Assembly (NCBI GenBank): GCA_023129115.1 | Contig: JAGMCR010000011.1 | Location: forward strand, 32,001-96,000 | Origin: Candidatus Iainarchaeum sp. | GTDB taxonomy: Archaea; B1Sed10-29; WALL01 | Direction: 5' to 3' | Length of the DNA: 64,000 nucleotides | Part shown: in pieces, positions 1-64,000 of the stretch | Position numbering within the stretch: the first letter of the stretch is position 1 | How the letters are laid out: each line of letters begins with the position of its first letter | Position numbers and translations under genes: made by a program | The notes under the pieces: generated by a model | What the model was told of the DNA's origin: nothing | Seen by the model: only the letters and a program-made list of their open reading frames with translations | The model's database searches: none

Positions 1-3000
1 GGGGGCCTTGCCAGTCCCGGTTATGGGTGCCTTCACAGAGACCCCGCTGCCCACGGCAATCTCCTGCCAGTAGTTGAGCCCGCTTATCCCCGGGGCATTG
101 ACGCCCATTGTGAACGTCTGGTCGGCCTCGCCCTGGTTCCGGAACTCTATCTCCACGTCAATTTCCCGCGGGCCTTCCTGCGACAGCGAGCCGAGCGTGT
201 CAAGTGGCAGGAACCTCCCCCAGTTGCAGCCGCCGGGGTATCCCGCTGGCGGGCACACGAGCGCCTTCGGCACGATGGCAGCCTTCACGCCGGGAATCGG
301 CGTGTCGAACTCTATGTCTTCGGGATTAAGGCCTTGCGACCCGTCGACCGTGAAAGTGAGCGGGCTCTTCCTGTTGTTGAAGAACTCGAGCGTGGCCTCC
401 TTGACCGCGCTCATCGCCGCCATCTTCATGATGATGTGGACTGGCTCGCCTTCCCTGATTTCGTACTGGAGGCTCGCGGTCTGCGGCAGCGAGGGCGACA
501 TTGCTTTCGTTTCGCCGCCGGCCTCGTACTCAATCGGCCTGATGTGCTTGGCGCCGCTGGACGGCGGGCGCGAGTCAAGCTTTATGGTGAATGTCTTCGA
601 GTTCTTCTTGGGCATGGCGAGCACGTGCACGTACAGCTGCTCCCCCGGCATAAGCAGCGCGCTCTCGCTCCACATTCCTTCGGGCGCGTCATAAGCACCA
701 AACCCCGCCTTGTAGCTGCTGAAGTACGCGTTGATTAGCTCTGTCCACTCTGTCCCGCCCGTGAGCGTGACCTGTGTTTCCTGCCAGCCGCCCTGGATTT
801 TTTCGCCGCCAGTGGTCTCCCAGCGCGCGCGGTAGTGCAGTGTTGTGCTGCCCCTCGCCTCTGCCTTGGCGATTAATGGAATCGTGACAGTGTGCGTCCC
901 GCCGGGGGCAGAGTACCGGATGTACTTTGAAGTGCCTGGCTCTTCCTTGATGGGCGGCTCGCCGCCGCTGTAGACGTCACTCGCCTTGACAGTGCTCCCG
1001 CTTGGGCCCATTACCTCGCCGAGCTCGACGGGCGTGTTGATTGGGTGGTCCTTGCTGCCCTGCTCTCCGCTCCATACCTCGATTACTGTGGCGGCGTACT
1101 GCTTCCGCGCGCCGAGTGAGCTGACAGTCGCCTGGGCAGTGCCGCCCGGGAGCATGGAGTCCGGCGCATCCATCACAACCGATTCTCCACCCACTGGGTC
1201 GGGCGTGCTGAACATCAGGTAGGCCTCAGTGTCGCCGGTCACGAGTATGCTGCTGCTACTGGCCGGCGGGTAGTCCCTGTACTCGCCCTCGAGGTAAATG
1301 CTCTGGCTGAGGTAGACCTCAAACTCGGCTTTCCCGTCCGCGCCGGTCTGCTTCTCGTCCAGCTTTTCGCCAGTGGCCCTGGACAGGAGCCGCACTGTTG
1401 CCCCACTCAAAAACTCTGTGAGCGTCTTGGCCCTCACCGCCAAAACAAATCCCTTGGGCTGGACAGTTATTGTCTTTTCGACCACACCCCCTGCCGCCAG
1501 CTCGAATCCCTCAAACTCCTGCGGGCTTGGGGTCGCGGGCGCGACTGCGCTGAGCCCGTACTGCCCGGGCGCCATGCCCTCGAACACGCACTTGCCGCTG
1601 TCGCCGGTGATGCAGTCGCCTGCCGTGATGTCGCCCCACGTGAGGAGCACGCGGGCGTTTTGGAGCGGCATTGTATCGGGGGCGAGCACGATTATTTTGA
1701 TTATCCCTTCGTCGCCTTCCACGACCTCGGCAAGGTCTATGTCGGCGGCTTCGCCAGCGCTGAACTGTGTGCTCCCGGGGTAGTAGCCACGCGGCGCCGA
1801 CTCTGCGCTGTATGTCCCACTGTCGAGCGAGACTGTCTTCTGCCCGCTGGCGTCGGCATTGGCCTTGACAAGGGTGACGCCGCCCTGCTTGACCATGATT
1901 GGCGCCCCGGCGAGCGGCGAGCCGCTGCCTGTGACGCGTATAGTGCTTTGCAGCCCGTCGTCCATCTTGAGCAGCACTTCCATTGAGTCGTCCGCCTTCA
2001 GGAGGCTGCTTGTTGCCGGGGCGTACACTTGGTTCAGGTCTTCTGCCCTCACCATGAACTCGAGGCCTTCAGCGATTTTGAGGACTGCGCTGCCGTCGAT
2101 GTTGGTGACGTCACTGGTTTTTGTGTTGCGGTAGCCCGTGATGTACTCGTTGCCGAGCGTGTCAATTGCAAGCACCCTGATGTTCGCAAGGCCCTGCCCA
2201 TCGCGGTTCTCGACTGTCACGTAAACGTTGTACAATGTTTCTGCCTTGAGCCCGCCTGTCCCGCTTGCGTGCACGAGGACTTCGCCGCTGATTCGCGCTT
2301 CGCTGACTATTTCGTCTGCGGTTGCGCGGCGGCTGTGCCAGTCGCAGTCGATGAATATTTCGTAGTCGTCCTGCACGCACTTTTCTGTGGAGAACATGAG
2401 GCGGTTCGTGCTGTCGATTACCCACTGGGTGTCTACTTCTCTGCCGTCTGGCGTGGTGGCGCTGAGCCGGCAGTTGCTTGGCTCGATGTTGTCTTCGCCC
2501 ACGATTCTTGCTGTGGAAAGTGTTTCTGGGAGCTCGAGGCATCCGCCGAATATTGCGCTGGTGAGGCACTCCATGTCGATTTCCCTTTCGCCGTCGCCAT
2601 CGACTTCTATTTCCAGTTCCCTGTCCTCACAGTTTTCGCGCGAGAGCTCGAGCCTGACTGTGCCGCGCGGCAATGACAGCTCCACTATTCCGTCGCTGCC
2701 TGTTTCGCCGCTGTCCACAAGGGTTTCCCCGGCGTATGCGCTCACTTGGACGCTGTCGAGCGCGCGGCCGTCGGCGCTTGCCTTGATTGTTATCTGGGCA
2801 CCCCCGCCCCCAAGGAAGAGGAATGCGATTCCGCCGATGATGAGCAGCAGCACAGCAATCGCGACGAGCACGCTCGGCACTTTTTCGTCGATTGGGTCAA
2901 TCACCTTGTACACGGGCACGCCTTTCGAGTCCAGAAAGTCAAGCAATGAGTACCACGGCCCCTCGAGGGCTGACAGTATCCCACCCCCCTGCTTTGCCGG

Positions 3001-3033
3001 CACCGGCGCCTGCCCACTCGTCGTCTCGTCCAT
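1..3033 (-). CDS. Giant surface protein paralog 3 (N-terminal membrane anchor, carboxypeptidase-regulatory-like/Ig repeats); 3' end lies beyond the window, >1010 aa
   Basis: Absent from the ORF track because no stop falls in the window. Hand translation from ATG 3033 gives MDETTSGQAPVPAKQGGGILSALEGPWYSLLDFLDSKGVPVYKVIDPIDEKVPSVLVAIAVLLLIIGGIAF, matching the N-termini of the two upstream giants. A GGTGA RBS at 3041-3045 overlaps the previous stop. Plus-strand shadow ORFs keep one register down to the window start. Confidence 0.9.
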   Translation of the reverse strand, partial: MDETTSGQAPVPAKQGGGILSALEGPWYSLLDFLDSKGVPVYKVIDPIDEKVPSVLVAIAVLLLIIGGIAFLFLGGGGAQITIKASADGRALDSVQVSAYAGETLVDSGETGSDGIVELSLPRGTVRLELSRENCEDRELEIEVDGDGEREIDMECLTSAIFGGCLELPETLSTARIVGEDNIEPSNCRLSATTPDGREVDTQWVIDSTNRLMFSTEKCVQDDYEIFIDCDWHSRRATADEIVSEARISGEVLVHASGTGGLKAETLYNVYVTVENRDGQGLANIRVLAIDTLGNEYITGYRNTKTSDVTNIDGSAVLKIAEGLEFMVRAEDLNQVYAPATSSLLKADDSMEVLLKMDDGLQSTIRVTGSGSPLAGAPIMVKQGGVTLVKANADASGQKTVSLDSGTYSAESAPRGYYPGSTQFSAGEAADIDLAEVVEGDEGIIKIIVLAPDTMPLQNARVLLTWGDITAGDCITGDSGKCVFEGMAPGQYGLSAVAPATPSPQEFEGFELAAGGVVEKTITVQPKGFVLAVRAKTLTEFLSGATVRLLSRATGEKLDEKQTGADGKAEFEVYLSQSIYLEGEYRDYPPASSSSILVTGDTEAYLMFSTPDPVGGESVVMDAPDSMLPGGTAQATVSSLGARKQYAATVIEVWSGEQGSKDHPINTPVELGEVMGPSGSTVKASDVYSGGEPPIKEEPGTSKYIRYSAPGGTHTVTIPLIAKAEARGSTTLHYRARWETTGGEKIQGGWQETQVTLTGGTEWTELINAYFSSYKAGFGAYDAPEGMWSESALLMPGEQLYVHVLAMPKKNSKTFTIKLDSRPPSSGAKHIRPIEYEAGGETKAMSPSLPQTASLQYEIREGEPVHIIMKMAAMSAVKEATLEFFNNRKSPLTFTVDGSQGLNPEDIEFDTPIPGVKAAIVPKALVCPPAGYPGGCNWGRFLPLDTLGSLSQEGPREIDVEIEFRNQGEADQTFTMGVNAPGISGLNYWQEIAVGSGVSVKAPITGTGKAP

Positions 3034-3044
3034 TGCTTTTTCAC

Positions 3045-6000
3045 CTATACTATCGGTACGGCATCCACTTCTGTATCACTTTGTGTTTCGCATGTTTTCG
3101 TGCCCTCACGCCACTCATACCAATAATCCCAATTGCTCTCGCATGAAACAAAGTCAAAAGAGATTCCGTCCGCAAAGTAGCCACTGTCCCTGCTTGCTGC
3201 CCTGCACTCGTCCTCGTTCAGCCACTCGCCATAGTCCTCGTAGTCGTTAAGGAGGTCCCATGATGCAAAGCAGCCATCTATCACAACATCATAGCCACTG
3301 GGGGCTGCCACTCCTATCCCCATGTCTATCTCAGCCGCATCACAAGCAATGTGTCCGAGGCCCATCCCACCAAGGCCAAGAACAACAATACCAATTACTC
3401 CGGCAACCCCGACTATTGTAAGGGGGGTAGTTAGCCCAACGGTAATTACGTTCAGAGCCACCAATGAAATCACGATAAGTGCTGCCAGGGCAGCCGCACC
3501 AATGGCAATGAATGCCCCTTTCCAGAAGCCCTCGCATACCTCATCATGGCAGTCCTGCATATTGTCGTACGCAACGTAAGTATACATGCAATGCTTGTAT
3601 TCCCCGCCAACACATTCCCCATAGCCGAGGGTTTTGCATCCAAGCGCACTGTTGAATTCCCCATCCCTGTTGACGTCTTCCTTGTTGCCGACGCGGTCCT
3701 CGGCATAGTAGCAAACAGAGTACCCTCCCTCGTCTTGGTCTTCTTCGGTGAAGCTTGTGGAAGCGAAGTACCTCCACCTCTTTTTCCCCGTCTCCAGCGC
3801 CTTTGTATCGAGCTGGACCATGCTGTGGTACTCTTCGTCAAGCTTCACTGTTTTGTCTTTAACTGATATCCCAACCTTAGTGAATCTCTCAAATGCACTA
3901 GCATCAATCCCATAGCCTGCCAATTCCTCGTCTGAAAGGCGTATATTCGCGACATTGTCAAAGTCATTAACTTCAAATCCTGCTTCCCAAGCCACGCTAG
4001 CACAGCCACCCTCGCCGCCCTTGCCGATGCCGGTGTATACCTTCGCAGTGCTTGCGTAGTCCCCAACTGCTTTGCCATTGCTGTCGACACCCACAAAGTT
4101 TGTGCGCAGGTTCTGCGGGGCCTTAACCTTTCGTTCGTCGCCAGTGGCCTGGCTCAACCCCACGTACGTGGTAACCGGCGGAGTCGTGTCGAGCACAATC
4201 GGGTCCAGCGCCCGCGACATCATAACCGGGACGCCAATCTCGGCGCACTGTATCTGTATCCCCGTGTTCCGCCCCTCCCGTGTGATGACCCGGTCGCCGG
4301 ACGGGCTAATCGTCGGGCAGTTGTAAAACTTCTTGTAGTCCGAAATGCTCTTGGTGGGCGGTCCGCAGCTCACGCTCACGCCCATCGAGTTGCTGATACT
4401 GCACCCGGTCAGCGGGTTCTCGGCAGACACGGAAATCGGAATCACGAGATTGTCCGTGTTGACAATGAAGTAGCCACCCATCTCCATGAACCCGTGGACC
4501 TCTCCCTTGTCCTGGTCACACTTCGCGTCCGGCGTCGGGCCGTCAAGCGTCTTCATCCGCTCCAGCTCTGTAACAGGCGGGTCGCGGTAGGACTCGCAGC
4601 TGTACTGGATTCCTATTTCCGCCGTGCTCATCCTGAACACAGTCTTCTCTTTTCCCGCGGTGTTGCCGTGCACGTCAGTGCACGTTATGTTGAGCCTGTT
4701 GTGGCCCGTTGCCGTTGGCTCGCACCGGTCCATGATGTCCTCGTTCAGTGCGAGCGGCGGCGTGTCGCACGTCACCGTGTACTTGTTCCCGAGCAGCGGG
4801 TCGTCCACCGGGATGCCCACGGAGCACGTGCTCTCGTGAAGCTCTGGCGGGCATTCCCCGATTATCTTGCATTCAGCGACTTCGTACTTGTCAGTCACAG
4901 TGAACGTCGCCTTGACAGTCTCTTCTGTCGTCGCGCGATCCATTTTTTCGATTGTTATCACTGGCGCGTTGCGGTCGAGTATAATCTGCATGGACTCCCT
5001 CGTGGACCAGAGCCCGTCCGGCGACACACACGCCGCCTTCACTGTGTACATGCCGTCGCTTTCCTGGTTGAGGTTCCATTCATAGACCATAAGCGTGTTC
5101 TCGTCCTTCCACGGGTAAAAGTCCTTCCCGTACGGCGCGCCGTATGTAGCCGGCGACTGGCTCCCGCGCTCGCCGTCATAGTTCCAGACGTGGCACGTGG
5201 CGACCTCGCCCTCCACTTCAATTTCGACTGAAATCGTGGGGTCGCCAGTGGCTTTGGCGCCCAATTCGTACGGCGTGAGGGAATGGAGTTTCATTGATAT
5301 CTTTGGTATTTCGAGGCCGCCTGCCTGCACGCACTTGTCGAGGTCGAACACCTGCTGGCTGTTCCCTGTAAGGCGCAGGCTCCCGGAGTCGCCAAGCGTC
5401 CAGTACAAGGCCAGGTTCGAGAGCATGCACTCCCTGTGCCTTTCCAGGTTGTCCTCGCGCTCGTAGACAATCCCCATCTGCACGTCCCCATACGAGTCAA
5501 TGTTAAAGAATCCCGTGCTCTCGTACTCTGGCTTGAGCCACTTGTGCTTCGGGTCAGTGAGCTCCGCGTACTCGCTGGCGGTGAACTCCCTGTAGCTGAC
5601 CACATGCGGGGCCTCGCTTTCCCCGACAACCTCTTCCGGGTCAAAGTTCCCAAACAAGTGCTCCTTCGGCACGTACTTGTACACTGTTGAAGTAAACTTG
5701 TTGAGGTCGCTGTCCTGGGTGAAGCCGGCGTACTTGACTATCAGGAATGTCCTGGCCTCGTCGCGCAAGCCCTCGTCGTAGTTCATCATGCCGAGGAACA
5801 CGTTGGGGCTTTGGCCGCACCATCCCCAGCCGGCGTCCATGTCGATGTTGGCAGTGATTTTCTCGCCAAGCCCCTTCTCGAAAAGAATGGTCACCACGCC
5901 GCAGCCGATTTGTTCCTGGCTAATCACGAGGCTCCCGTCCTTGGCAAACGCGGCCTTGTGGACCACGTCACTGATGTACCTCGACCCATGCGCCATCCTC

Positions 6001-9000
6001 GCCTCGGACATTACCACGGGCGTGACCACGTCGTCCGCCAGCGCGAACTTCCTCACGAGCTGGAGGTTGTCGCTCTGCTTGAGCTCTTCCGCGGCCCTTA
6101 TCACGGCCATGCTGAACTGCTCGGCGTCACAGATGTACGCGATGTCGTTGTACGAGGCGCACGAGTCAGGAGTTATCTTGCTTGCCCTGATGCTTTCCCT
6201 GAACGTCTTGGTGGCCCTGAACTGCTGCCTGGCCTCTGGCCCGCCCTCGAACGCGCAGCTGAACATTATCGAGTAAGTCCCGGTGTCGAGCGCGTCACTC
6301 GTCTTCGGCTCTGCCTCGACCTCAATCTTGTTCACGCTCGGCGCGAGGTTGCACCCGGTGCCGGGCGGCTTGGCGCTTATCCACAGCTCTGCCCGGCCGC
6401 GCGCCGGGATGTCGCTGTCCTCGCCCACGAGCTCAAAGCCCTGCGCGTCGAATATTTTCACTCCACTGTCCAGCCCGTAGTTCTGTCCCTGCGGGTCGTT
6501 GTCGAGCTCTTCGTCCAGAGTCAATTCGAGTACCTCGTCCCAGTTATTCGTGACCACGGTGTAAGTGACGGCCTTGCTCGGCGTGTCGTCGTCCAGCACA
6601 ACACTGTTGTTTGCGGTCACCGGCTCGATGAGCGTGCCGTGCACTTCGTACGACCTCTCGAGCCAGCCGAACTCGGGGTGGCTCGCCTGCACCTTGAGGA
6701 AGCCCCAGTCAAAGTCAAGCCCTGCCGGGAGCGTTGTGTAGACTGTCTTGTTCCTGAAGCCGAGCGCCCTTGCCGCCCAGTACTCTTCCCCGCTCTTCGA
6801 GAGGCGTATCGCGTCGGCGTGCCCGTTTGTGTCGAACCCGTCCCCAATCACTTCGCCCTTCGGCTCCTCGAAGCTCTTCCGCAGCACCACGACCTGTATT
6901 TCTTTTGCGTGCGTGCTGAGCGCATTAAGCTCCGCGCCGCCAGCGCCCATTGCCACGAGCCCGAACTCGTAGCTAATCGCGGCGTGCGGGACTGTCTTCC
7001 ACACCTGCTCCTCCAGCCCCTCGGCCCAGAGGTAAACGTTGATTCCCCCGCCGTTCGCAGAAGCGCCCGTGCCGGTTATCACTGCTTCCCTTATCCCGTT
7101 CGCCGGCAGCTCGACTTTGTCGGGGTAGTCCAGGCCCTCGATGCCTGTGCCCTCGGCCCTTAGCAGGACTTCCTTGGCCGTGGCCTCGGCATTCCTGAGC
7201 CCCACTTTTATCTTGAACTCCCTGCCCTCTGCGCGGAACAGGTCATAGCTTGGCATTGTCCCGCCGGCAGGCATCTCGCCCTCGGCACAGCTGCCGGTGT
7301 AGGGCGGGCTCGGGCAAAGCGTGGTGAGCACGCGCATCCTGGCCTCGACATTGGGGATGACTGTCTCTTCGAACCCCTGCGAGATGTCCTTCACGCGGTA
7401 GTGGAGCGTGTTCTCGAGGTCGTTGAGCACCGCAATCTCCGCGTCTGCAGAGCCGTTCGGCCGCATCGAGACAACGAGGTGCAGCTCGTCGTCCACGTCC
7501 AGCGCGTAGTAGTCCTTTTCCTGTTTCGCCGGCGAAATCGTGGCGGGCAGCGACCCGTCGAGCTCTTCTGAATAAATCGTCCGCACCTTGCCGTCCGCCT
7601 TTTTTATCACGCCGCGGTAGGCGAGCGGAAGCATGTGCTTTTCCCCTGCACTCATGGGCGGGAACGAGTCTATCTTCACGACGTAGCTGTCGCTTTCCCT
7701 CGCCGCAATCGCCCGCACGTGCAGGAACGCGGTCGAGCCAGTGGTGAACATGGGCACGCCGTCTTCCTCGACCTGGATTTCCTCTTGGTCAATGGGGAAG
7801 AATGGCAGGCCCAGCTCTTCCTTTTTTTCCGCCTGTTCCTCGCCCTCTATCTCGGGGCTGGTGCTGAGGAACCGGTTGTACGAGCTGAAGTCGCCGGTCG
7901 CCGGGAACCACCCTGCCTTGTCTTCTCCCGCGCCAAGCACGTTAAGCGTCGCCTCTGCCCAGTCGCCGCCGTGGCTCGTGAAAATCCTTCTCTCGCTGTC
8001 GGTCCAGCTGGCGCGGTAGCGCACAGTGACCTCGCCGCTTGCCTCTCCCCTCGCGAACAGCGGAATTTCTATCTCATAAACAGTTGGCTCGTAGTCAGTA
8101 ATCGTAAACCTCAGGTACTTGCTTGACGTGCCCGGGCTTCCGTACACAGAGTCCTGGCCGTACGTGTAAGCGTCGCTCGCCGCGACAGTGACGCGCGGCC
8201 GCTGCTGCTTGTCGAACACGTAAGTGTCTATGGAGCCGAGCACCACGGGCGTCTGTATCGGGTTGGACTTGTCGCCCGGGTCGCCCACCCATATTTCGGC
8301 TACCGCCTTGTCGTAGTTTTCGCGCGTTTTCTCGTCCGCGTACGGCAGCTCAATCACGAGCTTGGCGGTGTACAGCTTGCCGGCGGAGAGCTCGCCCGCC
8401 TCTGGCGGGGTGAACGAGACAGTGCGCGTGATTTGGCTCAAGTCAATTTCCATGTCCCTGTCGGAGTTGAGCGTGAACGGGCTTGTGGTTGTGGGCCCGA
8501 AGTCCCCCATGTCCCCGTGGTACTCTGCCTCGACATAGACTTTTTTGCCGCGGTACGTCGTGAACTTGACGCGGCGGTTCTCGCCGCTTTTCCCGCTGTC
8601 CAGCTTTTCGGGCACGCCGTAGCTGATGTCGTAAAGCGTTACCTTGACGTCCTTGGCCGGGTTGTGGTTGACCTTGGTGAGCACGCGGAGCTCGACTTCT
8701 GCCGGGGCCACGAGCAGCTTCCGCTCGACTGTCGCCCCTGCGGCGAGCGTGATTTTCTCGCTCTCCTGGTAGCCAATCGCGCCCGGCGGCGTCGCCCTAA
8801 GCCTGTAGTCGCCGGCCAGCACTTTCCTGAACTCGCACATCCCGCTGCTGGGAGTGGTGCACGTCTTGTACACCATGCCGCTTTCTGTCACCAGGTCAAT
8901 CCTGACCTGCGCGAAGCCTTCCTCTATGCCCTTGGCGTTCAGTGCGGTCGCCCTGATGGTGCCGGAGTTGCTGTCGTCCAGCTTTTCCAGCACTATCTGC

Positions 9001-10445
9001 GAGTCGACCCCGCCGGTGACACTCGTCTCCAGCGGAATATAGTCCTCGTGGATTATTTGTGCGTCGTAGAGCTCGCCCTTGTCGAGCACGAGCGTCGCGC
9101 GGCCCTGGAAATCGGTCTTTTTCTCGATTATTGGGTCACCCATGACGCGGACAGTGGCGTACGCGACGGGCTTTTCGCCCACAACTGTTATCGTGGTCGG
9201 GAACCCCCTCTGCAGTACGAGCGAGAGCTCCTGCTGCCGCGTCTGTATCATCAGCCCGCTCTTGGTCGGGCGGTATACGTCCATTGAGTCTTCTGCCTTG
9301 ACGTAGTAGTTCTGCCCCGACGGGAGCACGAGCGTCGCGGTCCCGTTTTGGGTCCTGTCCTCGACAATGGTGTTGTCGTACCCGGTCTCGAGCAGCACGT
9401 CCCCCGAGTCCACGGCAGTTATTGTTATGCCGTCGAGCGCTTCGCCAGTGTCTGCCCTGACCGTGACGTAGGTCGAGTAAGTGACGTCGGTCTCTGGCTC
9501 GCTGCTGTTGCCGCCTGGCGGCACCGGGTCGTCGCCGGGCGGGATGAACTCATCCTTTCGCGTGTCTTGGCCGCACGTGTCGGCGTCCTGCGCGTTGTTG
9601 ATGCCGTCGCCGTCCACGTCGAGGTCGTCGACGTCAAAGATTCCGTCGTTGTCGTTGTCCTTGTCGCGCGAGTCGGGAATGCCGTCGGCGTCGCAGTCGC
9701 CCTGGCCAATGATGTCGCCGCCCGCGCCGCGCTTGCTAATCGTGACTTCCCCGCGCTCAATCATTTCGTTGCGGAGCTCGTCGATGAAGAGCGTGCGCTG
9801 GTGCCCCAAACAGCTGACCTGTATCTGGTAGTCGTCCTGCAGGCATACTGAGTCGTCGAGGAACATGGTGTTGCCGTCGATTCCCCAGTCGATTTCGATG
9901 GGGTCGCCGCCGTCCAAGGCAACAACCGAGCAGTCCACCAATGGCGTGTTGCCTTCGCCGACTACTGTGGCTGTCGAGTACTCTTCTGAGATAGTGCTGC
10001 ATCCCGCGAACTGCGGCGTCACCCTGCACAATAGGTCGAACTCTATTTCGCCGGGCGGCACAATGAACTCGGATTGGCTTTCGCAGTCCGCGCTGCTTGC
10101 CTCGACCTTGATTTCTTCTCCTGCCGGCAGCTCCAGCTCCGCAACACCGTCGCTCCCTGTCATCGCTTCAAGCCCAAATGCCGCCACAGTGGCGCCCTCG
10201 AGCGGTGTTTCGGCGGACGTGACTGTGACAGTGACTATGCCTGTGCCAAGCCCTGCGCCCATCAGGACATACGCAGCCAATGCAGCCACAATAATAAGCA
10301 CTCCCGCCACAAGCGGAAGAGACGGAATGCCGGCGTTTTCGATTGGGTCTATTATATTGTAGACTGGCACGCCTTTGTCGCTCAAAGAGTCCAGAAGCGC
10401 GTACCATTTGTCTTCAATCTGCCGGTATATTGCTGCCGCGTCCAA
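3045..10445 (-). CDS. Giant surface protein paralog 2, 2466 aa: N-terminal TM, carboxypeptidase-regulatory-like repeats, TSP3-like Ca-binding repeats, Cys-paired Ig-like domains, C-terminal hydrophobic hairpin
   Basis: Long ORF with TTG start, GGTGG RBS and TATA box. Motif YRQIEDKWYALLDSLSDKGVPVYNIIDPIE then a TM helix; DxDxDG array; CDAEQFS motif; DRNAP/DTTPP linkers. Confidence 0.9.
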   Translation of the reverse strand: MDAAAIYRQIEDKWYALLDSLSDKGVPVYNIIDPIENAGIPSLPLVAGVLIIVAALAAYVLMGAGLGTGIVTVTVTSAETPLEGATVAAFGLEAMTGSDGVAELELPAGEEIKVEASSADCESQSEFIVPPGEIEFDLLCRVTPQFAGCSTISEEYSTATVVGEGNTPLVDCSVVALDGGDPIEIDWGIDGNTMFLDDSVCLQDDYQIQVSCLGHQRTLFIDELRNEMIERGEVTISKRGAGGDIIGQGDCDADGIPDSRDKDNDNDGIFDVDDLDVDGDGINNAQDADTCGQDTRKDEFIPPGDDPVPPGGNSSEPETDVTYSTYVTVRADTGEALDGITITAVDSGDVLLETGYDNTIVEDRTQNGTATLVLPSGQNYYVKAEDSMDVYRPTKSGLMIQTRQQELSLVLQRGFPTTITVVGEKPVAYATVRVMGDPIIEKKTDFQGRATLVLDKGELYDAQIIHEDYIPLETSVTGGVDSQIVLEKLDDSNSGTIRATALNAKGIEEGFAQVRIDLVTESGMVYKTCTTPSSGMCEFRKVLAGDYRLRATPPGAIGYQESEKITLAAGATVERKLLVAPAEVELRVLTKVNHNPAKDVKVTLYDISYGVPEKLDSGKSGENRRVKFTTYRGKKVYVEAEYHGDMGDFGPTTTSPFTLNSDRDMEIDLSQITRTVSFTPPEAGELSAGKLYTAKLVIELPYADEKTRENYDKAVAEIWVGDPGDKSNPIQTPVVLGSIDTYVFDKQQRPRVTVAASDAYTYGQDSVYGSPGTSSKYLRFTITDYEPTVYEIEIPLFARGEASGEVTVRYRASWTDSERRIFTSHGGDWAEATLNVLGAGEDKAGWFPATGDFSSYNRFLSTSPEIEGEEQAEKKEELGLPFFPIDQEEIQVEEDGVPMFTTGSTAFLHVRAIAARESDSYVVKIDSFPPMSAGEKHMLPLAYRGVIKKADGKVRTIYSEELDGSLPATISPAKQEKDYYALDVDDELHLVVSMRPNGSADAEIAVLNDLENTLHYRVKDISQGFEETVIPNVEARMRVLTTLCPSPPYTGSCAEGEMPAGGTMPSYDLFRAEGREFKIKVGLRNAEATAKEVLLRAEGTGIEGLDYPDKVELPANGIREAVITGTGASANGGGINVYLWAEGLEEQVWKTVPHAAISYEFGLVAMGAGGAELNALSTHAKEIQVVVLRKSFEEPKGEVIGDGFDTNGHADAIRLSKSGEEYWAARALGFRNKTVYTTLPAGLDFDWGFLKVQASHPEFGWLERSYEVHGTLIEPVTANNSVVLDDDTPSKAVTYTVVTNNWDEVLELTLDEELDNDPQGQNYGLDSGVKIFDAQGFELVGEDSDIPARGRAELWISAKPPGTGCNLAPSVNKIEVEAEPKTSDALDTGTYSIMFSCAFEGGPEARQQFRATKTFRESIRASKITPDSCASYNDIAYICDAEQFSMAVIRAAEELKQSDNLQLVRKFALADDVVTPVVMSEARMAHGSRYISDVVHKAAFAKDGSLVISQEQIGCGVVTILFEKGLGEKITANIDMDAGWGWCGQSPNVFLGMMNYDEGLRDEARTFLIVKYAGFTQDSDLNKFTSTVYKYVPKEHLFGNFDPEEVVGESEAPHVVSYREFTASEYAELTDPKHKWLKPEYESTGFFNIDSYGDVQMGIVYEREDNLERHRECMLSNLALYWTLGDSGSLRLTGNSQQVFDLDKCVQAGGLEIPKISMKLHSLTPYELGAKATGDPTISVEIEVEGEVATCHVWNYDGERGSQSPATYGAPYGKDFYPWKDENTLMVYEWNLNQESDGMYTVKAACVSPDGLWSTRESMQIILDRNAPVITIEKMDRATTEETVKATFTVTDKYEVAECKIIGECPPELHESTCSVGIPVDDPLLGNKYTVTCDTPPLALNEDIMDRCEPTATGHNRLNITCTDVHGNTAGKEKTVFRMSTAEIGIQYSCESYRDPPVTELERMKTLDGPTPDAKCDQDKGEVHGFMEMGGYFIVNTDNLVIPISVSAENPLTGCSISNSMGVSVSCGPPTKSISDYKKFYNCPTISPSGDRVITREGRNTGIQIQCAEIGVPVMMSRALDPIVLDTTPPVTTYVGLSQATGDERKVKAPQNLRTNFVGVDSNGKAVGDYASTAKVYTGIGKGGEGGCASVAWEAGFEVNDFDNVANIRLSDEELAGYGIDASAFERFTKVGISVKDKTVKLDEEYHSMVQLDTKALETGKKRWRYFASTSFTEEDQDEGGYSVCYYAEDRVGNKEDVNRDGEFNSALGCKTLGYGECVGGEYKHCMYTYVAYDNMQDCHDEVCEGFWKGAFIAIGAAALAALIVISLVALNVITVGLTTPLTIVGVAGVIGIVVLGLGGMGLGHIACDAAEIDMGIGVAAPSGYDVVIDGCFASWDLLNDYEDYGEWLNEDECRAASRDSGYFADGISFDFVSCESNWDYWYEWREGTKTCETQSDTEVDAVPIV

Positions 10446-10477
10446 AGAGAACCACCTTTGCTTATGGTTATCATTAA

Positions 10478-10488
10478 GAGTATATAAA
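10478..10488 (-). promoter_or_regulatory. Extended TATA box TTTATATACTC for paralog 2
   Basis: Read directly, about 33 nt upstream of the TTG start. Confidence 0.7.
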
Positions 10489-10521
10489 TATTGGGCGGGG
10501 GTTAGCCACCCATCTGCTTAA

Positions 10522-13500
10522 TTACTCCGAGGGCTCTTCTGTTGTTTCTTCAGGCGATGACTCTTCCTCGGGTATTGCCCTTTCGGCGCTTTCGGTCACC
10601 CATGACTTAAATGTGTTCAGCGGTGCTATTGGGTCTTTTGATGCCAGTGAGCCCCCCACGGGAACCGTATCCCTCTGGATTGTAACGATACAGAGGTAGT
10701 CGTTGCAACCGTCTGCACACACTGATAGGGTGCCCATCATGGCCCCACCGGAGGATAAGTCTGTCCTGCCTGCCCTGGCTGAGATGACATACCTTTGCGG
10801 CTTGCTGGGTGATGCCGGTTCTGCATATTTCGATGTGCAGACAAGGGCCTGGTAGTTGTCGGGCACTGCAACCTTAAAGATTAGGATGCCGGGGTGCAGG
10901 AATGCCGCAGCCGCCTCGGTCACCACTCCAGTTCCTTCCCAGAGCGATTCGCCTTTGTCGCTGTAGTCGCAGATGAGGTTGGTGTCGTAGTCTTCCATCT
11001 TGGACTGCACTGTTGCGCTGAGTATGCCGCCTGTCAGCCTCGCACCCGCTGCGCCGGCGCGTATGGCCCAGAAGGCGGGCTTGGATGCTTCGAACATTGC
11101 CCGGAGCACTGCACCGCCGGCGAATAGCCGCATCGGCATTTCGAGTGCCACTGTCTCGTAAGACGGCTCTTCAAACGTGCCGGTTGCCGTGTCCATGAAA
11201 GACAGCTGTTCGAACGGGGCGTTGGTGTGGCCGAAGCTGGCTCCTCCTGTCAGGAGGAGAACTCCTCCGGGTCCGGTAAAGCCAGATGCTGGGCCTAAGC
11301 TGCCTCCTGCACCGGCACCTAGACCACCACCAGTGGCTCCGCCACCGAGGCCTCCGCCTAAGCCACCACCGCCGGGTGGGATAATCTCATCCGGGATTAA
11401 GACTTCGTCAGAGTAATCGATTGTAGCGAAATCGTCATCCCACTCCATTGCGTCGCGGCCGAGATCGTCACTGACCTGCTCTGGATTTGTCACGTCGTCT
11501 ATATCGTCTTCCCAGGTGACTCGGTCGTTCTGCCTAGCGTTTCCTCTTTCTCGCCCTGCCTCCTGGTTGACTTCCCGGTTTTCTTCACTTGGCTCGCCCG
11601 GCGCCTGCGGTGGCAAGCTTTTCGCCGCCCTCATAGTGTTTATCAGGACGTCAATTGCTGTCCAGCACACTCCTGCGCTGGCGCAGTCGATGTTCCCGCG
11701 GCTGATTGTCTTGTGGTAGAGCTTTTTCTGGTGCAGGTTCCGGATGTCCTCGTTGCTTGGCTCGCCGTCGGTCATTATGACGAACGAGTAAACGCCGTCT
11801 TCGTCCATGGTGGAGTCAGGCAGGAACGTGCCGTCTGATATCGTGACCGAACCTTCGGCGCCCACATCATAGAATCCAGCGGCCTGTATCTGGTCAGGCG
11901 TTGCATCCATCCTTATGAGCTCGCACGCCTTGACTGCCATGTCGGTAACATCGCCTGTGTCCATGGCCTGCAGCTGCATATCTGCGCGAGTACTCGAGTC
12001 TACCACAATCCGGTTACCGACCTGGTCATAACAGCTCAAGTGGAACGGGTGCTGCATGTTCATGAGAACCACTGGCCACCTGGCGTATTCGTCTTCAGTC
12101 TCCGCGCGGTAGTCGCATGTGGCGCCCATGTATGTGTCAAGGCCGCGGCTTACCTGGCTCAGCCCGCACTTGTAGAGCAGGTAGCTCTCCACGTCACCAA
12201 GAATGTTTACGTGGACCTCACAGTTCACTATGCTTGAGTAGTCGTCCTTGACACTGAACTTCATGGTCGGCGCCATGTCCCTCTTCTCCGGGTCATTCAC
12301 GTCCCAGCCGTCACGGCCCCACGCGTTCATCTCGAAGTCCGTGAGTATCTCTGGAGCTGTTTCGTCCCACGTCCACTCGAACGACTTGCTCGTCGCCATC
12401 TTTTTCTCGCTCATGTCTGTGCACGTGATTTCCACGTCGTTCACCGCGTCCTGCTTGAGCTTGATTGGGCACGTCACGCGCAGGCTGCGGAGCGAGCCCG
12501 CGCTCACTGCCTCGGCCTCGCACGTCTGTGTTGCTGCGGCGGCAGTTGGCCACCTGAATACGTTCTCCTCCTCGACCTTGCCGGTGTAGCTCTCGGTGTG
12601 CGCCACAACACTGTACGCGCACGCCGAGGCGGGGTCAAGCCCGTCCATATCAGTGACAGTGAAGCCAAGCTCAAACACGTCTGACTCAGCAGTTGGGGTC
12701 ATGGTGAACCCGTCTCCCCATTCCTTGGTCCCGGACAGGGCCTGGGGCATGTCGAGGTTGTCGAACCAGAATATGCGGCTCAATGGGTCCTCGTCCTCGT
12801 TCGTGCCCATGATAAAGTCGTCCGGCACGCTGAACTCCGGCTTCTCGCTGCTGTACCTGAAGATGTCAATCGTGCCGAGCGTGGCCTCGTTGCCGACCGC
12901 GTCCCTGCACCACAGCTCCACCTGCGTGACCGCGTCTTCCTCCTCCATGTACGGCGACCAGCACTGGACTTGTGCATTCTGGTAATGCTGGTCTGCCCAC
13001 CTGCCTTCTGGCGGTATGTAGCAGCACCCGTCCATGTAGCCCATTATTCCGTCCTCTGCGTCGGTGCCCATCAGCGCGCCCGGCTTGCCGTCTTTAATCA
13101 CGCTGTTCGCGTTGTCGTCTGTCTGGTCCTTCGTCGGGTCAAAGATTCCGTCGTAGTCATCGTCACAAATCTCGTAGTTCGGCATGTCAAGCACGTCGGC
13201 CCGCAGCTCGCAGTACACGACCTCCGAGAAGCGGTCCCTTATCCAGATGTACTCGCCCTCGGTCGGGGGCACCATGGTTGCCGTGTCGTGGGTGGTCACG
13301 AGCCTCGGCAATGGCCTGATGAGCGTCATCGCGGAGTCGTCCAGCATAATGCTGTCAGTCACCTTGTGCGACGGCACGCCGTTCTCGTCCACGCAGTACG
13401 CGTTCACGTACTTCATGCCGCTCCCGCTCGGGAGCTCCCACGGAATTGCCAGCACATACGTGTCATCGCCCATGTCGATTAGCATGTCGGTCGTCACTTC

Positions 13501-16500
13501 CTCCAGTGGCGCGCCGCTCGCGTCTAGGTTGGACACGATACAGAACGACGGCTCGCCTGTGACCGTGAGCTCGACGTTCACGTCCGTCGTGCCGACAAGC
13601 TCGTGGTTGGCGGTCCCCTCTGGGTCGAAGCCGTAAAGCTTGAACTCGTCCGGAGACTCCTCAATAATTGTTGGGCCCTGCAGGTCAAGCAGTATGTCCG
13701 CGAGCGGGTAGAACGCCGGGTCCATCGCGCTCTGGAACGTTCCGGTGTCCCACTCCCAGCCGCTTGACTCGCCGGTGATGAGGTAATTCAGCAGGGCCTT
13801 TGCGTAAACAGCGCGGTACGCGGGAATCTGGGTGTAGGCGCCGCCCGCGCCGACAATCCTGTTCTCGTCGTACACCATGCCTGCGAGCACGTCCTTCTGC
13901 TCTGTGACGTGGAAGTAGCCGATTATCGGGTGCTCGCTGCTCAGCCTCTTCACAGCGTAGCTCGGGCACTTCCCTGTCTCCTTGCGCTCGCACTCCTGAT
14001 AGTTGAAGAACGACGCCGCCTGCGAGCCGCTCCGCTCCTCAATGTCGTCCGGCTCGTAGCCGAACAGCAGTGCGGCGTCAATGTCGTTGCCCTGCTCCTT
14101 GGACTTCTGGATTGCCTCGAGGAACAGCCGTGCCTCGCCCGCGAACGACATGAAGTAGCCGAAGTCGGGCCGCAGTAGCTTGTCGAAGTTCATGAGCCCG
14201 ATGACGTAGTGCGGGTGGTTCTTCTGGCACCACGTCGCGCCCGTTGTTATCACGTCGAACGAGACGTTCACGTCCTCGTCAAGGTTTATCTTGGTAAAGT
14301 TGACCAGGAGTATGCCGCACGAGGGGGTGTTCGTGAGCACTATGTCGCTCGTCGAGGACTGTAGGGCGGCAGCGGACTTGGCGTATATGTTCGCGACCTT
14401 GTCAATGCCCTCCTTGTTTTCCTTCACTGCCTCGTCCATGATTGCGGCAGAGAACTCGTCGTTGCCGAACGCGTAGTACTTGTAGTCATTGATTGACCCT
14501 GGCCTCTGCAGCAGCGAGTCCGCGGCCTTGGCGATTGCCACGCTGAGCTGCTCCGAGTCGCAGATGAACGCGTACCCGCCGTCCGCGGCGGCGGAGCAGG
14601 AGTCCATCGTAATCCTTTCCGGCGTCAATGTCTCGCGCGACACGAAGTTCGTGACCAGCGGCCGGGTTGGCGCCTCCACTCCCGTAACCTCACACGTCAG
14701 CTCGAGCGTGTAGTGCGCCGGCCTCGGCAGCTTGTCCACCTCGATTTCGAGTATGGTCGGCTCGATGTCGAGGCGGCACTTCGCCGTCCTGGCGGTCGCC
14801 GCAATGATTATTTCGGCCCAGCCCTCTGCGGGAATGGCGATTGCCTTGTTCAGGTCAGCGCCGCTAAGCGTCTCGAGCAGCACGCTCGGGCTGCCGCCCG
14901 TGTGCGTCTTGACCGTCATCACTATGTCCCAGCCCTCGCGCTCGAGGTCGCTCAGCTCGAACGACACCGCTTCCTTCCAGCTGCTGAAAATCTTGATGGT
15001 CGTGGGCTTTGTCTCGCCGAGCTTGAACGTGTTCCGCAGCACCACCGGGTAGTCGGGGTCGAACACGAGGCCGGAGACCTCGGACTCGTACTCAAGCCCC
15101 CCGAACAAGGGGCTGTCCGCGATTACCTTCACGCCGTCTTCCGACTGGAGCGGCTTGTCCGCGGGCACCTCGAACTCGAAGTACGGCTCTGCCTGGAGCA
15201 CGAGAGTCGCCTTGCCGCGGTTCCTGCCTGCGTGGACGTCCGCCTGGTTGTCGATAAGGGTGTCAGCGCCCATCGCCGTCTGGACAGTGCCCTCTCTCCT
15301 GATTATCTTGATTTGCAGCTCGTCAGTCGCCTCGCTTATCGTGGTCTCCACAGCGCCAAGGCTGAACGGCGTGACCTGCATCGAGTAGTCCACCGGGCCA
15401 TAGGCCACCATAGCCCACGGCGCTGTCGGCTGCGCAGTGCCCGACTCCCAAATGTAAACGCTTATTGTGTTCTGGGCAAGCGAGGAGCCGTACCCCGAAA
15501 TCACCATTGTCTCCGGCGCCGCCACCGTGGCCTCGTAGTAATTTGCGCTTGTCTCGTCGAACTTGATTGTCGAGTCAGCCGCCTCGAAGAGCACGCTCGC
15601 GGTCGCGTTGCCCTCGAGCTCGAGCGTGAGCTTGAACTTCTTGTTGTTGGTCGGGAGCGTCATGCCCTCGGGGTACTCGAAGTAGCACGAGCTGCTGTCG
15701 CCGAGGCCGTTGTCGTATCCTGGCACGCAGAAGCTGCTCGCCGCAGTGAGCGTCGCGGTCACGCCGACAATCGGGGTCGACCCGGTCCGGGCCTTGCGCG
15801 TGACCTCGTACGGCATGGAATTGTCGTAGTCGCTGAACACGGTGAGCGTTCCCTTGCCGCGCGCGGTTCCGCGCAGCGCGACAGTGAGCTCGAGCTCGTC
15901 GTCCTTCCCGAGCCTGTACGCCTCCTCGGAATTGCTTATCGTGAAGTCCGCGCCCGAGAGCGGGAACTCCGCGACGTTCACAGTACTGCCGGACGCGCGC
16001 GTTATCTTGCCGGAGTACGACAGCGCCTCGACCTTGTCGGGGATGTTCTTGACGTCAACGCTCCACGCAGTGATTGCTGAGCGTGCCTTGCCGTTCACGT
16101 GCAGGTAGAACTTCGAGCCCTCTGGCACCAGGGGCTCGCTAATCGCGTCCTTGCCGAGCTGCTTCGTGAAGTACGCGGAGTACGAGTAGAAGTTCCCTGT
16201 CTCGAGCTCGTTGTCCACGTCTGCCTCGCCAGTGAGCTTCACGCTGGTCTCGCTCCAGAGGCCCTCGTTGCTCGTGATTTCCTCGCCGCCGGCCTCCCAC
16301 GTCGCGCGGTAGCTGATTTTCACGTCGCCGCTCGCCGCGAGCTCGCGCGCATAGACCGGGATGTCGACAGTGTAAATCGTCGGGCGCGTGTACTTGTCGA
16401 TTGTGACCTTGATGTACTTGGAAGTGCCGTCGTCGCTTGTCTTCGGCTTGGACTGGTACTCGTAGTCGTCCGCCTTGGTAATGGAGCCCACGAACGGCTC

Positions 16501-18612
16501 CTGCGACGCGATGTCGCTCAAGTGAATCGGCTGGATGACCAGTGGCGTCTTGCGGATGTCCTGCACACCGCCCGGCTCGCCGACGAACATTTCGATGCTC
16601 GCCGAGTCATAGGGCTGGTTCGGCCGGTACTCGGGCAGGCTAAGCCGGAGAGTAACCGTTGCTTCCTCGCCCTTCGCGATTTCACGGGGGGCGTCCACCG
16701 AAACTTCTTCTGCGACGCGCGTGAGCCTGATGGTGGTCTTCCTGTTCTGGCTCATCCTCATCGGCGACGTCTTGAGCGGCCCGTACTTGGTGCCGGTCTG
16801 GTCGTCGATGTATTCCGCGACGAGGAAGTAGCGCGTGCCCTGGTCCATCACGAACTCGACCTTTCGCGTCGAGCCGCTTTCCTTGGTCTCGACGGGCTCG
16901 CTGTAGTCCGCGTTCCACAGCGTTACCTCGACGTCCTTCTTGCGCACCGGCGTCCCGATTATCTGGACTTCGGTCAATACCGTGAGCGTCAGTTGGTTCG
17001 GCTTCACGCTCAGCGTCTGCACAGTCGTGTTCTGCGCAGTGACCGCAAACGCGGGGAACGACTGCGCGGTGATTGCCCCCGGCGGAGTCGCCGAGAGGTG
17101 GTAAGCGCCTTCCTTGATTCTGCTGAACACGCACCTGCCGTCGACCGGAGAAATGCACGTCATCCAGAGCGTGTTGTTTCCCTCGGAGTACAGCTGCACG
17201 CGCACCCCCGAGAACTCTTCCTGCAGCCCGGTCGAGCTGACCACGTCCACCACAACCATGCCTGTCTTGGTCTCGTCGATGGGCGCCATGAACACGCTGT
17301 GGTCCACGCCGCCCGCGATGTCCGCATACGTCGCGGAGTAGTGGGGATGGCTCACGTCAACGCGGTACTGCATTCCCTTGAGCAGGGTGATTGCGTAGAT
17401 GCCGTCGCTGCCAGTGGTGCCCTGGGAAATCACCCGCGACTCGGACGACACAGTTACCGTGGCGCCGGCGATGGCCGTTTGCCGCGCCTCTTCCTTGACG
17501 TAAATCAGTGTCTCGTAGCCAGTGGCAAGGTTAAGTATAATCGCATTTTGCGACTGGGTGAGCGTTGCTTGGTAGGCGGACGCACTGGTGTACGGCTGGT
17601 ACGCGCCGTTGGGGTCGTCCAGCTGCAGGTGGAACTCCTGCTGGTCCGGGAACACAAGCCTCGCGGTGCCGGTGGCGTCTGTCGCGCCCTCGAGCTCGAC
17701 GCCGTCGAGCAGGACGAACAGGTCCATGCCGAGCGCGTCAACTGCCTTCACAGAGATGCCCTCGAGCGGCGTCCCGGCGGTGTTCTGGACTTTTACGTAG
17801 ATGTCGCGCGTTATCTCGACCGGGGGCAGCTCATCGGGCGTTTCGGGCTGGACGTCTTCCTTGACTGCAAGTGTCAAATAGCCGAACAATTCAAGCTCGG
17901 TGTACATGCCTGCGACCGTGCCGTCCCACTTGTGGTACTGGCAGTCGATTAGCACGCGGTGGTCGTCGTCCGGGCAGGTGCCGCCCTCGGAGATGTCGAG
18001 CAGGCCGTCCGAACCCACTTCGAACGGGTGGTCGAGTGCCTCGCCGAGCACGTTGTAGACGCGCATTGTGCAGGCGGACGGCAAGTTGTTCTGCTCGTCG
18101 GCGAGCTGGCTGACGAGCTTTTCCTCGCTGAGCAAAGAGCAGCCCGCGAACTCGGGCGAGACGCATTCCATTTCTATTTCAAGGGAGTCCATCTCTTCGG
18201 TGTCGATGAGCTCTATCGCGCTGCCGCATAACTCGCTCTCGACGACTGCCTGGTAGCGCTGGGACGGGTCCAGGTCAAAGTATACCTCTCCCTTGGAGTT
18301 GGTGGTGGCCTCGTACAGGGCTTCCGCATCGACTTCGAGCGTGACGAGCGCTCCCTTGACCGGGTTGCCGTCAGTGTCGACGACAGTGATTGTGAACTCG
18401 CCCGGAGCCATCCCGGGCACGCCAGCGGTCATCGTGTACGCGATGAGCGCGATAACGACAATCAGCACTCCGCCCACAAGCGGGAGGGACGGTATGCCGG
18501 CGTTCTCAATCGGGTCGATTAGTTTGTATACGGGAAGTCCCTTCTCGTCAAGCGAGTCGAGAAGGCCGTACCATTTTTCCTCTAGTTGGGAATAGATAGC
18601 ACCGAAATCCAT
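10522..18612 (-). CDS. Giant surface protein paralog 1, about 2696 aa, with a Gly-rich/hydrophobic C-terminal region
   Basis: ORF track 10522-18627. Start moved to MDFGAIY (ATG 18612) by alignment with paralog 2 and a GAGGG RBS. Same N-terminal motif, CDSEQLS motif and Ig repeats. Confidence 0.9.
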   Translation of the reverse strand: MDFGAIYSQLEEKWYGLLDSLDEKGLPVYKLIDPIENAGIPSLPLVGGVLIVVIALIAYTMTAGVPGMAPGEFTITVVDTDGNPVKGALVTLEVDAEALYEATTNSKGEVYFDLDPSQRYQAVVESELCGSAIELIDTEEMDSLEIEMECVSPEFAGCSLLSEEKLVSQLADEQNNLPSACTMRVYNVLGEALDHPFEVGSDGLLDISEGGTCPDDDHRVLIDCQYHKWDGTVAGMYTELELFGYLTLAVKEDVQPETPDELPPVEITRDIYVKVQNTAGTPLEGISVKAVDALGMDLFVLLDGVELEGATDATGTARLVFPDQQEFHLQLDDPNGAYQPYTSASAYQATLTQSQNAIILNLATGYETLIYVKEEARQTAIAGATVTVSSESRVISQGTTGSDGIYAITLLKGMQYRVDVSHPHYSATYADIAGGVDHSVFMAPIDETKTGMVVVDVVSSTGLQEEFSGVRVQLYSEGNNTLWMTCISPVDGRCVFSRIKEGAYHLSATPPGAITAQSFPAFAVTAQNTTVQTLSVKPNQLTLTVLTEVQIIGTPVRKKDVEVTLWNADYSEPVETKESGSTRKVEFVMDQGTRYFLVAEYIDDQTGTKYGPLKTSPMRMSQNRKTTIRLTRVAEEVSVDAPREIAKGEEATVTLRLSLPEYRPNQPYDSASIEMFVGEPGGVQDIRKTPLVIQPIHLSDIASQEPFVGSITKADDYEYQSKPKTSDDGTSKYIKVTIDKYTRPTIYTVDIPVYARELAASGDVKISYRATWEAGGEEITSNEGLWSETSVKLTGEADVDNELETGNFYSYSAYFTKQLGKDAISEPLVPEGSKFYLHVNGKARSAITAWSVDVKNIPDKVEALSYSGKITRASGSTVNVAEFPLSGADFTISNSEEAYRLGKDDELELTVALRGTARGKGTLTVFSDYDNSMPYEVTRKARTGSTPIVGVTATLTAASSFCVPGYDNGLGDSSSCYFEYPEGMTLPTNNKKFKLTLELEGNATASVLFEAADSTIKFDETSANYYEATVAAPETMVISGYGSSLAQNTISVYIWESGTAQPTAPWAMVAYGPVDYSMQVTPFSLGAVETTISEATDELQIKIIRREGTVQTAMGADTLIDNQADVHAGRNRGKATLVLQAEPYFEFEVPADKPLQSEDGVKVIADSPLFGGLEYESEVSGLVFDPDYPVVLRNTFKLGETKPTTIKIFSSWKEAVSFELSDLEREGWDIVMTVKTHTGGSPSVLLETLSGADLNKAIAIPAEGWAEIIIAATARTAKCRLDIEPTILEIEVDKLPRPAHYTLELTCEVTGVEAPTRPLVTNFVSRETLTPERITMDSCSAAADGGYAFICDSEQLSVAIAKAADSLLQRPGSINDYKYYAFGNDEFSAAIMDEAVKENKEGIDKVANIYAKSAAALQSSTSDIVLTNTPSCGILLVNFTKINLDEDVNVSFDVITTGATWCQKNHPHYVIGLMNFDKLLRPDFGYFMSFAGEARLFLEAIQKSKEQGNDIDAALLFGYEPDDIEERSGSQAASFFNYQECERKETGKCPSYAVKRLSSEHPIIGYFHVTEQKDVLAGMVYDENRIVGAGGAYTQIPAYRAVYAKALLNYLITGESSGWEWDTGTFQSAMDPAFYPLADILLDLQGPTIIEESPDEFKLYGFDPEGTANHELVGTTDVNVELTVTGEPSFCIVSNLDASGAPLEEVTTDMLIDMGDDTYVLAIPWELPSGSGMKYVNAYCVDENGVPSHKVTDSIMLDDSAMTLIRPLPRLVTTHDTATMVPPTEGEYIWIRDRFSEVVYCELRADVLDMPNYEICDDDYDGIFDPTKDQTDDNANSVIKDGKPGALMGTDAEDGIMGYMDGCCYIPPEGRWADQHYQNAQVQCWSPYMEEEDAVTQVELWCRDAVGNEATLGTIDIFRYSSEKPEFSVPDDFIMGTNEDEDPLSRIFWFDNLDMPQALSGTKEWGDGFTMTPTAESDVFELGFTVTDMDGLDPASACAYSVVAHTESYTGKVEEENVFRWPTAAAATQTCEAEAVSAGSLRSLRVTCPIKLKQDAVNDVEITCTDMSEKKMATSKSFEWTWDETAPEILTDFEMNAWGRDGWDVNDPEKRDMAPTMKFSVKDDYSSIVNCEVHVNILGDVESYLLYKCGLSQVSRGLDTYMGATCDYRAETEDEYARWPVVLMNMQHPFHLSCYDQVGNRIVVDSSTRADMQLQAMDTGDVTDMAVKACELIRMDATPDQIQAAGFYDVGAEGSVTISDGTFLPDSTMDEDGVYSFVIMTDGEPSNEDIRNLHQKKLYHKTISRGNIDCASAGVCWTAIDVLINTMRAAKSLPPQAPGEPSEENREVNQEAGRERGNARQNDRVTWEDDIDDVTNPEQVSDDLGRDAMEWDDDFATIDYSDEVLIPDEIIPPGGGGLGGGLGGGATGGGLGAGAGGSLGPASGFTGPGGVLLLTGGASFGHTNAPFEQLSFMDTATGTFEEPSYETVALEMPMRLFAGGAVLRAMFEASKPAFWAIRAGAAGARLTGGILSATVQSKMEDYDTNLICDYSDKGESLWEGTGVVTEAAAAFLHPGILIFKVAVPDNYQALVCTSKYAEPASPSKPQRYVISARAGRTDLSSGGAMMGTLSVCADGCNDYLCIVTIQRDTVPVGGSLASKDPIAPLNTFKSWVTESAERAIPEEESSPEETTEEPSE

Positions 18613-18641
18613 TGGTATCCCTCGCATAAGTTATCTACTTT

Positions 18642-18653
18642 GAGTATATATAA
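18642..18653 (-). promoter_or_regulatory. Extended TATA box TTATATATACTC for paralog 1
   Basis: Read directly, about 30 nt upstream of ATG 18612. Confidence 0.7.
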
Positions 18654-18656
18654 GTT

Positions 18657-20738
18657 TCATGCCTCTTCGGCCGTTACCCAGCCACATTCCCGCGTCACGG
18701 CGTCGTCCACCGTATTATAGGAATAAGTGCATTTCCTCACGTTGTTGACGTCCCGCTCCCACGACCGCTTGATTGCGTCCCCTGACACGGTGTCGTCGTA
18801 GCGCGGGTATTCCTTCCAAAGCGTGTAATTGTGCCCCCCGCCCCCTATCTCCCCGTAGTCGTCCTTGACGCGCGTGTACTTCGCGGCGAACACAGGCCTC
18901 TCAGGCTCTTGCTTGCCGGGGGTGCTGCGGTAGAGGCGGTAAATCTCTTCCACGCGGTAGAGCGTCTTCGAGTCGCACGTCCACTCAATTGGCTCTGAAA
19001 TGAACCACGGGCAGTCACTCTCCTCGTCGCCGCAGACAGTGGTGCAGTCGCCTGGGGTGCACCGCGTGTCGCCGGGCGACTCCTTGGTATAAATATTCCT
19101 CGCCGCCTCGCACGCGTTCTCCGCGTTGACGGCCGCTATGTCGTCTGCCGAGAGCGGCGGCCTGACCTGGTAGAGCGTGACGAACTCTCCGCAGTGCCAG
19201 TTGTCCCTGCCCTGGAACCCGTTGCCCTCGAGGTAGTACTGCTTCGAGTCGATGACAAGCTCGTAGTTCAGGTGCTCCTTGGCCACGCCCAGCCCAACCG
19301 CGACCTCGCTCTTGATGCTGTCGCGCATTTCCTTGACCTTGGCGGCCATTCCCCAGTCCTCGCCCGTCATGAAGCGCTTGTCGTACGCTTCAGTCGTGTC
19401 GACCAGCGTTGTCCCGGCAGTGTGGTGCTCTTTCAGGGCAAAGGTGTCGTCGTTCCCAAGGCACGTGTCCACGCCGTCGGCGTCGTTCTGCCCGCCAGTG
19501 TGCGCTATGCTCCCGCCGGGATAAACAGTAAGCTTCTGGCCCTCGCTGTCCCCGAGTGGCATTCCATTGAGCTTGAGCTTTGGCAGTCCCGCGCCAGTCG
19601 TGAACGAGGCATAGCCGGAGACGAATTCCGTGAGCGGCTTCCAGTCCGGCTTGCCAGTAAAATACTTGTCGAACCGGAGGTTCTGTGTTGTGGGGAACGG
19701 CTGGACAACCGGCCTGGCCTTTTTGCCTATGGCCCACGCCATGTAGTCCGAGAGCGTCCCGCCTGCCTCGAAGTAGTCTTCTGCCACGGCGTTGTCCACC
19801 TCGAACCCTGGCGCCCACCCGCTCCCCGCCGTGTTCTGCCCGACAGAGCCATAGTACCTTTCATGGATTGCGTAGTTGTAGTGGTACCACTCGCTGCCGT
19901 TGGTGCCCTCGTAGTCAGGGTCGTGGCTGTCGCCGCCGCCGGCGTTGTGCCACGACTCGTTCAATAGCTGGAAATTGTTGAACAAGTCAGACGTCAGTAC
20001 CGCGTACTTCATGAACGGCTCGTGCGTCGTGTACACCCTTTCTTCGGCGGGCATGAAGACCTCGAGCCGCTTGCCCTCGCTCGCGATTTCTGCGATTGGC
20101 TCTTCTGCGAGGGGGGTGAAGTCAATCGTGACCTCGATTCTGCCGTCCTTGCAGTCGTCCCACATGCAGTCCTTGAACTTGATGTCCTTGACTATGCCGC
20201 CGAACTCGACTGGCTTCGCAGTCACGTTCACGAGCGAGTACTTGCTGACAATTCCCTGAATCGTGTGCTGGATGCTGGACTCGAGAAGTGCCTTGGCAGT
20301 CAGCTCGTTGGCCGCGGTGAGGTTTACCTGGTGGAACGTGTTCGCCCAGCACGTCTGCTCGCCACTGGTGCAGTACTCCACGCCCGACGCAGTGACGCCG
20401 CACACGCAGTCGCCTTCGCCGCACTCGGGGTCGGGGAAGTTGAGGTCAGCGGCAAGCTCGCCGCTAGGGCAGTCGTTCACCACAATCGACATCACTGGCT
20501 CGCCACGGATTGAGTAGTCCTCGAGCCGCGACGTGATTGACGAGCGCACTTCCTCAATCACGCGGCTCTGCGCCTCGCCCGCGATGTTCACGAGCTCGCT
20601 CGAGCGGTACGCCTTCACGCTGCCCTGCACGGCAATCCTCTCGCTCGTGATTATGGACGTGACTATGAGCATAGTAATCAAAATAACAAGAGTCCCGACC
20701 ATGGGCGTGAAGACAGCGAAGCCCCGCTTCTTCTTCAT
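18657..20738 (-). CDS. Large Cys-rich pilin-like/adhesin protein with class III signal peptide, 693 aa
   Basis: MKKKRG/FAVFTPMVGTLVILITMLIV: basic residues, Gly at -1, then a hydrophobic helix. Confidence 0.75.
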   Translation of the reverse strand: MKKKRGFAVFTPMVGTLVILITMLIVTSIITSERIAVQGSVKAYRSSELVNIAGEAQSRVIEEVRSSITSRLEDYSIRGEPVMSIVVNDCPSGELAADLNFPDPECGEGDCVCGVTASGVEYCTSGEQTCWANTFHQVNLTAANELTAKALLESSIQHTIQGIVSKYSLVNVTAKPVEFGGIVKDIKFKDCMWDDCKDGRIEVTIDFTPLAEEPIAEIASEGKRLEVFMPAEERVYTTHEPFMKYAVLTSDLFNNFQLLNESWHNAGGGDSHDPDYEGTNGSEWYHYNYAIHERYYGSVGQNTAGSGWAPGFEVDNAVAEDYFEAGGTLSDYMAWAIGKKARPVVQPFPTTQNLRFDKYFTGKPDWKPLTEFVSGYASFTTGAGLPKLKLNGMPLGDSEGQKLTVYPGGSIAHTGGQNDADGVDTCLGNDDTFALKEHHTAGTTLVDTTEAYDKRFMTGEDWGMAAKVKEMRDSIKSEVAVGLGVAKEHLNYELVIDSKQYYLEGNGFQGRDNWHCGEFVTLYQVRPPLSADDIAAVNAENACEAARNIYTKESPGDTRCTPGDCTTVCGDEESDCPWFISEPIEWTCDSKTLYRVEEIYRLYRSTPGKQEPERPVFAAKYTRVKDDYGEIGGGGHNYTLWKEYPRYDDTVSGDAIKRSWERDVNNVRKCTYSYNTVDDAVTRECGWVTAEEA

Positions 20739-21245
20739 TCACTTCTCCGTTAAGAGCCGGCCCAATTTAAGCTTTTCCCGCAGGACGTCCCGCAAATACC
20801 ACGCCGCGTAAAACCCGACAATCGCCACCACCAGTGTCGCGCGGAACAAAACAGAATGCACAATCTCCACTGCCCCCGCGCCCCACGCCTGCCACGCAAG
20901 CATCGTCGCCGCAATCCTCAAGGCGTTAATCATCATCACAAAAGCAAACGCCCCCGCAATCCCGAACACCCGCTCCCTCTTCGCGCGGTCCTCTGTCGAA
21001 AAAATCGCTCCCGCCAGCACAGCAACCTCAATGTCGCCCACGCACAGCGGAATCACGCGCACCGAAAGCGAGTTGAAGAACACGAGCGCGCCCTGCGAGT
21101 AAGCCACCCCGAACACCGAGAGCAGTGCCGCCGACATCCACGCGGTCAGCCCCTGCAGCGCCGGCATCACGCCAGAAAGCGCGAGATAGGCAAGGCTGCC
21201 GAATACCACAATCCCAACAGCAAATCTCAGGCCTTTCCCCGGCAT
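20739..21245 (-). CDS. Exosortase/archaeosortase-family transpeptidase, 168 aa
   Basis: Polytopic membrane protein with VIPLCVG (Cys), INALRI (Arg) and EIVHSVLFR (His), the order typical of the exosortase family. Confidence 0.8.
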   Translation of the reverse strand: MPGKGLRFAVGIVVFGSLAYLALSGVMPALQGLTAWMSAALLSVFGVAYSQGALVFFNSLSVRVIPLCVGDIEVAVLAGAIFSTEDRAKRERVFGIAGAFAFVMMINALRIAATMLAWQAWGAGAVEIVHSVLFRATLVVAIVGFYAAWYLRDVLREKLKLGRLLTEK

Positions 21246-21249
21246 TACT

Positions 21250-21260
21250 CTTATATACTC
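21250..21260 (+). promoter_or_regulatory. Extended TATA box CTTATATACTC for the pilus ATPase operon
   Basis: Lies in the 35-bp divergent gap and ends 21 nt before ATG 21281. Confidence 0.6.
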
Positions 21261-21280
21261 CCCCCACGTTTTTAAGGAAG

Positions 21281-23587
21281 ATGGCTGAGGAGAAGAGCCC
21301 TTACACTGTTAAGACTGAAGGCACAATCAAGTACCTGATTATTGACTGCCGCGGCTCGACCTACGGCCCAAGCATTGCGGACTACCCCCAGCGCATGTCC
21401 GAAGTAATCGGGTATTTGGGCAAGACAGACGCCGACCGCATCGTCCTCGCCGAAGTATACGAGCGCGTCTACGACGAGGACCAGACGCGCATGCTGAAGC
21501 AGCTCGCCGAGCTCCTGCAGAAGTTCCGCGTCAAGGGGGTGTGGTCCCCGCAGTACCTCGGCGGCGACGCGTGCTCCGCGTTCCTCCCCACGCGCCACGA
21601 CCTCGTCGTAAACATCGCGTCGGACCTCCTCCGCACCGACCCAATCCGCGCGTACATGAAGTGCATCCAGGCAATCCAGCGCGAGAAAGCACAGCTCCCC
21701 CAGCTGCCGCCCGAGCAGAAAGAATGCACGCAGACATTCCTCACCACGCTCGAGTACATCAAGGCAAACTTCGAGGCCACGGACCTAATCCAGCAGCTCA
21801 AGGGCTACGTCCGCAAGCTCAAGAAGCTGCCGCCAGGCCGCGGCTTCTACCACACCGTGTTCGAGGCCCAATTAAAGCCGTCGTTCATCGGCTCCCGGCT
21901 CATGTTCAAGCTCCCCGCGGAAATTGAGCTCCTCGACCAATACGAGGTCAAGGGCACGCGCGTGACAATCTACAAGCACCCCGAAAAAATCGAGTACCTA
22001 TACCACATCAACCCGCCCGAGTACTCCCTCACCCCCGAGCACTACTTCCTCTTGAGCAAGACAAAGGAAATAGTGAGCGAGTACCACCCCGAGGGCCTTG
22101 AGTTCACAGAGCTCGCGACGAGCAAGGACTACTTCATGCGCATCTACGAGACGACCATCGCAGACATCGCGCGGCAAAACGGAATCGAAGTCTCGCATAC
22201 AGACATCCAGCAGCTCGCGCGCATCGTCGCGCGCTACACCATAGGCTTCGGCATGATGGGACTGCTTTTGTCGGACGAGCGGCTCACCGACGTATACATC
22301 GACGCGCCGCTCGGGCAGAAGCCCGTGTACATTGTCCACAGCGACTACGGCCCGTGCCAGACCAACGTGTTCTTCTCGGAAGAAGAGGCCAACTCCGTGG
22401 TCTCGCGCTTCCGCTCCCTGTCGGGCAGGCCGTTCGACGAGGCGCACTCTGTCCTGGACTTCGACCTGCACGAGTACCACACGCGCACGTGCACAATCGG
22501 CCAGCCGCTCTCGCCGGACGGCGTCGCGTTCGCCTTGCGCTTGCACAAGGGAACGCCGTGGACCCTGCCGCAGTTCATCGACGTGAAGATGGTGACGAAC
22601 GAGGTCGCGGGACTGCTGTCATTCCTGATTGACGCGCAGGCGTCCTCGCTCATCGTCGGGAGCAGAGGCTCGGGAAAGACTTCATTATTAATGTCGCTCA
22701 TGCTCGAAATCCTCCCCTCGCTGAGGGTCATAACTATAGAGGACACGCTTGAGCTGCCGGTCGAGTACATGCGCAAGACCGGGTACAACATCTGCCGGCT
22801 CAAGACAAGGAGCGCAATCTCTGTCGGCGCGATTGCGTCCGAGGTGTCGCCCGAGGACGCGCTCCGCACCGCGCTCAGGCTTGGCGACTCTGTACTCATC
22901 ATGGGCGAGGTCCGCTCCAAGGAAGCGCTCGTGCTGTACGAGGCCATGCGCGTCGGCGCAGTGGGCAACGTTGTGATGGGCACAATCCACGCCGAGAACG
23001 CCTACTCTGTGTGGGACCGCGTTGTGAACGACCTCGGCGTGCCGAACACCTCGTTCAAGGCGACGGACATGTGCATTGTCTCCGCGCCAATCAGGTTCAA
23101 GGGAGCGCTGCAGAAGACGCGCCGCCTCGTCGAAATCACCGAGGTCGGCAAGACATGGTACGAGGACCCGGGCCGCGAGGGCGGCTTGATTGACCTGATG
23201 ACGTACGACGCGACGAACGACGTGCAGACCGTGCACAAGGACAACATTTTCGAGAACTCGCAGTTCTTCAAGAAAATCCAGCGGAGGCGCGGCATGGACA
23301 TCGACATGATTTGGGAGGACATCCAGCACCGCGCGTCCTCCAAGCAGTTCCTCGTGGACATGAAAAACGAGTACAAGATTCCCACGCTGCTCGAGGCGAG
23401 GTACACCGTCAGGATGAACGACAAGTACCTCCTGATGCAGGAGCTGTCGCGCCAGGAGCTTGGCAGTGTGGACTACCCCAAGGTGCTCGAGGACTGGAAG
23501 CAGTGGGTCAAGGACGGCTTCGTGAAAGAGCTGGTCTCGAGGAGGGATGCGCTTGCCAAGGTCAAGCCGGCGGCAAAAAAAGAGTGA
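21281..23587 (+). CDS. Type II/IV secretion ATPase (VirB11/FlaI/PilB-like) with long N-terminal domain
   Basis: Walker A GSRGSGKT, Asp box TIEDTLEL, Walker B LIMGEVR, His box GTIHAE. Start MAEEKSP; the ORF-track extension overlaps the sortase gene. Confidence 0.92.
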   Translation: MAEEKSPYTVKTEGTIKYLIIDCRGSTYGPSIADYPQRMSEVIGYLGKTDADRIVLAEVYERVYDEDQTRMLKQLAELLQKFRVKGVWSPQYLGGDACSAFLPTRHDLVVNIASDLLRTDPIRAYMKCIQAIQREKAQLPQLPPEQKECTQTFLTTLEYIKANFEATDLIQQLKGYVRKLKKLPPGRGFYHTVFEAQLKPSFIGSRLMFKLPAEIELLDQYEVKGTRVTIYKHPEKIEYLYHINPPEYSLTPEHYFLLSKTKEIVSEYHPEGLEFTELATSKDYFMRIYETTIADIARQNGIEVSHTDIQQLARIVARYTIGFGMMGLLLSDERLTDVYIDAPLGQKPVYIVHSDYGPCQTNVFFSEEEANSVVSRFRSLSGRPFDEAHSVLDFDLHEYHTRTCTIGQPLSPDGVAFALRLHKGTPWTLPQFIDVKMVTNEVAGLLSFLIDAQASSLIVGSRGSGKTSLLMSLMLEILPSLRVITIEDTLELPVEYMRKTGYNICRLKTRSAISVGAIASEVSPEDALRTALRLGDSVLIMGEVRSKEALVLYEAMRVGAVGNVVMGTIHAENAYSVWDRVVNDLGVPNTSFKATDMCIVSAPIRFKGALQKTRRLVEITEVGKTWYEDPGREGGLIDLMTYDATNDVQTVHKDNIFENSQFFKKIQRRRGMDIDMIWEDIQHRASSKQFLVDMKNEYKIPTLLEARYTVRMNDKYLLMQELSRQELGSVDYPKVLEDWKQWVKDGFVKELVSRRDALAKVKPAAKKE

Positions 23588-23606
23588 CTCCACTCCCAAA
23601 ACGGAC

Positions 23607-25748
23607 GTGGCAGAGCTCCTCTTCGGCGCGGGCAGGAAGAAGCCCAAGAAGAAAAAAGTGGAGAAGCAGCACTGGTACATCGGCTTCTGCAAGAGAGCGG
23701 CCAAGTCCTTCGGCAAGGGCGCGAAGAAGGAATTGACCGAGCAGTACAAGGTCGCGCTCGCCTTCCTCGGGTGGAAGCTGAAGCCCGAAGAAGTCAACGC
23801 CGCGCCGTTGGTGCCGATGTACTACGGCATGGCGCTCGCGTTCGTGTGGGCGCTGCTCAACCTGGTGTTCTCCGGCTTCATCAACGTTGGCCTTAAGCCG
23901 ATTGTTATCCTTGGCACGGAAACAGGCCGCGGCGCAATCGAGGGCGGCTTCCTCCTGATTGGCCACCCGCTTTCGATGGGCATCCCGCTGTTCTGGTACC
24001 TCGCGCCGTTCGCCATCGCGTTCTACGCGATGTACTATATACAGTCCACGCCGATGCGCGAGGCAGAGAAGCTGCGCATCCGCTCGCTCACATTCATCCC
24101 CGAAATCGTGAACTACTTTGTCATGGCGATGAAGGTCACGCCCAACCTCGAGCGCGCGATTGCGTTCGTCGCGGAGCACGGCCAGGGCCGCGTCGCCGAG
24201 GACTTCAAGTCGCTGCAGTACGACATCCACGTCGGCAAGTACCGGACCGTCGAGGAAGCTTTGGACAACCTCGCGTGGAAGTGGGGCGACTACTCCCCGG
24301 AGTTCAAGCACGCACTGATGCTCATCCGCTCCTCAGTAATGGAGGCGGACGAGGGCAAGCGGAACGACCTGCTGGACAAGGCAATCACGGACGTGCTCGA
24401 GGGCATCCAGGAAAAAATGGACTTTTATTCCCGCGCCATGCACCAGCCGAGCATCTACCTCTACTACTTCGGCGTGCTGCTCCCGCTCCTCCTAATCATC
24501 ATCATCCCTGTCGGCGCGATGATGGGCGGCGGCGGCATCGCGTGGCTCGCGGGCGCCATACCCCTCGCAATCATCTACAACGTGATGATTCCGGCCGCGT
24601 CGTTCCTCCTCGCGAAGAGCATTCTCGGGAAGCGGCCGCCGACGCGGGACGTCCCAAAAGTCCCCGTGGGCATGCCCGGCCTCCCCAAGCCGGGGTGGTT
24701 CAGCATCGGCGGGAGCCAGCTGCCCGTGACGTTTGTCGCCGCCGCGATTCTCGTTGGAATTGTCGCTGCGTCGTTCCTCGCGACGCCCATACTCGACCCC
24801 ATGCCGCGCGTGTTCGAGCCAATGTACGACTCGTACTGCCTCATCGGCTCGCCGACCGGCCTGTGCATCCCGTACCTCCAGTACGCCGGCATCCTTTTGG
24901 GCATCGTGGCCGCGTTCGGGTTCCACATGTGGTCGAACCACAAGGACCGCTGGGCCATGCAGCGCGAGATAATCCAGATGGAGAACGGGTTCCAGGAGAC
25001 ATTGTACATACTCGCGTCCCGCCTCGGCGAGGGAAGGCCGATGGAGGACGCGATGAAGCACGCGGCAGAGTTCATCCCCAACTCCCCCGCGACCAAGCGC
25101 ATTTTCCTGCCGACGCTGCACAACATGCGCATGCTCGGCATGACAATCAAGATGGCTTTGTTCGACGAGGCGTACGGCTCCTTGCGGTTCATCCCGAGCG
25201 GGTTCATCAAGGGCACGATGCGCATCGTGGTCGACTCGCTGGGCCTGGGCGTCCAGACCGCGGCCAAGTCACTGATTTCCCTTTCCCTCCAGCTCCGCGC
25301 CATGCAGAAAGTCGAAAAAGCGCTCAAGGCAATGCTTTCGGACATCACGAGCATGATGAGCACGATGAGCATGTTCATCGCCCCGGTCGTGCTTGGAATC
25401 ACCATCGCCTTGCAGCAAATCATCATGGGCGCGATGAAGTCCATGGGCGAGGCGGGCTTAGGGCAGCAAAGCACTGCGAACGTCCCCGGCATGAGCGCGT
25501 TCAAGATGCCCGAGCTGGGGGGCGGCGAGGCGCTCGAGGCCGCCGCGACGCAGGCAGAGCTATTGTTCATAATCAGCTTTTACATGGTCGAGATAGTCGT
25601 AATCCTCATGTACTTTGCCTCGCACGTTAACGAGGGCGACAACGAGCTCGCGTTCAAGATGGCGATTGCGCAGGCGCTGCCGATTGCGATGGCGATTTTC
25701 TTTGGCGTGACGTTCATGGCAATGAAGATGACGGCGATTGGGATCTGA
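23607..25748 (+). CDS. Pilus membrane platform protein (FlaJ/TadC/T2SSF-like, two repeats)
   Basis: Polytopic. Two T2SSF-like halves (AMKVTPNLERAI; LASRLGEGRPMEDA). Follows the ATPase. Start uncertain (GTG 23607 or ATG 23547). Confidence 0.85.
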   Translation: MAELLFGAGRKKPKKKKVEKQHWYIGFCKRAAKSFGKGAKKELTEQYKVALAFLGWKLKPEEVNAAPLVPMYYGMALAFVWALLNLVFSGFINVGLKPIVILGTETGRGAIEGGFLLIGHPLSMGIPLFWYLAPFAIAFYAMYYIQSTPMREAEKLRIRSLTFIPEIVNYFVMAMKVTPNLERAIAFVAEHGQGRVAEDFKSLQYDIHVGKYRTVEEALDNLAWKWGDYSPEFKHALMLIRSSVMEADEGKRNDLLDKAITDVLEGIQEKMDFYSRAMHQPSIYLYYFGVLLPLLLIIIIPVGAMMGGGGIAWLAGAIPLAIIYNVMIPAASFLLAKSILGKRPPTRDVPKVPVGMPGLPKPGWFSIGGSQLPVTFVAAAILVGIVAASFLATPILDPMPRVFEPMYDSYCLIGSPTGLCIPYLQYAGILLGIVAAFGFHMWSNHKDRWAMQREIIQMENGFQETLYILASRLGEGRPMEDAMKHAAEFIPNSPATKRIFLPTLHNMRMLGMTIKMALFDEAYGSLRFIPSGFIKGTMRIVVDSLGLGVQTAAKSLISLSLQLRAMQKVEKALKAMLSDITSMMSTMSMFIAPVVLGITIALQQIIMGAMKSMGEAGLGQQSTANVPGMSAFKMPELGGGEALEAAATQAELLFIISFYMVEIVVILMYFASHVNEGDNELAFKMAIAQALPIAMAIFFGVTFMAMKMTAIGI

Positions 25749-25755
25749 TTGGCTA

Positions 25756-26226
25756 ATGAAGCTACCGAAAATAGGCTCGCGCGGGCAGCAGTGGGAAGTG
25801 ATGAAGCTTTTGCAGGGCGGAGTCATCGCTGTGCTCATGCTCATCGTGGTCTATGGCGTGGTGAGCTCCGTCCGGGGCCAGACGCCGCGCTCTGACGTTT
25901 ATTCCGTGTCATGCGAAATCCTGGGCTCTGCCTACGCGGCGAGGGGCACGGGCGAGCGGTTCGTGCGCGAGGCCCTGCTGGTGGAGCAGGAAATCTTTTC
26001 CGAGGCCCTCGTCCAGTGCTCGGGCCTGCCGTCCGGGACATCGGTGAAGATGATGTGCAAGCACGCCTTTTGTTTGCACGACGGAGAGCCCCTGAACCGG
26101 GGGAGCGACTGCCGGCTGCACTCGCCGTGCTCGTCAATGGAGTTCGTGGCGGGCGATACCATCAACGTCTGTGCCGTCTGCGACGAGGGCGAGTGCCGCA
26201 TCTGGTTCGGCGAGAGCGAGTGCTAA
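25756..26226 (+). CDS. Cys-rich pilin-like protein (class III signal peptide)
   Basis: GSRG/QQWEVMKLLQGGVIAVLMLIVVYGVV. Confidence 0.75.
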   Translation: MKLPKIGSRGQQWEVMKLLQGGVIAVLMLIVVYGVVSSVRGQTPRSDVYSVSCEILGSAYAARGTGERFVREALLVEQEIFSEALVQCSGLPSGTSVKMMCKHAFCLHDGEPLNRGSDCRLHSPCSSMEFVAGDTINVCAVCDEGECRIWFGESEC

Positions 26227-26228
26227 CC

Positions 26229-26240
26229 TTTATATACCTC
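26229..26240 (+). promoter_or_regulatory. Internal TATA box TTTATATACCTC for a pilin gene
   Basis: Intergenic, upstream of a GAGGT RBS and ATG 26273. Confidence 0.6.
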
Positions 26241-26272
26241 GCCTCTGTTATCCAAAAACGAGGTAATGCTTT

Positions 26273-26725
26273 ATGCAACGTGGACAAGCATTTGATGCAT
26301 TCAAGCTTCTGATAGCCGCTGTCGTGGCAGGCGCCATTTTGGTCATCCTGCTCTCGATGATTAGCGGGTTCGTGCCTGTGGGCCAGGACCCACTGACGGT
26401 CATGGGGCAGGAGCTGAACAAGGTCAAGAAGGGCGGGGTTTGCTCGACTTCTTCCCAGGTAGTCCAGTTCAGCGATGGCCAGGAGTTCAGCGCGGACGCA
26501 GTGGCCCGTGAGGCAGGAATCAACTTGGGCCAGGTGCAGTTCTGCTGCAGCGGCGTTGAAGACGAGGGGGGCAAGTGTGATGGCTATATGTTCGACGACG
26601 AGGACGCGTTCGACTGTGATGAAGCGTCATTACTGGTAACCGCACAAATGTCCGGCAAAGTCCGTTCTTGTTGCCCAATCAGCAGTGATGCGCCCTGCGT
26701 CATTGGCTTCAAGGCAAGCAGGTAG
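26273..26725 (+). CDS. Pilin-like protein, candidate major pilin (own promoter)
   Basis: MQRG/QAFDAFKLLIAAVVAGAILVILL; Cys-rich; resembles the preceding gene. Confidence 0.8.
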   Translation: MQRGQAFDAFKLLIAAVVAGAILVILLSMISGFVPVGQDPLTVMGQELNKVKKGGVCSTSSQVVQFSDGQEFSADAVAREAGINLGQVQFCCSGVEDEGGKCDGYMFDDEDAFDCDEASLLVTAQMSGKVRSCCPISSDAPCVIGFKASR

Positions 26726-26732
26726 ATTAGCA

Positions 26733-26897
26733 ATGCTTTGGATGCTGAAGGCACTGTTCAGGGATAATCGGGGCGACGTGAACTGGACCCCGATTTATCT
26801 CCTTATTTTGGCAGCCATCGCAGCAATACTCTTGATTAGCGTAATCAAGCCCATGTTCCAGAGCGCGGTCTCCAGCGCGTCAGCTGGCTTGCCCTAA
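26733..26897 (+). CDS. Minimal (Flp-sized) pilin-like peptide, 54 aa
   Basis: DNRG/DVNWTPIYLLILAAIAAILLISVIKPMF. Confidence 0.7.
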   Translation: MLWMLKALFRDNRGDVNWTPIYLLILAAIAAILLISVIKPMFQSAVSSASAGLP

Positions 26898-27005
26898 CCA
26901 GGGAAGGGGGACACCCCCCAGCCCTGGACGTTGACCTACGGCCAACGTCAACCTGCACGGGATACCTGACCCCCGCAAGCTCGCTTGCGCTCGCAGTTTT
27001 TTTTT
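26898..27005 (+). terminator. Series of hairpins ending in a T9 tract after the pilin operon
   Basis: CCAGGG..GGGGG-ACA-CCCCC..CCCTGG, GACGTTG..CAACGTC and CGCAAG..CTTGCG, followed by TTTTTTTTT. Confidence 0.55.
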
Positions 27006-27064
27006 CCGTCAACGCTTTTCCACCGGGCGAGCGGAGCGAGTAACAGGAAAAGGGTTGTTATAAT
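27000..27064 (+). repeat. REP/MITE-like palindromic element, copy 1
   Basis: TTTTTTCCGTCAACGCTTTTCCACCG...GTAACAGGAAAAGGGTTGTT; a related copy sits inverted at 31675-31755. Confidence 0.7.
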
Positions 27065-27308
27065 CTGCGGTGGCCAGCGCGTCTGCTACGATGCCGCGAG
27101 TATTTTGCTTGTGTATGGGATGATAATGGAGCAAGGCAAACAATTTGGTAAATTATCGATTCGACAAGGTAGTCACGGATAGTACAATTTCAATCTGGAA
27201 AACGGTGGTTGATGTTCGAATCCAGTCTATGCCCCTACTTGATGCCTCGGCAAGTTATATCAGTCATCTTTAAATACCTGTTTTTGTGTGTGTATAAGGG
27301 GGGATAAA

Positions 27309-27803
27309 ATGAGTGTCACGGAAAAGTACAAAGAAGTAGTTCACTACATAATCCAAGAATGCCAAAAATCCCCCACCTTTGGCATGACTCTCTTATACAA
27401 ACTCCTCTATTTCACAGACTTCGATTATTACGAGCTCAATGGAACATCTATTACGGGTACTGACTACCGCAGAATCCCTTTGGGGCCAGCACCTTGCGAC
27501 ATAGACATAGTTCTTTCACAACTAAAGGCAGAGGGTGCAATAAAAGAAACCCGCCTAGAATTTAGCGGGGTAAAACAAAGACGGCTTATTCCACTAGAGC
27601 CCGCAAAACCTGAACACCTTTCCGCCATTGAAATAAAACATATTGACAACGAAATCCAAAAATACTCTGGTTGGACAGCTAGGAACATCAGCGCTTTTTC
27701 TCACGAAGACATGCCCTTCAAAGCAACAGAGGAAAATGAACTAATCGACTACAAACTAGTGTTTTATCGGGGCGATAAGTTTTCTGTAAGGCAAGAAGAA
27801 TGA
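27309..27803 (+). CDS. Panacea (DUF4065/SocA-like) antitoxin
   Basis: KLLYFTDF...Y..GTSITG..Y.RIPLGPAP and SHEDMP motifs; low GC; overlaps the toxin gene by ATGA. Confidence 0.8.
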   Translation: MSVTEKYKEVVHYIIQECQKSPTFGMTLLYKLLYFTDFDYYELNGTSITGTDYRRIPLGPAPCDIDIVLSQLKAEGAIKETRLEFSGVKQRRLIPLEPAKPEHLSAIEIKHIDNEIQKYSGWTARNISAFSHEDMPFKATEENELIDYKLVFYRGDKFSVRQEE

Positions 27804-28159
27804 CATTCAACATAGGAAGCGTTCCAGAGTTCGATAAAGACTTAAAACGCTTGTCGAAAAAATATCGAACGTTGGATAGCGACTTCGAGACTTTTCAGAA
27901 AGCGTTGGCCGTTGACGGCCCAGCTCTTGTTGGAGTTGTTAGGATTAGTGGTTTGGGGGAGAATGTTCATACGCCCATCTACAAGGCAAGAAAATTCTAT
28001 TGTCAGGAGCTCAGGAAGACTAGAAGCGGGTTCAGGGTAATATACGCCCATGTGTGTGCTGAGAACAAGATAACCCTTCTTGAGATGTACCACAAGAACA
28101 AACAAGAAAATGAGGATAAGAAACGAGTCTTCAAGTATTTTGGTGAACCTAGTCCTTGA
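27800..28159 (+). CDS. RelE/HigB-like mRNase toxin
   Basis: PEFDKDLKRLSKKY...KARKF...SGFRVIY...LLEMYHK; coupled to the antitoxin. Confidence 0.75.
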   Translation: MTFNIGSVPEFDKDLKRLSKKYRTLDSDFETFQKALAVDGPALVGVVRISGLGENVHTPIYKARKFYCQELRKTRSGFRVIYAHVCAENKITLLEMYHKNKQENEDKKRVFKYFGEPSP

Positions 28160-28244
28160 TTAATTTGTCGCAGGGCCTGGGCTGTTGGGTAAAGCTTGTC
28201 TGCTTAAGTAAAGCATTTAAACACCCCCTTCTTTGTTTTTGGTT

Positions 28245-28805
28245 ATGGCCAGTCGCGGACAGGAAGAGGCGCCCTTCTCGCTTTTGCTTGCTGTGGCGAT
28301 GATGGCGCTCGTCATCCCCATAGCCGCCTACATGTTCCAGGGGTTCCAGGCGTGGGAGTGCCAGCAGCGCATCGAGAACAACATGGAGACCTTCGCGCGC
28401 GAGCTCGAGCTCGCCGCGACGCTCGGCGGCGGCAAGCGCGTCGTGGACATAGACCTTTCCCTCTACGCGTGCCCGGGCGTGCACGTCGACAACTTCACAC
28501 TGAAGAATCCTGGCCAGGACAGGTGCCAGGAAGTGTGCCACGACCCCAATTGCAGGATATTAGAGGCGGTGTACGAGGAGTTCGACGACGAGACAGGGGA
28601 ATCGCTGGGCTTGTCCGTGGCCTCGCAGCCGGTGTGCGTGCGGATTCCGGTGAACGTTGACTTTTCGACCCTGGACTGCGACCCAAGCGAGGGCTATGAG
28701 CCGCTTGCGGGCGAGGGCCTCGCGCCGGGCTATTACCGCATCGCACTCATCAAGGAGGGCTACCGCGTCCGCGTGTGCAGGGTCCCGGTTGAGAGGTTTG
28801 GCTGA
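28245..28805 (+). CDS. Pilin-like protein (class III signal peptide), Cys-rich
   Basis: MASRG/QEEAPFSLLLAVAMMALVIPIA. Confidence 0.75.
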   Translation: MASRGQEEAPFSLLLAVAMMALVIPIAAYMFQGFQAWECQQRIENNMETFARELELAATLGGGKRVVDIDLSLYACPGVHVDNFTLKNPGQDRCQEVCHDPNCRILEAVYEEFDDETGESLGLSVASQPVCVRIPVNVDFSTLDCDPSEGYEPLAGEGLAPGYYRIALIKEGYRVRVCRVPVERFG

Positions 28806-29431
28806 TGAAGAAAGGCCTCGGGATGTGGATAATGAGCAAGCTCGTGCTCATGATTTTCCTATTCGCCTTGGTCCTTGTCCTCACCTTGTTCATGCGGGTA
28901 TACAGCGACAAGATAATTTCTGACACTGCGCAGAGCTACACTCTCCTGTGGAGCGAGGTCGCGAACGGCGCATTGCTTTACCGGTCGAGCAGCGACAGCG
29001 TGTTCCTCCCCGACATAATGCGGGTGCGCGAGGCGAACCGCGAGTACACTGTGATGGTGCAGAAGGTCGGGAGCGAGCGCGCCGTGTTCTTCCTGGCGTG
29101 GTACAAGCACGAGACCGCGGAAGACATGCGTGGGGAGGGGTTCGCGGCGGCGACGGCAATCAACATGCCGTCGGCGGTGGCTGGCGACGGCAAAATCCTG
29201 TTGTTCGAGGGCCTGGAGGGCGAGGTCGGGTTCGAGGAGCCGCTGGACCCCAGCGTGCTGATGGTTCGGCCGTCCGAAAGGGTGGGCAGGGACACGACGC
29301 TTTTGTTCACGCGGAAGGACGAGTACTTCTGCGTCGGCACGATAAAGGAGGGAGTGTCTGTCGAGCACTCGGTAAGCCTGTTCGGCGACTGCTGCCAGAA
29401 GGACTGGGATGATGTTGATGGCTGCTACTAG
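28805..29431 (+). CDS. Pilin-like protein (class III signal peptide)
   Basis: MKKG/LGMWIMSKLVLMIFLFALVLVL; translationally coupled to the previous gene. Confidence 0.7.
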   Translation: MKKGLGMWIMSKLVLMIFLFALVLVLTLFMRVYSDKIISDTAQSYTLLWSEVANGALLYRSSSDSVFLPDIMRVREANREYTVMVQKVGSERAVFFLAWYKHETAEDMRGEGFAAATAINMPSAVAGDGKILLFEGLEGEVGFEEPLDPSVLMVRPSERVGRDTTLLFTRKDEYFCVGTIKEGVSVEHSVSLFGDCCQKDWDDVDGCY

Positions 29432-29924
29432 GGGCTACATCGGCCCGCTGGGCGACGACTTCCCCGCGATTTTCCCGATAGCCATGGGCCTTCTCCTTTT
29501 CTTTTCCGCCATCACGCTGACGTACGACTATTACAACACCAAGCACGACGCCGCGCTTTTGCTTGAGGCCAACACCGCACTGGCAAAAGCCGCGCGCGCC
29601 CAGCTCGTGTTCACGCAGGACTACTGGGACGAGGAGGGCGGCGTGTGCGACTTGATTGACAAGACCAAGGCGAACTACGGCGTGCGCGCCAAGGCCGAGC
29701 TACTGCAGTTCGAGCGGCTGGGCCCAACGAAATACGACTTCAACAAAATAAGGAAAATCGATGGCAAAACCCTGGGCGACAACCCGTGCGTTGACTACGA
29801 GGACGACGACCGCAACCCATTGCCGTACGAGGGCGACTTCTTCATTTCCCTGACGTACCCAATCCTGCTGAAGTCTGGGAACGGCCAGGAGATAGCGACG
29901 CTGGTGGTGACGACGTGGATGTAA
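29418..29924 (+). CDS. Pilin-like protein (class III signal peptide)
   Basis: MAATRG/YIGPLGDDFPAIFPIAMGLLLFFSAI; C-terminal LVVTTW strand. Confidence 0.7.
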   Translation: MAATRGYIGPLGDDFPAIFPIAMGLLLFFSAITLTYDYYNTKHDAALLLEANTALAKAARAQLVFTQDYWDEEGGVCDLIDKTKANYGVRAKAELLQFERLGPTKYDFNKIRKIDGKTLGDNPCVDYEDDDRNPLPYEGDFFISLTYPILLKSGNGQEIATLVVTTWM

Positions 29925-30484
29925 AGCGCGGCCAGGCAGTGGTCATCGACGGCCTGTTCTTCCTCATGATTTGCGGGTTTGCGGCGGCGACACTGTTGTG
30001 GGCGGGCTCTGTCTACGGCGACAAGAGCTTCGAGGCCTACCGCTACATTTACATGACGGACTACACAGGCGGCGCGATGGCTGTGCTGAGCAACCTCGAC
30101 TACGAGTACACGGTTTCAATCGGCGGCAGCTCCGCGGCCGTGAAGGCGGCGTGGCTCGACGAGCTCGGGTCGTACATGCTTGGCGAGTTCAACGAGACCG
30201 ACGCGCGGTACAAGGTGATGCGTGGGCACTGGGATACGCTGTGCAGCCAGGCGCCTGCGCCGCTATTGCTCACTGTCTACTCTGAGTACGAGGGCACTGC
30301 CCGCGGCACGCAGGAGGAGCCGCTCTACTTCGCGTGCGGCGAGGGAGACCGCAGCCTATTGAAGGCCCTCGAGGACGAGGACGGCGAGCTCAACATCTTC
30401 AAGTACCCGTACTATTCGTCGGACATTATGTCCAAGTCCTGCTCCACCCTGCGGTGCATAATGGACATAAAGATTTATTACTGA
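29915..30484 (+). CDS. Pilin-like protein (class III signal peptide)
   Basis: MDVKRG/QAVVIDGLFFLMICGFAAATLLW. Confidence 0.75.
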   Translation: MDVKRGQAVVIDGLFFLMICGFAAATLLWAGSVYGDKSFEAYRYIYMTDYTGGAMAVLSNLDYEYTVSIGGSSAAVKAAWLDELGSYMLGEFNETDARYKVMRGHWDTLCSQAPAPLLLTVYSEYEGTARGTQEEPLYFACGEGDRSLLKALEDEDGELNIFKYPYYSSDIMSKSCSTLRCIMDIKIYY

Positions 30485-30504
30485 AGTGATTATGGTGTAG
30501 CGGG

Positions 30505-30933
30505 ATGATGATTGAGCTCTATTTCACGTTTTTCCAGATGGTGCTGGAGTACGGCGACTACCCTGCCATGCTGATAATGGCTTTCCTGACGTCGCTCGTG
30601 GTGTTCGCGGCGGCAGTCGTGGCAAAGCTCGCGCTCGGCAAGGTAAAGCCGTGGTACTTCTCGGCTTTCCTCGTGACAGAAGGGTATTTCCTGCTGGCGC
30701 AGGTGTTCCTCGCCTTCTTCTATTCCACAGAAATAGGCATCCTCACGTTTTTCGAGCCAGCGACTTATACTTATCTCGTCTTCGTCCTCCCCATGGCAAT
30801 GGCGTACCGCAAGGCCATGGAGAAGTGGCCAGTCCTGCCGTGGCACTTCATGGTCTACGGCCTTTCCCTGCTGGCGTCGCTGGTGTTCTGGTACTTCGCG
30901 GTGTTTGTGTTCGGCATCTTCGCTCTGGCATAG
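30505..30933 (+). CDS. Hypothetical four-TM membrane protein at the end of the pilin operon
   Basis: 142 aa, four hydrophobic segments, host-like codon usage. Confidence 0.7.
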   Translation: MMIELYFTFFQMVLEYGDYPAMLIMAFLTSLVVFAAAVVAKLALGKVKPWYFSAFLVTEGYFLLAQVFLAFFYSTEIGILTFFEPATYTYLVFVLPMAMAYRKAMEKWPVLPWHFMVYGLSLLASLVFWYFAVFVFGIFALA

Positions 30934-30975
30934 CTTTTATGCAGTGCTGCCCACAACAAGCACGGGGAGAGAGTT

Positions 30976-31374
30976 ATGGCTGTAGTATATGTCGATACTA
31001 ATGTCTATCTTGACTATTTTGAAAACCGCTGTGACCGGCTGAGGCCGCTCGGCGAGTTTGCCTTCCAATTTTTTAGGAGGGCGCTGAAATGTGAATTTGA
31101 GATTGTAATGTCAGACCATGTCATGGATGAGCTCGAGTCAGTTGTTTCTATTGAAACGATTGACATGTTTCTTGAGCCACTAAAAAAGAAAAATAAGATA
31201 AAGCTTGTTTTTGTGGAGCAAGCAGACGTCAGGAGGGCAAAGCGTTTGCCGACTCACTGGCAGGATGCGCTCCACGCCGTACTGGCCGAGAAAGCCGGAG
31301 CTGAGTTAATTGTAACCCGCAATGCTAATGACTTCGCCGGATTATTCCAGGCCGTATTTCCTGAAGATGTCTGA
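30976..31374 (+). CDS. PIN-domain (VapC-like) ribonuclease
   Basis: VYVDTNVYLD, MDELE, WQDALHAVLA, IVTRNANDF. Confidence 0.88.
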   Translation: MAVVYVDTNVYLDYFENRCDRLRPLGEFAFQFFRRALKCEFEIVMSDHVMDELESVVSIETIDMFLEPLKKKNKIKLVFVEQADVRRAKRLPTHWQDALHAVLAEKAGAELIVTRNANDFAGLFQAVFPEDV

Positions 31375-31623
31375 CCGGTCCTTCTGGATGTTTTTTTCCG
31401 CCCACGCCTGGCGTTCCTTGCGAGTCATTCTTTTTATTGGCTTGACGCTCCCCTTCAACTTCTCAAGCTTGCGGATGGCGACCATGGTCTCGTATTCCTC
31501 GTTCATCCGGCGAATGCTTTCCCTCACGTATTCTTGGACATTGCTGAACCCGAACTCATTGGCAAGGGCCTTTGCTTCCTTGTAGGCCAGGTCAGGAATG
31601 CGCAAGTGCACCATCTTCCCCAT
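31342..31623 (-). CDS. Ribbon-helix-helix antitoxin-like protein, convergent with the PIN gene
   Basis: MVHLRIPDLAYKEAKALANEFGFSNVQEYVRESIR has the RHH pattern. Confidence 0.7.
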   Translation of the reverse strand: MGKMVHLRIPDLAYKEAKALANEFGFSNVQEYVRESIRRMNEEYETMVAIRKLEKLKGSVKPIKRMTRKERQAWAEKNIQKDRSDIFRKYGLE

Positions 31624-31674
31624 GATACTATTTGATACCTAATTGGTATTTATGCGTATTGGTGGTGGGGGGGC

Positions 31675-31755
31675 ATTAAACAACCCTTTTTCTGTTACAG
31701 GGGGTTAGCAGGCAAGCTAACCCCCTGAACGGCGGAAAAGCGTTGATGGAAAAAA
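31675..31755 (-). repeat. REP/MITE-like palindromic element, copy 2 (inverted relative to copy 1)
   Basis: Reverse complement reads TTTTTTCCATCAACGCTTTTCCGCCG-[CAGGGGGTTAGC..GCTAACCCCCTG hairpin]-TAACAGAAAAAGGGTTGTT. Confidence 0.7.
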
Positions 31756-31765
31756 GGGAGCGACA

Positions 31766-31776
31766 TTTATATACTC
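31766..31776 (+). promoter_or_regulatory. Extended TATA box TTTATATACTC
   Basis: Identical to the motif at 10478-10488; ends 21 nt before ATG 31797. Confidence 0.7.
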
Positions 31777-31796
31777 TCTAATGGTATAATCCTAGT

Positions 31797-34700
31797 ATGG
31801 ATAGGGCGTCCGCTGTGTTCATCGCGTTCCTCCTAATGTTCTCGCTGCTCACGCCATACACTGTGATGGCGCAGGAGAACGGCGGCGAAGAAGTGCCGGT
31901 GGCAGTGGTCATCCCTGCGAACGCGACTGGCTTCTGCCCGATTGGCCAGGCGCTTGAGGTCGTGAGCCTCGACTACCGCCAGGCCACTGCGCTGCAGGGC
32001 ATCGTGACGCAGGACATCGCGACTTCTGCCGAGGAGTACCGCAGGCAGGCCGCGCTCGAAGAGCTCGGCGTGGACACGCGGGGCGACCGCGCGAAGGTCG
32101 CGGACAAGTACAACTTTTATTTCATGGGCCCGGACGGGACCGTGTTTTACTACGAGGTCCTGGACGACTTGATGAAGCCGAACAACGGCTACTTGATTGG
32201 CACCGAGATAACCGGCCGCATCGAGTACGGCGGGCACTTGCGCGAGAACCTGGCGATGTGCGGCAAGACGCCCGCGAATGTAACGACTTCGCCGTGCTCG
32301 GACAACGCGGACATAGTGAAGCGCGAGAGCTATTTCGACAGCGTCAAGGCCGCGGCGTCTTCTCCGGACGCGAAGGCGCAGCTGATTTCGGTGGTCACGA
32401 CCCTCGCGCCGATGGAGGAATTGACTCCGGCGGACGTGCTGAACATTGGGCAGTCGCGCCTGCGGATGACGAGCTTCACCACAACGATGGCGACGAGCGG
32501 CCCGGGCTCCGCCGTATTTGTATTGCCACAAGCCCTCGTGATGTACACTGCGGCGATGAAGAAGCTCGACATGATTGACATCGCGCTTGCCGTGGTCGCG
32601 ATGGGCTCGATTTTCGCGAACCAGGGCCGCATGGCGAAGGACCTGGGCATGGAGGACACTGGCTTCTGGAAAAAAATCAAGGGAATGTTCAAGGCCAACA
32701 ACCCCACGAACGAAATCCTGGACGAGGCGGGCCACCTCCGCTACGCAGAAAACATTGTCGACAATTCAGCCGACTTCACGAGGTACATTGACGAGGCGCA
32801 GGAGCTCATAATTACCGGCAAGGACCCGAAAAAAATATTCCGCGCCACCGAGAACGCCCTGACAGAGGCAAAGAACTACAAGAACTCAATCAAGACCCTG
32901 AGCTCAAGGTACGACGACATGATAAAAAGCCTTGGCAAAAACTCCAAGCTGTCTGATGACGCAATAGGGGCTCTATTCCACAACTCCGACGACATGACGG
33001 CCTTCTTGAAGGCGAACGGCTATACTGATGAAGTAGCCCAAGAAATAATCAGCCTGAGGGTGACTGCGGGCCACATTGACGAGCAGTACGAGGCCGCCGC
33101 CGGCCTCTTTAGGGCGAAGGGAATGCCTTCACCAGAGTACGGCAGTGCCTTGGAGACGCTCCGCTCGATGACTGCGGGCGGAGAGCAGGTGTCTGGGATG
33201 GAGGTCCGTACGCCTTTCATGCTTTTAACCGAGGGCGGGCCCCCCGGAGGAATACCGTATGAAGTAGGCGACGTATTGACAGGCGCCAAGTGGCAGGACT
33301 TCGTAACGCAGCACAACCAATACGTAAAAAACTTCCATCCACATTCAGTGAAAGTGCTCGAGCCGAACACAATCGGCTACCTGGGCACGCACTATAACAG
33401 GCAGTACGGCGGCGCCGAAGCCGCTGACACGCTTGGCTCCCTCATCTTCGGGAGCAGGGGCCTGAAGACGCGCTCGGCCACAAACCCCGCCAAGCAGTTC
33501 GTTGGCGCGTTCAAGGGCGGGGCCAGGGCCGGCGCGGGCAGGGACGCAATCCTTGGCAGTGGCACGCTCGCCAAGGTGTCATCCCTCGCAATGCGCTCGC
33601 TCGGCGCGGGCATTCTGTTGGGACCGGCGACCAAGGCCATGATGATTGCGCGCGGCCTGCACTTCGTCAACGACCTGTTCTTCCGCCAGGGCTTCTTCGA
33701 GCTCACTGGCTCGGGCCTCACGCTCCGCTTCGACAAGGACGAAGTCGGGGGCATCTATTCCGACGAGTCGGTCGTCGTGCTCCTGGCCCAGAACTCGCTC
33801 GTCCGCGGGCTCCTAACGTCCTACATGGGCGGCGAGCTCGGCGCAATCTTCTTCGGCCTGCTCGGCGACGCCAGCGGCACGCTCGAGCCACTAACCAACA
33901 AGGCCAACCTGCTCGGCGACGTCCTCTTGTTCGGCGGCATAATGTACCCGCCAGCCGGCGGAGTCATCGAAGTGGTCGAGGAAAACCCGAGCGGCACCAC
34001 GCACATCGAGCAAAAGGAAAACTATTACATCATGCACATCCGCGAGTGGGACGACCACGTCTTCTCCGCCGTGGAAGACGTGCGCACCATGGAGAAGAGG
34101 AGCGACGAGGGAAGCATCGTCACCGCCATGGGCATGTGGACCCACAAAGTGGACCTCTACGGCCACATGTACTCGCAGGAGGACATGCCGGCAGGCGTCT
34201 TCACCAAGGCAGACCCCTTCATAAGCAAAATCGGCACGTGGGGCGTCTACTCCAACCTGCTGATTTCGTCGTCGGCCTACTACATGTTCTTCTCGCCAGG
34301 CCACATGACTGTCACGGGCAAAGCGTTCTCGATGCTCGGCATGCCCCTCGGCGCGTTCCTCACGGCCAAGGGGAGCATGCTCGCGGGCAGGGAATTCCTC
34401 ACGTCGCAATATACCTCGATGGAAAAGCTCGCCGCGTGCATCGCCCAGGAAGAAAACCGCACCACGCTGGAGGCGTTCAAGGAAGAGGCAATCGAGGCCA
34501 CCATCCCGGTCACGCAGCCGTTGAGGGAGCTAATCAGCGAAAAAATCGAGCCCGAGTACGAGTGCGGCAGGGCGTCGTGCGAGCAGGCGCTGAACGACTG
34601 CCTCAGGAACGAGGGAATGAGCTCCGCGGGAATGGCGGTCACGGGCGCGCTCGGCTACGCCGCTCTCGGCCCGGTCGGCATAGCAGCCGTCACCGTGGTG

Positions 34701-36395
34701 GACGTCGCAATGTCGATTTACAAAATCCAGTTGAGGAAATACTGCCTCGAGACCCTGGCGAGCTGCGACGAGCACACCTTCACCATCGTGGGCGCCGCGC
34801 AGTACAGCGACCCCGCACTGATTGCGGAGCAGCAGCAGAGCGAGCAGCTCAAGGGGCTGCCCGGCCTAGAGGAGCTGCCAATCAATGACTTCCTCGACGC
34901 GACCGGCCTCGGCAATGTCACGAACCCGCTCCAGGAGTTCTCGCAGCAGCAGCTCAACGTGCACACCGAGGGCTACGGCGCGTCTGGCAGGATAGCGTTC
35001 GACGAAGTCTTTTACACCCACCTGCAGGACGTCTCAATCCAGTGGCTCGAGGGCAACCTGCCCGTGAACCTGTGCTCCTTGGACGACAAGGGCGACCCCG
35101 AGGAAGAGAACTGCCTCAAAATCAACGGCGACTCGGTGATGGTGGGCGGCAGGACAATTGTCACGGACGAGCTCGTGCCCTTCAAGTGGATGGACACCGA
35201 GCTGCCGGCGCTGGTCATCCCCAACACCGCAGTGGTGGTCAACATAGCCAATGCCGGCGACTGCACGCTCTTCACGGTCGACAAGACGGGCACGCGCCTC
35301 TTGCTGCACGAGGACGTAATCAGCAAGTTCGAGTCAGAGGGCTTTGACGAGGTCGCGAGGATGCTCGGGACGCTCCGCGTAATCAACACAGACGAGGGCT
35401 CGATTTATCCGAGTGTTGACTACAACGGCGACTTCCGCCTGGAGCACGACCGGCCGGACGGCTCGTTCGGCTACAGCGAGGAGGGCGTCGAAGTCACGGC
35501 GTCCGCGAACGTGCTGTTCAAGAGCGACAGCTTCGGCTTCGAGTCCGCGGTCTTCACCGGCGGCTCCATCATCAAAAAGGGCGACAAAATCTATATTCTT
35601 CCCAAGTTCTTCATGCCCGAAATGAGCGGCAAGCAGTGGCTCCAGTACACGAAGGGCACGCCGTTCCGCAGCGACACGGGCGAGGCCCTCGAGGTGCTGG
35701 ACGCGGTCGGGAATGTAATCGGCCTCGACGCAGCCCTTGCGAGGATTCCGGGCGGCGAGAAGCTCGGCACCATCACGCGGCTCGACGCGTGGAAGGACGT
35801 GAACGGCGACGGCAAGGTCCAGGACGACGAGCAGGCCGGCTGGCGCTTCTACACGGACGAAAAGAACGAGTCCAAGTTCGAGATGTGGTACAACGGCGAG
35901 AAGGAAGTGTACGACGCGGACCAGATTGAGATTGACGAGGAGACTGGCAGCATCCGCGTGTACGAGAAGGACCAGCCGCACGTCGAGGCGAACCTGTTGA
36001 GGGAGCTCGAGACCAAGGTGGACTCGCTGGGTCGCACCTTATTGACAATCCGCGACGGCCAGGGCAACCTCTTGCTGGAGGAGGCGCTCGTCACTTACCT
36101 CAAGGGCACGGGCGGCGCAATCCGCTACGACGCGGACAACAACAACTATATTTTCGTGAACGGCCAGCCCGTTGAATTAAACAACGACTTCAAGCTCAAC
36201 GGCTTCAACCCAATCACGGGCAGGACCGACCCGCCGCTGCTCCAGCCGAGCAGCGCCCGCGCCGCGGTCTCGCCGTACGAGGAAGGCGAAATCGAGCCGC
36301 CGGCAGTGCCGCTGCACGAGGAAGGCATTGGGCTCCTGCTTTACGCCCTCGTGCTCGCCGCGGGGATGTACCTGGTCTACTACCGCAAGACTTAG
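31797..36395 (+). CDS. Large secreted protein, 1532 aa, with several internal hydrophobic helices and a C-terminal sortase-type signal
   Basis: Sec signal peptide (VMA/QE). C-terminus PPAVPLHEEG followed by a TM helix and YYRKT. Confidence 0.85.
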   Translation: MDRASAVFIAFLLMFSLLTPYTVMAQENGGEEVPVAVVIPANATGFCPIGQALEVVSLDYRQATALQGIVTQDIATSAEEYRRQAALEELGVDTRGDRAKVADKYNFYFMGPDGTVFYYEVLDDLMKPNNGYLIGTEITGRIEYGGHLRENLAMCGKTPANVTTSPCSDNADIVKRESYFDSVKAAASSPDAKAQLISVVTTLAPMEELTPADVLNIGQSRLRMTSFTTTMATSGPGSAVFVLPQALVMYTAAMKKLDMIDIALAVVAMGSIFANQGRMAKDLGMEDTGFWKKIKGMFKANNPTNEILDEAGHLRYAENIVDNSADFTRYIDEAQELIITGKDPKKIFRATENALTEAKNYKNSIKTLSSRYDDMIKSLGKNSKLSDDAIGALFHNSDDMTAFLKANGYTDEVAQEIISLRVTAGHIDEQYEAAAGLFRAKGMPSPEYGSALETLRSMTAGGEQVSGMEVRTPFMLLTEGGPPGGIPYEVGDVLTGAKWQDFVTQHNQYVKNFHPHSVKVLEPNTIGYLGTHYNRQYGGAEAADTLGSLIFGSRGLKTRSATNPAKQFVGAFKGGARAGAGRDAILGSGTLAKVSSLAMRSLGAGILLGPATKAMMIARGLHFVNDLFFRQGFFELTGSGLTLRFDKDEVGGIYSDESVVVLLAQNSLVRGLLTSYMGGELGAIFFGLLGDASGTLEPLTNKANLLGDVLLFGGIMYPPAGGVIEVVEENPSGTTHIEQKENYYIMHIREWDDHVFSAVEDVRTMEKRSDEGSIVTAMGMWTHKVDLYGHMYSQEDMPAGVFTKADPFISKIGTWGVYSNLLISSSAYYMFFSPGHMTVTGKAFSMLGMPLGAFLTAKGSMLAGREFLTSQYTSMEKLAACIAQEENRTTLEAFKEEAIEATIPVTQPLRELISEKIEPEYECGRASCEQALNDCLRNEGMSSAGMAVTGALGYAALGPVGIAAVTVVDVAMSIYKIQLRKYCLETLASCDEHTFTIVGAAQYSDPALIAEQQQSEQLKGLPGLEELPINDFLDATGLGNVTNPLQEFSQQQLNVHTEGYGASGRIAFDEVFYTHLQDVSIQWLEGNLPVNLCSLDDKGDPEEENCLKINGDSVMVGGRTIVTDELVPFKWMDTELPALVIPNTAVVVNIANAGDCTLFTVDKTGTRLLLHEDVISKFESEGFDEVARMLGTLRVINTDEGSIYPSVDYNGDFRLEHDRPDGSFGYSEEGVEVTASANVLFKSDSFGFESAVFTGGSIIKKGDKIYILPKFFMPEMSGKQWLQYTKGTPFRSDTGEALEVLDAVGNVIGLDAALARIPGGEKLGTITRLDAWKDVNGDGKVQDDEQAGWRFYTDEKNESKFEMWYNGEKEVYDADQIEIDEETGSIRVYEKDQPHVEANLLRELETKVDSLGRTLLTIRDGQGNLLLEEALVTYLKGTGGAIRYDADNNNYIFVNGQPVELNNDFKLNGFNPITGRTDPPLLQPSSARAAVSPYEEGEIEPPAVPLHEEGIGLLLYALVLAAGMYLVYYRKT

Positions 36396-36408
36396 GGAGT
36401 GTTTTTCT

Positions 36409-37332
36409 ATGGAACCTGTTAGGGATATTCATGCAACTGGGAATGTCGAAGAGCTGATGAGGCAGTACCGTGACTCGGGCGGCTTCACGGCAAAAAAATT
36501 GGGGGTGGCTGCCGACATCTACAAGAAGATGCTCGGCGACGACTGCACAAAGTTCCTGTCGTTCCCGGCGTGCATCACCGCAACGGGGACGCGCGGCATC
36601 ATCGCTGAGATGGTCAAGGAAAAAATGGTGGACGTTGTTGTCACGACTTGCGGCACGATGGACCACGACCTCGCGCGACTGTGGCGCGACTACTACCACG
36701 GCTCTTTCCAGGCGGACGACGCGGAGCTGCACCGGAAGGGCATCAACCGGCTGGGGAACGTCTTCGTCCCAAACGATTCGTACGGCATTATCCTGGAGCA
36801 AAAGATGCAGGAAATCCTCCCGAAGCTGCACAAGCAAAAAGCCGAGTGGTCCACGCGCGACCTAGTGTGGGCTTTTGGCGAGGCAATCAAGGGCGAGGAA
36901 AAGGCAGAGGAGTCAATCGCCTACTGGGCGTGGAAGAACAAGGTCCCTGTGTTCCTGCCCGGTCCGTTGGACGGGGCGTGGGGCTCGCAGCTCTGGATGT
37001 ACTGGCAGGACGGCAACAAGGACTTCAGGCTGAACCTGTTCGAGGACGAGCAGGCGCTTAGCGAAATAGTCTTCGACGCGAAGAGCACGGGCGCATTAAT
37101 AATTGGCGGCGGCATCAGCAAGCACCACGTGATTTGGTGGAACCAGTTCCGCGGCGGCCTGGACTACGCGGTCGGCATCACGACTGCGGCGGAGTGGGAC
37201 GGCTCGCTCTCCGGAGCCAGGGTGCGCGAGGGAGTGTCGTGGGGCAAGGTAAAGGAAGACGCCAAGTACGTTACTGTCGAGGGCGACGCGACAATACTGC
37301 TGCCGCTGCTCGTGAGTGCTGTAAAAAAGTAG
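36409..37332 (+). CDS. dys: Deoxyhypusine synthase
   Basis: SGGFTAKKL, GINRLGNVFVPN, GGGISKHH, WDGSLSGARVREGVSWGKV (catalytic Lys). Confidence 0.95.
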   Translation: MEPVRDIHATGNVEELMRQYRDSGGFTAKKLGVAADIYKKMLGDDCTKFLSFPACITATGTRGIIAEMVKEKMVDVVVTTCGTMDHDLARLWRDYYHGSFQADDAELHRKGINRLGNVFVPNDSYGIILEQKMQEILPKLHKQKAEWSTRDLVWAFGEAIKGEEKAEESIAYWAWKNKVPVFLPGPLDGAWGSQLWMYWQDGNKDFRLNLFEDEQALSEIVFDAKSTGALIIGGGISKHHVIWWNQFRGGLDYAVGITTAAEWDGSLSGARVREGVSWGKVKEDAKYVTVEGDATILLPLLVSAVKK

Positions 37333-37851
37333 CTACTTCCGCTTCACCTGCTTTTTCTTGACTTTCTTTTTGGGCCCGCCGAACTCTTCGAGCGGCGGGG
37401 TCCGCAAGTATTCCACCTTTATCTGGGGAATGTCGCCTTTGGGGTCCACCCTGATGCGGAACTTGTAGTCCCGCCCAGCAGCGTTTTTTTCTGCTTCGGC
37501 CCTAAAGCCCCCCAGGAGATTGCTGGCTTTTTTGGGGCCGTGGAATCCAAGTGACTCGGCGTCCATGTCAAAGCCCTTGACGACTTCGACTTTTCTCTGG
37601 TACTTTTCGTTTTCATGGCCGTCGACAAAGGGCTTCATCACCACGCCTATTTGGTTGGGGCTGAGCTCCTGGACGAGGCTTGCGACGCCTTCGTCCTCCA
37701 TAAGCTCTTTCACTCTCGACTTCCAGTTGCCGGGCCGCTCGTATTTCTCGTCCAAGTATCCGCTCGCCATTTCTTCCTTCGTGAGCTCGTTGTCCACCCA
37801 CCTCTCGACAAGCTGCTTGAAGCCCTCCCAGTCCTCATCCCTTTCAGCCAA
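37333..37851 (-). CDS. Hypothetical protein with Lys-rich tail
   Basis: 172-aa ORF with TTG start, GGTGA RBS and an upstream TTTAAA box. Confidence 0.6.
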   Translation of the reverse strand: MAERDEDWEGFKQLVERWVDNELTKEEMASGYLDEKYERPGNWKSRVKELMEDEGVASLVQELSPNQIGVVMKPFVDGHENEKYQRKVEVVKGFDMDAESLGFHGPKKASNLLGGFRAEAEKNAAGRDYKFRIRVDPKGDIPQIKVEYLRTPPLEEFGGPKKKVKKKQVKRK

Positions 37852-37962
37852 TCAGTTCACCGAATACAATTAGGCAGTCCCGCATTTAAACGCTTTTCGT
37901 GACGTACAGCTCCTTTTCTTTAGAAAAGAAAAGTAGCTGGCAGTCAAAAGAAACTATTTGAG

Positions 37963-38499
37963 CTATACCGACTTGGTGACGTAGGGGAATGCAAACAGGT
38001 TGTCCGCGATGTGCAGCGGCGGCCTCGCGTCGTCGACCTTGAGGTTGCCGCTCTCGTCCACGTATTCCTCGTTGGCCGAGATGGCGACGACTTTGCCGAT
38101 GACCATGATGTGGTCCCCCGCCTTTTTCGAGAACTCTTCGTAGCACTCGATGTGCGCCACGCACTCCGAGAGCCTCGGCGGCCGCACCTTTTCGGATGGC
38201 TCGGTCTTGAGCTTGGCCTTGTCGATTTTGCTCTCGTTCGGGTCCCACTTGCCGCCCGCAATCCAGAGCTTGTCAAGGATTTTCTCGGTCGGGATGTTGA
38301 TCACGAACTCTTTCACGCGCGTCATGGCCCAGTACGAGTGCTTGTTCACGCCCACGCTCAGCATGATGAGCGGCGGGTCGAAAGAGACAGGCGCCACGAA
38401 CGAGAACGGGGAGACGTCTGTGCGGCCCTTTTCATCGATTGTGGTGACTAGCACTGTTAGCTTAGGCGACATGAGCCTGTAATAGTCCTGCAGACGCAC
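37963..38499 (-). CDS. Flavin reductase family protein
   Basis: VLVTTIDEKGRTDVSPFSFV.PVSFDPP, EFVINIP, AGDHIMVIGKV. Start moved to GTG 38499. Confidence 0.9.
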   Translation of the reverse strand: MRLQDYYRLMSPKLTVLVTTIDEKGRTDVSPFSFVAPVSFDPPLIMLSVGVNKHSYWAMTRVKEFVINIPTEKILDKLWIAGGKWDPNESKIDKAKLKTEPSEKVRPPRLSECVAHIECYEEFSKKAGDHIMVIGKVVAISANEEYVDESGNLKVDDARPPLHIADNLFAFPYVTKSV

Positions 38500-38564
38500 G
38501 TTCCTAATTACCCGCCCAAAGTATAAAAGGCTTACTAGGGGCGGAATAGCAGTTGGGAGTGGCA

Positions 38565-38655
38565 ACCGGCCTAGGGGGGGCGTCGATTACCGCCGGCCTA
38601 GGGGGGATGCCAATCGCCACCGGCCTAGGGGGGATGCCAATTGGCATCCCCCTAG
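38565..38655 (+). repeat. Three 27-bp G-rich tandem repeats ending in a palindrome
   Basis: CCGGCCTAGGGGGG at 38566, 38593 and 38620; CTAGGGGGGATGCCAATTGGCATCCCCCTAG at 38625-38655. Confidence 0.85.
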
Positions 38656-38690
38656 TCCAATGCGTATCCCCTAATTAGTCAGTAGAAAAC

Positions 38691-39455
38691 TCACCCGTAC
38701 ATCGGCGTCTTTTCCTCGGCTTCCTTGTACCTGAGCTTGCCGAGCTTGATTTGGCTGAGCATTTTCTTCATCTTGCCCTCGATTTCCTTGGCCTCGGTCA
38801 GGAGGTCAGCGGTCTTTATGTCGTAGCCGAGGAACTTCTCGAGCTTTTCCAATAGCTCTGCCGCTGCGCCGGGGTCGGGGTAGCCGTGCTCCGTCTCTAT
38901 CAATAGGCTCATTGCCGGGAACTTGATGGCGTTGCACTTGGCCATGAGGATGCCGGACACGCCGGTGGTGACGCCCTCGGTGATTACCTTTACCTTCTGC
39001 TTCTCGAGGTCCTTGAGCATTGTGGGCGTGGACGCGATGCCGTAAATCTCGGACTCGACAGGGGGCTCGTTGCTCTTCTGCCGCGACGTCATTCCAGCGA
39101 GCGAAATTATCCTTTTTATCTTGTTGTCCTTGGCCCACTTGATGATTTGGTCCGCGATGTCGTACACTGTGCTGGCCGGCACCACGAATTCCGAGAACAA
39201 TAGCACTGTCTTGTGCTGGTGGTCCACGTAAATCCTGGCTGGGAACAGGGGCTCGCCCTTGTGGATGGACGCCATGGGCGGGAAATGCCTTGACATCAGG
39301 TAGCCCATCTGCTTGGTCTTCTGCCTCTCTGCAAGGTAGCCCACAGCAATCGTGCCAATCAGTCCGATGCCTGGGAACCCCTCCACGAGGGTGTATCCCT
39401 CGACGTTTTCAGGGTTGGTTGTTACTATCTCCACGAGGAGCTCTTTTTCTGCCAT
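38691..39455 (-). CDS. PAC2 family proteasome assembly chaperone
   Basis: VEGFPGIGLIGTIA, YPDPGAA, C-terminal MYG (HbYX). Confidence 0.9.
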   Translation of the reverse strand: MAEKELLVEIVTTNPENVEGYTLVEGFPGIGLIGTIAVGYLAERQKTKQMGYLMSRHFPPMASIHKGEPLFPARIYVDHQHKTVLLFSEFVVPASTVYDIADQIIKWAKDNKIKRIISLAGMTSRQKSNEPPVESEIYGIASTPTMLKDLEKQKVKVITEGVTTGVSGILMAKCNAIKFPAMSLLIETEHGYPDPGAAAELLEKLEKFLGYDIKTADLLTEAKEIEGKMKKMLSQIKLGKLRYKEAEEKTPMYG

Positions 39456-39486
39456 AAAACCACTTATTCGCCCCGTGTTTAAAAAG

Positions 39487-39903
39487 CTAGCGGAATGTTT
39501 TCGCGCTCAGGCTGGCGAGCCGCACGTCGATTACAGCGCCAATTTGCTGGGCCTTTAGGAGGTAGTCCTGCCTGTCCTGGGCGCGGAACTGCACGAGGAC
39601 ATTGCTCTCCCCGGCGAGGGCGTGCACCGCTTCCACACCCCCCACCATTTTAAGTAGCTTCGGCGCCGCCTCGGTGGGGTCGCTTGCCTTCCCTACCGCG
39701 AAGCACGCGAACCCTGCGAGGTGTTCGTCCAGGGCAGCGCCGAAGCCAGAAAAAGCCCCACCGCGCTCCAGCCTCTTCAGCCTGGATTGCGCAGTGGAGA
39801 CGGGTATCCCAAGAGCATGAGCAATTTGGGTTATCCGCGGGCTCCAGTAGTCAGGGTTGCGAAGAATCTCGAGCATCCTACGGTCATCCGCGGTTATCTC
39901 CAT
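39487..39903 (-). CDS. Lrp/AsnC family transcriptional regulator
   Basis: DRRMLEIL...ITQIAHALGIPVSTAQSRLKRLE HTH plus a RAM-like C-terminal domain. Confidence 0.8.
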   Translation of the reverse strand: MEITADDRRMLEILRNPDYWSPRITQIAHALGIPVSTAQSRLKRLERGGAFSGFGAALDEHLAGFACFAVGKASDPTEAAPKLLKMVGGVEAVHALAGESNVLVQFRAQDRQDYLLKAQQIGAVIDVRLASLSAKTFR

Positions 39904-40025
39904 AACTCATACGTTAAAACAACTATTATATTTATTATTTACGAATAGTAACTGCAATAAAACAAAATAAGCGTATTTCATACGAAGAATCCAGCCAATG
40001 CGGGGTTTGGGTGTTGGGGGATGTG

Positions 40026-40370
40026 TCAGCTAGTTTTGTAGCCAAACTTTCTGTCGTATTTTTTGTGGCCCATGACGTCGAGGACAATTCCAATTAGTTC
40101 GACTTGGTCCCCTACGATGGTGTAGAGCATTCGCCAGTAGTTGTCGAGGTCTAGTTTCCAGAGGTTGTTTATCCCGTATTTTTTGATGTATTCTTTTGGC
40201 CAGAGGTTCCCCGGGATTTTTTTGCCTGCCGTGACTTTGGTGGCGACTTTTGCGATTCCCTTGTCCACTATTTTGAGTAGGTAGGTGGCTTCGCCGTTTC
40301 CTTTTTCTGCTCGTTGTTGTAGTCTCACGAATTCTTCATTGAATTCTGGGCTGAGTTTCACGGAGTACAT
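40026..40370 (-). CDS. RelE-like toxin
   Basis: INNLWKLDLDNYWRMLYTI...HKKYDRKFGY; coupled by TAATG to the upstream gene; low GC. Confidence 0.65.
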   Translation of the reverse strand: MYSVKLSPEFNEEFVRLQQRAEKGNGEATYLLKIVDKGIAKVATKVTAGKKIPGNLWPKEYIKKYGINNLWKLDLDNYWRMLYTIVGDQVELIGIVLDVMGHKKYDRKFGYKTS

Positions 40371-40648
40371 TAGCGCACCCGCACACTTTCTTTGAGTAGT
40401 TTTTTGAGTTTGGGGTTGTCGGCGAAGACCCACACGATTTTTCCGTCTTTGTCGACCAAAATTTTTCCGGAGCTCTCGAGGTAGTCGAGGACCAGGTTGA
40501 GTGTCCGCCCCATTACTTGCCTTGGGAGGTGTCTCCCCAACTGCGTCCTGGATCGGTACTCCCCGGCTTTTTTTATGGCGTCTTCTATCATGAGCACGGT
40601 GTCAAGCCGCGGGTAATGTACTTGGGTTTGCATTGTTTTTGTGACCAC
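40370..40648 (-). CDS. Small winged-helix protein, putative antitoxin
   Basis: YPRLDTVLMIE...TLNLVLDYLESSGKI; upstream of and coupled to the toxin. Confidence 0.6.
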   Translation of the reverse strand: MVTKTMQTQVHYPRLDTVLMIEDAIKKAGEYRSRTQLGRHLPRQVMGRTLNLVLDYLESSGKILVDKDGKIVWVFADNPKLKKLLKESVRVR

Positions 40649-40702
40649 TCCAACAACCTATAAACTTATACCCTATAAGTTTATACATAGTTGTTTATAT
40701 GG

Positions 40703-40885
40703 CTTTCGGTGCGCAGCTCCCAACCGCTAAAGCAGTGGCATAAGATGTTTTATGGGGTTCTAGTGGTTGGGGGTGAACCCACCCGATGGCGTTCAACCCC
40801 CAACTCTTAAAGTGGTGAGAATCAGCACAGGAATAGTGTTTTGGTTGTTGGGAGTTACAACCCCAAGGCCTAGGCCCGCTTTTTC
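40703..40885 (+). ncRNA. Candidate multibranched structured RNA or structured mobile-element remnant
   Basis: Closing stem AGCTCCCAAC/GTTGGGAGTT encloses four hairpins; G-U pairs favour the + strand; TTTATA boxes upstream and a T tract downstream. Confidence 0.4.
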
Positions 40886-40891
40886 CTCGTC

Positions 40892-40942
40892 TTTGTAGTC
40901 TTAAAACCAACTACTTTTTCTTTGTTTTTTTAAGACTACAAA
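40892..40942. repeat. Perfect 15-bp inverted repeat
   Basis: TTTGTAGTCTTAAAA (40892-40906) pairs with TTTTAAGACTACAAA (40928-40942). Confidence 0.85.
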
Positions 40943-40979
40943 CGTTGGGCTCCACCGGGCAGTGCCCAACCAATTCAGT

Positions 40980-41837
40980 TCACACGAACATCACTGCCCT
41001 GGCAAGCATGAACAAAGCCATTGACAGCGGCACGAGCACCGCGATGTAGACAATCGCCTTCTCTGTGCTGTTCTCCTGGTATGCCACGAACAGCGACGCG
41101 AGAACCGCGTACTCCACTATATAGAACTGGCTCCCCAACAATGCGCTCGCCAGCATCTCCCCGGGGTTGGCGGGCCCTAGCCCCATGTCGGCGAGGCCCA
41201 CAAAGTCGAGCGAGCCCACCATGGACACCAATGCGCCGAGTATGAGTGGCACAATCACGCCCCCGGCGAGCAGGAGCGTGTACTTCTCTATGGCAGTGGT
41301 CGCGGCCTGCTCCCGCACGACTTCTGCCACGCCGCTGATTTCTTCTGCGGTCTCCCTGAGCGCGTCGCCCATGTTCGCGCCTGTCCTGTAGCCCTGCAGC
41401 ACCAGGCCAACCGCCCGCTTCAGCAGCCGCGAGTCGTTGGAGTCAATCATTGCCTCGAGGGCCTCGTCCACGGGCACGCCGTTGGCCACCTGCATGTGCG
41501 CCTTCCCGAACTCCCGGGCCAGCGGGCTGTCGCCTTCCGACAATTCCTCGACAAGCGCCTCAATCGGCATGAGCGTGTTGGACGCAGCGCGGTAGAGCGC
41601 CTGCGGCAGCTCTTCCTCGATGAGGCCCTGCCGCCTCGCCCAGAAATAGGTCGGCACTGCGTAGGCGGCGGCAAGCGGCAAAAGCGCGAGGCCGCAGAAC
41701 AAGCCGCCGCCGGCAAGGAACACTGCCACGAAAATCCCGCCGCTCGCCCACGCCGCGTGGCGCACCAGCTCGCCCGCGTCGCCCCACCCCAGGCCGCGGG
41801 CCGCCTTCTGCAGCTGTGCCATGGTCTTTTCCATCAT
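40980..41837 (-). CDS. TadB/TadC-like (T2SSF) membrane protein
   Basis: IEEELPQAL...GVPVDEAL...GYRTGANMGDALRETA plus TM helices. Confidence 0.85.
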   Translation of the reverse strand: MMEKTMAQLQKAARGLGWGDAGELVRHAAWASGGIFVAVFLAGGGLFCGLALLPLAAAYAVPTYFWARRQGLIEEELPQALYRAASNTLMPIEALVEELSEGDSPLAREFGKAHMQVANGVPVDEALEAMIDSNDSRLLKRAVGLVLQGYRTGANMGDALRETAEEISGVAEVVREQAATTAIEKYTLLLAGGVIVPLILGALVSMVGSLDFVGLADMGLGPANPGEMLASALLGSQFYIVEYAVLASLFVAYQENSTEKAIVYIAVLVPLSMALFMLARAVMFV

Positions 41838-42574
41838 GCGAAAAACGGCCTCTTCAGCTTTATGAACGCGAGTATCGCCAGGTCAATCGTTGGGAACGCG
41901 AGCACCGGTATCCAGAACGCGTCGCTGGGCGTGAGGCTAACGCTCATGAACGCCGAGCCAACGATTACGTACGCCTGGAACAGCGCCGGCAGGATGGCGG
42001 ACACTGCTATAAAGACGAGCGAGTACACCGCAAGCTTTCCAGAGTACTCGCGGAGCGCGGCCTTCTGCATCGCGGCGATTTCCTCGCTGAGCTTCTTCAG
42101 CGCTGATGCGCCGCCGCGCTTCGAGTAAATGCTGTTCAACTGCATCACTGCCTTCTGGAGCTGGCCCGAGTCCACCCTCGCCACCATGGAGTTAAGCGCC
42201 TGCGGCACGGCCGCGCCGAACTCCACTTCCTTAAGTGCTATCCCCACGTGCCTCGCGAGCCCGGAGCCCTCGCAGCTCTGCTGCAGGGCCTCTTCGAACG
42301 GCAGGCCCACTGCAATCAGCGTCGCCATGGAGCGGAGCGCGAGCGGCAGCTCGGCCTCGACCCTGCCGGCCAGCGACTTTTTCCTGTACCACGGGACCTT
42401 GTACACGGCGGCGAAGGAGAGCCCTGCAGCCACTGGCGCGGCCATGGGCCAGAACGCGACTGCCGCCACGAACGCCGCTGCCCCCGCCATCACGCAGTAC
42501 TTAAGCCACTCTTCTTTCGTGTTCCGCATCTCTGCCAGTTGCAGGTCGCGCTCAAGCCCCGTGAACAGCTTCAT
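41834..42574 (-). CDS. TadB/TadC-like (T2SSF) membrane protein
   Basis: VEAELPLALRSMATLIAVGLPFEEAL...EVEFGAAVPQAL. Confidence 0.85.
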   Translation of the reverse strand: MKLFTGLERDLQLAEMRNTKEEWLKYCVMAGAAAFVAAVAFWPMAAPVAAGLSFAAVYKVPWYRKKSLAGRVEAELPLALRSMATLIAVGLPFEEALQQSCEGSGLARHVGIALKEVEFGAAVPQALNSMVARVDSGQLQKAVMQLNSIYSKRGGASALKKLSEEIAAMQKAALREYSGKLAVYSLVFIAVSAILPALFQAYVIVGSAFMSVSLTPSDAFWIPVLAFPTIDLAILAFIKLKRPFFA

Positions 42575-44216
42575 TCACTTCCTCCACCGCTTCTGCAAAG
42601 TCTGTTGGCGAGTTCGCGAGCATGCCCTCGCGCCTCTGCCACTCCTGCCCGAGCCCGCTGGCGTCCAGCGAGAACGCCTTCATGATTTTTTCTGACACTC
42701 CGCCACTCCCAACCTTTACAAGCGCGTCTTTCGCCGCGTCGTAGTCGAACAGCTTGTGCGGACGGGCTTGCCCGTTGTGGTGCACCTCGCTTATCTCCAT
42801 CACCCTCCGCAGCTCCCGCGTCTCTTTTTTCTCTGGGTCGTACTTGTCCCACCTCTTCTGCACCACCAGCAGGTCAATCGTCGGCAGGTCGTGGTCGCTT
42901 ATGCCCAAGGCCTTGAGCCGGTTGATTGCTTCCCTGCCGCTCAGGGCGTGGAACGTCGCGACGCTTCCCTTGCCCTGGCCCGCGAGCATGGTGTTCATCA
43001 ATGCCTTGGCCTCTTCCCCAGTGCGCACTTCGCCGACGATTATCCTGTCCGGCCGCATCCGCAGCGTGTCGCTCACGAGGTCGCCCATCCCAATCCCCAA
43101 TTCCTCGTTGACGGTGAGCCGCACGCTGTGCTCGTGGGGAATGCTTATTTCGGGCGTCTCCTCCACGATAATCACCCGCTCGCCCAGGGGGATGAACGCG
43201 CTCAGGCAGTTCAGCGTCGTGGTCTTCCCGGACCCGGTCGACCCGGCAACAAGAATGTTCAGGTCGCACTGCATGGCCATCCACAGGAACGACATTGCCT
43301 CTGCGGTTATCGTCCTGTTGTCAATCAAGTGCCTCGGGCTCAATGGCTTCTCAGTAAATTTCCTTATTGTCAGGCACGGCTGCTTCGTCACCGGCGGAAT
43401 CGCGGCGTGCAGCCTCGACCCGTTGGGCAGGCACGCGTTTATCCTCGGCTTCTGCAGGGTAATCCTCCTCCCCAGTGAGCGCGCGATTCTGTTTATCACG
43501 CCCACGATTTTCTTTTCGTCGAGGAACATCACGTCGGCCTCGAGCCAGCCCACGCCCCGCCTGTACACGCGTATCGGCTCGCCCACGCCGTTGACCGTAA
43601 TCTCTTCCAGCGACTCGTCCGCCAGCATGGGCTCGAGCACAGAGAACCCGTGGACCTCGTAGTGGATGAGCCGCAGCAATTCTTCGCGCTGCGAGTCCTC
43701 AAGCACCAGCCCTTTTCCCTCGCAGTACTCCTCGAACACTTCCTCGACGTCTGCCTCGCCTTCCTTGGCGAGCTCGCGGAATGCCTTGACCACTGCCTCG
43801 ATGGCCCTGGCCTCCTGGCAGCCAGGCGAATAAATCCCTGCCTCGTAGTTGCCGCCTGCTTTTTCCCAGCCGAGTATGCGCCGCGTTTCCTCGACTTCTT
43901 CTTCGCTGGCCTCGAGCCGGAGCCCCTTCACGCAGACCTTTATGCACTTCGGGTCCCCGCCGCACAAGTCGCACTTCCTGGCGTAGCCGTCCACGTAAAT
44001 CGCGTTGTACGGGCACGACAGCGCGCACAGCCCGCACCCGTCGCACTTCTCCGGGTCGACAGCCCACACCCCGGTCGCCACTTCGTAAAACGCCCCCTTC
44101 GGGCAGGCCTTGACGCACTCTGGCTCAAGGCAGTGCCTGCACTCGAAGTTTGCCTTGTGCGGGCACGCCTCGACGCACGCGTTGCAGTGGCTACACTCAT
44201 CTATAACTAACCTCAT
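42552..44216 (-). CDS. TadA/CpaF-type secretion ATPase fused to an N-terminal four-cluster [4Fe-4S] ferredoxin
   Basis: Four Cys4 motifs in the first ~95 aa, continuous with GSTGSGKTT, VEETPEI, LRMRPDRIIVGEVR and ATFHA. Confidence 0.88.
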   Translation of the reverse strand: MRLVIDECSHCNACVEACPHKANFECRHCLEPECVKACPKGAFYEVATGVWAVDPEKCDGCGLCALSCPYNAIYVDGYARKCDLCGGDPKCIKVCVKGLRLEASEEEVEETRRILGWEKAGGNYEAGIYSPGCQEARAIEAVVKAFRELAKEGEADVEEVFEEYCEGKGLVLEDSQREELLRLIHYEVHGFSVLEPMLADESLEEITVNGVGEPIRVYRRGVGWLEADVMFLDEKKIVGVINRIARSLGRRITLQKPRINACLPNGSRLHAAIPPVTKQPCLTIRKFTEKPLSPRHLIDNRTITAEAMSFLWMAMQCDLNILVAGSTGSGKTTTLNCLSAFIPLGERVIIVEETPEISIPHEHSVRLTVNEELGIGMGDLVSDTLRMRPDRIIVGEVRTGEEAKALMNTMLAGQGKGSVATFHALSGREAINRLKALGISDHDLPTIDLLVVQKRWDKYDPEKKETRELRRVMEISEVHHNGQARPHKLFDYDAAKDALVKVGSGGVSEKIMKAFSLDASGLGQEWQRREGMLANSPTDFAEAVEEVNEAVHGA

Positions 44217-44286
44217 TCTCCCATCTCCCCATAGCATCATTCTTAAGGCGAAAGTCATATATATAACTTACATATACAAAACATAT

Positions 44287-44604
44287 ATGGCTTCAAGGGC
44301 TGTCCTCGTGAATTTTCCTGAAAAAGTCTTGTCCGGGCTTGACTCTCTTGTCGAGGAAGGGGTTTTCGACAACCGGAGCGAGGCGATTAGGGAGGCCACG
44401 AGAAAAATAATCATGGAATACCGTGGCATTGCCGGCCCGGCGGAAAAGCCTTCTGTCGAGCTAGTGCGGGAAGTCAGGGCCAAGATGTGGCGCGATGCCT
44501 TGAGGCAGGCAAAGGGCGACGAGCAGAAGGCAATGGATTTAATCGCAAGAAAGGCAAAGAAGGCCGCGGACAAGTTTTGGCCTAATATTCGCCGGGCTCG
44601 ATGA
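44287..44604 (+). CDS. CopG/RHH antitoxin-like protein
   Basis: VLVNFPEKVLSGLDSLVEEGVFDNRSEAIREATR. Confidence 0.8.
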   Translation: MASRAVLVNFPEKVLSGLDSLVEEGVFDNRSEAIREATRKIIMEYRGIAGPAEKPSVELVREVRAKMWRDALRQAKGDEQKAMDLIARKAKKAADKFWPNIRRAR

Positions 44605-45007
44605 CTGCCACACCGATTAGGTCGCCGACTTCCTTGTGTATTTTTTCTCCGCTGACGAAGAAGCCCACGCTGCTTTTTTTGGCGAGCAGGAAATGCGCCG
44701 CGTCATTGACACCGATTCTTTCCCCGATTTCGCCAGCTATTTTTCTGTTCAACTCAACTGCTTTCTTCAAGATGGCACCGGTTGTTTCAATGCGCTCGAC
44801 CAGAAGGCCCGTGTCCGCAATGAATGATTTCATGAGCGGAACCAGGTATGGGTAAACATTTTCCATTTCCTGGATGACTAAGTCTGATAGCAACACAGTG
44901 TCGCCGTTGCCCACCGCTTTTTCGAACATCCTTTCAGCGAAGTAGGTCGGCATTCCCTCTTCCTTGAATAAGCTAATCCATACATTGGTGTCTAGGTAAA
45001 GCCTCAT
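44582..45007 (-). CDS. PIN-domain (VapC-like) ribonuclease, convergent with the RHH gene
   Basis: LYLDTNVW, IQEME, NDAAHFLLA, FVSGE. Confidence 0.85.
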   Translation of the reverse strand: MRLYLDTNVWISLFKEEGMPTYFAERMFEKAVGNGDTVLLSDLVIQEMENVYPYLVPLMKSFIADTGLLVERIETTGAILKKAVELNRKIAGEIGERIGVNDAAHFLLAKKSSVGFFVSGEKIHKEVGDLIGVAVIEPGEY

Positions 45008-45028
45008 TCTTCCTCTCCCCTCTCGCTT

Positions 45029-45340
45029 TCATGGCGTTATTTCAATTGACTTCCCCTTGATTTTCAGCGTCACTTTTTCTCCCTGCTTCAGCCCGAGTGC
45101 CTGTTCCATCACTTTGGGTATCCGCACTATTAGGTTGCTCTTTATCCGCCCGAGCTTTGCGTGGAACTTCTGGTGCTTTAGCTTGTTGGCTACGAGTATC
45201 CTTTCCGCCTGCAGTGGATCCAGATACTCCTCGCCGCAATTATCGCACTTCCAGCCATCAAGGACGTATCTTTTGAACTTTAGCTTTGTCGGCTTCGCGA
45301 CTTTCCCACAGAGGCATCCAAGCCCTTCCTTCTTTTTCAT
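45029..45340 (-). CDS. Zinc-ribbon (YgiT/MqsA-like) plus AbrB-like antitoxin
   Basis: CLCG...WKCDNCGEEYL, then SNLIVRIPK..EQALGLKQGEKV. Confidence 0.75.
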   Translation of the reverse strand: MKKKEGLGCLCGKVAKPTKLKFKRYVLDGWKCDNCGEEYLDPLQAERILVANKLKHQKFHAKLGRIKSNLIVRIPKVMEQALGLKQGEKVTLKIKGKSIEITP

Positions 45341-45648
45341 TTAAACTTCCCCGCGTGTATTATCAGCCAGGCTTCTTTTTTCAGGAAACTGTTGTAGCAC
45401 CTCGCCACCACAATTTTTATCGTCTTGTTCCCTTTCTTCACGCACTTTTCCAGCACGTTTTTCTTTCTCTTGCTCCTTGCGCAGTCATACCCTTCTTCCA
45501 GCACCTCAATCGCGTCGTGCACGGTGAAGTGCAGTCGGTCCAGCTCGCGTGCGGCTGCCCGGGTTGGGACAACACGCAGCCCCCTCCACTTGGGGGCAAC
45601 AACCTCTAACATATGTTCTTGACATATGTTATTAATATATGTTTCCAT
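45337..45648 (-). CDS. Putative RelE/BrnT-fold toxin (DUF4258-like)
   Basis: Basic ~90-100 aa ORF coupled by ATGA to the zinc-ribbon antitoxin; ends WLIIHAGK; start uncertain. Confidence 0.55.
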   Translation of the reverse strand: METYINNICQEHMLEVVAPKWRGLRVVPTRAAARELDRLHFTVHDAIEVLEEGYDCARSKRKKNVLEKCVKKGNKTIKIVVARCYNSFLKKEAWLIIHAGKFK

Positions 45649-45698
45649 AACTCTCTCCCCAGACAGTTATTCTCGCTTGAGCTATTTATTCCTTGCAG

Positions 45699-46013
45699 TC
45701 ACGCGCGGATTTTGGCCTTCTGCTTTGCATGCTCTTCCAGAAATTCCATGTCCACCGCTGTCGCAAGCTCGTCCAGCTTGACCGCGATGGCAGATTCCTT
45801 GTTGAACTGGTACATCTGCGCCCTTCCCTCTGTCCTGGTCTTTTTGGCGATTCCGCCCTCGACTAATTCGGGCATGACCCTCTGCAGCGTGCGGAAGCTC
45901 ACGCCCGTGGCTCCGCCAATGTCCTTTAGAGAGTAGTCCCATTCCGAGTGGACCCTAAGAAAATCCAGCACCTTTGGGATTGGCCTGTCACCGAACACGT
46001 GCACTAACCCCAT
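45699..46013 (-). CDS. Winged HTH regulator
   Basis: YSLKDIGGATGVSFRTLQRVMPELVEGG...RAQMYQFN. Confidence 0.75.
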   Translation of the reverse strand: MGLVHVFGDRPIPKVLDFLRVHSEWDYSLKDIGGATGVSFRTLQRVMPELVEGGIAKKTRTEGRAQMYQFNKESAIAVKLDELATAVDMEFLEEHAKQKAKIRA

Positions 46014-46141
46014 GCTTTTTGCTGTGTTTCCCCAGCCTTATAAATTTAACTATTTTAACTAAATAACGCCAAATCTGTCATAGCATCTCGGCAATCCATA
46101 CGCCTTTGTCTTTAAAACCTTTTGTTGAATACTGCTGGTGG

Positions 46142-46378
46142 ATGGACTACGAACAGTTTGTCCTCAAAAAGCTCTTGGACAAGCGCTATATCGGAGAAAA
46201 GCAAACACTCATCGAGAACATTCCAAAAAACGTCCCGAAAAAAGACCAAAAGAAGGTTAGGAAAGCAGTAAAATCGCTTGTGCGCAAAGGCGTGCTCTTA
46301 ACGAAAAAGAAGCACTATGGCGTGCACGTGTCGCTCAACCCACGCATGCTAAAGCAAATCAAGGAAGCCATTGAGTAA
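46142..46378 (+). CDS. Small basic hypothetical protein divergent from the HTH gene
   Basis: MDYEQFVLKKLLDKRYIGEKQT...HVSLNPR; GGTGG RBS. Confidence 0.6.
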   Translation: MDYEQFVLKKLLDKRYIGEKQTLIENIPKNVPKKDQKKVRKAVKSLVRKGVLLTKKKHYGVHVSLNPRMLKQIKEAIE

Positions 46379-46687
46379 TCACTCTAGTTTTACTTTCATT
46401 CCCAACTTGTATTTGGCAGCGCCAGCCCTCATCTCCACAACGTACTTGGCCGGCTTCTTCGGGACAATGTTCAGGCGCCACGGCTTCACGTTCTTGACGA
46501 CGTCAACAACCCGCCTCTCGCTGTCCAAGAAAACCAGGTCAATCGGGAACCGCATGAACAGCGTGTGTATCGCCGCCATCCACCGTGACTCCACTGCAAG
46601 AACGAGCGCCATTGGCCTCCCTAGCTTTTTCCGGAACATCAGCCCCATGAACTTCTGCCAGGGCGTGGTTGCCCACTCTACTTTCAT
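46379..46687 (-). CDS. DUF192 (UPF0127) protein
   Basis: KFMGLMFR, IHTLFMRFPIDLVFLD, AKYVVEM. Confidence 0.88.
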   Translation of the reverse strand: MKVEWATTPWQKFMGLMFRKKLGRPMALVLAVESRWMAAIHTLFMRFPIDLVFLDSERRVVDVVKNVKPWRLNIVPKKPAKYVVEMRAGAAKYKLGMKVKLE

Positions 46688-46739
46688 GATACTCGCTTCA
46701 AGGAAAACTTCCCCCTCCAGAAGGTTAGGGGTTGAGTTC

Positions 46740-47911
46740 CCCCCTTTCTTCCTCGGCAACCTTTAGCCGAAGAGCGTTTAAATACTTTTCACTTAACGTG
46801 AAATCATGCAAAGGGCAATCACTACGTTTTGTGAGTATGATGCTGACCTAATTAAAACAATGGAATTGTTCAACAAGGCCTGCCAAGAAGTAATCAACGT
46901 TGGCTGGGAGATAAAGGAATACAACAAAATGGAACTCCATAAGCTCACTTATCGTGCTATTCGCAGGGATTTTCCTTTGCTCCAGAGCAGCTTGGTTGAG
47001 GCTGCGAGGGATGTTGCTTCTGACATGCTTAAAAAAACCAAGTTCGCCAAGAAAGCATCTGCGCGGCAGCGTTAGGCTCAACCTGCGGACGTTCAAACCC
47101 TTCCTCAAAAGCAGCTATGTTTCTGTAAGCACTGTTTCCGGAAGGAAGAAAATTCCCATTAAAATTCCTAATTATTTTAATAAATACAAAAAGTGGCAGA
47201 TCAAAGCAGCTACTCTCAAGTACAAAAATGGGGGTCTATCCTTTGTGTTGATTGCCGAGAAAGAAGCTTCAGAGCCTAAAAAGCCTGAAACCGTGATGGG
47301 GGTTGACCTCGGCGTGAACAACATCGCGGTATGCTCGAATAACACGTTTTTCAATTCCAAGCACCTAAAAAAGGTCAAGGGAAGATACCAATATCTACGC
47401 AGAACGCTTCAGTCCATTGGCACTCGCTCCGCGAAGAGAAAGCTCAAGAAGTTGAGTGGGCGAGAAAGACGGTTCGTGACTGACTTGAACCACTGTATCA
47501 GCAAAGAATTGGTTTCCCTGCCTTTTGATTGCATTGCCTTCGAAAAACTCTGCATCAAGAAAAAGAAGGGCAATGGGAAGCGTTTCAACAAAAAACTTGG
47601 TGGATGGAGCTACGCACAACTCCAAGCATTCACTAGCTACAAAGCAGAAGAACTCGGCAAAACCATTGTTTTCGTGAATCCCAGACACACAAGTCAAGCA
47701 TGTTCTGTTTGTGGCCATAGGCACAAGTCCAACAGAAACGGCGCTGTCTTCCGCTGCAAGTCCTGCAGCTTCGAGCTACACAGTGACTTAAACGCTTCCC
47801 GAAACATCGCCAGCCTCGGCAAGTCCGAGGTTGGTAGGCTGCCCAGTCAACCAGCCAAACGTAACCTCGCAAGAGAGTTACAAGCCCCTATTCCATTAGG
47901 GTGCAGTTGAC
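46740..47911 (+). mobile_element. IS200/IS605-family (IS1341-type, tnpB-only) element; left end approximate
   Basis: Low GC. Left hairpin TCGGC-N8-GCCGA; right end CAAGCCCCTATTCCATTAGGGTGCAGTTGAC; no tnpA in the window. Confidence 0.75.
46806..47910 (+). pseudogene. tnpB: TnpB RNA-guided nuclease split by one +1 frameshift near 47031-47075
   Basis: N-terminal ORF 46806-47075 plus a second frame carrying GVDLG, AFEKL, CSVC/CKSC and SDLNASRNIA. An A7 run lies at 47031-47037. Confidence 0.85.
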
Positions 47912-50900
47912 GCTTTCTCGACCGTCATGGCAGTTATTTGCCACTTGGAGTCAGTAGCCATCCATACCTCGTGCAGCACCTTGGCCTGGTCGATGTCCAC
48001 CATGGAGTAGTGCACGTACCTGTCCCCCGGCGGCAGCGCAGGTGCGTCCTCTGGCGCGTAGGGCGTGATGAACGTGCCCCCAGTGGACTTGTGCGTCGCC
48101 TCTATCCAGTCCTCGGAGCGGGCCGTACCCGAGACGCGGACCTCGTCGAGCATGCCATTGAAGAACTGGCCCTCGCCCGCGGTGGCGTGGATTTGCTTCC
48201 CGATGTACAGCGGGTGTGTGCTTATCGGAAGCGTTGACGCGCTGTACGTCCCCGAGCCAGCCGGCGCCCCGTTGATGTAGAACGCGTACGCGCCGTTGCT
48301 GAACGTAACTGCCATGTGCGCCCATGTGTTGGTCGGGAACAGTGCTGTGGAGTCTGTGAAGTCATAGCCGCCAAGGTACGAGAAGAGCCTGAGCTTGGCC
48401 GACGACGGGAACTGTACGCCGTAGTTAAGCATCCTGTCGCCGCTTGAGTGCGGGTTGCCCTTCGTGATTATGGAGCGGTAGCCTGCCACGTCTCTGGTAT
48501 AGACCCACGCCGACACCGTAAGTGTGTCCGGGACATTCAAGGTCGGGCCAGCCCCGCAGTCAATGGACCCACTGCTCCCGTCGAAGTTGTCTGCGCCGCC
48601 AACCACGCCACTGGTGGCTGTTACCCCGCCGCCCCGCGTGCCCGTGTTGGTGTTGCCTGTCGAGTCCGGCGCATCCGCCGCGCCCTCGCCGAGGTGCCAC
48701 ACCCCCCTGTAGCCATTGCCCCACACAGCCGCCGGGTCTTCGGCGCTGGTGTCGGGGCAGTCGTAGTACGCCCAGATGTGGTCGCTCGTGCTGCCGGCCG
48801 GTATGTGCGGGACCTTGACCCACACGAACGAGTCGCCGCCCTGCACCCACTCCTCAATTTCCTTGGGCAGGGGCGTTGTCCCATCGCTGTCGTAGAACCT
48901 TATGTCGTCCGGGCCGGTGAGCGAGTACTCGATATTGCTCGGCGTGAGCTTCACCATGACCGGGAAGCCCACGAGGTCTTCTGCGGACGCGCTGTTGTCG
49001 AACTCGAGCCTCACGCGCCTGTTGCAGCCTCCGCACGAGCCCTGGAACGTGCTCTCGACCGCCGCGCCAAACACGCCCCACTGCTGTGGCGCGTAGGCAT
49101 AACTGTCGAACGTGCCGTCGGTGTAGAACACTGTGAGGGTGTTGAGTATCGTGGCGCTCGCGGTCGCGGAGTCGGTGAGCCCTTCCTGGTCGTACGCGGT
49201 TATGCTGCAGTCCCAATCCTCGCCAGCAGCAGTATCCGCTGCAGTGGGCGCGAGGCTCGTGTAGCAAGCCTTCCCGTGCGTGCACAGTATCTCGTTTACG
49301 TCCCACGCGGGCTCGTGCCCGCCGTTCCGGTACCACGTCACATTCGCCTTGAGCACGTCGCCTTCGTCGGCGTCCGTAATCACCCACGTGCAGTTCAGGT
49401 CCTCAAGGAACGTCGGGTGCAGTGGGATTGTCCGCTGGCCGCTGATTACAGGGAAATTGGGGAACGTGTCGCACACCTCGCTGGACCAGTCGGTCCCGAT
49501 TCCATTGGCGTTCTGTGCCTTTGCCTCGTAGCAAATCTGCGTTGGGCTCGCGCTAGTGTCGGTGTAGAGCGTTGAGGTTATCCAGCCGCTGTCGGTCCCG
49601 TTGCCGTACGTGTTGTTGGCGTAGTACTGTGTGCCACCGGGGTTCCCGTTGGCTATGATTGTGACTTCGCACCTGTCGGGGCTGCGGCGGCAATCGACCA
49701 CAAGCCCCGGGACTGCGGCATAGGTATAGTCACACACTGCAGTTGTGGTCCACGCGGTCTCTTGCCCCCACTTGTCCGTGGCCTTGGCGCGGTAGCAGTA
49801 CTGCGTGTTCGGCGCCAATCCCATGTCAACGAACACATTGCTGGCCTGCCACGTGAAGTTGCTCCCGCCGCCGGTGGTCTCCCACAGGCTGTAGTTCACG
49901 CCGCTCGGGTCGGTCGACACCGTCGCCGTCACGGTTATCTGCGACTTGGAATTGACGACCACCGACGCAATCGTCGTGGGGTCCGGGCTCGGCGGCCCAA
50001 CGTCAATGTTTATCTGGAAGTGCGCCGTGTTCCCCCACTTGCCCATGTGGTTCTTGGGGCGCACGTGGAACCACCACGTGGCCTCGGAAATGTTGGAGTA
50101 GCTTGCGTTCGTCGCAGTCGTCACATTGTCCGTCCCCTCCTGCGGCGTGTACGTTGAGTTTGCGTTCAGCGCGTGGATGTACTTCTCTATCCCAGAGCAC
50201 GAGAATGGCTTTGTCCAGTTGAACTGCGGGTCCTGGCTCGCGTACGCCTGCGAGCTGTTCGGGTGCGTCGACGACGAAACCACGGGCGCGCCCGGGCTAG
50301 CCGTGTCAATCTTCGTGATTGCCCCGGAGTTGACCAGCCCGCTGCCGCGGCCGGCAATGTCGCTCGCCTCGTGCCTGAACCTGTACGCGCTGCAGCTCGA
50401 CCCCACGTAGTTGAAGTCCGTGCCGCTCGTGTCCGCCGTGGTGTACCCCCCCCACGCGCCAAGCACGTCCTCGTCGCCTATCGCGGCGCTGTCGACTTCG
50501 GTGACAGAGCCGGCATAGCCGCTCGGGTCGACGCCCCAGTCGCCCGCGGCCTGCGTGACCGCAATCGTAGTGGTGTCCTGGAACCCGTCGAAGTGGCCCA
50601 CTGTCGCGAACGGGTCCACCAGGTCCAGGTTTATCGAGTCCTGTATGAGTATGGAGGGATTGCCCGCGCGGTCGTTGCACACAATCCTCGCGTAGCGCTC
50701 GCCCTCGTACGGGCGCGGCGGCACAGCCGGCCACGACGGCGGCCACGGCCCGGCCGGGAGGGCCGAGCTCCAGCTCTTCCACAGCAGGTGCGTGTCGTAC
50801 GCATTCCCGTTCCCGACAATCGTGTCCCACTCAACAGGGCCCGTGGTGAACGCGGCATCGGTGGGCTCAAGCTGCTCGCACTCGTGGATGCGGCACTCCG

Positions 50901-51180
50901 GCGGGCAGCTTGGTGGGTCTCCTTCCACGCAGTCCACACAATTGATGTCCAGGTCCGCGCAGTCGCTTATCCAGCACTGGCCCAGCCCCGCGACATCGAT
51001 TTCCGCGGCGTACGGCTCGTATATCCCGCTGAAGTCGACCGTCACCAGGCCCCCATCGGCGCCGGCGTACAGCGCCTCGTAGTTGGCGCTTATCACGCCT
51101 GCCGGCGCGGTAAAGTCCACTATCAATGCCGCAAACGCACCTCCCATCAGCAGTAACACCACGAGTAATGCCTTGTTCAT
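47896..51180 (-). CDS. Secreted multidomain adhesin Z2 (Ig/Fn3 repeats, DUF2341, LamG), about 1094 aa
   Basis: Signal peptide MNKALLVVLLLMGGAFA; DIRFYDSDG...VWVKVP (DUF2341); FNGMLDEVRVS (LamG). ATGA overlap with the upstream gene. The last codons lie inside the IS right end. Confidence 0.85.
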   Translation of the reverse strand: MNKALLVVLLLMGGAFAALIVDFTAPAGVISANYEALYAGADGGLVTVDFSGIYEPYAAEIDVAGLGQCWISDCADLDINCVDCVEGDPPSCPPECRIHECEQLEPTDAAFTTGPVEWDTIVGNGNAYDTHLLWKSWSSALPAGPWPPSWPAVPPRPYEGERYARIVCNDRAGNPSILIQDSINLDLVDPFATVGHFDGFQDTTTIAVTQAAGDWGVDPSGYAGSVTEVDSAAIGDEDVLGAWGGYTTADTSGTDFNYVGSSCSAYRFRHEASDIAGRGSGLVNSGAITKIDTASPGAPVVSSSTHPNSSQAYASQDPQFNWTKPFSCSGIEKYIHALNANSTYTPQEGTDNVTTATNASYSNISEATWWFHVRPKNHMGKWGNTAHFQINIDVGPPSPDPTTIASVVVNSKSQITVTATVSTDPSGVNYSLWETTGGGSNFTWQASNVFVDMGLAPNTQYCYRAKATDKWGQETAWTTTAVCDYTYAAVPGLVVDCRRSPDRCEVTIIANGNPGGTQYYANNTYGNGTDSGWITSTLYTDTSASPTQICYEAKAQNANGIGTDWSSEVCDTFPNFPVISGQRTIPLHPTFLEDLNCTWVITDADEGDVLKANVTWYRNGGHEPAWDVNEILCTHGKACYTSLAPTAADTAAGEDWDCSITAYDQEGLTDSATASATILNTLTVFYTDGTFDSYAYAPQQWGVFGAAVESTFQGSCGGCNRRVRLEFDNSASAEDLVGFPVMVKLTPSNIEYSLTGPDDIRFYDSDGTTPLPKEIEEWVQGGDSFVWVKVPHIPAGSTSDHIWAYYDCPDTSAEDPAAVWGNGYRGVWHLGEGAADAPDSTGNTNTGTRGGGVTATSGVVGGADNFDGSSGSIDCGAGPTLNVPDTLTVSAWVYTRDVAGYRSIITKGNPHSSGDRMLNYGVQFPSSAKLRLFSYLGGYDFTDSTALFPTNTWAHMAVTFSNGAYAFYINGAPAGSGTYSASTLPISTHPLYIGKQIHATAGEGQFFNGMLDEVRVSGTARSEDWIEATHKSTGGTFITPYAPEDAPALPPGDRYVHYSMVDIDQAKVLHEVWMATDSKWQITAMTVEKASTAP

Positions 51181-51743
51181 CTCATGCACCCCAATTCGCT
51201 TGCGCAGACCAGTATGTTATCTATCCTGATTACGGGAATGTCCCCGCCCCCATTGTCCTTACAATAAAGGTTGAGGTTGTAGCTCCCGTCGAAAAAGTAA
51301 TTCGTGAGCGTGCAGCTCACCTTGGTCTTGGTCGCCCCAGGCTCCTCGACCACGCAGTCCCACTTGGACGCGTCCGTCACCCCCGAGGCGCATTCCGCCA
51401 CGCCGTTCTCCCAGTAAACGTCGAACCCAATCGTGGGCCGGGTATTGTTGTAGAACGTCTTGTTGCTGCAGAAGAGCCCGCCCGGCGTTTCCTCGCACTG
51501 CACGGGCATGCAGTCGCCGTAGCAATTCTCCAGTGTCTCTCCCTCGTCGCAGTACTTGTCGTTGTTGCAGACCGGCACTGCAGTGGGCGAGGGCGTTGGA
51601 GTGGGTGTTGGCACTATGGGTGTTGGGGAGGGGGCCGGAGGCTCTTCCCGCCCCCCCATGATGATGGCTGCCGCTATGACCACGGCGGCTATTCCCGCCA
51701 GCAGTGCCAGCTTTTCCTTTGTCTCCAACTCTTTTTGCCTCAC
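51177..51743 (-). CDS. Small membrane-anchored Cys-rich Ig-like protein Y2 with PT linker
   Basis: Start moved to GTG 51743 (GTGA overlap with the previous stop). TM helix, PTPTP, CNNDKYCDEGET, and paralogy to 53328-53855. Confidence 0.8.
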   Translation of the reverse strand: MRQKELETKEKLALLAGIAAVVIAAAIIMGGREEPPAPSPTPIVPTPTPTPSPTAVPVCNNDKYCDEGETLENCYGDCMPVQCEETPGGLFCSNKTFYNNTRPTIGFDVYWENGVAECASGVTDASKWDCVVEEPGATKTKVSCTLTNYFFDGSYNLNLYCKDNGGGDIPVIRIDNILVCASELGCMR

Positions 51744-53323
51744 GTTGTCGATGTCGCCCAGTTGCCCCAGTTTCCTGCGGTGTCCTGCGCGCGCACTCTC
51801 CAGACCCACTTGCCCTGGCAGAGGACCACGCCAATCATTCCGCTTGGCCCCCCGTACATTCCTACGGGGCAGTCGTGGGTCGCGTAGTTGTTCGTGTCGT
51901 AGATGCTTGTCGGTGCGGACACGTACTGGTCCACGCCGTCGTTGTCCGTGCCTACTGGGTCTGTGACCCATCCGGTGTCCCTCGCGACCTGGAGCTGGTA
52001 CTGGGCCAGGCCCGCGGCCTCGCCTATGCCGCCCTGGTCGCCGTAGTCCGTGGACACGCCCCAGTCGAACGTCGGCAGCCCGGTCGCGTCATACGACACT
52101 TCAATGATTGATGGCGCGGTTGGGTCGGTCTTGTCTATCTTGAACTCCACTGGCGACGAGTACTTGGTGTTGCCTGCGTCGTCCTTTGCCGCTGCGCACA
52201 CCCACGCGTGCGCGGTGATGGGCATGCTCGCCCCGACACTGTAGTCCGCGTACGTGGTTGAGCACACAGGCTCGTTTTCCTGGGCATATACCTTAAACGC
52301 GTACGTCCCGGTGTCGCAGCCGCAGTTGTCAGTGCAGCTTCCTATGGTTGCGGTCGCGTCAATGTTCTGCCAGCTGCCCGGCGCCCCGCCCACTGTCAGG
52401 GTCGACGGCGCGGTCTTGTCGTGCCAGACCTCGGTGCCCGGGTCGTGTGCGTACGCCCACTCGTCCAGCGGCCTTGAGGCGGCGTCCCTCGCGCGGTACC
52501 TGAACTTGTACCACTTGCACTCGGCGGGGAACGTGTACACGCAGTCGGCGCACGTGTCTGTGCATGCCGCCACTTCTGTCCAGCCGTCATACGACCCGCC
52601 GTCAATCTTTTCGTCGACTGCGACCTTGCAGTCGGCGGCCACTCCGCTCGGCGAAACGCCCCAGTCTGCTTCGGTGGTCGAGATTGTGTGGGTCGTGCTG
52701 GTCGTTGTGCCGCCCGCGTAGCTGATTGACTGTGTCGGGTCAATCATGTCCAGGTTTATCGAGTCCTGGAGCTGTGACGCTATGTTGCCTGCCTTGTCCA
52801 CGCACGTGACCCTGACGACGCGCTCGCCCTCCATCGGGCACGGCGGGGCAACGTCTGGCCAGGACGGCGGCCACATAGTCCCGGCGTCGCAGTACCCCGG
52901 GATTTCTGCGTTCGTCCTGAACATCAGGTGCGTTATGTACCCCTCGGTGTCAATGCCCGCCCAGTTGTGTATGGCGCCGAACCTCGCGTCTTCTGGCGCG
53001 ATGGTCTCGCACTGCACGTAGTCACCTGGATATGACAAGAGCGCGCAGTCCTGTATGTAGCACCCGTCCAGCCCGGCCACTTCTATCTGGCCGGCGTAGG
53101 CGTCGGTTATCCCCGTAAAGTCCACCTTGATAGCGCCCAGTACGGGGCTGTCTGTGCCAACCGTGGGGTTGCAGTTCGCAGCATCGATACAGCCGCTGGT
53201 TGTCACCTCTGTGAGTGTGGATGCGTCCAGCCCGACAGGCACGCCAATCGGTATGCTCCAGTCCACTGTAAGGTACGCAGATGCCATCGTGAGCATCAAT
53301 AGAGTGAGAATTACTTGCTTCAT
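51740..53323 (-). CDS. Secreted Ig/Fn3 protein Z1, 527 aa; N-domain resembles Z2 and C-domains resemble the giant adhesin
   Basis: Signal peptide MKQVILTLLMLTMASA; WPPSWP...EGER...QDSINLD; ARDTGWxTDPVGTDNDG...CQGKWVWRVRA. Confidence 0.85.
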   Translation of the reverse strand: MKQVILTLLMLTMASAYLTVDWSIPIGVPVGLDASTLTEVTTSGCIDAANCNPTVGTDSPVLGAIKVDFTGITDAYAGQIEVAGLDGCYIQDCALLSYPGDYVQCETIAPEDARFGAIHNWAGIDTEGYITHLMFRTNAEIPGYCDAGTMWPPSWPDVAPPCPMEGERVVRVTCVDKAGNIASQLQDSINLDMIDPTQSISYAGGTTTSTTHTISTTEADWGVSPSGVAADCKVAVDEKIDGGSYDGWTEVAACTDTCADCVYTFPAECKWYKFRYRARDAASRPLDEWAYAHDPGTEVWHDKTAPSTLTVGGAPGSWQNIDATATIGSCTDNCGCDTGTYAFKVYAQENEPVCSTTYADYSVGASMPITAHAWVCAAAKDDAGNTKYSSPVEFKIDKTDPTAPSIIEVSYDATGLPTFDWGVSTDYGDQGGIGEAAGLAQYQLQVARDTGWVTDPVGTDNDGVDQYVSAPTSIYDTNNYATHDCPVGMYGGPSGMIGVVLCQGKWVWRVRAQDTAGNWGNWATSTT

Positions 53324-53327
53324 TCAA

Positions 53328-53855
53328 TCACCCCTCGTACCACTGGCCGCAGCCGGTGTCGCTCGCGCAGACAAATATCTTGTCGACGGTCTCCCTCGGC
53401 AGCCTGTCGCCGTTGTTGTCCGTGCAGTGCAGGTTCAGCATGTAGGTGCCGTCGTAGAAGTAATTCTGCAGCGTGCACTCCACGTTTGTCTCGGTCGCGC
53501 CCGGCTCTTTCACTACGCAGTCCCACTTGGACGCGTCGGTCAGCCCCGATGAGCATGCCTGTACCCCGGTGGGGCTGGACATCCTGACTATTATGCTTGG
53601 TGTGGTGTCCGTGTAGCTCTCGGACCCGGGCGCCCTCTCTGCGGACAGCGCTCCGGTTATTATGCAGTCGGCGGGGCATGATGCCTTGGTCTCGCCAGGC
53701 TCGCACACTCCGTTGTTGTTGCACGTGCCTCCTGGCGTTACTGGCGCCCGGGGTGTCTCCCCTGGCTGCATGATAAAAAACAAAGCAATCAATATCACTG
53801 CAACCAAGAGCGCCGCTATGTAGAGCGGCTGGATTTCGGTTTTTTTCTTTGCCAT
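53328..53855 (-). CDS. Small membrane-anchored Cys-rich Ig-like protein Y1
   Basis: Basic N-terminus plus TM helix; CNNNGVCEPGET; TDASKWDCVV motif shared with Y2. Confidence 0.85.
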   Translation of the reverse strand: MAKKKTEIQPLYIAALLVAVILIALFFIMQPGETPRAPVTPGGTCNNNGVCEPGETKASCPADCIITGALSAERAPGSESYTDTTPSIIVRMSSPTGVQACSSGLTDASKWDCVVKEPGATETNVECTLQNYFYDGTYMLNLHCTDNNGDRLPRETVDKIFVCASDTGCGQWYEG

Positions 53856-53885
53856 TTTTTTTGCCTCAGTTTAAGTTGGTTAATG

Positions 53886-56800
53886 CTAAATCTCCTGCGC
53901 CCACGGCCCTGGGGCGAGCGCGTTGTCCCTCGCCCTCACTCTCCAGACCCACTTGCCCTGGCACAGGCACGCGTCCATGCCGTCCGGCCCGCCGTACGGC
54001 CCCACCGGGCACCAGTGCGTCGTGCTTGGGGTGTACGAGCAAGTCCCGGCGCTGCAGTACGTCCCCTTGGCAATCCATCCCGTGTCGAAGCCGTCGTTGT
54101 CCGTGCCCACTGGGTCCGTGGCCCACCCCGTGTCCCTCGCGACCTCGAGCTCGTAGTCCTTGATGCCGGAGCCGCCCGTGTCACTTGCCTCTGTCCACTG
54201 GAACGTGGGGCACTCCACGTTGGTGTACTGCACTGCCGTCAGCACAGGGGCGGGCGGCGCGGCTTGGTCCACCTTGAACTCGATGCCGGCCGCCTGGTAC
54301 CCAATGTTTCCGAGCGTGTCCTTTGCCGCGGCGCACACCCACACGTGGCTCGTTATGTCCGACGGCGACGGCAGGGTGTACGAGCCGTAGTCCTGCGGGC
54401 ACGCGCCTGCAGCGCCCGTAGTATATATCTTATAGGTCCCAGTGTCGCATCCGGCCGTGCCCACGTCGCTGCATGTGACTGTTGCCGGCGAGGTGGCCTC
54501 GGTCCAGTCTGCCGGCGCGCCGTCCGTGCTCACCGGCGACGGTGCCGAGTTGTCAATGTCCACGACGTCGTTGTTGGTCTTGTACCCGACGGACCAGCCG
54601 TACCCGTCCCACGCGCGGCACCTGAGGTCCACGCCGGTCTGTGTTGCCACGAGGCTGACGTCCCAGTTGCACGAGCCGCTGCTGCATCCGCCAATGTCGT
54701 GCCATCCGCCACTGTAGTTCGCTTCTATCTGGTACGTGATGGAGTCGCCGTCCGCGTCAACCGCACTCGCGCACGTAATCGCCACCAGCGGGCTGTCCCC
54801 GCCCCTGGTGACCACACTGGTCGGCGTGAGCGTGGTCGGGTTCGGCGGCAGAGTGTTGCACCATGCCTTTGCCTCGGCGGTCTCCTGGGCAGCGCCGCTC
54901 GCGGCTATGTTGAACGTCCCGCTGCACGTGATGCACGTGTACCCGCCCTCTGGCGAGACGCTCCACGACACGCCGTTGAACGCGATTGGGTCAGTGTTCG
55001 TGAAGTCCACTGTCTCTGTCCGGTACTGCTGGTGTGTCTCGTACTGCGAGCAGGTGCCGTTGGGGCCCCACCCGTTTTCGACTAGGGTTATGGTGCCGGC
55101 CTCGCTCCACTTGAACGTGTACTGGTCGTTCCCGCCCGCGGTGGGGCTGACTGTCTTCGCGCCGCAGTCGACGGCGGCGTACGAGTCCCCGGTCTGGCTT
55201 TCCCCGACGCCGTCCCAGTACGCGCCGTCGTCGCACGCGTCCTGCAGCGAGGCGCTCGCGGCCTCTGCCGCGGTGTTGCTCACGGTAACAGTGCACTGCT
55301 CGTACGCGGTGCCGCCCGCCACTGTAGTGCTCCCGGTGTCCTGCTCGGGCACGCAGTCGCTCGCGGTGAGCGCATTGTCCCACGTGTAGCACAGCGACTC
55401 GTATTCAGTCGTGTGGTACGGCGCGTGTGACTCCCACACCGCGGGGTTTGCGGTCTGGGCGGTGTAGTCTTTTATCGCGGTGTCTATGTCCGGGTCGTAC
55501 TCGGGCGCTGCCACGGCGTACGAGAGCCCGCTTATTCCGTCGTAGTGGAGCGTTTGCCTGCGCGTGAACGACGTGCCGTCGCCGTCGTTTAGGAATATGT
55601 CGACGCTCCTGTCAACGTGGTTCTCGTACGAGACCACGTAGTCCTGGTCGCCGTCGTGGTCGAAGTCAAAGGCCCCGCCCCCGCCGTGGTCGTCGGTGTC
55701 GAACACAACTCCCTGGTACGAGAACGTCGCCGGGTCGCCGCCCATGTTCTTGAACAGGGAGTGCGCGCCGCCGCCTCCCTCGCTGCGGATGAAGTCTGGC
55801 AGGCCGTCGCCCGTGAAGTCCGCCGCGGCGAACGAGTACGAGTCCCACGTGTTCGCGTCGCCGTCCGCGACCACCGGGGCCTCGAAGAGCCCGGTGCCGA
55901 GCCCGTACCAGATAACCGTGCCGCCGTTGCCGCTTATCGCGAAGTCCATGTTGCCGTCCATGTCAAAGTCTGCGGCGTCGCACTCGCGGATGCTGCCACT
56001 GGGCTTGCCCTGTATCGCCTCGTACGTGAACCCTCCTGTGCCGTCCCCCAGGAAGCGGTAGACCTGTGAAATGACGTTTGGCGCTGCGATGAAGTCGTAG
56101 TTCCCGTCGTTGTTGAAGTCCGCTGCCGCGGTGCACATCATGTAGTTGTTCGTCCACCCGCTCACAGTGGCTATCGCCACTTCGGTGAACGACTCGTACC
56201 CTGTCTTGCGGAGCATTGAGATTGCCCCATAGTCATTGATTATCACGTCGTAGTCGCCGTCGTTGTCGAAGTCGGCCATGGTGCTGCTCCTCGGCATCCG
56301 GTTCCCGTAGTCGCCGAGGTAGACCAGCTGCGAGAACGACCCGTCGCCGTACGAGTGGACCATGTACGCGCGCTCGTAGTCATCTATCACGAAGATGTAC
56401 TCTTCACTGGCTTCTGCTGTGCCCGAGCACACCTGCCCGTCGTAAAGCGTCCAGCTGTCCACGCCGGCGTCAAGGCCCTTGCTCTCGTCGTAGTACCAGC
56501 CGGCCGAGCGCACGTCGCCGCCGACGCTGTTGTCAATCGTTATGGTCTCGCGGTACTCCAGGTCTGCCGCGCCCTCTTCCTCGATTGTTGGAGTGCCGGA
56601 CTGTGTGGGGCTGCCCCAGCTGGTGTCCGCCCTTATCCCGTAGTTGTGCACGCCGAGGGCGCCCGTCATGCCACTGTGGTCTGTGCAGCTTACCCGGTAG
56701 TCGACGTCGCCCTTGCTGAACGCGTTCGGGCCCCAGTTCACTGTGCAGGACGTCTCGGTGTCGCAGTCGAGATGCGCCGAGTTTCCAATGTTGCCCTCGT

Positions 56801-59800
56801 GCGCGCCCTGCTGGAGGAGCTCTGCGTAGTCCATTGAGTCGTCAATGAAGTTCCCTGACACTGTGTCCTGGTCAATGTCGTAGCACATGTCCGAGATGGT
56901 CCACGTCCCCGCGTTCTCAAGCATTTTGGCTGCCTTGTTGGTTGCCGAGGGTATTGGGGTGTGGCCCCATTCAGTGTCGAACGAGAGCGTGAGCGAGCCC
57001 TCGTTGCCCGCCACGTCCCGGCACTTTATGTAGTAGGTGTACGCGTTCTCGTCGAACAGCATCATCCTGTGGTAATGCGATGTCGCGTACTGTGTGTCGA
57101 GTGGCATCATGCTTGCCCACGCCTCGCTCTCGGCGGAGTACCTGCACAGCGCCGGCTCGTCCGTGCCCACTGTCCACATGTACTCGTACCACTCGTTGAT
57201 GTCCGGCGTCGGGTCCGCTATGACCGCGGCCTCGGCTTCCGTGACCACCGGCGCATCAGTGTCTATGCCGAAGTCGTACGCCACCTCTGCGTTGCCGCCG
57301 CCGGCCTTCGCGAACACCGTGCCGCCGTCGTCGGTGAGCGCGATGTAGACGCGGTACGGCCCGGTCGTCTCTGCCCCGGTGTTCCATGCGCCCGCGTTCG
57401 CCCATTCCACGCCCAGGTCGAGGCTGCTGCCCGCGCCGACCAGGATGGGCTCGTTCGAGACAGTGGCCACGTCCACCCAGCTGCCGGTGTTCTTCTGGAC
57501 CTTCATGAGGAGCTTGCCGTCAACCGCGCGCGACCCGTCGTTCATTACTTCGCTCTTGCCCGCCATTGCCTCGGCCTCGCCCCACGTGACTCTTGGGGCG
57601 CCCACCTGGAAGGCCTGCGGGTCGGGCTCGCCCGCTATGAGCAGGCCGTCGGAGTACGCGCCGCCGCCCTGGTCCCCGCCAAGGTCGCCGCTCACCCACT
57701 CCTGTGCGCCCGCCGTGTCGAAGACATAGACCAAATCATTGTTCCACGCGGCGACCAGCTCCACAGCGCCGTCGTGGTCGACGTCGCCGAACATTGGCTG
57801 CATGGAGTACGAGCCCTTGTCAATCGGGCCGAGCTCAAGGTTGAACGTGCCGGTGTCCTCGACGTTGTACACGCGCACAGCACCACCGTACTCGCCAATG
57901 GCCACTTCGGTCCTGCCGTCCTGGTCCCAGTCCATTATGGAGCCCGTGCCGTGGTTGCTGCCCTGGTCCGGCCCAAGCCCGGTGTTCGTCATCCCGTCCT
58001 TGCTCCACTCGTAGACGCGCGGCTGGTCAGTGTCCCCGAAGACCATCTGGGCCCACTCGTTGTCGAACACGTACCCCGCTGCGCCGCTTGTGCCGCTGTT
58101 GTGTATGTCCCTCCACTTCTCTTCCTGCAGCCCGACGCCGTTGTAGCTGATTACGCTGAGGCCCTCGTCGTACCACTGGGCGCTCACTATTTCGGGCGTG
58201 CCGTCCATGTCCACGTCGCCGCATACTGTGCACGCCTTGTTGTCGATGCGCTTCTTGGTGCCGTACGCCTGGCCAGTGCTCACGCGGGCGTACTCCTCTG
58301 CGTAGCCGCTGCCTGTCCAGCCCCAGACCTCAATGCGGTCCTGGCCGTAGCCGGGTATGATTATTTCATCCAAGCCGTCCATGTCAATGTCACACGCTGT
58401 TACCTGCAGCGTGTCGTAGATAACTGTGACAAAGCTCCCGAGCAACTCGTACCCACTGCCGGTCCAGTGGTACACATACTTGGTGGTCCCAGTGTACGGT
58501 GCTATGATGAGCTCCGGCGTCCCGTCGCCGTTGGTGTCGGCTATGGCGAGCGCGGGGTAGTCTGCTGCCGCACTGGTCAGGATGTTGGTGACCACTTTGG
58601 TGACGCCGTTTATTACGTTGACCTCGCCCGTGTGCCCCGCCGTTATTATGTCCCTCACGCCGTCGCCGTTCAGGTCTGTCTCGGGGTAGAAGAACGTCTG
58701 CGAGAGCGGGATTTGCGTTGGCGCGCCCCTGTCCACTCCGTCGAACACGAGCCAAAAGTACCTTGTCGCGTCGGCGGTCGTGGCGCCGTCGAGCACAAAG
58801 TCAATCCTGCCGGCGGCCTTCGTGAGCGCGTTGTAGTCGCTGCCCAGGTGGTAGAACCGCGACGCCTTCTCGCCGATTACCTGGCCGCTGGAACTCACTT
58901 CCACAACGCGGTAGCAGTTGTCGCACATGGACGTGCCTGCGCCGCCCGCGCCGTCGAAGAGCTTGGTGAAGTCCACGAGCAGGCTCATCTTGTAGTCCGT
59001 GCGCGCGTACTGGTTGTTGTCCACGGTGAACGGCGCCTTGTACAGCCACTGCTGGCCCAGTATCGTGTCACTGGCCGGGCCGGTGAGGTACACGCCCGTG
59101 TTTCCGCCGTGCACCTGCCTCACTGTCCCCGCAGTCATTGTCACGTCGACAGTGCCGATGGTGACTTGGCCGGGGGAGTAGTCCTTGGCAGTGCCGCCCT
59201 CGCCGTCGTTCGCCTCGCACCAGATGTAGTACGAGCCCGTGGCCCACGCGGAGACGTCGCATGACTCTGTGCCGTCGTTCGTGCTGCCGGTGAAGCACGT
59301 GTACGTCTGGTCCCAGCCCGCGGCGTCCGCGTCGCCGTAGCAGCTGATTGTCGGGCTGGTCTCGATGTCGCTCGCCGTCCAGTTCACTGTGTACGACGCG
59401 TCTGCGCTCGCGCCCCCGCCCGGCGGCGCGGTGACCTCGATGGTGGGGAGGTCGTTCACTGACGCGACATTGATTGTGAACGAGTCGTCCGCCGTGGCGT
59501 AAGTGTCGCTCGCCCTGATTGTGCATGACGCCGCGCCGAACCAGTTGTCGGCGGGCCTTATCCACAGCTCCCTGCCGTTGGTGCCGTTTGTCTTGCAGTC
59601 CACCTGCGCTGCGTTTTCTGTCAGCACGGTGAATGTGAGCGTGTCGCCGTCGCAGTCAGTGGCCTGGCCGCCGCCAGTCACGCTTAGGTCAGAGTCAATC
59701 CTCATCCACCCATCGTCCTCGTTCTTGTTGATTGGGTCGGTTATTGCCTGCGTCCACACAGGCACCTGGTTGGCTATCACGCAGTCCACTGTGCTGGACC

Positions 59801-62800
59801 ACCCTGTCTCGTCGTTCGGGGTGTCGTCGTTCCGCGCCTTTATTTTGTAGCTGTACGTGGAGCGCGGTGCCGTGAGCCCGGTGTCCGTGAATGTTGGCGT
59901 GGTCTGGCTCGTGGAGCGCACCCACCCGGAGTTGCTCTCGCCGCCGTTGCTGGTGGTGGGCTCTATGTAGTACTCCGTGGCCACGGTTGTGCCCATGTCC
60001 GGGGTGAGCGTGCACGAGTACGTCCCCGCGCTGCAGCCCTGGCTTGTGTAGGACAAAGTTGGCGCCACTGCGTGCGTGTGCTTGCACGCCTGCGAGCCAT
60101 AGCCGCCGATGTTTCCGCCGTTGTCCCGGGCGCGCACGCGGTAGCAGAACTCTGTGTTCGGCGAGAGCCCGCCGTCGACATAGCCGCTCGCGACCCACCC
60201 ACTGTCCGTGCCGCCGTCATCGATGCCGACTGTGTTGTCGGCCTGGTAGTCATCACTGTCAGTGCCGGTGGTGACTGTGGTCTTGCTGATTTTGTGGAGC
60301 TCGCAGTCGTCCCACCATGTCTGGCCCGTGGCTGTCCCCAGCGTGTACCTTAGGAGGCGCACGTCGCCCGACGCGCCGGACCTGAAGACAGTGTATATCC
60401 TCGTCCAGTCCGTTGTGCCGCTCGTGCTGGTGAAGTCCAGGGTCGTGAACTGGTGCTCGGGCCATATCCTCGTATACCCGGCGGTTAGCGCTGTCTTGAC
60501 CATGCACTCCGCGATGTATTCCGTGTTCGCCTCGACGTCAGTGCCTATGATGAAGTCCGAGCCGGCGTACCTTGTGCTCGCGCTCGTGTCCTGCCTAAGT
60601 GAATAGTCGCCAGTGTACGCGACAGAGCTGTCTACTGTGTACCCGTTGCTGACGACGCTCCCGGCCCTGAAGTAGCACGGGGTTGCCGTCTTTTCACATC
60701 CCCCGTCGTAAAACATGTTCTCATCGTTCCCCGCGTCGTCGAACGCCTTGATGTAGTGGTACCATGTGTCCCCGGTGTCAGTGACAGAAGCCCAGTTCAC
60801 GGCCATGCTGCCTGTGCCGACGCCCGTGAAGGTCGGCGTGGCGCCGTTTGGCGGGATTGTCGTGTCGCTCGCCTCGCTGTCCCCGTACTCGTCGTCTGCG
60901 ATGAGCGGTGTTACTTTGATGTCGTCAAATTCTGCGGCGGTATACAATGTCAGCAGGCCAATGTACCCTGTGGACATTGTGCTGTCCGTTAGATCCGCGA
61001 TGAGCACCCCATCCACATAGAACTTGAGGCTGCTTCCCACCACTTTTGCCTTCAGCTCGTGCCATTCATTCATGGTGAGGCTCGTTGCGCTTGACGTGAA
61101 TATGTACCCGGCATCCTGGTAGTCATAAACTCTCCACGTGTTGTCGTCTTGGTGGTGGAAGAACCCGTAGTACGTGTTAACGTCCTGCGCCCGCAGTATC
61201 AGCCCAACGTTTGGATACGCATGTGTGATTGATGTCGGCTTTACTTTGGCGGAAAACACGTAGTCAGTCCATCCCGAGCTGCCGGCAGTCAGCTTTTTCC
61301 ATCCTCCGCTACTTGCGTCGGACTGGGTTAGTTTTTCCGAGCTCACGGCCCAGGTGCCGCCGGTCACGGTCCATGTGGGGTTACTTGTATAGTCCCCATC
61401 AGTGAACTCGTCCAATAGCCCACCCACAGGCTCGTAAGCCCCGGTGGCAGCCGCGTTCCTGTACAGGCCGTGCGTGATAAGCCCCGAGTTCATGTCGTTC
61501 CGTATGTCGTCTTCACTGAGCGGGGTGCTGTAGACGCGGAACTCGTCCACAATGCCGAACTGCTGTGTTCCAGTGTGGTGGTTGCCAACGGTGTAAACGT
61601 CGGAAGTCGACTTCGCGGGCGAAATCCCTACCTGCTCGCCGTCAATATAAAATGTCGTGGTTGTGCCTGTCCCCACGGCGGCGATATGGTACCAGCCCGC
61701 CACCAAGCCGTCTGTGTCGAACCCACTGGAGTGGAAGCCACCGCCATTGTTTATGTAGGTCCCGAGCAGGCCAGTGGACTTTTGGACTATTATCTGGTGG
61801 TCTTCAGCCGTGCCCCTCGCCAGCGTGTTCCAGTTCGCGGCCGCGGCAAATGGGTACATGGCCCAGGCACTTATGGTCCAGTCGGCACCCAAATCCACTA
61901 CTGGGGTGAGCAGTACCTTGTCGGCTTCAGCAGCGAAGTCCAGTGCCCCGCCCGTGTACGGGCCGGTGTTGCCTGTTGCCACAGTCGCGCCGGTTAGTGC
62001 GCCGCTGACCCCTTGCGGGCCCCAGTCCTCTGCAACCCCGCCCTCGAAAGGCATGTACAGCACGAGCCCCGCGTCTCCCTGGTCCCACGTTAAGTCCACC
62101 TCGTTCGCCACGAGGTCCGCCGTTGCGGTCAGGTCCGGCGTCGCTGGCGCAGTTCTGTCGATTGGCCCGATGGTCGCGGACGAGCCGCTGTAGCCGGTCG
62201 AGTCACCACCGCCGTTTGCCGCCATGACCGAGAACGTGTAGGCTGCGTTGTCCGGCAGGTTCAAGTCAATCCCGCTCGCCCCGCCCCACGCGGAATACAT
62301 CTGGGCGACTTGGCCCGCGCCGAGCGTGCCGTCCGCCTGCAGGAAGTCCCCGCTGTTGTCCTCGCGAATCGTGTATGTCACAGACGCACCATTAGTGCTG
62401 GGGTCTATCACCAGGGTTATTCCAGTGAACTCGCTGTTCAGCGGCGCGTTAAGGTCCGTTGCAGTCGGCGCCCCTGGCGTGGCTGGCCAGGTCCACGTGT
62501 TTTGTGTCGATGAGTCGGCTGTGGTGAACCCGAACGAGTCCCTCGCCTTCACTGTGTAAGTGTACTGCTCGCCCGGCGTGAGCCCGGTGTCTGTGTACGT
62601 GTTGCTCGTGCCCCAGGTCCTGTCGTGGCACCCGCCTGTCACGCACGTGAAGTAGTACTCCACGCTGCCGGGCGCGCACCCGACGTCAGAGACTGCGGTG
62701 GCCGCGATGTCAATCGAAGTGGTCTCGCCGCCCGGCGAGGGCTCGATGGTGCTTATGGTCGGCTGGTTCGGGGGCGCGCGGTCGATTTCTATGGGGCCAA

Positions 62801-64000
62801 TGGTGTGCTCGGTCTCGGTGTTGCTTAGGGTGTCTATTGATTTGTACTCAAACCACCACGTGCACGCATTGTCCGCGGCGCATGGGATTGCGACCGGGCC
62901 GGTGTAAGTCGTGGTCGCACTGCACGTGCTACTTGCGAGGCAGTATTTTATCTCGTCAACGCCCGCCGCGCCCGTGTCCACCGCGCTGAGCACGGCGTTG
63001 CTCGGCTCGGTCGACCGGCACTCTGCAACCAGCCCGCTGGTCTCGGTTGTTGTCGGCGCGGTGTTGTCGATGTTGATTACGTTGAGGTTCGTAATCCAGT
63101 CGCTGGTCTGGGCAACACTGTCGAACGCCCTGCACCTGAGGTCAACACCGGTTTGTGTCGAGTATCCAGTGACGTCCCAGTAGTACTCGCATTCTCCAAT
63201 GCCTTCACACCAGTCTGGATAAGGGTTCCCAACGGCAGCAGGGACTGGGCCATACCATCCAGTGCCCTCGCCAGTGTCCCAGTACGCCTCGAGCTCGTAG
63301 CAGAACTCGCCCGTCATCTCGCCCTCGCTGCACCCGAAGGCGCCGTCCGCGTCGGTCGAGCCACTGCACACAATGGGTACCATGCCCAGTTCGTATGGCC
63401 CTCCGTACGTGGTCGTTGTGTCTGGCGTGAGGGTCGTCGGCGTGGTCGGCGGGGTGTTGCACGCGGCCGGGTCGTTGTACGCGTTGTCGATTTCGCGGAA
63501 GTACAGCTTGTTGTCGTACGTCCGCCCGTAAATCGAGCCTATGTACCCCCCGGAGCACGCGGGCGCGCGCTTCTCAATGCCCTGGTTCCCACTGTTCCCG
63601 TACGAGTTGAGTATGACCTGGGCGCCGAGCCCCGTGGACGCGTCGTACCGCTTGTAGTACACGTCTCCAGCGGTCCCACTCCTCCCAGAGTAGGTGTAGT
63701 ACATGTTGCCCGCGGCGTCGCCGCCGACGTTCCCCCAGTTCGAGTAAACGGTAGAAACCGTCCCCGTGGTCCACGAGCTCGAGGTGAGCGCGCCTGTGTA
63801 CCCGTAGTAATCATAGTTGCTCACGCCCTGGAACGCCATGTGGAGCTTGTTGTTCGCGGCGACCACGACACCGCATGACTGCACGTTGCTGGTGGCGCCG
63901 GCGAGTGTGTCGTACCCAGCGGTCGACCCGTCTATCCTCTTCCATGACGCGCCGTTGTCGCTGGACTGCGTGTAGACACAGCGCCTCAGTGAAGTCGTGG
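53886..64000 (-). CDS. Giant adhesin, >3370 aa, 5' end outside the window: BNR/Asp-box, Fn3/Ig, LamG, DUF1080-like, CBM4/9-like and two FG-GAP/VCBS propellers
   Basis: The frame stays open from 63884 to 64000 (...YTQSSDNGASWKR...). Multiple DxDxDG/ADFD motifs; FGIVDEFRVY; WTDYVFSAKV...FDDIKVT; WWDDCEL. Confidence 0.9.
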   Translation of the reverse strand, partial: TTSLRRCVYTQSSDNGASWKRIDGSTAGYDTLAGATSNVQSCGVVVAANNKLHMAFQGVSNYDYYGYTGALTSSSWTTGTVSTVYSNWGNVGGDAAGNMYYTYSGRSGTAGDVYYKRYDASTGLGAQVILNSYGNSGNQGIEKRAPACSGGYIGSIYGRTYDNKLYFREIDNAYNDPAACNTPPTTPTTLTPDTTTTYGGPYELGMVPIVCSGSTDADGAFGCSEGEMTGEFCYELEAYWDTGEGTGWYGPVPAAVGNPYPDWCEGIGECEYYWDVTGYSTQTGVDLRCRAFDSVAQTSDWITNLNVINIDNTAPTTTETSGLVAECRSTEPSNAVLSAVDTGAAGVDEIKYCLASSTCSATTTYTGPVAIPCAADNACTWWFEYKSIDTLSNTETEHTIGPIEIDRAPPNQPTISTIEPSPGGETTSIDIAATAVSDVGCAPGSVEYYFTCVTGGCHDRTWGTSNTYTDTGLTPGEQYTYTVKARDSFGFTTADSSTQNTWTWPATPGAPTATDLNAPLNSEFTGITLVIDPSTNGASVTYTIREDNSGDFLQADGTLGAGQVAQMYSAWGGASGIDLNLPDNAAYTFSVMAANGGGDSTGYSGSSATIGPIDRTAPATPDLTATADLVANEVDLTWDQGDAGLVLYMPFEGGVAEDWGPQGVSGALTGATVATGNTGPYTGGALDFAAEADKVLLTPVVDLGADWTISAWAMYPFAAAANWNTLARGTAEDHQIIVQKSTGLLGTYINNGGGFHSSGFDTDGLVAGWYHIAAVGTGTTTTFYIDGEQVGISPAKSTSDVYTVGNHHTGTQQFGIVDEFRVYSTPLSEDDIRNDMNSGLITHGLYRNAAATGAYEPVGGLLDEFTDGDYTSNPTWTVTGGTWAVSSEKLTQSDASSGGWKKLTAGSSGWTDYVFSAKVKPTSITHAYPNVGLILRAQDVNTYYGFFHHQDDNTWRVYDYQDAGYIFTSSATSLTMNEWHELKAKVVGSSLKFYVDGVLIADLTDSTMSTGYIGLLTLYTAAEFDDIKVTPLIADDEYGDSEASDTTIPPNGATPTFTGVGTGSMAVNWASVTDTGDTWYHYIKAFDDAGNDENMFYDGGCEKTATPCYFRAGSVVSNGYTVDSSVAYTGDYSLRQDTSASTRYAGSDFIIGTDVEANTEYIAECMVKTALTAGYTRIWPEHQFTTLDFTSTSGTTDWTRIYTVFRSGASGDVRLLRYTLGTATGQTWWDDCELHKISKTTVTTGTDSDDYQADNTVGIDDGGTDSGWVASGYVDGGLSPNTEFCYRVRARDNGGNIGGYGSQACKHTHAVAPTLSYTSQGCSAGTYSCTLTPDMGTTVATEYYIEPTTSNGGESNSGWVRSTSQTTPTFTDTGLTAPRSTYSYKIKARNDDTPNDETGWSSTVDCVIANQVPVWTQAITDPINKNEDDGWMRIDSDLSVTGGGQATDCDGDTLTFTVLTENAAQVDCKTNGTNGRELWIRPADNWFGAASCTIRASDTYATADDSFTINVASVNDLPTIEVTAPPGGGASADASYTVNWTASDIETSPTISCYGDADAAGWDQTYTCFTGSTNDGTESCDVSAWATGSYYIWCEANDGEGGTAKDYSPGQVTIGTVDVTMTAGTVRQVHGGNTGVYLTGPASDTILGQQWLYKAPFTVDNNQYARTDYKMSLLVDFTKLFDGAGGAGTSMCDNCYRVVEVSSSGQVIGEKASRFYHLGSDYNALTKAAGRIDFVLDGATTADATRYFWLVFDGVDRGAPTQIPLSQTFFYPETDLNGDGVRDIITAGHTGEVNVINGVTKVVTNILTSAAADYPALAIADTNGDGTPELIIAPYTGTTKYVYHWTGSGYELLGSFVTVIYDTLQVTACDIDMDGLDEIIIPGYGQDRIEVWGWTGSGYAEEYARVSTGQAYGTKKRIDNKACTVCGDVDMDGTPEIVSAQWYDEGLSVISYNGVGLQEEKWRDIHNSGTSGAAGYVFDNEWAQMVFGDTDQPRVYEWSKDGMTNTGLGPDQGSNHGTGSIMDWDQDGRTEVAIGEYGGAVRVYNVEDTGTFNLELGPIDKGSYSMQPMFGDVDHDGAVELVAAWNNDLVYVFDTAGAQEWVSGDLGGDQGGGAYSDGLLIAGEPDPQAFQVGAPRVTWGEAEAMAGKSEVMNDGSRAVDGKLLMKVQKNTGSWVDVATVSNEPILVGAGSSLDLGVEWANAGAWNTGAETTGPYRVYIALTDDGGTVFAKAGGGNAEVAYDFGIDTDAPVVTEAEAAVIADPTPDINEWYEYMWTVGTDEPALCRYSAESEAWASMMPLDTQYATSHYHRMMLFDENAYTYYIKCRDVAGNEGSLTLSFDTEWGHTPIPSATNKAAKMLENAGTWTISDMCYDIDQDTVSGNFIDDSMDYAELLQQGAHEGNIGNSAHLDCDTETSCTVNWGPNAFSKGDVDYRVSCTDHSGMTGALGVHNYGIRADTSWGSPTQSGTPTIEEEGAADLEYRETITIDNSVGGDVRSAGWYYDESKGLDAGVDSWTLYDGQVCSGTAEASEEYIFVIDDYERAYMVHSYGDGSFSQLVYLGDYGNRMPRSSTMADFDNDGDYDVIINDYGAISMLRKTGYESFTEVAIATVSGWTNNYMMCTAAADFNNDGNYDFIAAPNVISQVYRFLGDGTGGFTYEAIQGKPSGSIRECDAADFDMDGNMDFAISGNGGTVIWYGLGTGLFEAPVVADGDANTWDSYSFAAADFTGDGLPDFIRSEGGGGAHSLFKNMGGDPATFSYQGVVFDTDDHGGGGAFDFDHDGDQDYVVSYENHVDRSVDIFLNDGDGTSFTRRQTLHYDGISGLSYAVAAPEYDPDIDTAIKDYTAQTANPAVWESHAPYHTTEYESLCYTWDNALTASDCVPEQDTGSTTVAGGTAYEQCTVTVSNTAAEAASASLQDACDDGAYWDGVGESQTGDSYAAVDCGAKTVSPTAGGNDQYTFKWSEAGTITLVENGWGPNGTCSQYETHQQYRTETVDFTNTDPIAFNGVSWSVSPEGGYTCITCSGTFNIAASGAAQETAEAKAWCNTLPPNPTTLTPTSVVTRGGDSPLVAITCASAVDADGDSITYQIEANYSGGWHDIGGCSSGSCNWDVSLVATQTGVDLRCRAWDGYGWSVGYKTNNDVVDIDNSAPSPVSTDGAPADWTEATSPATVTCSDVGTAGCDTGTYKIYTTGAAGACPQDYGSYTLPSPSDITSHVWVCAAAKDTLGNIGYQAAGIEFKVDQAAPPAPVLTAVQYTNVECPTFQWTEASDTGGSGIKDYELEVARDTGWATDPVGTDNDGFDTGWIAKGTYCSAGTCSYTPSTTHWCPVGPYGGPDGMDACLCQGKWVWRVRARDNALAPGPWAQEI

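Follow-up and report, generated by a model that had tools for sequence, protein, structure and literature searches.

The window, a 64,000-nucleotide stretch of one contig, comes from a Candidatus Iainarchaeum genome whose source archaeon is tiny and probably a symbiont. It holds a locus that totals a pilus motor, eight pilin-like genes, four giant genes, a sorting enzyme and a gene for a 1532-aa protein (Table 1). A preliminary description of the same DNA had reported a contiguous 36-kb locus. The locus exists, but it spans 51.5 kb, continues past the window start on the same contig, and is broken into by two small insertions. One consists of a SocA gene with its partner and the other of a PIN gene with a convergent neighbour; neither was found at these sites in the relatives whose neighbourhoods were mapped. 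No tRNA or Rfam match fell within the window. Among sequencing runs, none with RNA was listed as containing this genome, and three DNA runs, all from one study, were, one of them possibly its source.

Table 1. Features of the locus, with positions in the window
Feature	Position	Strand	Remarks
Giant 4, 2807 aa, and 131-aa mini-paralog	beyond window start, past giant 1		same contig
Giant 1, N-terminal 1011 of 2862 aa	1..3033	-	runs off the window; CarboxypepD_reg repeats
Giant 2, 2466 aa	3045..10445	-	N-terminal tag conserved; single TM helix; Ig-like stalk; distal part variable
Giant 3, 2701 aa	10522..18627	-	tag, TM and Ig-like stalk as in giant 2; C-terminal part variable and rich in Gly/Ala
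Large class III signal-peptide protein, 693 aa, 18 Cys	18657..20738	-	N-terminus conserved; homologs 257-743 aa
Exosortase/archaeosortase-family protein, 168 aa	20739..21245	-	TIGR04178 33.3 bits, cut-off 23
TATA box upstream of ATPase (proposed shared motif)	21250..21258	+	copies at 26229, 31766 (+) and 10487, 18653 (-)
VirB11-type secretion ATPase, 768 aa	21281..23587	+	long N-terminal extension; PF00437 69 bits, cut-off 24.9
TadC-like platform, 733 aa	23547..25748	+	single gene; about 8 TM helices
Pilin-like protein, 156 aa	25756..26226	+	paralog of the 150-aa protein (hhalign probability 99.3)
Pilin-like protein, 150 aa	26273..26725	+	candidate for major subunit; has a TATA box of its own
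Mini-pilin without head domain, 54 aa	26733..26897	+
SocA gene and small partner	27288-28159		insertion in locus
Minor pilin-like protein, 186 aa	28245..28805	+	opens four-gene block, order kept in relatives
Minor pilin-like protein, 208 aa	28805..29431	+	four-gene block
Minor pilin-like protein, 171 aa	29409..29924	+	four-gene block; mature N-terminus Pro/Gly/Asp-rich
Minor pilin-like protein, 189 aa	29915..30484	+	four-gene block
Membrane protein with 3 TM, 142 aa	30505..30933	+	adjoins pilin block or 1532-aa gene within the order
PIN gene and convergent 93-aa gene	30976-31623		insertion in locus
1532-aa protein	31797..36395	+	signal peptide, conserved N-domain, C-terminal Pro-motif/TM/basic tail

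The three giant paralogs reported earlier are all present within the window, where they share 25–27 per cent identity over 1500–1900 residues, but the total is four, with a mini-paralog in addition. Giant 2 ends distally in a Cys-flanked hydrophobic hairpin (residues about 2299–2368), which among the 21 complete giants compared is restricted to this protein and three giants from Micrarchaeota. We considered whether giants in general are ‘harpoons’ with such a hairpin at the distal end and rejected the idea, as 4 of 34 giants have strongly hydrophobic internal segments, compared with 25 of 82 unrelated repeat proteins. A profile search with the giant N-terminus was dominated by unrelated Ig-repeat proteins, and we used the 37 tag-matching rows among the 150 matches listed. 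A word-index search with giant 3 returned only 4 proteins, and the ESM Atlas gave no usable match for giant residues 1100–1800.

Divergent from the giants and the sortase lies the ATPase–platform operon, as previously described. The ATPase has its Walker A, Walker B, Asp and His boxes. The platform had been called a T2SSF protein; it has no match to Pfam T2SSF, but its identity as a platform follows from similarity to a TadC of subclade 4F. When the 4F TadC of Haloterrigena turkmenica pHTUR04 is used as a query, the window platform is the sole match in the genome (E 3e-28; 4.5e-46 with the family HMM). TadC and the pilins of the pHTUR04 locus are labelled 4F in Makarova's table (PMC4858521). 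The pHTUR04 ATPase scores 222–248 bits against the DPANN clade, whereas no other ATPase tested gave it more than 110, and the DPANN clade is its sister in a quick tree (SH-aLRT 100, long branch). Our ATPase trees are all quick trees with a single 4F reference, drawn without Aap, Ups, Epd, PilB3, 4C or Nanoarchaeum NEQ425; within that scope the ATPase lies beside 4F, and it does not score as an archaellum or bindosome ATPase. The archaellum motor model NF058587 gives it 130 bits (cut-off 550), with the other arl models silent on the locus proteins, and the bindosome (4I) BasE model NF053672 gives 76 bits (cut-off 1000). In the 2026 table, Micrarchaeota homologs are binned as arCOG01818 ATPase and arCOG01814 platform (PMC13705601). 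Judged by sequence, then, the ATPase–platform core groups with subclade 4F, for which the reviews we searched on archaeal type IV filaments give no tested function.

All eight class III signal-peptide proteins recognised earlier, the 693-aa protein and seven smaller ones, were borne out. A K/R-G/A site and a hydrophobic helix are conserved in the eight families. In both phyla in which we followed the locus, the source's own and the Micrarchaeota, every family has retained a cleavage site and an N-terminal signature peculiar to it. Paralogy was detectable only between the 150-aa and 156-aa families. The model of the 150-aa protein (pLDDT 91) has a hydrophobic helix, a break and a second helix, forming a pilin-like stem, followed by a beta-rich head. 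It has no clear fold match, to pilins or otherwise (Foldseek, none at E 0.001); the best match is SusE (Z 4.0, rmsd 4.0, 85 aligned), which does not in itself imply a new fold. The genome has one prepilin peptidase candidate, a 6-TM protein at C13:72904-73773 identified by motif pattern only.

The sortase call also held, with TIGR04178 above its cut-off. Cys68, Arg110 and His130 are invariant (16/16 homologs carry Cys, Arg and His), and we take these three residues to be the catalytic set of the exosortase/archaeosortase family. This is the only member of its family found in the genome, and it scores under the cut-offs of the named subfamilies ArtB (36/150 bits), ArtD (21/125), ArtE (33/95) and pacearchaeosortase (23/80).

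The 1532-aa protein does end in a sorting-type tail. In 25 of 27 homologs, [LVI]P precedes a C-terminal helix that is followed by a basic tail; the other two have no helix at the threshold. From residue 256 the protein runs through a hydrophobic helix (256–280), a hypervariable charged domain (281–585) and a second hydrophobic helix (586–640); further along are a Cys-clamped helical hairpin (926–995) and a conserved beta-rich C-domain (996–1495). Across the family the middle domain averages 8 per cent identity (pairwise at most 31 per cent), is Lys/Arg-rich (15.5 versus about 9 per cent) and is almost free of Cys. It contains two N-glycosylation sequons where 36.3 are expected, and the minimum in 1000 shuffles was 21. 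The observed/expected ratio of 0.06 compares with 0.96–1.05 in cytosolic controls (lowest of 2000 resamples 0.4) and 1.69 in a secreted control. The genome has an AglB/STT3 gene. Sequons are also scarce at residues 726–825 and 1426–1500, and in 10 distant homologs the remainder of the protein is likewise sequon-poor (25 versus 46, 13 versus 37). The hydrophobic helices are moderate, with Kyte–Doolittle maxima mostly of 1.0–1.7. A charged, sequon-avoiding domain set between hydrophobic helices fits a membrane-inserting or translocated domain, and the protein probably inserts into membranes. No Pfam family was found in the 22 homologs and one fragment scanned, and the ESM Atlas gave no usable match. 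The model of residues 560–1500 has a mean pLDDT of 54, and its fold matches are a weak beta-meander (TM-score at most 0.09) and generic helical hairpins (Z up to 9.6 over about 66 residues).

A shared promoter motif had been proposed to link these units and place them under common regulation. The motif is an ordinary archaeal TATA box, and there is no shared operator. TTATATA occurs 126 times in the genome, with six copies in the 51.5-kb locus against 5.2 expected by length, and TTATATAC has 39 sites, many of them upstream of housekeeping or unrelated genes. Local enrichment is seen for the longer TTATATACT (4 of its 14 sites fall in the locus versus 0.6 expected), but it is not a conserved operator, because orthologous promoters outside the genus carry other TATA variants. 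Genome-wide occurrence and these variant promoters led us to reject the motif as an operator, and co-regulation through it is not supported.

The gene set, the gene order and the joint presence or absence of the genes are established. Of 27 genomes of the source's own phylum, 25 carry both the platform and the 1532-aa family and the other two carry neither; 23 have the giant tag and 26 a sortase-family gene, and the genes are mostly linked. The sortase lies within about 8 kb of the platform on the same contig in 18/25 genomes and the 1532-aa gene within about 12 kb in 19/25. A giant lies within about 10 kb in 14/25; the contigs of the remaining 11 end on that side. In a sample of 151 genomes of the Micrarchaeota phylum, a close platform and the 1532-aa family are found in the same 19, and the giant tag in those 19 plus one weak match; the accessory genes were not found in the other 132. 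Four Micrarchaeota genomes have near-complete clusters (G087, G177, G144, G108). Linkage is not obligatory, since giants lie about 290 kb from the platform in G117 and about 90 kb in G179, while G163 and G049 have the platform alone within the stretch examined. Genomes of the Aenigmarchaeota phylum have the ATPase–platform pair, with the giant tag in 0/61 and the 1532-aa family in 0/61. The genomes that share these genes are kin, and a single clade with shared losses may account for the joint presence. Linkage of the giants, sortase and 1532-aa gene to this ATPase clade is conserved across the phylum and part of the Micrarchaeota, and neither outcome that the preliminary description named as refuting was observed in these comparisons. 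Together with the placement of the ATPase beside 4F, it therefore supports the earlier suggestion that the locus encodes more than a simple pilus.

The reading we favour, with a probability of roughly 0.55, is that the locus encodes a single cell-contact apparatus, inherited in cluster-1 DPANN archaea and based on a 4F-related filament core. From what is known of the families, a prepilin peptidase encoded elsewhere would cleave the eight class III proteins. The 693-aa protein and the four-gene minor-pilin block would then serve as the base on which ATPase and platform initiate a filament, to be elongated with the 150-aa subunit. With the N-terminal helix as their anchor, the giants likely span the envelope by means of a common stalk some 600 residues long, with their lineage-specific distal domains serving in recognition and holding. 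The sortase likely cleaves the 1532-aa protein in its tail and anchors it, probably to lipid as ArtA does. In the weakest step, contact might drive the hydrophobic helices and hairpin of this protein into the partner membrane, and the unglycosylated variable domain might be carried onto or across it. Host penetration we only infer, from the hydrophobic helices, the Cys-clamped hairpin and the avoidance of sequons in the 1532-aa family.

The nearest competitor, which we consider fairly unlikely, is an ordinary 4F-type adhesion pilus in a conserved envelope-biogenesis neighbourhood, where the giants would be adhesins or wall struts and the 1532-aa protein a sortase-anchored wall component, co-inherited but separate in function. 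Known 4F loci often include an S-layer-like gene (PMC4858521) and encode an adhesin-like protein (PMC13705601), and the best-studied archaeosortase substrate is an S-layer glycoprotein (PMC6098224). The Aenigmarchaeota core without accessory genes, the dispersal in some Micrarchaeota and the TATA boxes as the only link between units also suit this explanation. It accounts less well for the exact joint presence of the platform and the single-copy 1532-aa gene in two phyla, and a sequon-free, hypervariable helical domain with a Cys-clamped hydrophobic hairpin is unexpected in a wall protein. The genome holds another protein (C19:60545-63028) whose N-terminus, in our reading, resembles those of euryarchaeal S-layer proteins.

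A cell-contact apparatus might also be a dedicated system for contact-dependent insertion or delivery. The 4F-derived motor and the giant tethers would appose the partner, the sortase-anchored 1532-aa hairpins would form a junction or pore, and the polymorphic unglycosylated domain would enter the partner. We regard this as unlikely.

Quite improbable is an apparatus that joins cells of the same kind for mating, membrane fusion or DNA exchange, with the variable domains in self recognition. An anchored protein that is single-copy, inherited vertically and equipped with hydrophobic hairpins in its interior would recall the layout of fusion proteins; Ups pili are archaeal type IV filaments that can drive aggregation for DNA exchange (PMC13705601), and cryo-ET has recorded membrane tubes between Microcaldus cells (PMC11329633). 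However, no DNA-transfer genes were seen in the cluster, and in the searches we ran the cluster occurs only in reduced-genome DPANN lineages. Least probable is that the filament is a short endopilus that takes up DNA or macromolecules, the giants binding them and the 1532-aa protein being polytopic in the cell's own membrane. The block of four minor-pilin genes and the headless mini-pilin are, as we see them, reminiscent of pseudopilus systems, and the Lys/Arg-rich, nearly Cys-free middle domain is like a cytoplasmic loop, but cytoplasmic sequons occur at the chance rate, the helices flanking the domain are weak as fixed TM segments, and no gene for a DNA-uptake channel was seen in the cluster.

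As a cell-contact apparatus the locus is a testable candidate for the way in which DPANN archaea grip other cells, and it bears on how they stay attached to hosts and feed on them. About 14 families make up the set, which is ordered, inherited vertically and present in two phyla, and which current pilin models miss. Among its products are a candidate membrane-active protein encoded by a single-copy gene and a sorting enzyme testable in Haloferax. Subclade 4F would gain a set of candidate DPANN pilins. If the weakest step of the mechanism were true, the locus would stand for a form of contact-dependent delivery in archaea that has no described counterpart in the literature searched. In the text and tables searched we found no description of the cluster.

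Among the known systems to compare are the DPANN contact structures visualised by cryo-ET. They include an envelope barrel in Microcaldus ARM-1 (PMC11329633) and, in Nanobdellales, an attachment organelle with a portal and an 8-nm filament (bioRxiv 10.64898/2026.06.04.730037). Such structures span the envelope and carry a filament; in the available text of both sources the genes encoding the barrels, cones and filaments are not named. The Epd pilus, system 1 of Methanococcus, resembles this locus in its many pilin-like genes, a headless small pilin included. System 1 differs in having two platform genes and an arCOG01817 ATPase (PMC13705601); this locus has one platform and an ATPase with homologs in arCOG01818, and it groups with 4F. 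A two-platform ATPase locus at 40980-44258 is a better fit to the layout of system 1.

Subclade 4F shares with this locus the single platform gene. The pilins differ: 4F has arCOG02981 and arCOG10216, while this locus has eight lineage-specific pilin-like families. An arCOG02981 protein matched the 150-aa HMM weakly (E 2.6e-6), and arCOG10216 gave no match. Not listed for 4F, but present here, are the tagged giants and a sortase gene linked to that of its probable substrate, and Pfam found no CetZ2, CBS or SMC among the locus genes in the window. In the available text of Makarova 2016, the cognate pilins of nanoarchaeal 4F ATPases could not be identified (PMC4858521). The latest census, as far as its available text goes, describes Nanobdellati type IV filament genes as scattered, mostly unassignable and seldom in one ordered locus (PMC13705601); unlike these, the present locus is ordered. 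Finally, the archaeosortase systems (ArtA/PGF-CTERM of Haloferax volcanii; ArtB, TIGR04144) share with this one the family signature, the invariant Cys, Arg and His, and a probable substrate with a Pro motif, TM helix and basic tail. The motif here is [LVI]P-x-x-P-like rather than PGF, and the sortase gene is tied to a pilus locus.

The gene cluster is real and conserved across two phyla. Every gene listed in the preliminary description was found; the locus itself stood, but it is larger than claimed and holds four giant anchored surface proteins, not three. Two divergent arms are separated by a gap of 35 bases. The left arm encodes the giants together with a class III protein of 693 aa and the sortase-like enzyme. 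The right arm encodes the ATPase and platform along with seven class III proteins, one 3-TM protein and the 1532-aa protein. Two insertions break the gene run. The source genome consists of 19 contigs (1.25 Mb). Near relatives of its ATPase are database records filed under Diapherotrites, Iainarchaeum or Micrarchaeota, which makes the source a cluster-1 DPANN archaeon.

Features of the locus and its surroundings (window coordinates unless a contig or locus is named)
Feature	Coordinates	Strand	Remarks
Small membrane-protein genes	G000:C3:13000-17400		source genome, same contig, before window; about seven, one class III-like; beside last giant
Mini-paralog of giants	G000:C3:16977-17372		131 aa; consists solely of the tag, a TM helix and a single Ig domain
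Giants	1-3033, 3045-10445, 10522-18627	-	first runs off window start; fourth lies before it
Sortase	20739-21245	-	168 aa; exosortase/archaeosortase family
ATPase	21281-23587	+	
Platform	23547-25748	+	733 aa; TadC-like
Pilin paralog	25756-26226	+	156 aa; directly behind platform
150-aa pilin	26273-26725	+	
Dispersed repeat	27000-27059	+	directed into SocA pair
SocA pair	27288-28159		insertion
Four-gene block	28245-30484	+	186, 208, 171 and 189 aa
PIN gene with 93-aa gene	30976-31623		insertion
Dispersed repeat	31679-31755	-	directed into PIN and 93-aa genes
1532-aa gene	31797-36395	+	
Second secretion ATPase with two TadC genes	40980-44258		N-terminal 4Fe-4S domain
TnpB-like ORF	46954-47910		318 aa; zinc-ribbon C-terminus, by eye; low-GC stretch
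Separate large secreted-protein group	47896-63884		1097, 527 and >3300 aa; LamG, DUF2341, FG-GAP and fn3 domains; short repeats common to members
Gene near ATPase, two Micrarchaeota	L057:5558-7855, L088:10141-12744		

The dispersed repeat has two conserved arms flanking a variable hairpin and occurs in about 25 copies across the source genome, those outside the window lying upstream of tRNA genes or promoters. It had no match in Rfam.

We searched 27 genomes of the phylum, each at least 70 per cent complete. The platform is present in twenty-five, and the 1532-aa family occurs in the identical twenty-five, at a single locus in each (a single-sequence search for this family recovered only the order's 11 genomes). 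The sortase family was found in 26/27 and the giant N-terminal region in 23/27. On the contig that bears the platform, 18/25 genomes have the sortase no more than about 8 kb away; for the 1532-aa gene the figure is 19/25 at up to about 12 kb, and for a giant 14/25 at up to about 10 kb. In the eleven lacking a linked giant, the contig stops on that side. Gene maps of 15 relatives contain the same gene set, locally inverted.

In a sample of 151 Micrarchaeota-phylum genomes, 21 have platform matches (19 of these close). The 1532-aa family occurs in exactly those 19, as does the giant tag, which has one further weak match. Because these genomes are kin, this co-occurrence is no independent test. 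Most of the cluster lies together in one place in four of them (G087, G177, G144, G108). In G117 and G179 the right arm is retained but the giants are distant (~290 and ~90 kb, respectively). For G163 and G049, the stretch fetched shows the platform by itself.

We put the probability that the locus is one contact apparatus at roughly 0.55. Two Aenigmarchaeota loci and one further genome (G062) have the ATPase-platform pair without other cluster genes, and neither the giant tag nor the 1532-aa family had a match in 61 Aenigmarchaeota-phylum genomes. An ordinary pilus of archaeal type IV filament subclade 4F, surrounded by separate envelope genes, is a less likely alternative; the joint presence of platform and 1532-aa gene in the other two phyla speaks against it.

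The cluster ATPase belongs to a long-stemmed clade, separate from five other secretion ATPases of the same genome, and scores well under the FlaI and BasE model cut-offs. Among haloarchaeal matches from a search of plasmids, an ATPase of Haloterrigena turkmenica stood out at 38 per cent in the core (the others, ~27 per cent); a quick tree places it sister to the DPANN ATPase clade, and the H. turkmenica TadC as query matches the window's platform. In Makarova's table (PMC4858521) that TadC and the pilins carry the label subclade 4F, and entries of a 2026 census (PMC13705601) include three DPANN homologs under arCOG01818, one of them two genes from an arCOG01814 platform. The tree and platform matches and the arCOG binning indicate that the core is 4F-like, as judged by sequence against a single reference on a long branch. 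No tested function is given for 4F in either of the two reviews.

In several relatives (L047 (G019), L057, L088, L089, L109, L110) the cluster ATPase is enlarged to 1030-1790 aa, and two of these carry intein and homing-endonuclease Pfam domains. From its N-terminal motif, we take a gene near the ATPase in two Micrarchaeota to be SMC/Rad50-like. SMC is listed as a 4F neighbour in the 2026 census (PMC13705601). Of the 15 mapped relatives from the phylum, 11 have the second ATPase/TadC locus no more than about 20 kb from the main cluster. Altogether, the source genome has six genes for VirB11-type ATPases, together with several dozen candidate class III proteins, and many of the latter bear large passenger domains.

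Eight pilin-like families retain a K/R-G/A cleavage site and a family-specific N-terminal signature in both phyla, and gene order in the four-gene block is unchanged wherever mapped. The predicted model of the 150-aa pilin (pLDDT 91) has a pilin-like stem and a beta-rich head. An AT-rich box lies upstream of this gene in 12/12 genomes examined versus 0/5 for the paralog, which would fit a major subunit, with the proviso that AT-rich genomes yield chance matches. The promoter motif thought to link the units, TTATATA at 20-60 bases upstream of starts, proved to be an ordinary TATA box, with 126 sites in the genome and six in the locus against 5.2 predicted from length. The variant TTATATACT is locally enriched (4/14 sites in the locus) and retained within the same genus only.

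The four giants (2807, 2862, 2466 and 2701 aa) and the mini-paralog share an N-terminal tag of ~45 residues and a single TM helix. An Ig-like stalk (residues 250-650) is present in 64/64 giant sequences compared, some duplicated between sources; regions beyond it are common to at most 14 of the 64. The giants are best read as putative anchored stalks bearing variable tips. A Cys-flanked hydrophobic hairpin ends giant 2 and three Micrarchaeota giants; family-wide comparison ruled it out as a family trait. Tag-bearing short open frames also occur in G020, G021, G022, G023 and G026. In G000, G010, G011 and G016 (L044, L045, L042), the run of small membrane-protein genes, which may belong to the system, reaches as far as DNA polymerase B.

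The sortase scores above the family cut-off, matches no named subfamily, and is the only exosortase-family member found in the source genome. Its Cys, Asn, Arg and His are conserved in 16/16 homologs. In 25/27 members of the 1532-aa family, the C-terminus comprises a Pro-containing motif, a TM helix and a basic tail; a few other proteins of the source genome have comparable sorting-type tails. Across 27 homologs, the conserved, Cys-containing N- and C-domains carry sequons as expected (54 vs 48 and 99 vs 103). Residues 281-585 are hypervariable, charged and almost without Cys, with two sequons versus 36.3 expected, and the flanking helices and Cys-clamped hairpin (926-995) have zero. Control observed/expected ratios are 0.96-1.05 for cytosolic proteins and 1.69 for secreted ones, and AglB is encoded in the source genome. 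This counter-selection suggests that the 281-585 domain meets the glycosylation machinery and has to stay bare, as expected if it were to pack on or cross a membrane. Against this, some conserved stretches of the 1532-aa protein, and distant homologs overall, are likewise low in sequons, and the predicted model of residues 560-1500 is weak except for the C-domain. Membrane insertion into a partner cell is the boldest reading and an unlikely one. Self-self fusion or mating is improbable, and use of the filament as an uptake endopilus is the least probable of all.

We found no description of the cluster in open PubMed Central or bioRxiv (most subscription journals fall outside this coverage), and as a unit it is apparently undescribed in print. 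Compared with known systems, it would be a variant archaeal type IV filament system whose accessory genes are unusual and whose contact function is putative.

Follow-up and report, generated by a model that had tools for sequence, protein, structure and literature searches.

Introduction

The closest described relatives of the ATPase reported here are the archaeal proteins AfGspE2 (2oap) and FlaI/ArlI (4ihq, 4ii7), which gave its best sequence and structure matches. The N-termini of FlaI form crown tips that have been proposed to lock into FlaJ (PMC4307647, cited from part of its text). According to the parts of a 2026 census on which we draw (PMC13705601), subsystem-specific N-terminal extensions are common among archaeal type IV filament (T4F) ATPases and are proposed interaction surfaces. 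The same parts describe these variable extensions alongside a separate Fe-S protein, AapX, and present scattered pilin genes as the rule in DPANN. AapX is required for the Aap pili of Sulfolobus, and its deletion abolishes them (PMC11178785, in the portion covered).

Several ATPases carry a metal-binding accessory domain, as does the protein described below. RLI/ABCE1 is an ABC ATPase with a two-cluster Fe-S domain of mechanical role, and EpsE and PilB share a zinc motif. The metal site of EpsE consists of four Cys, holds Zn and lies inside the C-terminal domain (PMC5061722, from the part consulted), whereas the module described here is N-terminal and has 16 Cys. Sulfolobus AapX (arCOG07320) resembles the module in that it is annotated as an Fe-S protein and is linked to an archaeal type IV pilus (PMC11178785 and PMC13705601, both in part); the likeness is one of annotation, and AapX is a separate gene whereas the module is part of the motor. 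The zinc of EpsE is a precedent for a structural metal site and AapX one for an Fe-S link.

Here we describe the fusion of a polyferredoxin-type domain to an archaeal T4F ATPase, encoded in a 64,000-nucleotide stretch of Candidatus Iainarchaeum sp. DNA (the window). The fusion is known to automatic annotation, which lists both domains, and is apparently undescribed. No description was found in the literature searched, subscription journals and bioRxiv supplements lying outside its scope; the parts of PMC13705601 covered contain no Fe-S-fused ATPase, and six of its seven supplementary files gave no match for Fer4, ferredoxin, 4Fe-4S or DUF192. What we consider new is a distinct subfamily spanning three DPANN phyla, the set-wise loss of its Cys, the dispensability of the domain together with a coupled split gene, and a contrast in SUF genes.

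A Cys-rich domain is fused to a complete secretion ATPase

The initial annotation had read the gene as one uninterrupted frame in which four quoted motifs with 16 Cys precede a complete ATPase. Translation ran without a stop (Table 1), and all four motifs were located, as groups A (C8/11/14/18), B (C26/29/34/38), C (C58/61/64/68) and D (C82/85/91/95). An in-frame ATG upstream, at 44258, would make the protein 14 aa longer; we took the ATG at 44216 as the start because homologues begin there and GGGAG lies just 5' of it. Pfam Fer4 models match aa 25–99, ahead of the T2SSE domain, whose score of 125.6 bits (cut-off 24.9) places the protein among the secretion ATPases. The ATPase is indeed complete: besides Walker A it has the Asp box (352), the motif RMRPDRIIVGE, which includes Walker B (from 386), and the His box (421). 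By strict patterns the Asp box occurs in 244 and the His box in 232 of 270 relatives (Walker motifs in Table 1).

Table 1. Features of the fused gene and its neighbours, in window coordinates
Feature	Position	Strand	Details
Fused gene: polyferredoxin-type domain + archaeal type IV filament (secretion) ATPase	42552..44216	-	554 aa, P0001
Fe-S module	43908..44216	-	aa 1-103, 16 Cys, groups A-D
Linker helix and LGW motif	43866..43904	-	helix aa 105-115, LGW aa 115-117
N-terminal helical subdomain of ATPase	43647..43856	-	aa 121-190
T2SSE ATPase core	42804..43643	-	aa 192-471, Pfam
Walker A	43218..43244	-	aa 325-333; in 254/270 family members (strict pattern)
Walker B	43029..43046	-	aa 391-396; in 245/270 relatives (strict pattern)
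TadB-like platform protein	41834..42574	-	246 aa, T2SSF match
TadC-like platform protein	40980..41837	-	285 aa, T2SSF match
DUF192 (COG1430) gene	46379..46759	-	
PAC2 proteasome-assembly-chaperone gene	38691..39455	-	downstream neighbour

The fusion of the Cys-rich domain to the secretion ATPase is genuine. We base this on the presence of the domain across homologues and across genomes of the phylum, and on contig X3, from another sample in the same study, which spans 43542–43979 with one difference and so bridges the junction, covering 43900–43930. A run spanning the whole stretch is a possible source of the window and hence does not count as independent support. An assembly artefact or lost stop was rejected given this bridging contig and the fusion in 114 of 120 listed homologues and in 26 of 31 phylum genomes. 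The window genome (G000; 1.25 Mb, 88.6% complete) encodes six such ATPases, and the Fe-S domain is found on this paralogue only.

The ATPase is of archaeal type

Originally labelled a TadA/CpaF ATPase, the protein does belong to that secretion ATPase superfamily, but it is of the archaeal type, closer to AfGspE2/FlaI by sequence, structure and tree. In a structural comparison, aa 121–554 align with FlaI/AfGspE2 residues 53–502 (Z about 35); the module therefore replaces the extreme N-terminus, the 16-Cys polyferredoxin standing where AfGspE2 and FlaI have their first about 50 residues. By analogy with FlaI, it would occupy the position of the crown tip, as we infer from this alignment. The likeness to FlaI has limits: the NCBIfam model for FlaI scores 189 bits against a cut-off of 550, and whereas FlaI/ArlI sits in the arl operon, the fused-ATPase locus contains DUF192, TadB, TadC and PAC2 genes and no archaellum genes. 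With bacterial TadA/CpaF (8rkd, 9e24) the fused ATPase shares the superfamily and two platform genes downstream; however, it scores 187 bits with TIGR03819 (TadA), below the cut-off of 373, and the Flp, Rcp and TadZ genes of Tad systems are absent from the locus.

Outgroups for the tree were secretion-ATPase paralogues recovered from genome contigs. The orthologues of the fused ATPase form one clade against eight paralogues (support 100) and, in a quick tree, stand apart from bacterial CpaF and Methanobacteriaceae ATPases (support 99); TadA/CpaF and the subfamily are separate clades in that tree (support 100 and 99). The locus has the two platform genes by which PMC13705601, in the part covered, defines archaeal T4F system 1 (Epd-like). 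However, Epd-like Methanobacteriaceae clade-1 groups in the quick tree with another G000 paralogue (contig C6, at a modest support of 85) and not with the fused subfamily. Judged by its sequence, the ATPase is a member of a distinct subfamily of three DPANN phyla and not a bacterial TadA/CpaF.

The module is a trimmed polyferredoxin of four-cluster type

AlphaFold2 modelled the fused protein with a pLDDT of 93.3 and a pTM of 0.81 (98-row alignment); a single-sequence fold of aa 1–190 (pLDDT 48) was left out of the analysis. The model of aa 1–105 matches 9mqx_E (Z 13.4, rmsd 2.3), 6x6u_B (Z 11.8) and HycB 7qv7_G (Z 11.5), the range for HycB and the subunits of tungsten aldehyde oxidoreductases being Z 10.7–13.4 and rmsd 1.9–2.4, and sequence matches and fold alike bear out the DmsB/CooF/HycB-type Cys spacing first noticed in the gene. 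The module shares this spacing and fold with the small subunits of AOR/WOR (9mqx_E, 6x6u_B, 8c0z) and HycB (7qv7), and with PsrB/NrfC (2vpw), DmsB and FdnH; over all four-cluster subunits compared, Z was 9.5–13.4 and rmsd 1.9–2.8 across 102–105 residues. The module differs from them in the linker between groups A and B, which is about 30 aa in four-cluster subunits and 7–15 aa in the fused module: A4 and B1 are 7 aa apart here and 7–15 aa apart in 145 fused relatives, against a mode of 29–31 in 114 free-standing proteins. This shortening identifies the module as a trimmed version. Its closest free-standing relatives are proteins of 125–170 aa. Moreover, four-cluster subunits serve oxidoreductases, whereas this module is fused to a motor and has no gene for a catalytic or membrane redox partner beside it; no oxidoreductase is conserved in the locus across phyla, and NCBIfam electron-transfer matches all fall far below cut-off.

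The Cys ligands are conserved in orthologues, as the first reading of the gene required. Nine (C18, C34, C38, C58, C61, C64, C68, C82 and C91) are invariant in 98 aligned sequences, and 145 of 200 Cys-rich N-termini keep at least 15 of the 16 ligand columns. In the remaining N-termini, losses come mostly in sets of Cys that lie far apart in sequence (five fragments lacking the N-terminus were excluded from these counts). A1-3 and D4 are lost together in 29 sequences from at least two separate Iainarchaeota clades, B1-3 and C4 in five genomes of one family, and both sets in sequence L215. The C group is lost in five Micrarchaeota, two of them irregular, and B and C together in four. A few single losses, in P0052, P0084, P0085 and P0106, fall outside any set. 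None of the Cys-rich N-termini has lost A4+D1-3, the set beside the linker helix, as a whole; the exceptions are a D2-to-Gly change in one genome and irregular D spacing in two. We take A1-3+D4 and B1-3+C4 to be the cross-wise ligation sets of NarH/DmsB-type proteins. Such set-wise co-loss is what would be expected of real [4Fe-4S] clusters, whose occupancy is thus suggested by the pattern of ligands. Separate zinc fingers, disulfides or chance Cys richness are disfavoured by the fold and by the co-loss. Besides the ligands, the surface of the module has few conserved residues, and its net charge varies between –8 and +10, with a mean of +1.

The domain is widespread and was probably lost repeatedly

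The fusion is not peculiar to this assembly. Among the 120 best listed homologues, 114 have the Cys-rich N-terminus, five are ATPase-only and one is a tandem paralogue; their sources are named Micrarchaeota, Diapherotrites/Iainarchaeota or 'archaeon'. In the window's phylum an orthologue was found in 29 of 31 genomes, both misses being 61–62% complete, and among these 29 there are four ligand sets in 19, three in five, two in two, a split gene in one and no domain in two. The phylum of a Micrarchaeota record has an orthologue in 178 of 401 genomes (E≤1e–125, three candidates scored per genome), with the domain in 20 of the 150 listed; the phylum of an Iainarchaeota record has one in 170 of 201, with a start inside the domain for 47 of 150 listed. 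No orthologue was found at E≤1e–122 in a sample of 251 genomes of the Pacearchaeota-record phylum (five candidates scored each).

Domain-bearing and domain-less orthologues interleave, with 21 changes on a tree of 151 rows. Change counts alone give no direction; a single ancestral fusion followed by repeated loss is the simpler reading, since one junction and one spacing are found everywhere. Many domain-less orthologues start at or near MLGW. By this comparison of sequences, the Fe-S domain is a dispensable accessory to the ATPase, absent from most Micrarchaeota. In genome G028 the gene is split: the Fe-S part is a separate protein of 125 aa that keeps all ligands, retains the linker helix and LGW, and ends just past LGW, and the stop of its ORF overlaps the ATPase start (ATGA-coupled). 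The same fission was found in two further contig pairs.

The locus encodes platform proteins and no conserved redox partner

Both downstream genes, read initially as TadB/C, match T2SSF. The TadB-like gene overlaps the end of the ATPase gene by 23 nt and is coupled to the TadC-like gene through a 4-nt ATGA overlap. Two platform genes accompany the ATPase in the window, and 147 of 155 loci have a platform gene (T2SSF/TadC) beside it. The usual block, DUF192-ATPase-TadB-TadC-PAC2, occurs in all three phyla with the domain present or absent. The DUF192 gene adjoins the ATPase on the upstream side in 22 of 29 loci and in 77 of 155 short loci; in the window, inserted small toxin-antitoxin-like genes push it away. 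PAC2 is kept downstream in 25 of 29 loci, probably as synteny only.

The core locus contains no pilin gene. That this paralogue, one of six in G000, assembles a pilus is therefore an assumption. Eight ORFs of G000 match the pattern of class III signal-peptide pilins, seven of them plausibly, and in many relatives pilin-like and adhesin genes accompany a second set of ATPase and platform genes located just upstream.

Across the three phyla, the locus has no redox gene in common. Beside domain-less orthologues no separate ferredoxin gene was found, the sole Fer4-motif ORF outside the ATPases being the split form. Among 10055 ORFs of G000, none carries more than one CxxCH motif; an RLI is also encoded in this genome. 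Of the 29 loci from the window's phylum, 21 have a flavin-reductase-like neighbour; considered as a redox partner, it was set aside, not being seen among neighbours in the shorter Micrarchaeota and Iainarchaeota loci.

The domain is kept mainly in anaerobic-looking genomes

We compared 40 fused and 40 unfused genomes for six traits, which were picked after the fusion pattern had been seen; the panel is author-chosen and non-random, and its MAGs are incomplete. POR_N was found in 40/40 fused and 29/40 unfused genomes and SOD in 13/40 and 27/40, respectively. SUF is a marker of oxygen-stress tolerance, and the SufB+SufD pair was present in 4/40 fused genomes, all four with three-cluster forms, versus 21/40 unfused ones. 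There was no clear contrast for SOR (17/40 versus 9/40) or for NiFe hydrogenase matches (26/40 versus 21/40), and NifU_N was near universal (76/80).

In tree-paired contrasts, the SUF pair differed in the same direction in 14.4 and in the opposite direction in 0.3 of 22 pairs (p about 1e–4), and every draw on 15 bootstrap trees gave p<0.05. On the ATPase tree, SOD (10.8 versus 0.7) and lack of a short PorA (11.3 versus 0) behaved similarly, and hydrogenase gave no signal. A stricter starred-branch test left only three pairs, so that significance was unreachable. Within the window's phylum, the SUF pair occurs in two genomes only, and these are the only two domain-less ones; a single SufB-like match occurs in eight others. 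A fresh panel, in which the unfused state was read from match start and ORF length, gave the SUF pair in 0/6 four-cluster versus 14/53 unfused genomes (Fisher p 0.32), in 7/17 three-cluster forms and in 0/2 other Micrarchaeota fused forms. When the panels are pooled, with kinship uncorrected, the counts are 0/55 four-cluster versus 37/95 unfused. The association with anaerobes is one-way, and on replication it kept its direction but was weaker.

G000 itself looks anaerobic from its gene content: it has a short PorA, a NiFe-hydrogenase-type match and an IscU-type scaffold, and SufBD, SOD and SOR were not found in its 88.6%-complete assembly. Samples with G000 sequence, all from one study, are labelled cold seep metagenome, and no RNA dataset is among those listed. 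Five Fe-S assembly systems are treated in PMC13066941, in the part consulted. Taken together, the genomes suggest that the module is kept mainly where gene content looks strictly anaerobic and is shed elsewhere.

Possible roles of the module

We favour, with a probability of about 0.5, the reading that the module is an accessory sensor of redox state, O2 or Fe-S status that gates the motor. The gene product would be a T4F motor made of the ATPase and two half-size platform proteins. Each ATPase subunit would carry a trimmed four-[4Fe-4S] module, derived from a small CooF/AorA/DmsB-type subunit, in place of the FlaI/GspE2 crown tip; lying outside the power stroke, it would be an accessory. Its outer clusters may come to equilibrium with the pool of ferredoxin or, alternatively, register damage by O2 or the supply of Fe-S; the cluster adjacent to the linker helix may relay their state to the N-terminal domain. 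The relay would tune ATPase activity or engagement with the platform, so that a reduced, anoxic cell would assemble filaments for adhesion or host contact.

We prefer a sensor because the module is dispensable and costly, yet selected even as a separate subunit, and because the linker-side cluster is always kept while outer ones are shed, in association with ferredoxin-based anaerobic genomes. The redox- or O2-gated motor of the initial annotation gains indirect support from the cluster-wise ligand loss and the anaerobe-type genomes; the gating itself and its direction we infer, as we do [4Fe-4S] occupancy, the hexamer, its load of up to 24 clusters and pilus assembly. Several facts weigh against a sensor. 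A domain that is simply O2-labile, and is lost when costly, would produce the link to anaerobes just as well; the SUF contrast is weak in the fresh panel, and SOD is present in 10/18 fused Micrarchaeota; NiFe hydrogenase and SOR contribute no clear contrast, and the core locus has no pilin gene. More tentative is the specific proposal that the built-in clusters gate the motor directly, with the linker-proximal cluster switching engagement of the hexamer with the platform and DPANN symbionts extending host-attachment pili only under anoxic and reduced conditions.

Alternatively, though we consider it less likely, the clusters may hold the fold as a structural or mechanical domain (serving the hexamer as a spacer, a lever or a surface for docking) without sensing, much like the Fe-S domain of RLI/ABCE1 and the zinc site of EpsE, and be lost wherever the cost in O2 or iron exceeds the benefit. 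Weak conservation of surface and charge is unlike a fixed redox-partner interface, and archaeal T4F ATPases often bear N-terminal extensions, proposed to act as interaction surfaces (PMC13705601, in part). In EpsE, zinc contributes to activity and is considered an improbable switch of the Hsp33 type (PMC5061722, in the part consulted). A structural role also fits the anaerobe correlation equally well and explains most facts listed for a sensor. However, a four-cluster domain is expensive for a genome of 0.5–1.5 Mb, lineages that dropped one or two clusters kept the same core cluster and did not arrive at a cluster-free fold, and fission kept all ligands in the free protein.

The fold is that of electron-transfer subunits, and most N-termini keep nearly all their ligand columns, which invites the idea of an electron wire connecting cytoplasmic ferredoxin with membrane, filament or host cell; a link between a pilus and electron transfer was also raised in the initial annotation. 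We regard such a wire as improbable. B1-3+C4 presumably ligate an interior cluster of the chain, if the order is as in NarH/FdnH; in six sequences (the five genomes of one family and L215) this set is lost and the distal one kept, which would break a wire, and in other lineages the two end clusters have likewise been lost. Neither a redox gene conserved alongside across phyla, nor a separate ferredoxin by domain-less orthologues, nor a NiFe hydrogenase link, nor a multiheme ORF in G000 was found, and a connection between pilus and electron transfer is disfavoured.

A near-neutral ancestral fusion, in which a ferredoxin that works independently as a soluble carrier came to sit on the ATPase gene and was shed lineage by lineage, would account for the about 20 inferred losses from an otherwise intact locus and for the natural split form. 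It is very unlikely, however, for a domain that is kept across three phyla at about 40% identity and is placed by AlphaFold2 at a defined position; domain-less loci have no free copy nearby, and the fission stays translationally coupled, the small protein retaining linker helix and LGW. That ATPase-TadB-TadC is instead a related export or host-contact machine, served by the module in, for example, cargo maturation or gating, is very improbable: the core locus lacks a pilin, has DUF192 and PAC2 neighbours and encodes a clade apart from the Epd-type Methanobacteriaceae ATPases, but scattered pilins are the DPANN rule (PMC13705601, in part), G000 has pilin-like ORFs, and pilin-like or adhesin genes lie upstream in many relatives.

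If true, direct gating by built-in clusters would make this the first intrinsically redox-switched secretion ATPase found in the literature searched, and would suggest a mechanism for AapX. A cluster-bearing motor bears on the question of what, in the absence of PilT, turns archaeal pili on or off or makes them retract. With the clusters on the motor itself, the link between redox state and filament could be tested in one purified protein, for which four-, three- and two-cluster, split and domain-less orthologues form a natural control series. The module may, moreover, offer a way into the timing of host attachment by DPANN archaea.

Conserved neighbours of the Fe-S ATPase locus

Across three phyla, the most constant upstream neighbour of the Fe-S ATPase subfamily is DUF192, whether or not the Fe-S domain is present. 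We regard the DUF192 protein as a candidate T4F accessory protein; the searched parts of two census papers (PMC13705601, PMC4858521) yielded no mention of it. Comparison of loci showed that DUF192 and PAC2 adjoin the ATPase-TadB-TadC block in most relatives. Within the window, insertions of small genes at both flanks part the block from DUF192 and PAC2. The IS605 OrfB/TnpB gene sits within a low-GC stretch. The 1532-aa protein, for which a Pfam search returned no match, is a conserved neighbour of the Fe-S ATPase locus: in the window's phylum, 11 of 29 loci have it there.

Features of the window and of its own genome (G000)
Feature	Location	Strand
Divergent 820-aa secretion ATPase, the second in the window, with a weak T2SSE match; then 733-aa gene	window 21125-25748	+
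1532-aa protein	window 31797-36395	+
Inserted small genes (RHH-like/PIN, MazE-type, HTH)	window 39487-40648 and 44268-46013	
DUF192	window 46379-46759	-
IS605 OrfB/TnpB (Cas12f-like)	window 46954-47910	+
Secretion ATPase, 1101 aa	G000 C3:102640-105945	
Adjacent pair of MinD/Mrp-like P-loop ATPases carrying ferredoxin motifs as insertions (locus L267)	G000:C12:121161-123756	

Other secretion ATPases and Fe-S assembly genes

The 733-aa product encoded after the divergent 820-aa ATPase groups with platform proteins by clustering. P0119 (970 aa), a member of the homologue set of the Fe-S ATPase, carries a tandem pair of T2SSE domains.

Five genomes were checked from a single Iainarchaeota clade that has the three-cluster form (contigs G595:C14, G550:C5, G617:C5, G597:C82 and G478:C8; locus L218 is an example); in all five, about 2.2 kb separates sufB from the gene for the Fe-S ATPase. 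That genes for Fe-S assembly lie close to the motor locus in this clade probably reflects a single event.

Follow-up and report, generated by a model that had tools for sequence, protein, structure and literature searches.

Divided Fn3-like strands at the junctions of secreted adhesin genes in an archaeal operon: possible donor-strand assembly of large surface proteins

In chaperone-usher (type 1/P) and type V pili, an incomplete Ig-like fold is completed by a strand of the next subunit; in type V pili this strand is C-terminal, and proteolytic priming is required. In a number of archaeal filaments, namely Sulfolobus threads (Saci_0406), Pyrobaculum bundling pili, Pyrodictium cannulae and the haloarchaeal tat-fimbriae (TafA/C/E/F), the fold of a neighbour is proposed or shown to be completed by an N-terminal strand freed at signal-peptide removal. 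For the threads and the tafi this strand is described as following the removed signal peptide, and the tafi model, as presented in these accounts, includes a LamG tip protein carrying a donor strand only, with no acceptor (PMC9715654, PMC11821415), and a membrane protein at the opposite end. Strand complementation is likewise described as the means by which PilY1/PilC adhesins are retained at the tips of type IV pili (PMC12918778), a very large adhesin being attached via one short terminal beta-strand.

The operon described here would share the principle of the pili and, as a proposal drawn from sequence, the freed N-terminal strand of the archaeal filaments, whereas the proteins involved differ. 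The filament subunits are small single-domain pilins, which form long homopolymers and whose donor strands measure about 10 residues or more, while here we find multidomain adhesins of 527 to 3,596 aa, two to three or more modules, and a putative donor limited to the final 4-5 G-strand residues of an Fn3-like domain. Like those filaments, and in contrast to chaperone-usher and type V pili, the system lacks a periplasmic chaperone, an usher and an outer membrane; the host is an archaeon, and neither a PapD-like chaperone or usher nor any other protein defining these pili was detected with Pfam and NCBIfam among the five operon and ten neighbouring proteins. There is no sequence relation to the archaeal donor-strand filaments, none of whose Pfam families matched the operon proteins. 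Membership in the tat-fimbriae was considered and rejected, the NCBIfam TafC model reaching 29 bits, where the cut-off is 410, and this in the LamG region of Z2 only, and the signal peptides having no RR motif. In the PilY1 case, as described, the adhesin gives its C-terminal strand to a minor pilin, whereas here the C-terminal domain is short of a strand, which would be donated by a different adhesin from its N-terminus; the likeness of the pilin-like genes here to a PilY1-like tip arrangement is one of gene neighbourhood.

The window, i.e. the whole 64,000-nucleotide stretch of DNA analysed, comes from an archaeon with a very small genome and carries on its minus strand five tightly coupled genes in the order giant, Y1, Z1, Y2 and Z2, with starts and stops that overlap or lie only a few bases apart. 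The secreted giant (53886..64000, 5' end beyond the window) contains FG-GAP, LamG and Ig/Fn3-like domains (Pfam FG-GAP_3, 1.8e-36; Laminin_G_3, 9.9e-15); the open frame has 3,698 codons, the stored protein (P0006) 3,596 aa, and the N-terminal signal peptide is visible in L026 and P0006. Its C-terminus reads ...WVWRVRARDNALAPGPWAQEI, then TAG, with another in-frame stop two codons on. Z1 (51740-53323, 527 aa) is a both-ended module possessing a signal peptide, an N domain, Ig-like domains and an X domain. It starts with MKQVILTLLMLTMASA, followed at the putative cleavage site by YLTVDWSIP, and ends ...WVWRVRAQDTAGNWGNWATSTT; residues 221-524 show 45% identity to the C-terminus of the giant, and residues 37-284 show 41% to the N-terminus of Z2. 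The latter protein (47896-51180, ~1,094 aa) possesses a signal peptide, an N domain, Ig/Fn3-like domains, DUF2341 (3e-10) and LamG (Laminin_G_3, 3.1e-28) but no X domain; it begins with MNKALLVVLLLMGGAFA, then ALIVDFTAP. The two intervening genes code for paralogues with 45% identity: Y1 (53328-53855, 175 aa), which has a membrane helix at its N-terminus, a four-Cys mini-motif and a small ectodomain of Ig-like type, and Y2 (51177-51743, 183-188 aa), of a second subtype and ending ...GCMR. The GTG start of Y2 overlaps the Z1 stop (an alternative TTG lies 15 nt downstream), and the ATG of Z2 overlaps the Y2 stop. On inspection of their sequences, the giant (including its C-terminus), Z1 and Z2 have no membrane anchor of their own. 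Upstream, on the same strand and contiguous with the locus, are type IV filament genes coding for a T2SSE ATPase, two T2SSF platform proteins and pilin-like proteins, in an order that is the same in a second species (G002) as in the genome studied (G000). TnpB-type elements are found on the flanks of and within the locus in G000, the assembly of which comprises 19 contigs and is 88.6% complete.

The X domains, which terminate the giant (53889..54266, minus strand) and Z1 (51743..52132, minus strand), represent a rare C-terminal Fn3-like domain of 126-130 residues. They show a beta-sandwich, a W-x-V-R-A-x-D F strand and an AGN-type F-G loop, all traits of the Fn3 type, and that of the giant has a long insert. 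An X profile search returned 905 proteins at E<=0.001, mostly Fn3-like multi-repeat proteins, and Foldseek with the Z1 model retrieved tandem Fn3 structures (E ~1e-8); in the Pfam scan, fn3 stayed below its own threshold on X. Based upon alignments, and for the giant also upon a spacing baseline and the profile search, X of the giant ends 12 residues past the F-strand Asp (NALAPGPWAQEI-stop) and, by alignment, that of Z1 ends 13 residues past it (TAGNWGNWATSTT-stop). The baseline comprised 1,087 F-strand motifs in non-family proteins gathered by the searches so far, 606 with a linker motif, 457 without one (by regex) and 24 near a C-terminus. In 449 of these 606 the linker Asp stood at a spacing of 16 from the F-strand Asp, with 72 cases at 15, 20 at 17 and 25 at 18. 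The five X tails measure 12, 13, 12, 12 and 13 residues, and the C-terminal Fn3-like domains of other proteins extend 14-23 residues past the Asp in 22 of 24 cases. About half a strand rather than a whole one is missing from X, both G-strand core positions being absent, and the sequence comparison supports a cut lying in register within the canonical G strand.

The missing piece is present at the start of the next secreted protein. Once the signal peptides are removed, Z1 begins with YLTVDWSIP (53249..53275, minus strand; score 4.5, top 2.5e-4 of genome 9-mers) and Z2 with ALIVDFTAP (51103..51129, minus strand; score 11.8, top 2e-5), each a putative donor half-strand plus linker in which YLTV-D and ALIV-D supply the four residues by which X is short. 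When the X tail is added to the four residues ahead of the Asp of the next mature protein, the three junctions with known gene order give 16, 17 and 16; for giant-Z1 the sum is 16 and for Z1-Z2 it is 17, against a dominant spacing of 16 in related domains, although the exact sum of 16-17 hangs on the cleavage sites, since these were read by eye with the small-x-small rule, predictor-free. The scores derive from a 9-mer profile built on 441 canonical strand-plus-linker instances from 113 proteins, in which the five mature N-terminal 9-mers rank from the top 2.5e-4 to below 1e-6 of the 962,884 9-mers in the six-frame ORFs of the genome. A crude signal-peptide-like start was recognised in 74 of 154 collected proteins, and the linker motif follows it directly in only four, three of them family members and the fourth a doubtful match, which is the single case among about 70 other secreted proteins rich in Fn3/Ig domains. 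The original prediction had these proteins ending one strand short and the next secreted protein starting with that strand, and the observation held up against the spacing, 9-mer profile and specificity controls; the internal linkers that it quoted (FKVDQAAP, FKIDKTDP, INIDNTAP and INIDVGPP) were all located in the sequence.

It may be asked whether there is any intermolecular complementation at all. The motif h-x-V-D-x-x-x-P could belong to the fold of the N domain itself or serve secretion or processing, with X slightly short yet complete, and the proteins would then act on their own, as adhesins that are secreted or loosely bound and belong to the adjacent type IV filament locus. Archaeal loci of that kind commonly hold large adhesin-like proteins, according to one account (PMC13705601), and two other proteins have C-terminal Fn3-like domains that stop just 14 residues past the Asp. 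In the AlphaFold2 model of mature Z1, X is folded alone, in the absence of a donor strand, with a confident F-G hairpin (pLDDT 87 for blocks 491-510). Complete folding of X by itself had been named in advance as evidence against donor-strand assembly, and the hairpin touches on this without amounting to it; the F strand spans nine residues (490-498) and the last strand only four (507-510). The same model places the N-terminal strand nowhere and leaves the N domain unmodelled (residues 1-185, pLDDT ~30). Against this explanation, the X tails are shorter than 22 of the 24 other C-terminal examples and devoid of both core positions, and the motif behind the signal peptide is nearly limited to the family. 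Furthermore, homology with every internal boundary of these proteins makes h-x-h-D part of the domain before it rather than of the one after, in agreement with the Z1 model, where the EFK strand completes the preceding Ig domain. We regard the absence of complementation as unlikely.

In five of five proteins of the close X family, X stands at the C-terminus and breaks off at one and the same point; in all five proteins carrying an N domain, the domain lies at the N-terminus directly after the signal peptide, and the start motif h-x-V-D-x-x-x-P stands right behind the peptide, these family members being homologues and hence no independent trials. The V, D and P of the motif are invariant in the alignment although the N domains share just 30-48% identity. 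Since the examples are few and homologous, the motif could be conserved for a different reason, for instance because it packs against the N domain. In G002 the giant ends ...PWAEEE-stop and is followed by a Y gene and then by a protein starting with MKYAALFALLLMVSTAFG, after which comes LLIVDWSPP. The cassette of X-stop, Y and signal peptide-strand-N, for which a search of other genomes had been suggested, is kept there, and the species has a protein of 4,101 codons with the same N-terminal domain and C-terminal end as Z2. Both-ended modules occur elsewhere in P0026 (44% identical to Z1) and P0011 (1,570 aa). The longest contig listed for these two and for the Y homologues P0164 and P0165 is 31,248 bp, and gene order is known from G000 and G002 alone. 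No fused X-N protein was present among the collected database matches.

These relatives bear on the notion that the giant gene is decaying or was recently broken, by insertion of Y or by an assembly error, so that the strand halves would be relics. The TnpB-type elements that flank and interrupt the locus and the incomplete state of the assembly could be cited for it. However, an identical split with intact signal peptides recurs in two genomes and two JGI proteins at 30-72% identity, so the split must be old and maintained; Y is conserved, and its two subtypes are old; and starts and stops are tightly coupled, with a double stop behind the giant. We consider such a breakage very improbable.

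A Y gene is found at every junction seen, twice in G000 and once in G002, and the pairing of Y with each junction that had been proposed is thereby borne out in two genomes. The AlphaFold2 model of Y1 displays a helix at residues 11-28 and six strands in residues 87-162 (pLDDT up to 90). No Pfam or NCBIfam family matched Y1, and Foldseek with the Y model gave generic Ig-like matches alone (best E 7e-3). Two conserved subtypes, which co-vary, can be told apart among the X tails, the Y proteins and the N-termini, AQEI/AEEE tails occurring with Y1-type and xTSTT tails with Y2-type proteins. An ordered heteromer therefore fits better than a homopolymer, and the suggestion that Z1 polymerises with itself is unsupported. 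Alternatively, the true binding partner may be Y: acting as a membrane anchor or as an assembly factor, it would use its small Ig-like ectodomain either to take up the N-terminal strand of the protein encoded next or to cap the X that precedes it, and each adhesin would be tethered singly, with no chain formed. Its presence at each junction, its membrane helix, the anchor-less state of the giant, Z1 and Z2 and the co-variation of subtypes would all suit such a role, and in the tafi model, as described, the membrane protein TafF accepts a donor strand (PMC11821415). The match in length and register, on the other hand, points to the G strand of X and to nothing in Y, and the six Y strands may, judging from the model, already form a complete small sandwich. 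This alternative appears to us quite unlikely.

Our preferred reading is that strand complementation joins the secreted modules of the operon into one large surface adhesin outside the cell, which on sequence grounds we rate a serious possibility, a little short of probable. The acceptor would be the X domain that closes the giant and Z1. In this Fn3-like sandwich the final G strand breaks off midway, such that the first half of the F strand would be unpaired and two core positions vacant. Cleavage of the signal peptide would expose the missing piece, h-L-x-V-D, followed by the linker x-x-x-P and the protein's own first domain. A donor of 4-5 residues is far shorter than known donor strands and should therefore bind weakly by itself, and its insertion would probably be strengthened by contacts between the X and N domains and by the membrane-anchored Y at the junction. 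The chain would run from the giant through Z1 to Z2 as a LamG end piece, a position assigned to Z2 because it is devoid of X and one resembling that of the modelled tat-fimbrial tip protein, while the chain would be anchored to the cell through Y. The original prediction of a head-to-tail fibre finds partial support, at the sequence and comparative level, in the register of the cut, the presence of the missing h-x-V-D on the next protein, the conserved arrangement and the recurrence of both-ended modules; physical insertion of the strand, which is plausible, the order of assembly and any role of Y we infer.

In its fullest form, the proposal is that the modules of an adhesin of >5,000 residues are exported separately by a DPANN-type archaeon and click together via a nicked Fn3 domain, 4-5 G-strand residues being carried by the next module. 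The membrane-anchored Ig-like Y encoded at each junction would be an assembly chaperone and/or anchor, and this would amount to chaperone-assisted, heteromeric archaeal donor-strand assembly for giant proteins with a lineage-dependent number of modules; we think it possible, if somewhat unlikely, that all of this applies. If true, donor-strand assembly would be extended from small pilins to giant multidomain proteins, and the junction would represent a very small natural split-Fn3 tag-and-catcher pair. If the junctions do lock the proteins together, this would explain how enormous adhesins devoid of a membrane anchor can be displayed by ultra-small archaea that live attached to other cells, and how a cell may export very long surface proteins piece by piece and join them afterwards in a set order.

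The giant, Y1, Z1, Y2 and Z2 genes form a single operon on the minus strand of the window, within an archaeal assembly (G000) of 1.25 Mb in 19 contigs that is 88.6% complete. Giant extends from 53886 to beyond the window (open frame of 3,698 codons; protein P0006 of 3,596 aa, N-terminus MKRFLLVATALLMLVSVAAA) and contains FG-GAP, LamG and 3-keto-disaccharide-hydrolase-like lectin domains in Pfam. Y1 (53328–53855, 175 aa) starts 30 nt after the giant stop, and Z1 (51740–53323, 527 aa) 4 nt after that of Y1. Y2 (51177–51743, 183–188 aa) possesses a GTG start overlapping the Z1 stop, with a TTG 15 nt downstream, while the ATG of Z2 (47896–51180, about 1,094 aa) overlaps the Y2 stop. Z2 ends in DUF2341 and LamG domains, the Ig-like Pfam matches of Z1 are all sub-threshold, and neither Y1 nor Y2, the small membrane-anchored proteins encoded at the two junctions, matched a Pfam family. 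An NCBIfam scan of the operon proteins revealed nothing exceeding the cut-offs. A TnpB/Cas12f-like (OrfB_IS605) gene at 46954–47910 (+) converges on Z2, overlapping its last 15 bases.

Z1 is a mosaic, residues 37–284 resembling the Z2 N-terminus (41% identity) and residues 221–524 the giant C-terminus (45% identity). We named the shared Fn3-like C-terminal domain (126–130 aa) X and the shared N-terminal domain (about 185 aa) N. The original prediction held that giant and Z1 stop just before the last strand of X, and that the next secreted protein opens with that strand; all of the sequence strings that it quoted are present in the window, and the observation of a split strand is confirmed and strengthened. 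By homology, h-x-h-D closes the preceding domain at every internal boundary of these proteins, and therefore an N-terminus opening with h-x-h-D is an orphan piece.

The spacing baseline consisted of 1,087 W-x-V-R-A-x-D-type F-strand motifs in non-family proteins gathered by the searches to that point. By regular expression, 606 of these have a linker (h-x-h-D-x(1-3)-P) no more than 32 residues on and 457 do not, the remaining 24 lying within 25 residues of the C-terminus. Between the F-strand Asp and the linker Asp there are 16 residues in 449 of the 606, 15 in 72, 17 in 20 and 18 in 25. X ends 12 residues after the F-strand Asp in giant, in the giant of a second genome (G002) and in P0011, and 13 residues after it in Z1 and P0026; the mature N-termini provide four residues ahead of their Asp (YLTV, ALIV, LLIV). 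At the three junctions with readable gene order, the X tail and the next N-terminus sum to 16, 17 and 16. The C-terminal Fn3-like domains of other proteins retain 14–23 residues in 22 of 24 cases; of the two shorter ones, one resembles a fragment and the other a false motif.

Canonical instances, 441 from 113 proteins, were compiled into a position profile with the consensus DNAGNWGAWSSVRSFTVDTTPPS. Compared with positions 13–21 of this profile, the five mature N-terminal 9-mers reach scores of 4.5 to 20.4, placing them in the top 2.5e-4 to <1e-6 of the 962,884 9-mers of G000; the instances were chosen with the linker expression, so that the profile is partly fixed by construction, the genome null still being a fair comparison, and the five examples, being homologous, do not count as independent trials. 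Signal-peptide cleavage sites were assigned by eye. The linker motif stands at the mature start of four of 74 proteins with a crude signal-peptide-like start, namely three family members and one doubtful case, a count which misses Z2 (entered with a V start). The motif behind the signal peptide is no general feature of secreted Ig/Fn3 proteins. Genome-wide, the regular expression matched five of 10,055 six-frame ORFs: Z1, Z2, a further ORF on contig C9 that plausibly encodes a secreted protein, and two improbable candidates. The C9 plus-strand ORF (o4239, 474 codons) looks secreted, starts MKRLLLLCLLLASVFAASLGTTFEIDLGDP and has an h-x-h-D-x-x-x-P-like motif a few residues past the signal peptide; it gave no match to the N, X or Y profiles.

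The X profile gave 905 matches at E<=0.001 among 1.84 billion representative proteins, nearly all of them multi-repeat Fn3-like proteins aligned over the F-strand region only. Close full-length matches comprise five distinct proteins, giant, Z1, P0007 (the G002 giant) and the JGI proteins P0011 (1,570 aa) and P0026 (546 aa), with X at the C-terminus of every one of them and ending at the identical point. N likewise occurs in five proteins (Z1, Z2, a 4,101-codon protein of G002, P0011 and P0026), each time directly behind the signal peptide. No fusion of X followed by N in a single chain was present among the matches listed (best 150 of 905). Two proteins matched a Z1 query among 5.8 billion, and the N-domain profile returned three true members and three partial Ig matches. 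Within the class, N matched in two of 31 genomes; Z1 matched in three of 41 relative genomes, the third via a common Ig domain only, and a scan of genome contigs for relatives matched G002 alone. Inside G000 the X, N and Y profiles match at this locus only. For the N domain, ESM Atlas features pointed only weakly (0.84) to bacterial Ig-like clusters.

G002, a genome of the same genus, has a giant, a Y and an N-starting protein in that order, the kind of X-Y-Z cassette for which the original prediction suggested a search. The giant (3,168 aa) ends ...RDASQNEGPWAEEE, Y (186 aa) begins 4 nt past it, and the 4,101-codon protein, directly after Y, starts MKYAALFALLLMVSTAFG followed by LLIVDWSPP and has a Z2-like end without X. 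The longest contig given for P0011 (tail AQEI), P0026 (N-terminus YLVVDWTPP, tail TTSTT), P0164 (Y1-type) and P0165 (Y2-type) is the same, at 31,248 bp, and in a third organism these proteins probably make up an equivalent chain. Its predicted order is P0011, a Y1-type gene, P0026, a Y2-type gene and a Z2-like gene, preceded by another X-ended gene and a Y ahead of P0011; metagenome and viral scans for this contig returned only an unrelated 1.1-kb fragment (L027). Pairwise identities are 30–48% for N, 45–72% for X and 35–53% between the Y subtypes, which marks both the split and the Z1/Y2 unit as old. A recent tandem duplication as the origin of Z1 was rejected, since P0026 and the Y2-type P0165 show an old Z1/Y2 unit. 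That the arrangement is simply a broken gene is highly improbable. Read-through of the giant stop (TAG) into Y1 was rejected on account of a second in-frame stop two codons on, and joining by RNA splicing or in an intein-like manner is considered unlikely, given the conservation of the signal peptides and of Y as a membrane protein.

Y proteins are few, eight among 5.8 billion, and fall into two subtypes: Y1-type proteins end ...GCG(Q/R)W... and follow AQEI/AEEE X tails, and Y2-type proteins end ...GCMR and follow an ATSTT tail. Self-polymerisation of Z1, raised as a possibility in the original prediction, is neither supported nor contradicted; the conserved subtypes argue for specific pairs. 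An AlphaFold2 model of Y1 (8-row alignment) has a membrane helix (11–28), a disordered Cys-rich linker and a six-stranded Ig-like sandwich (87–162, pLDDT up to 90), for which Foldseek returned generic Ig-like matches, none at E<=0.001. An alternative reading, which we consider doubtful, has Y itself as the acceptor or the anchor. Large proteins encoded by five further related genomes show weak matches (E 1e-5 to 0.009) to a four-Cys motif, C-x5-C-x3-E-x4-C-x2-DC, located at 53672–53723 in Y1 and in the equivalent stretch of Y2; the motif is apparently a small extracellular module that is widespread across this group.

Mature Z1 was modelled with AlphaFold2 (6-row alignment; mean pLDDT 55), and Foldseek matched the model to tandem Fn3 structures. 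The Ig-like domains and X reach pLDDT 75–89. In X, the F strand spans 490–498 and the last strand only 507–510 (A-T-S-T), with pLDDT 87 across 491–510, and K-W-V-W, the first half of the F strand, is therefore without a G-strand partner. Residues 1–185, the N domain, have a pLDDT of about 30, which is uninformative on packing of the N-terminal strand. An alternative is that this strand belongs to the fold of N itself and that X is sufficiently complete; we regard this as unlikely. At the x position the five N-termini have hydrophobic residues (T, I, I, V, I), and in four of five the Asp is followed by an aromatic one; internal linkers have polar residues at both places. The pattern of the N-termini would fit a strand with both faces buried.

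We tentatively favour, at somewhat under an even chance, the reading that X and the N-terminus of the next protein are two halves of one G strand which re-associate outside the cell, a mechanism that is plausible and specific. Rejoined strands would yield an ordered heteromer of giant, Z1 and Z2, with the LamG end of Z2 distal and one Y at each junction; the G002 version would comprise giant and the Z2-like protein, and that of the organism with the JGI contig three or more modules.

In G000 as in G002, the adhesin operon follows a type IV filament gene set encoded on its own strand. In G000 (L026, G000:C3:95500-103500, minus strand) this set lies directly upstream of giant, with the same order in the G002 locus L032; its products are a type II/IV secretion ATPase of the T2SSE type, two T2SSF platform proteins and three pilin-like proteins of 158, 177 and 416 aa whose N-terminal segments are hydrophobic, along with a small lipoprotein-like protein. 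The last was rejected as a Y homologue (hhalign probability 1.1%). The G000 ATPase gene (L026:7141-8001, minus) contains an intein that includes a LAGLIDADG homing-endonuclease domain (Pfam LAGLIDADG_3, Intein_splicing), and a second TnpB/Cas12f-like (OrfB_IS605) gene (L026:5244-7103, +) occupies the opposite strand between the ATPase gene and those of the platform proteins. Downstream of its Z2-like gene, G002 (L031) encodes two membrane proteins and another ATPase, this one with a 4Fe-4S ferredoxin domain at its N-terminus.

Among archaeal filaments, bundling pili and cannulae are established or modelled cases of donor-strand assembly following removal of the signal peptide. The same is described for archaeal threads (PMC9715654), and a report on tafi models donor-strand assembly with a LamG tip protein, limited to a donor strand, and an acceptor anchored in the membrane (PMC11821415). 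PilY1/PilC are described as attached to type IV pilus tips through one short strand (PMC12918778), and large Ig-rich adhesin-like proteins are reported from archaeal type IV filament loci (PMC13705601). A keyword search of the open-access literature, which is not proof of absence, found no account of giant adhesins linked through a split terminal Fn3 strand. If true, the split-strand mechanism would be a new form of donor-strand assembly.
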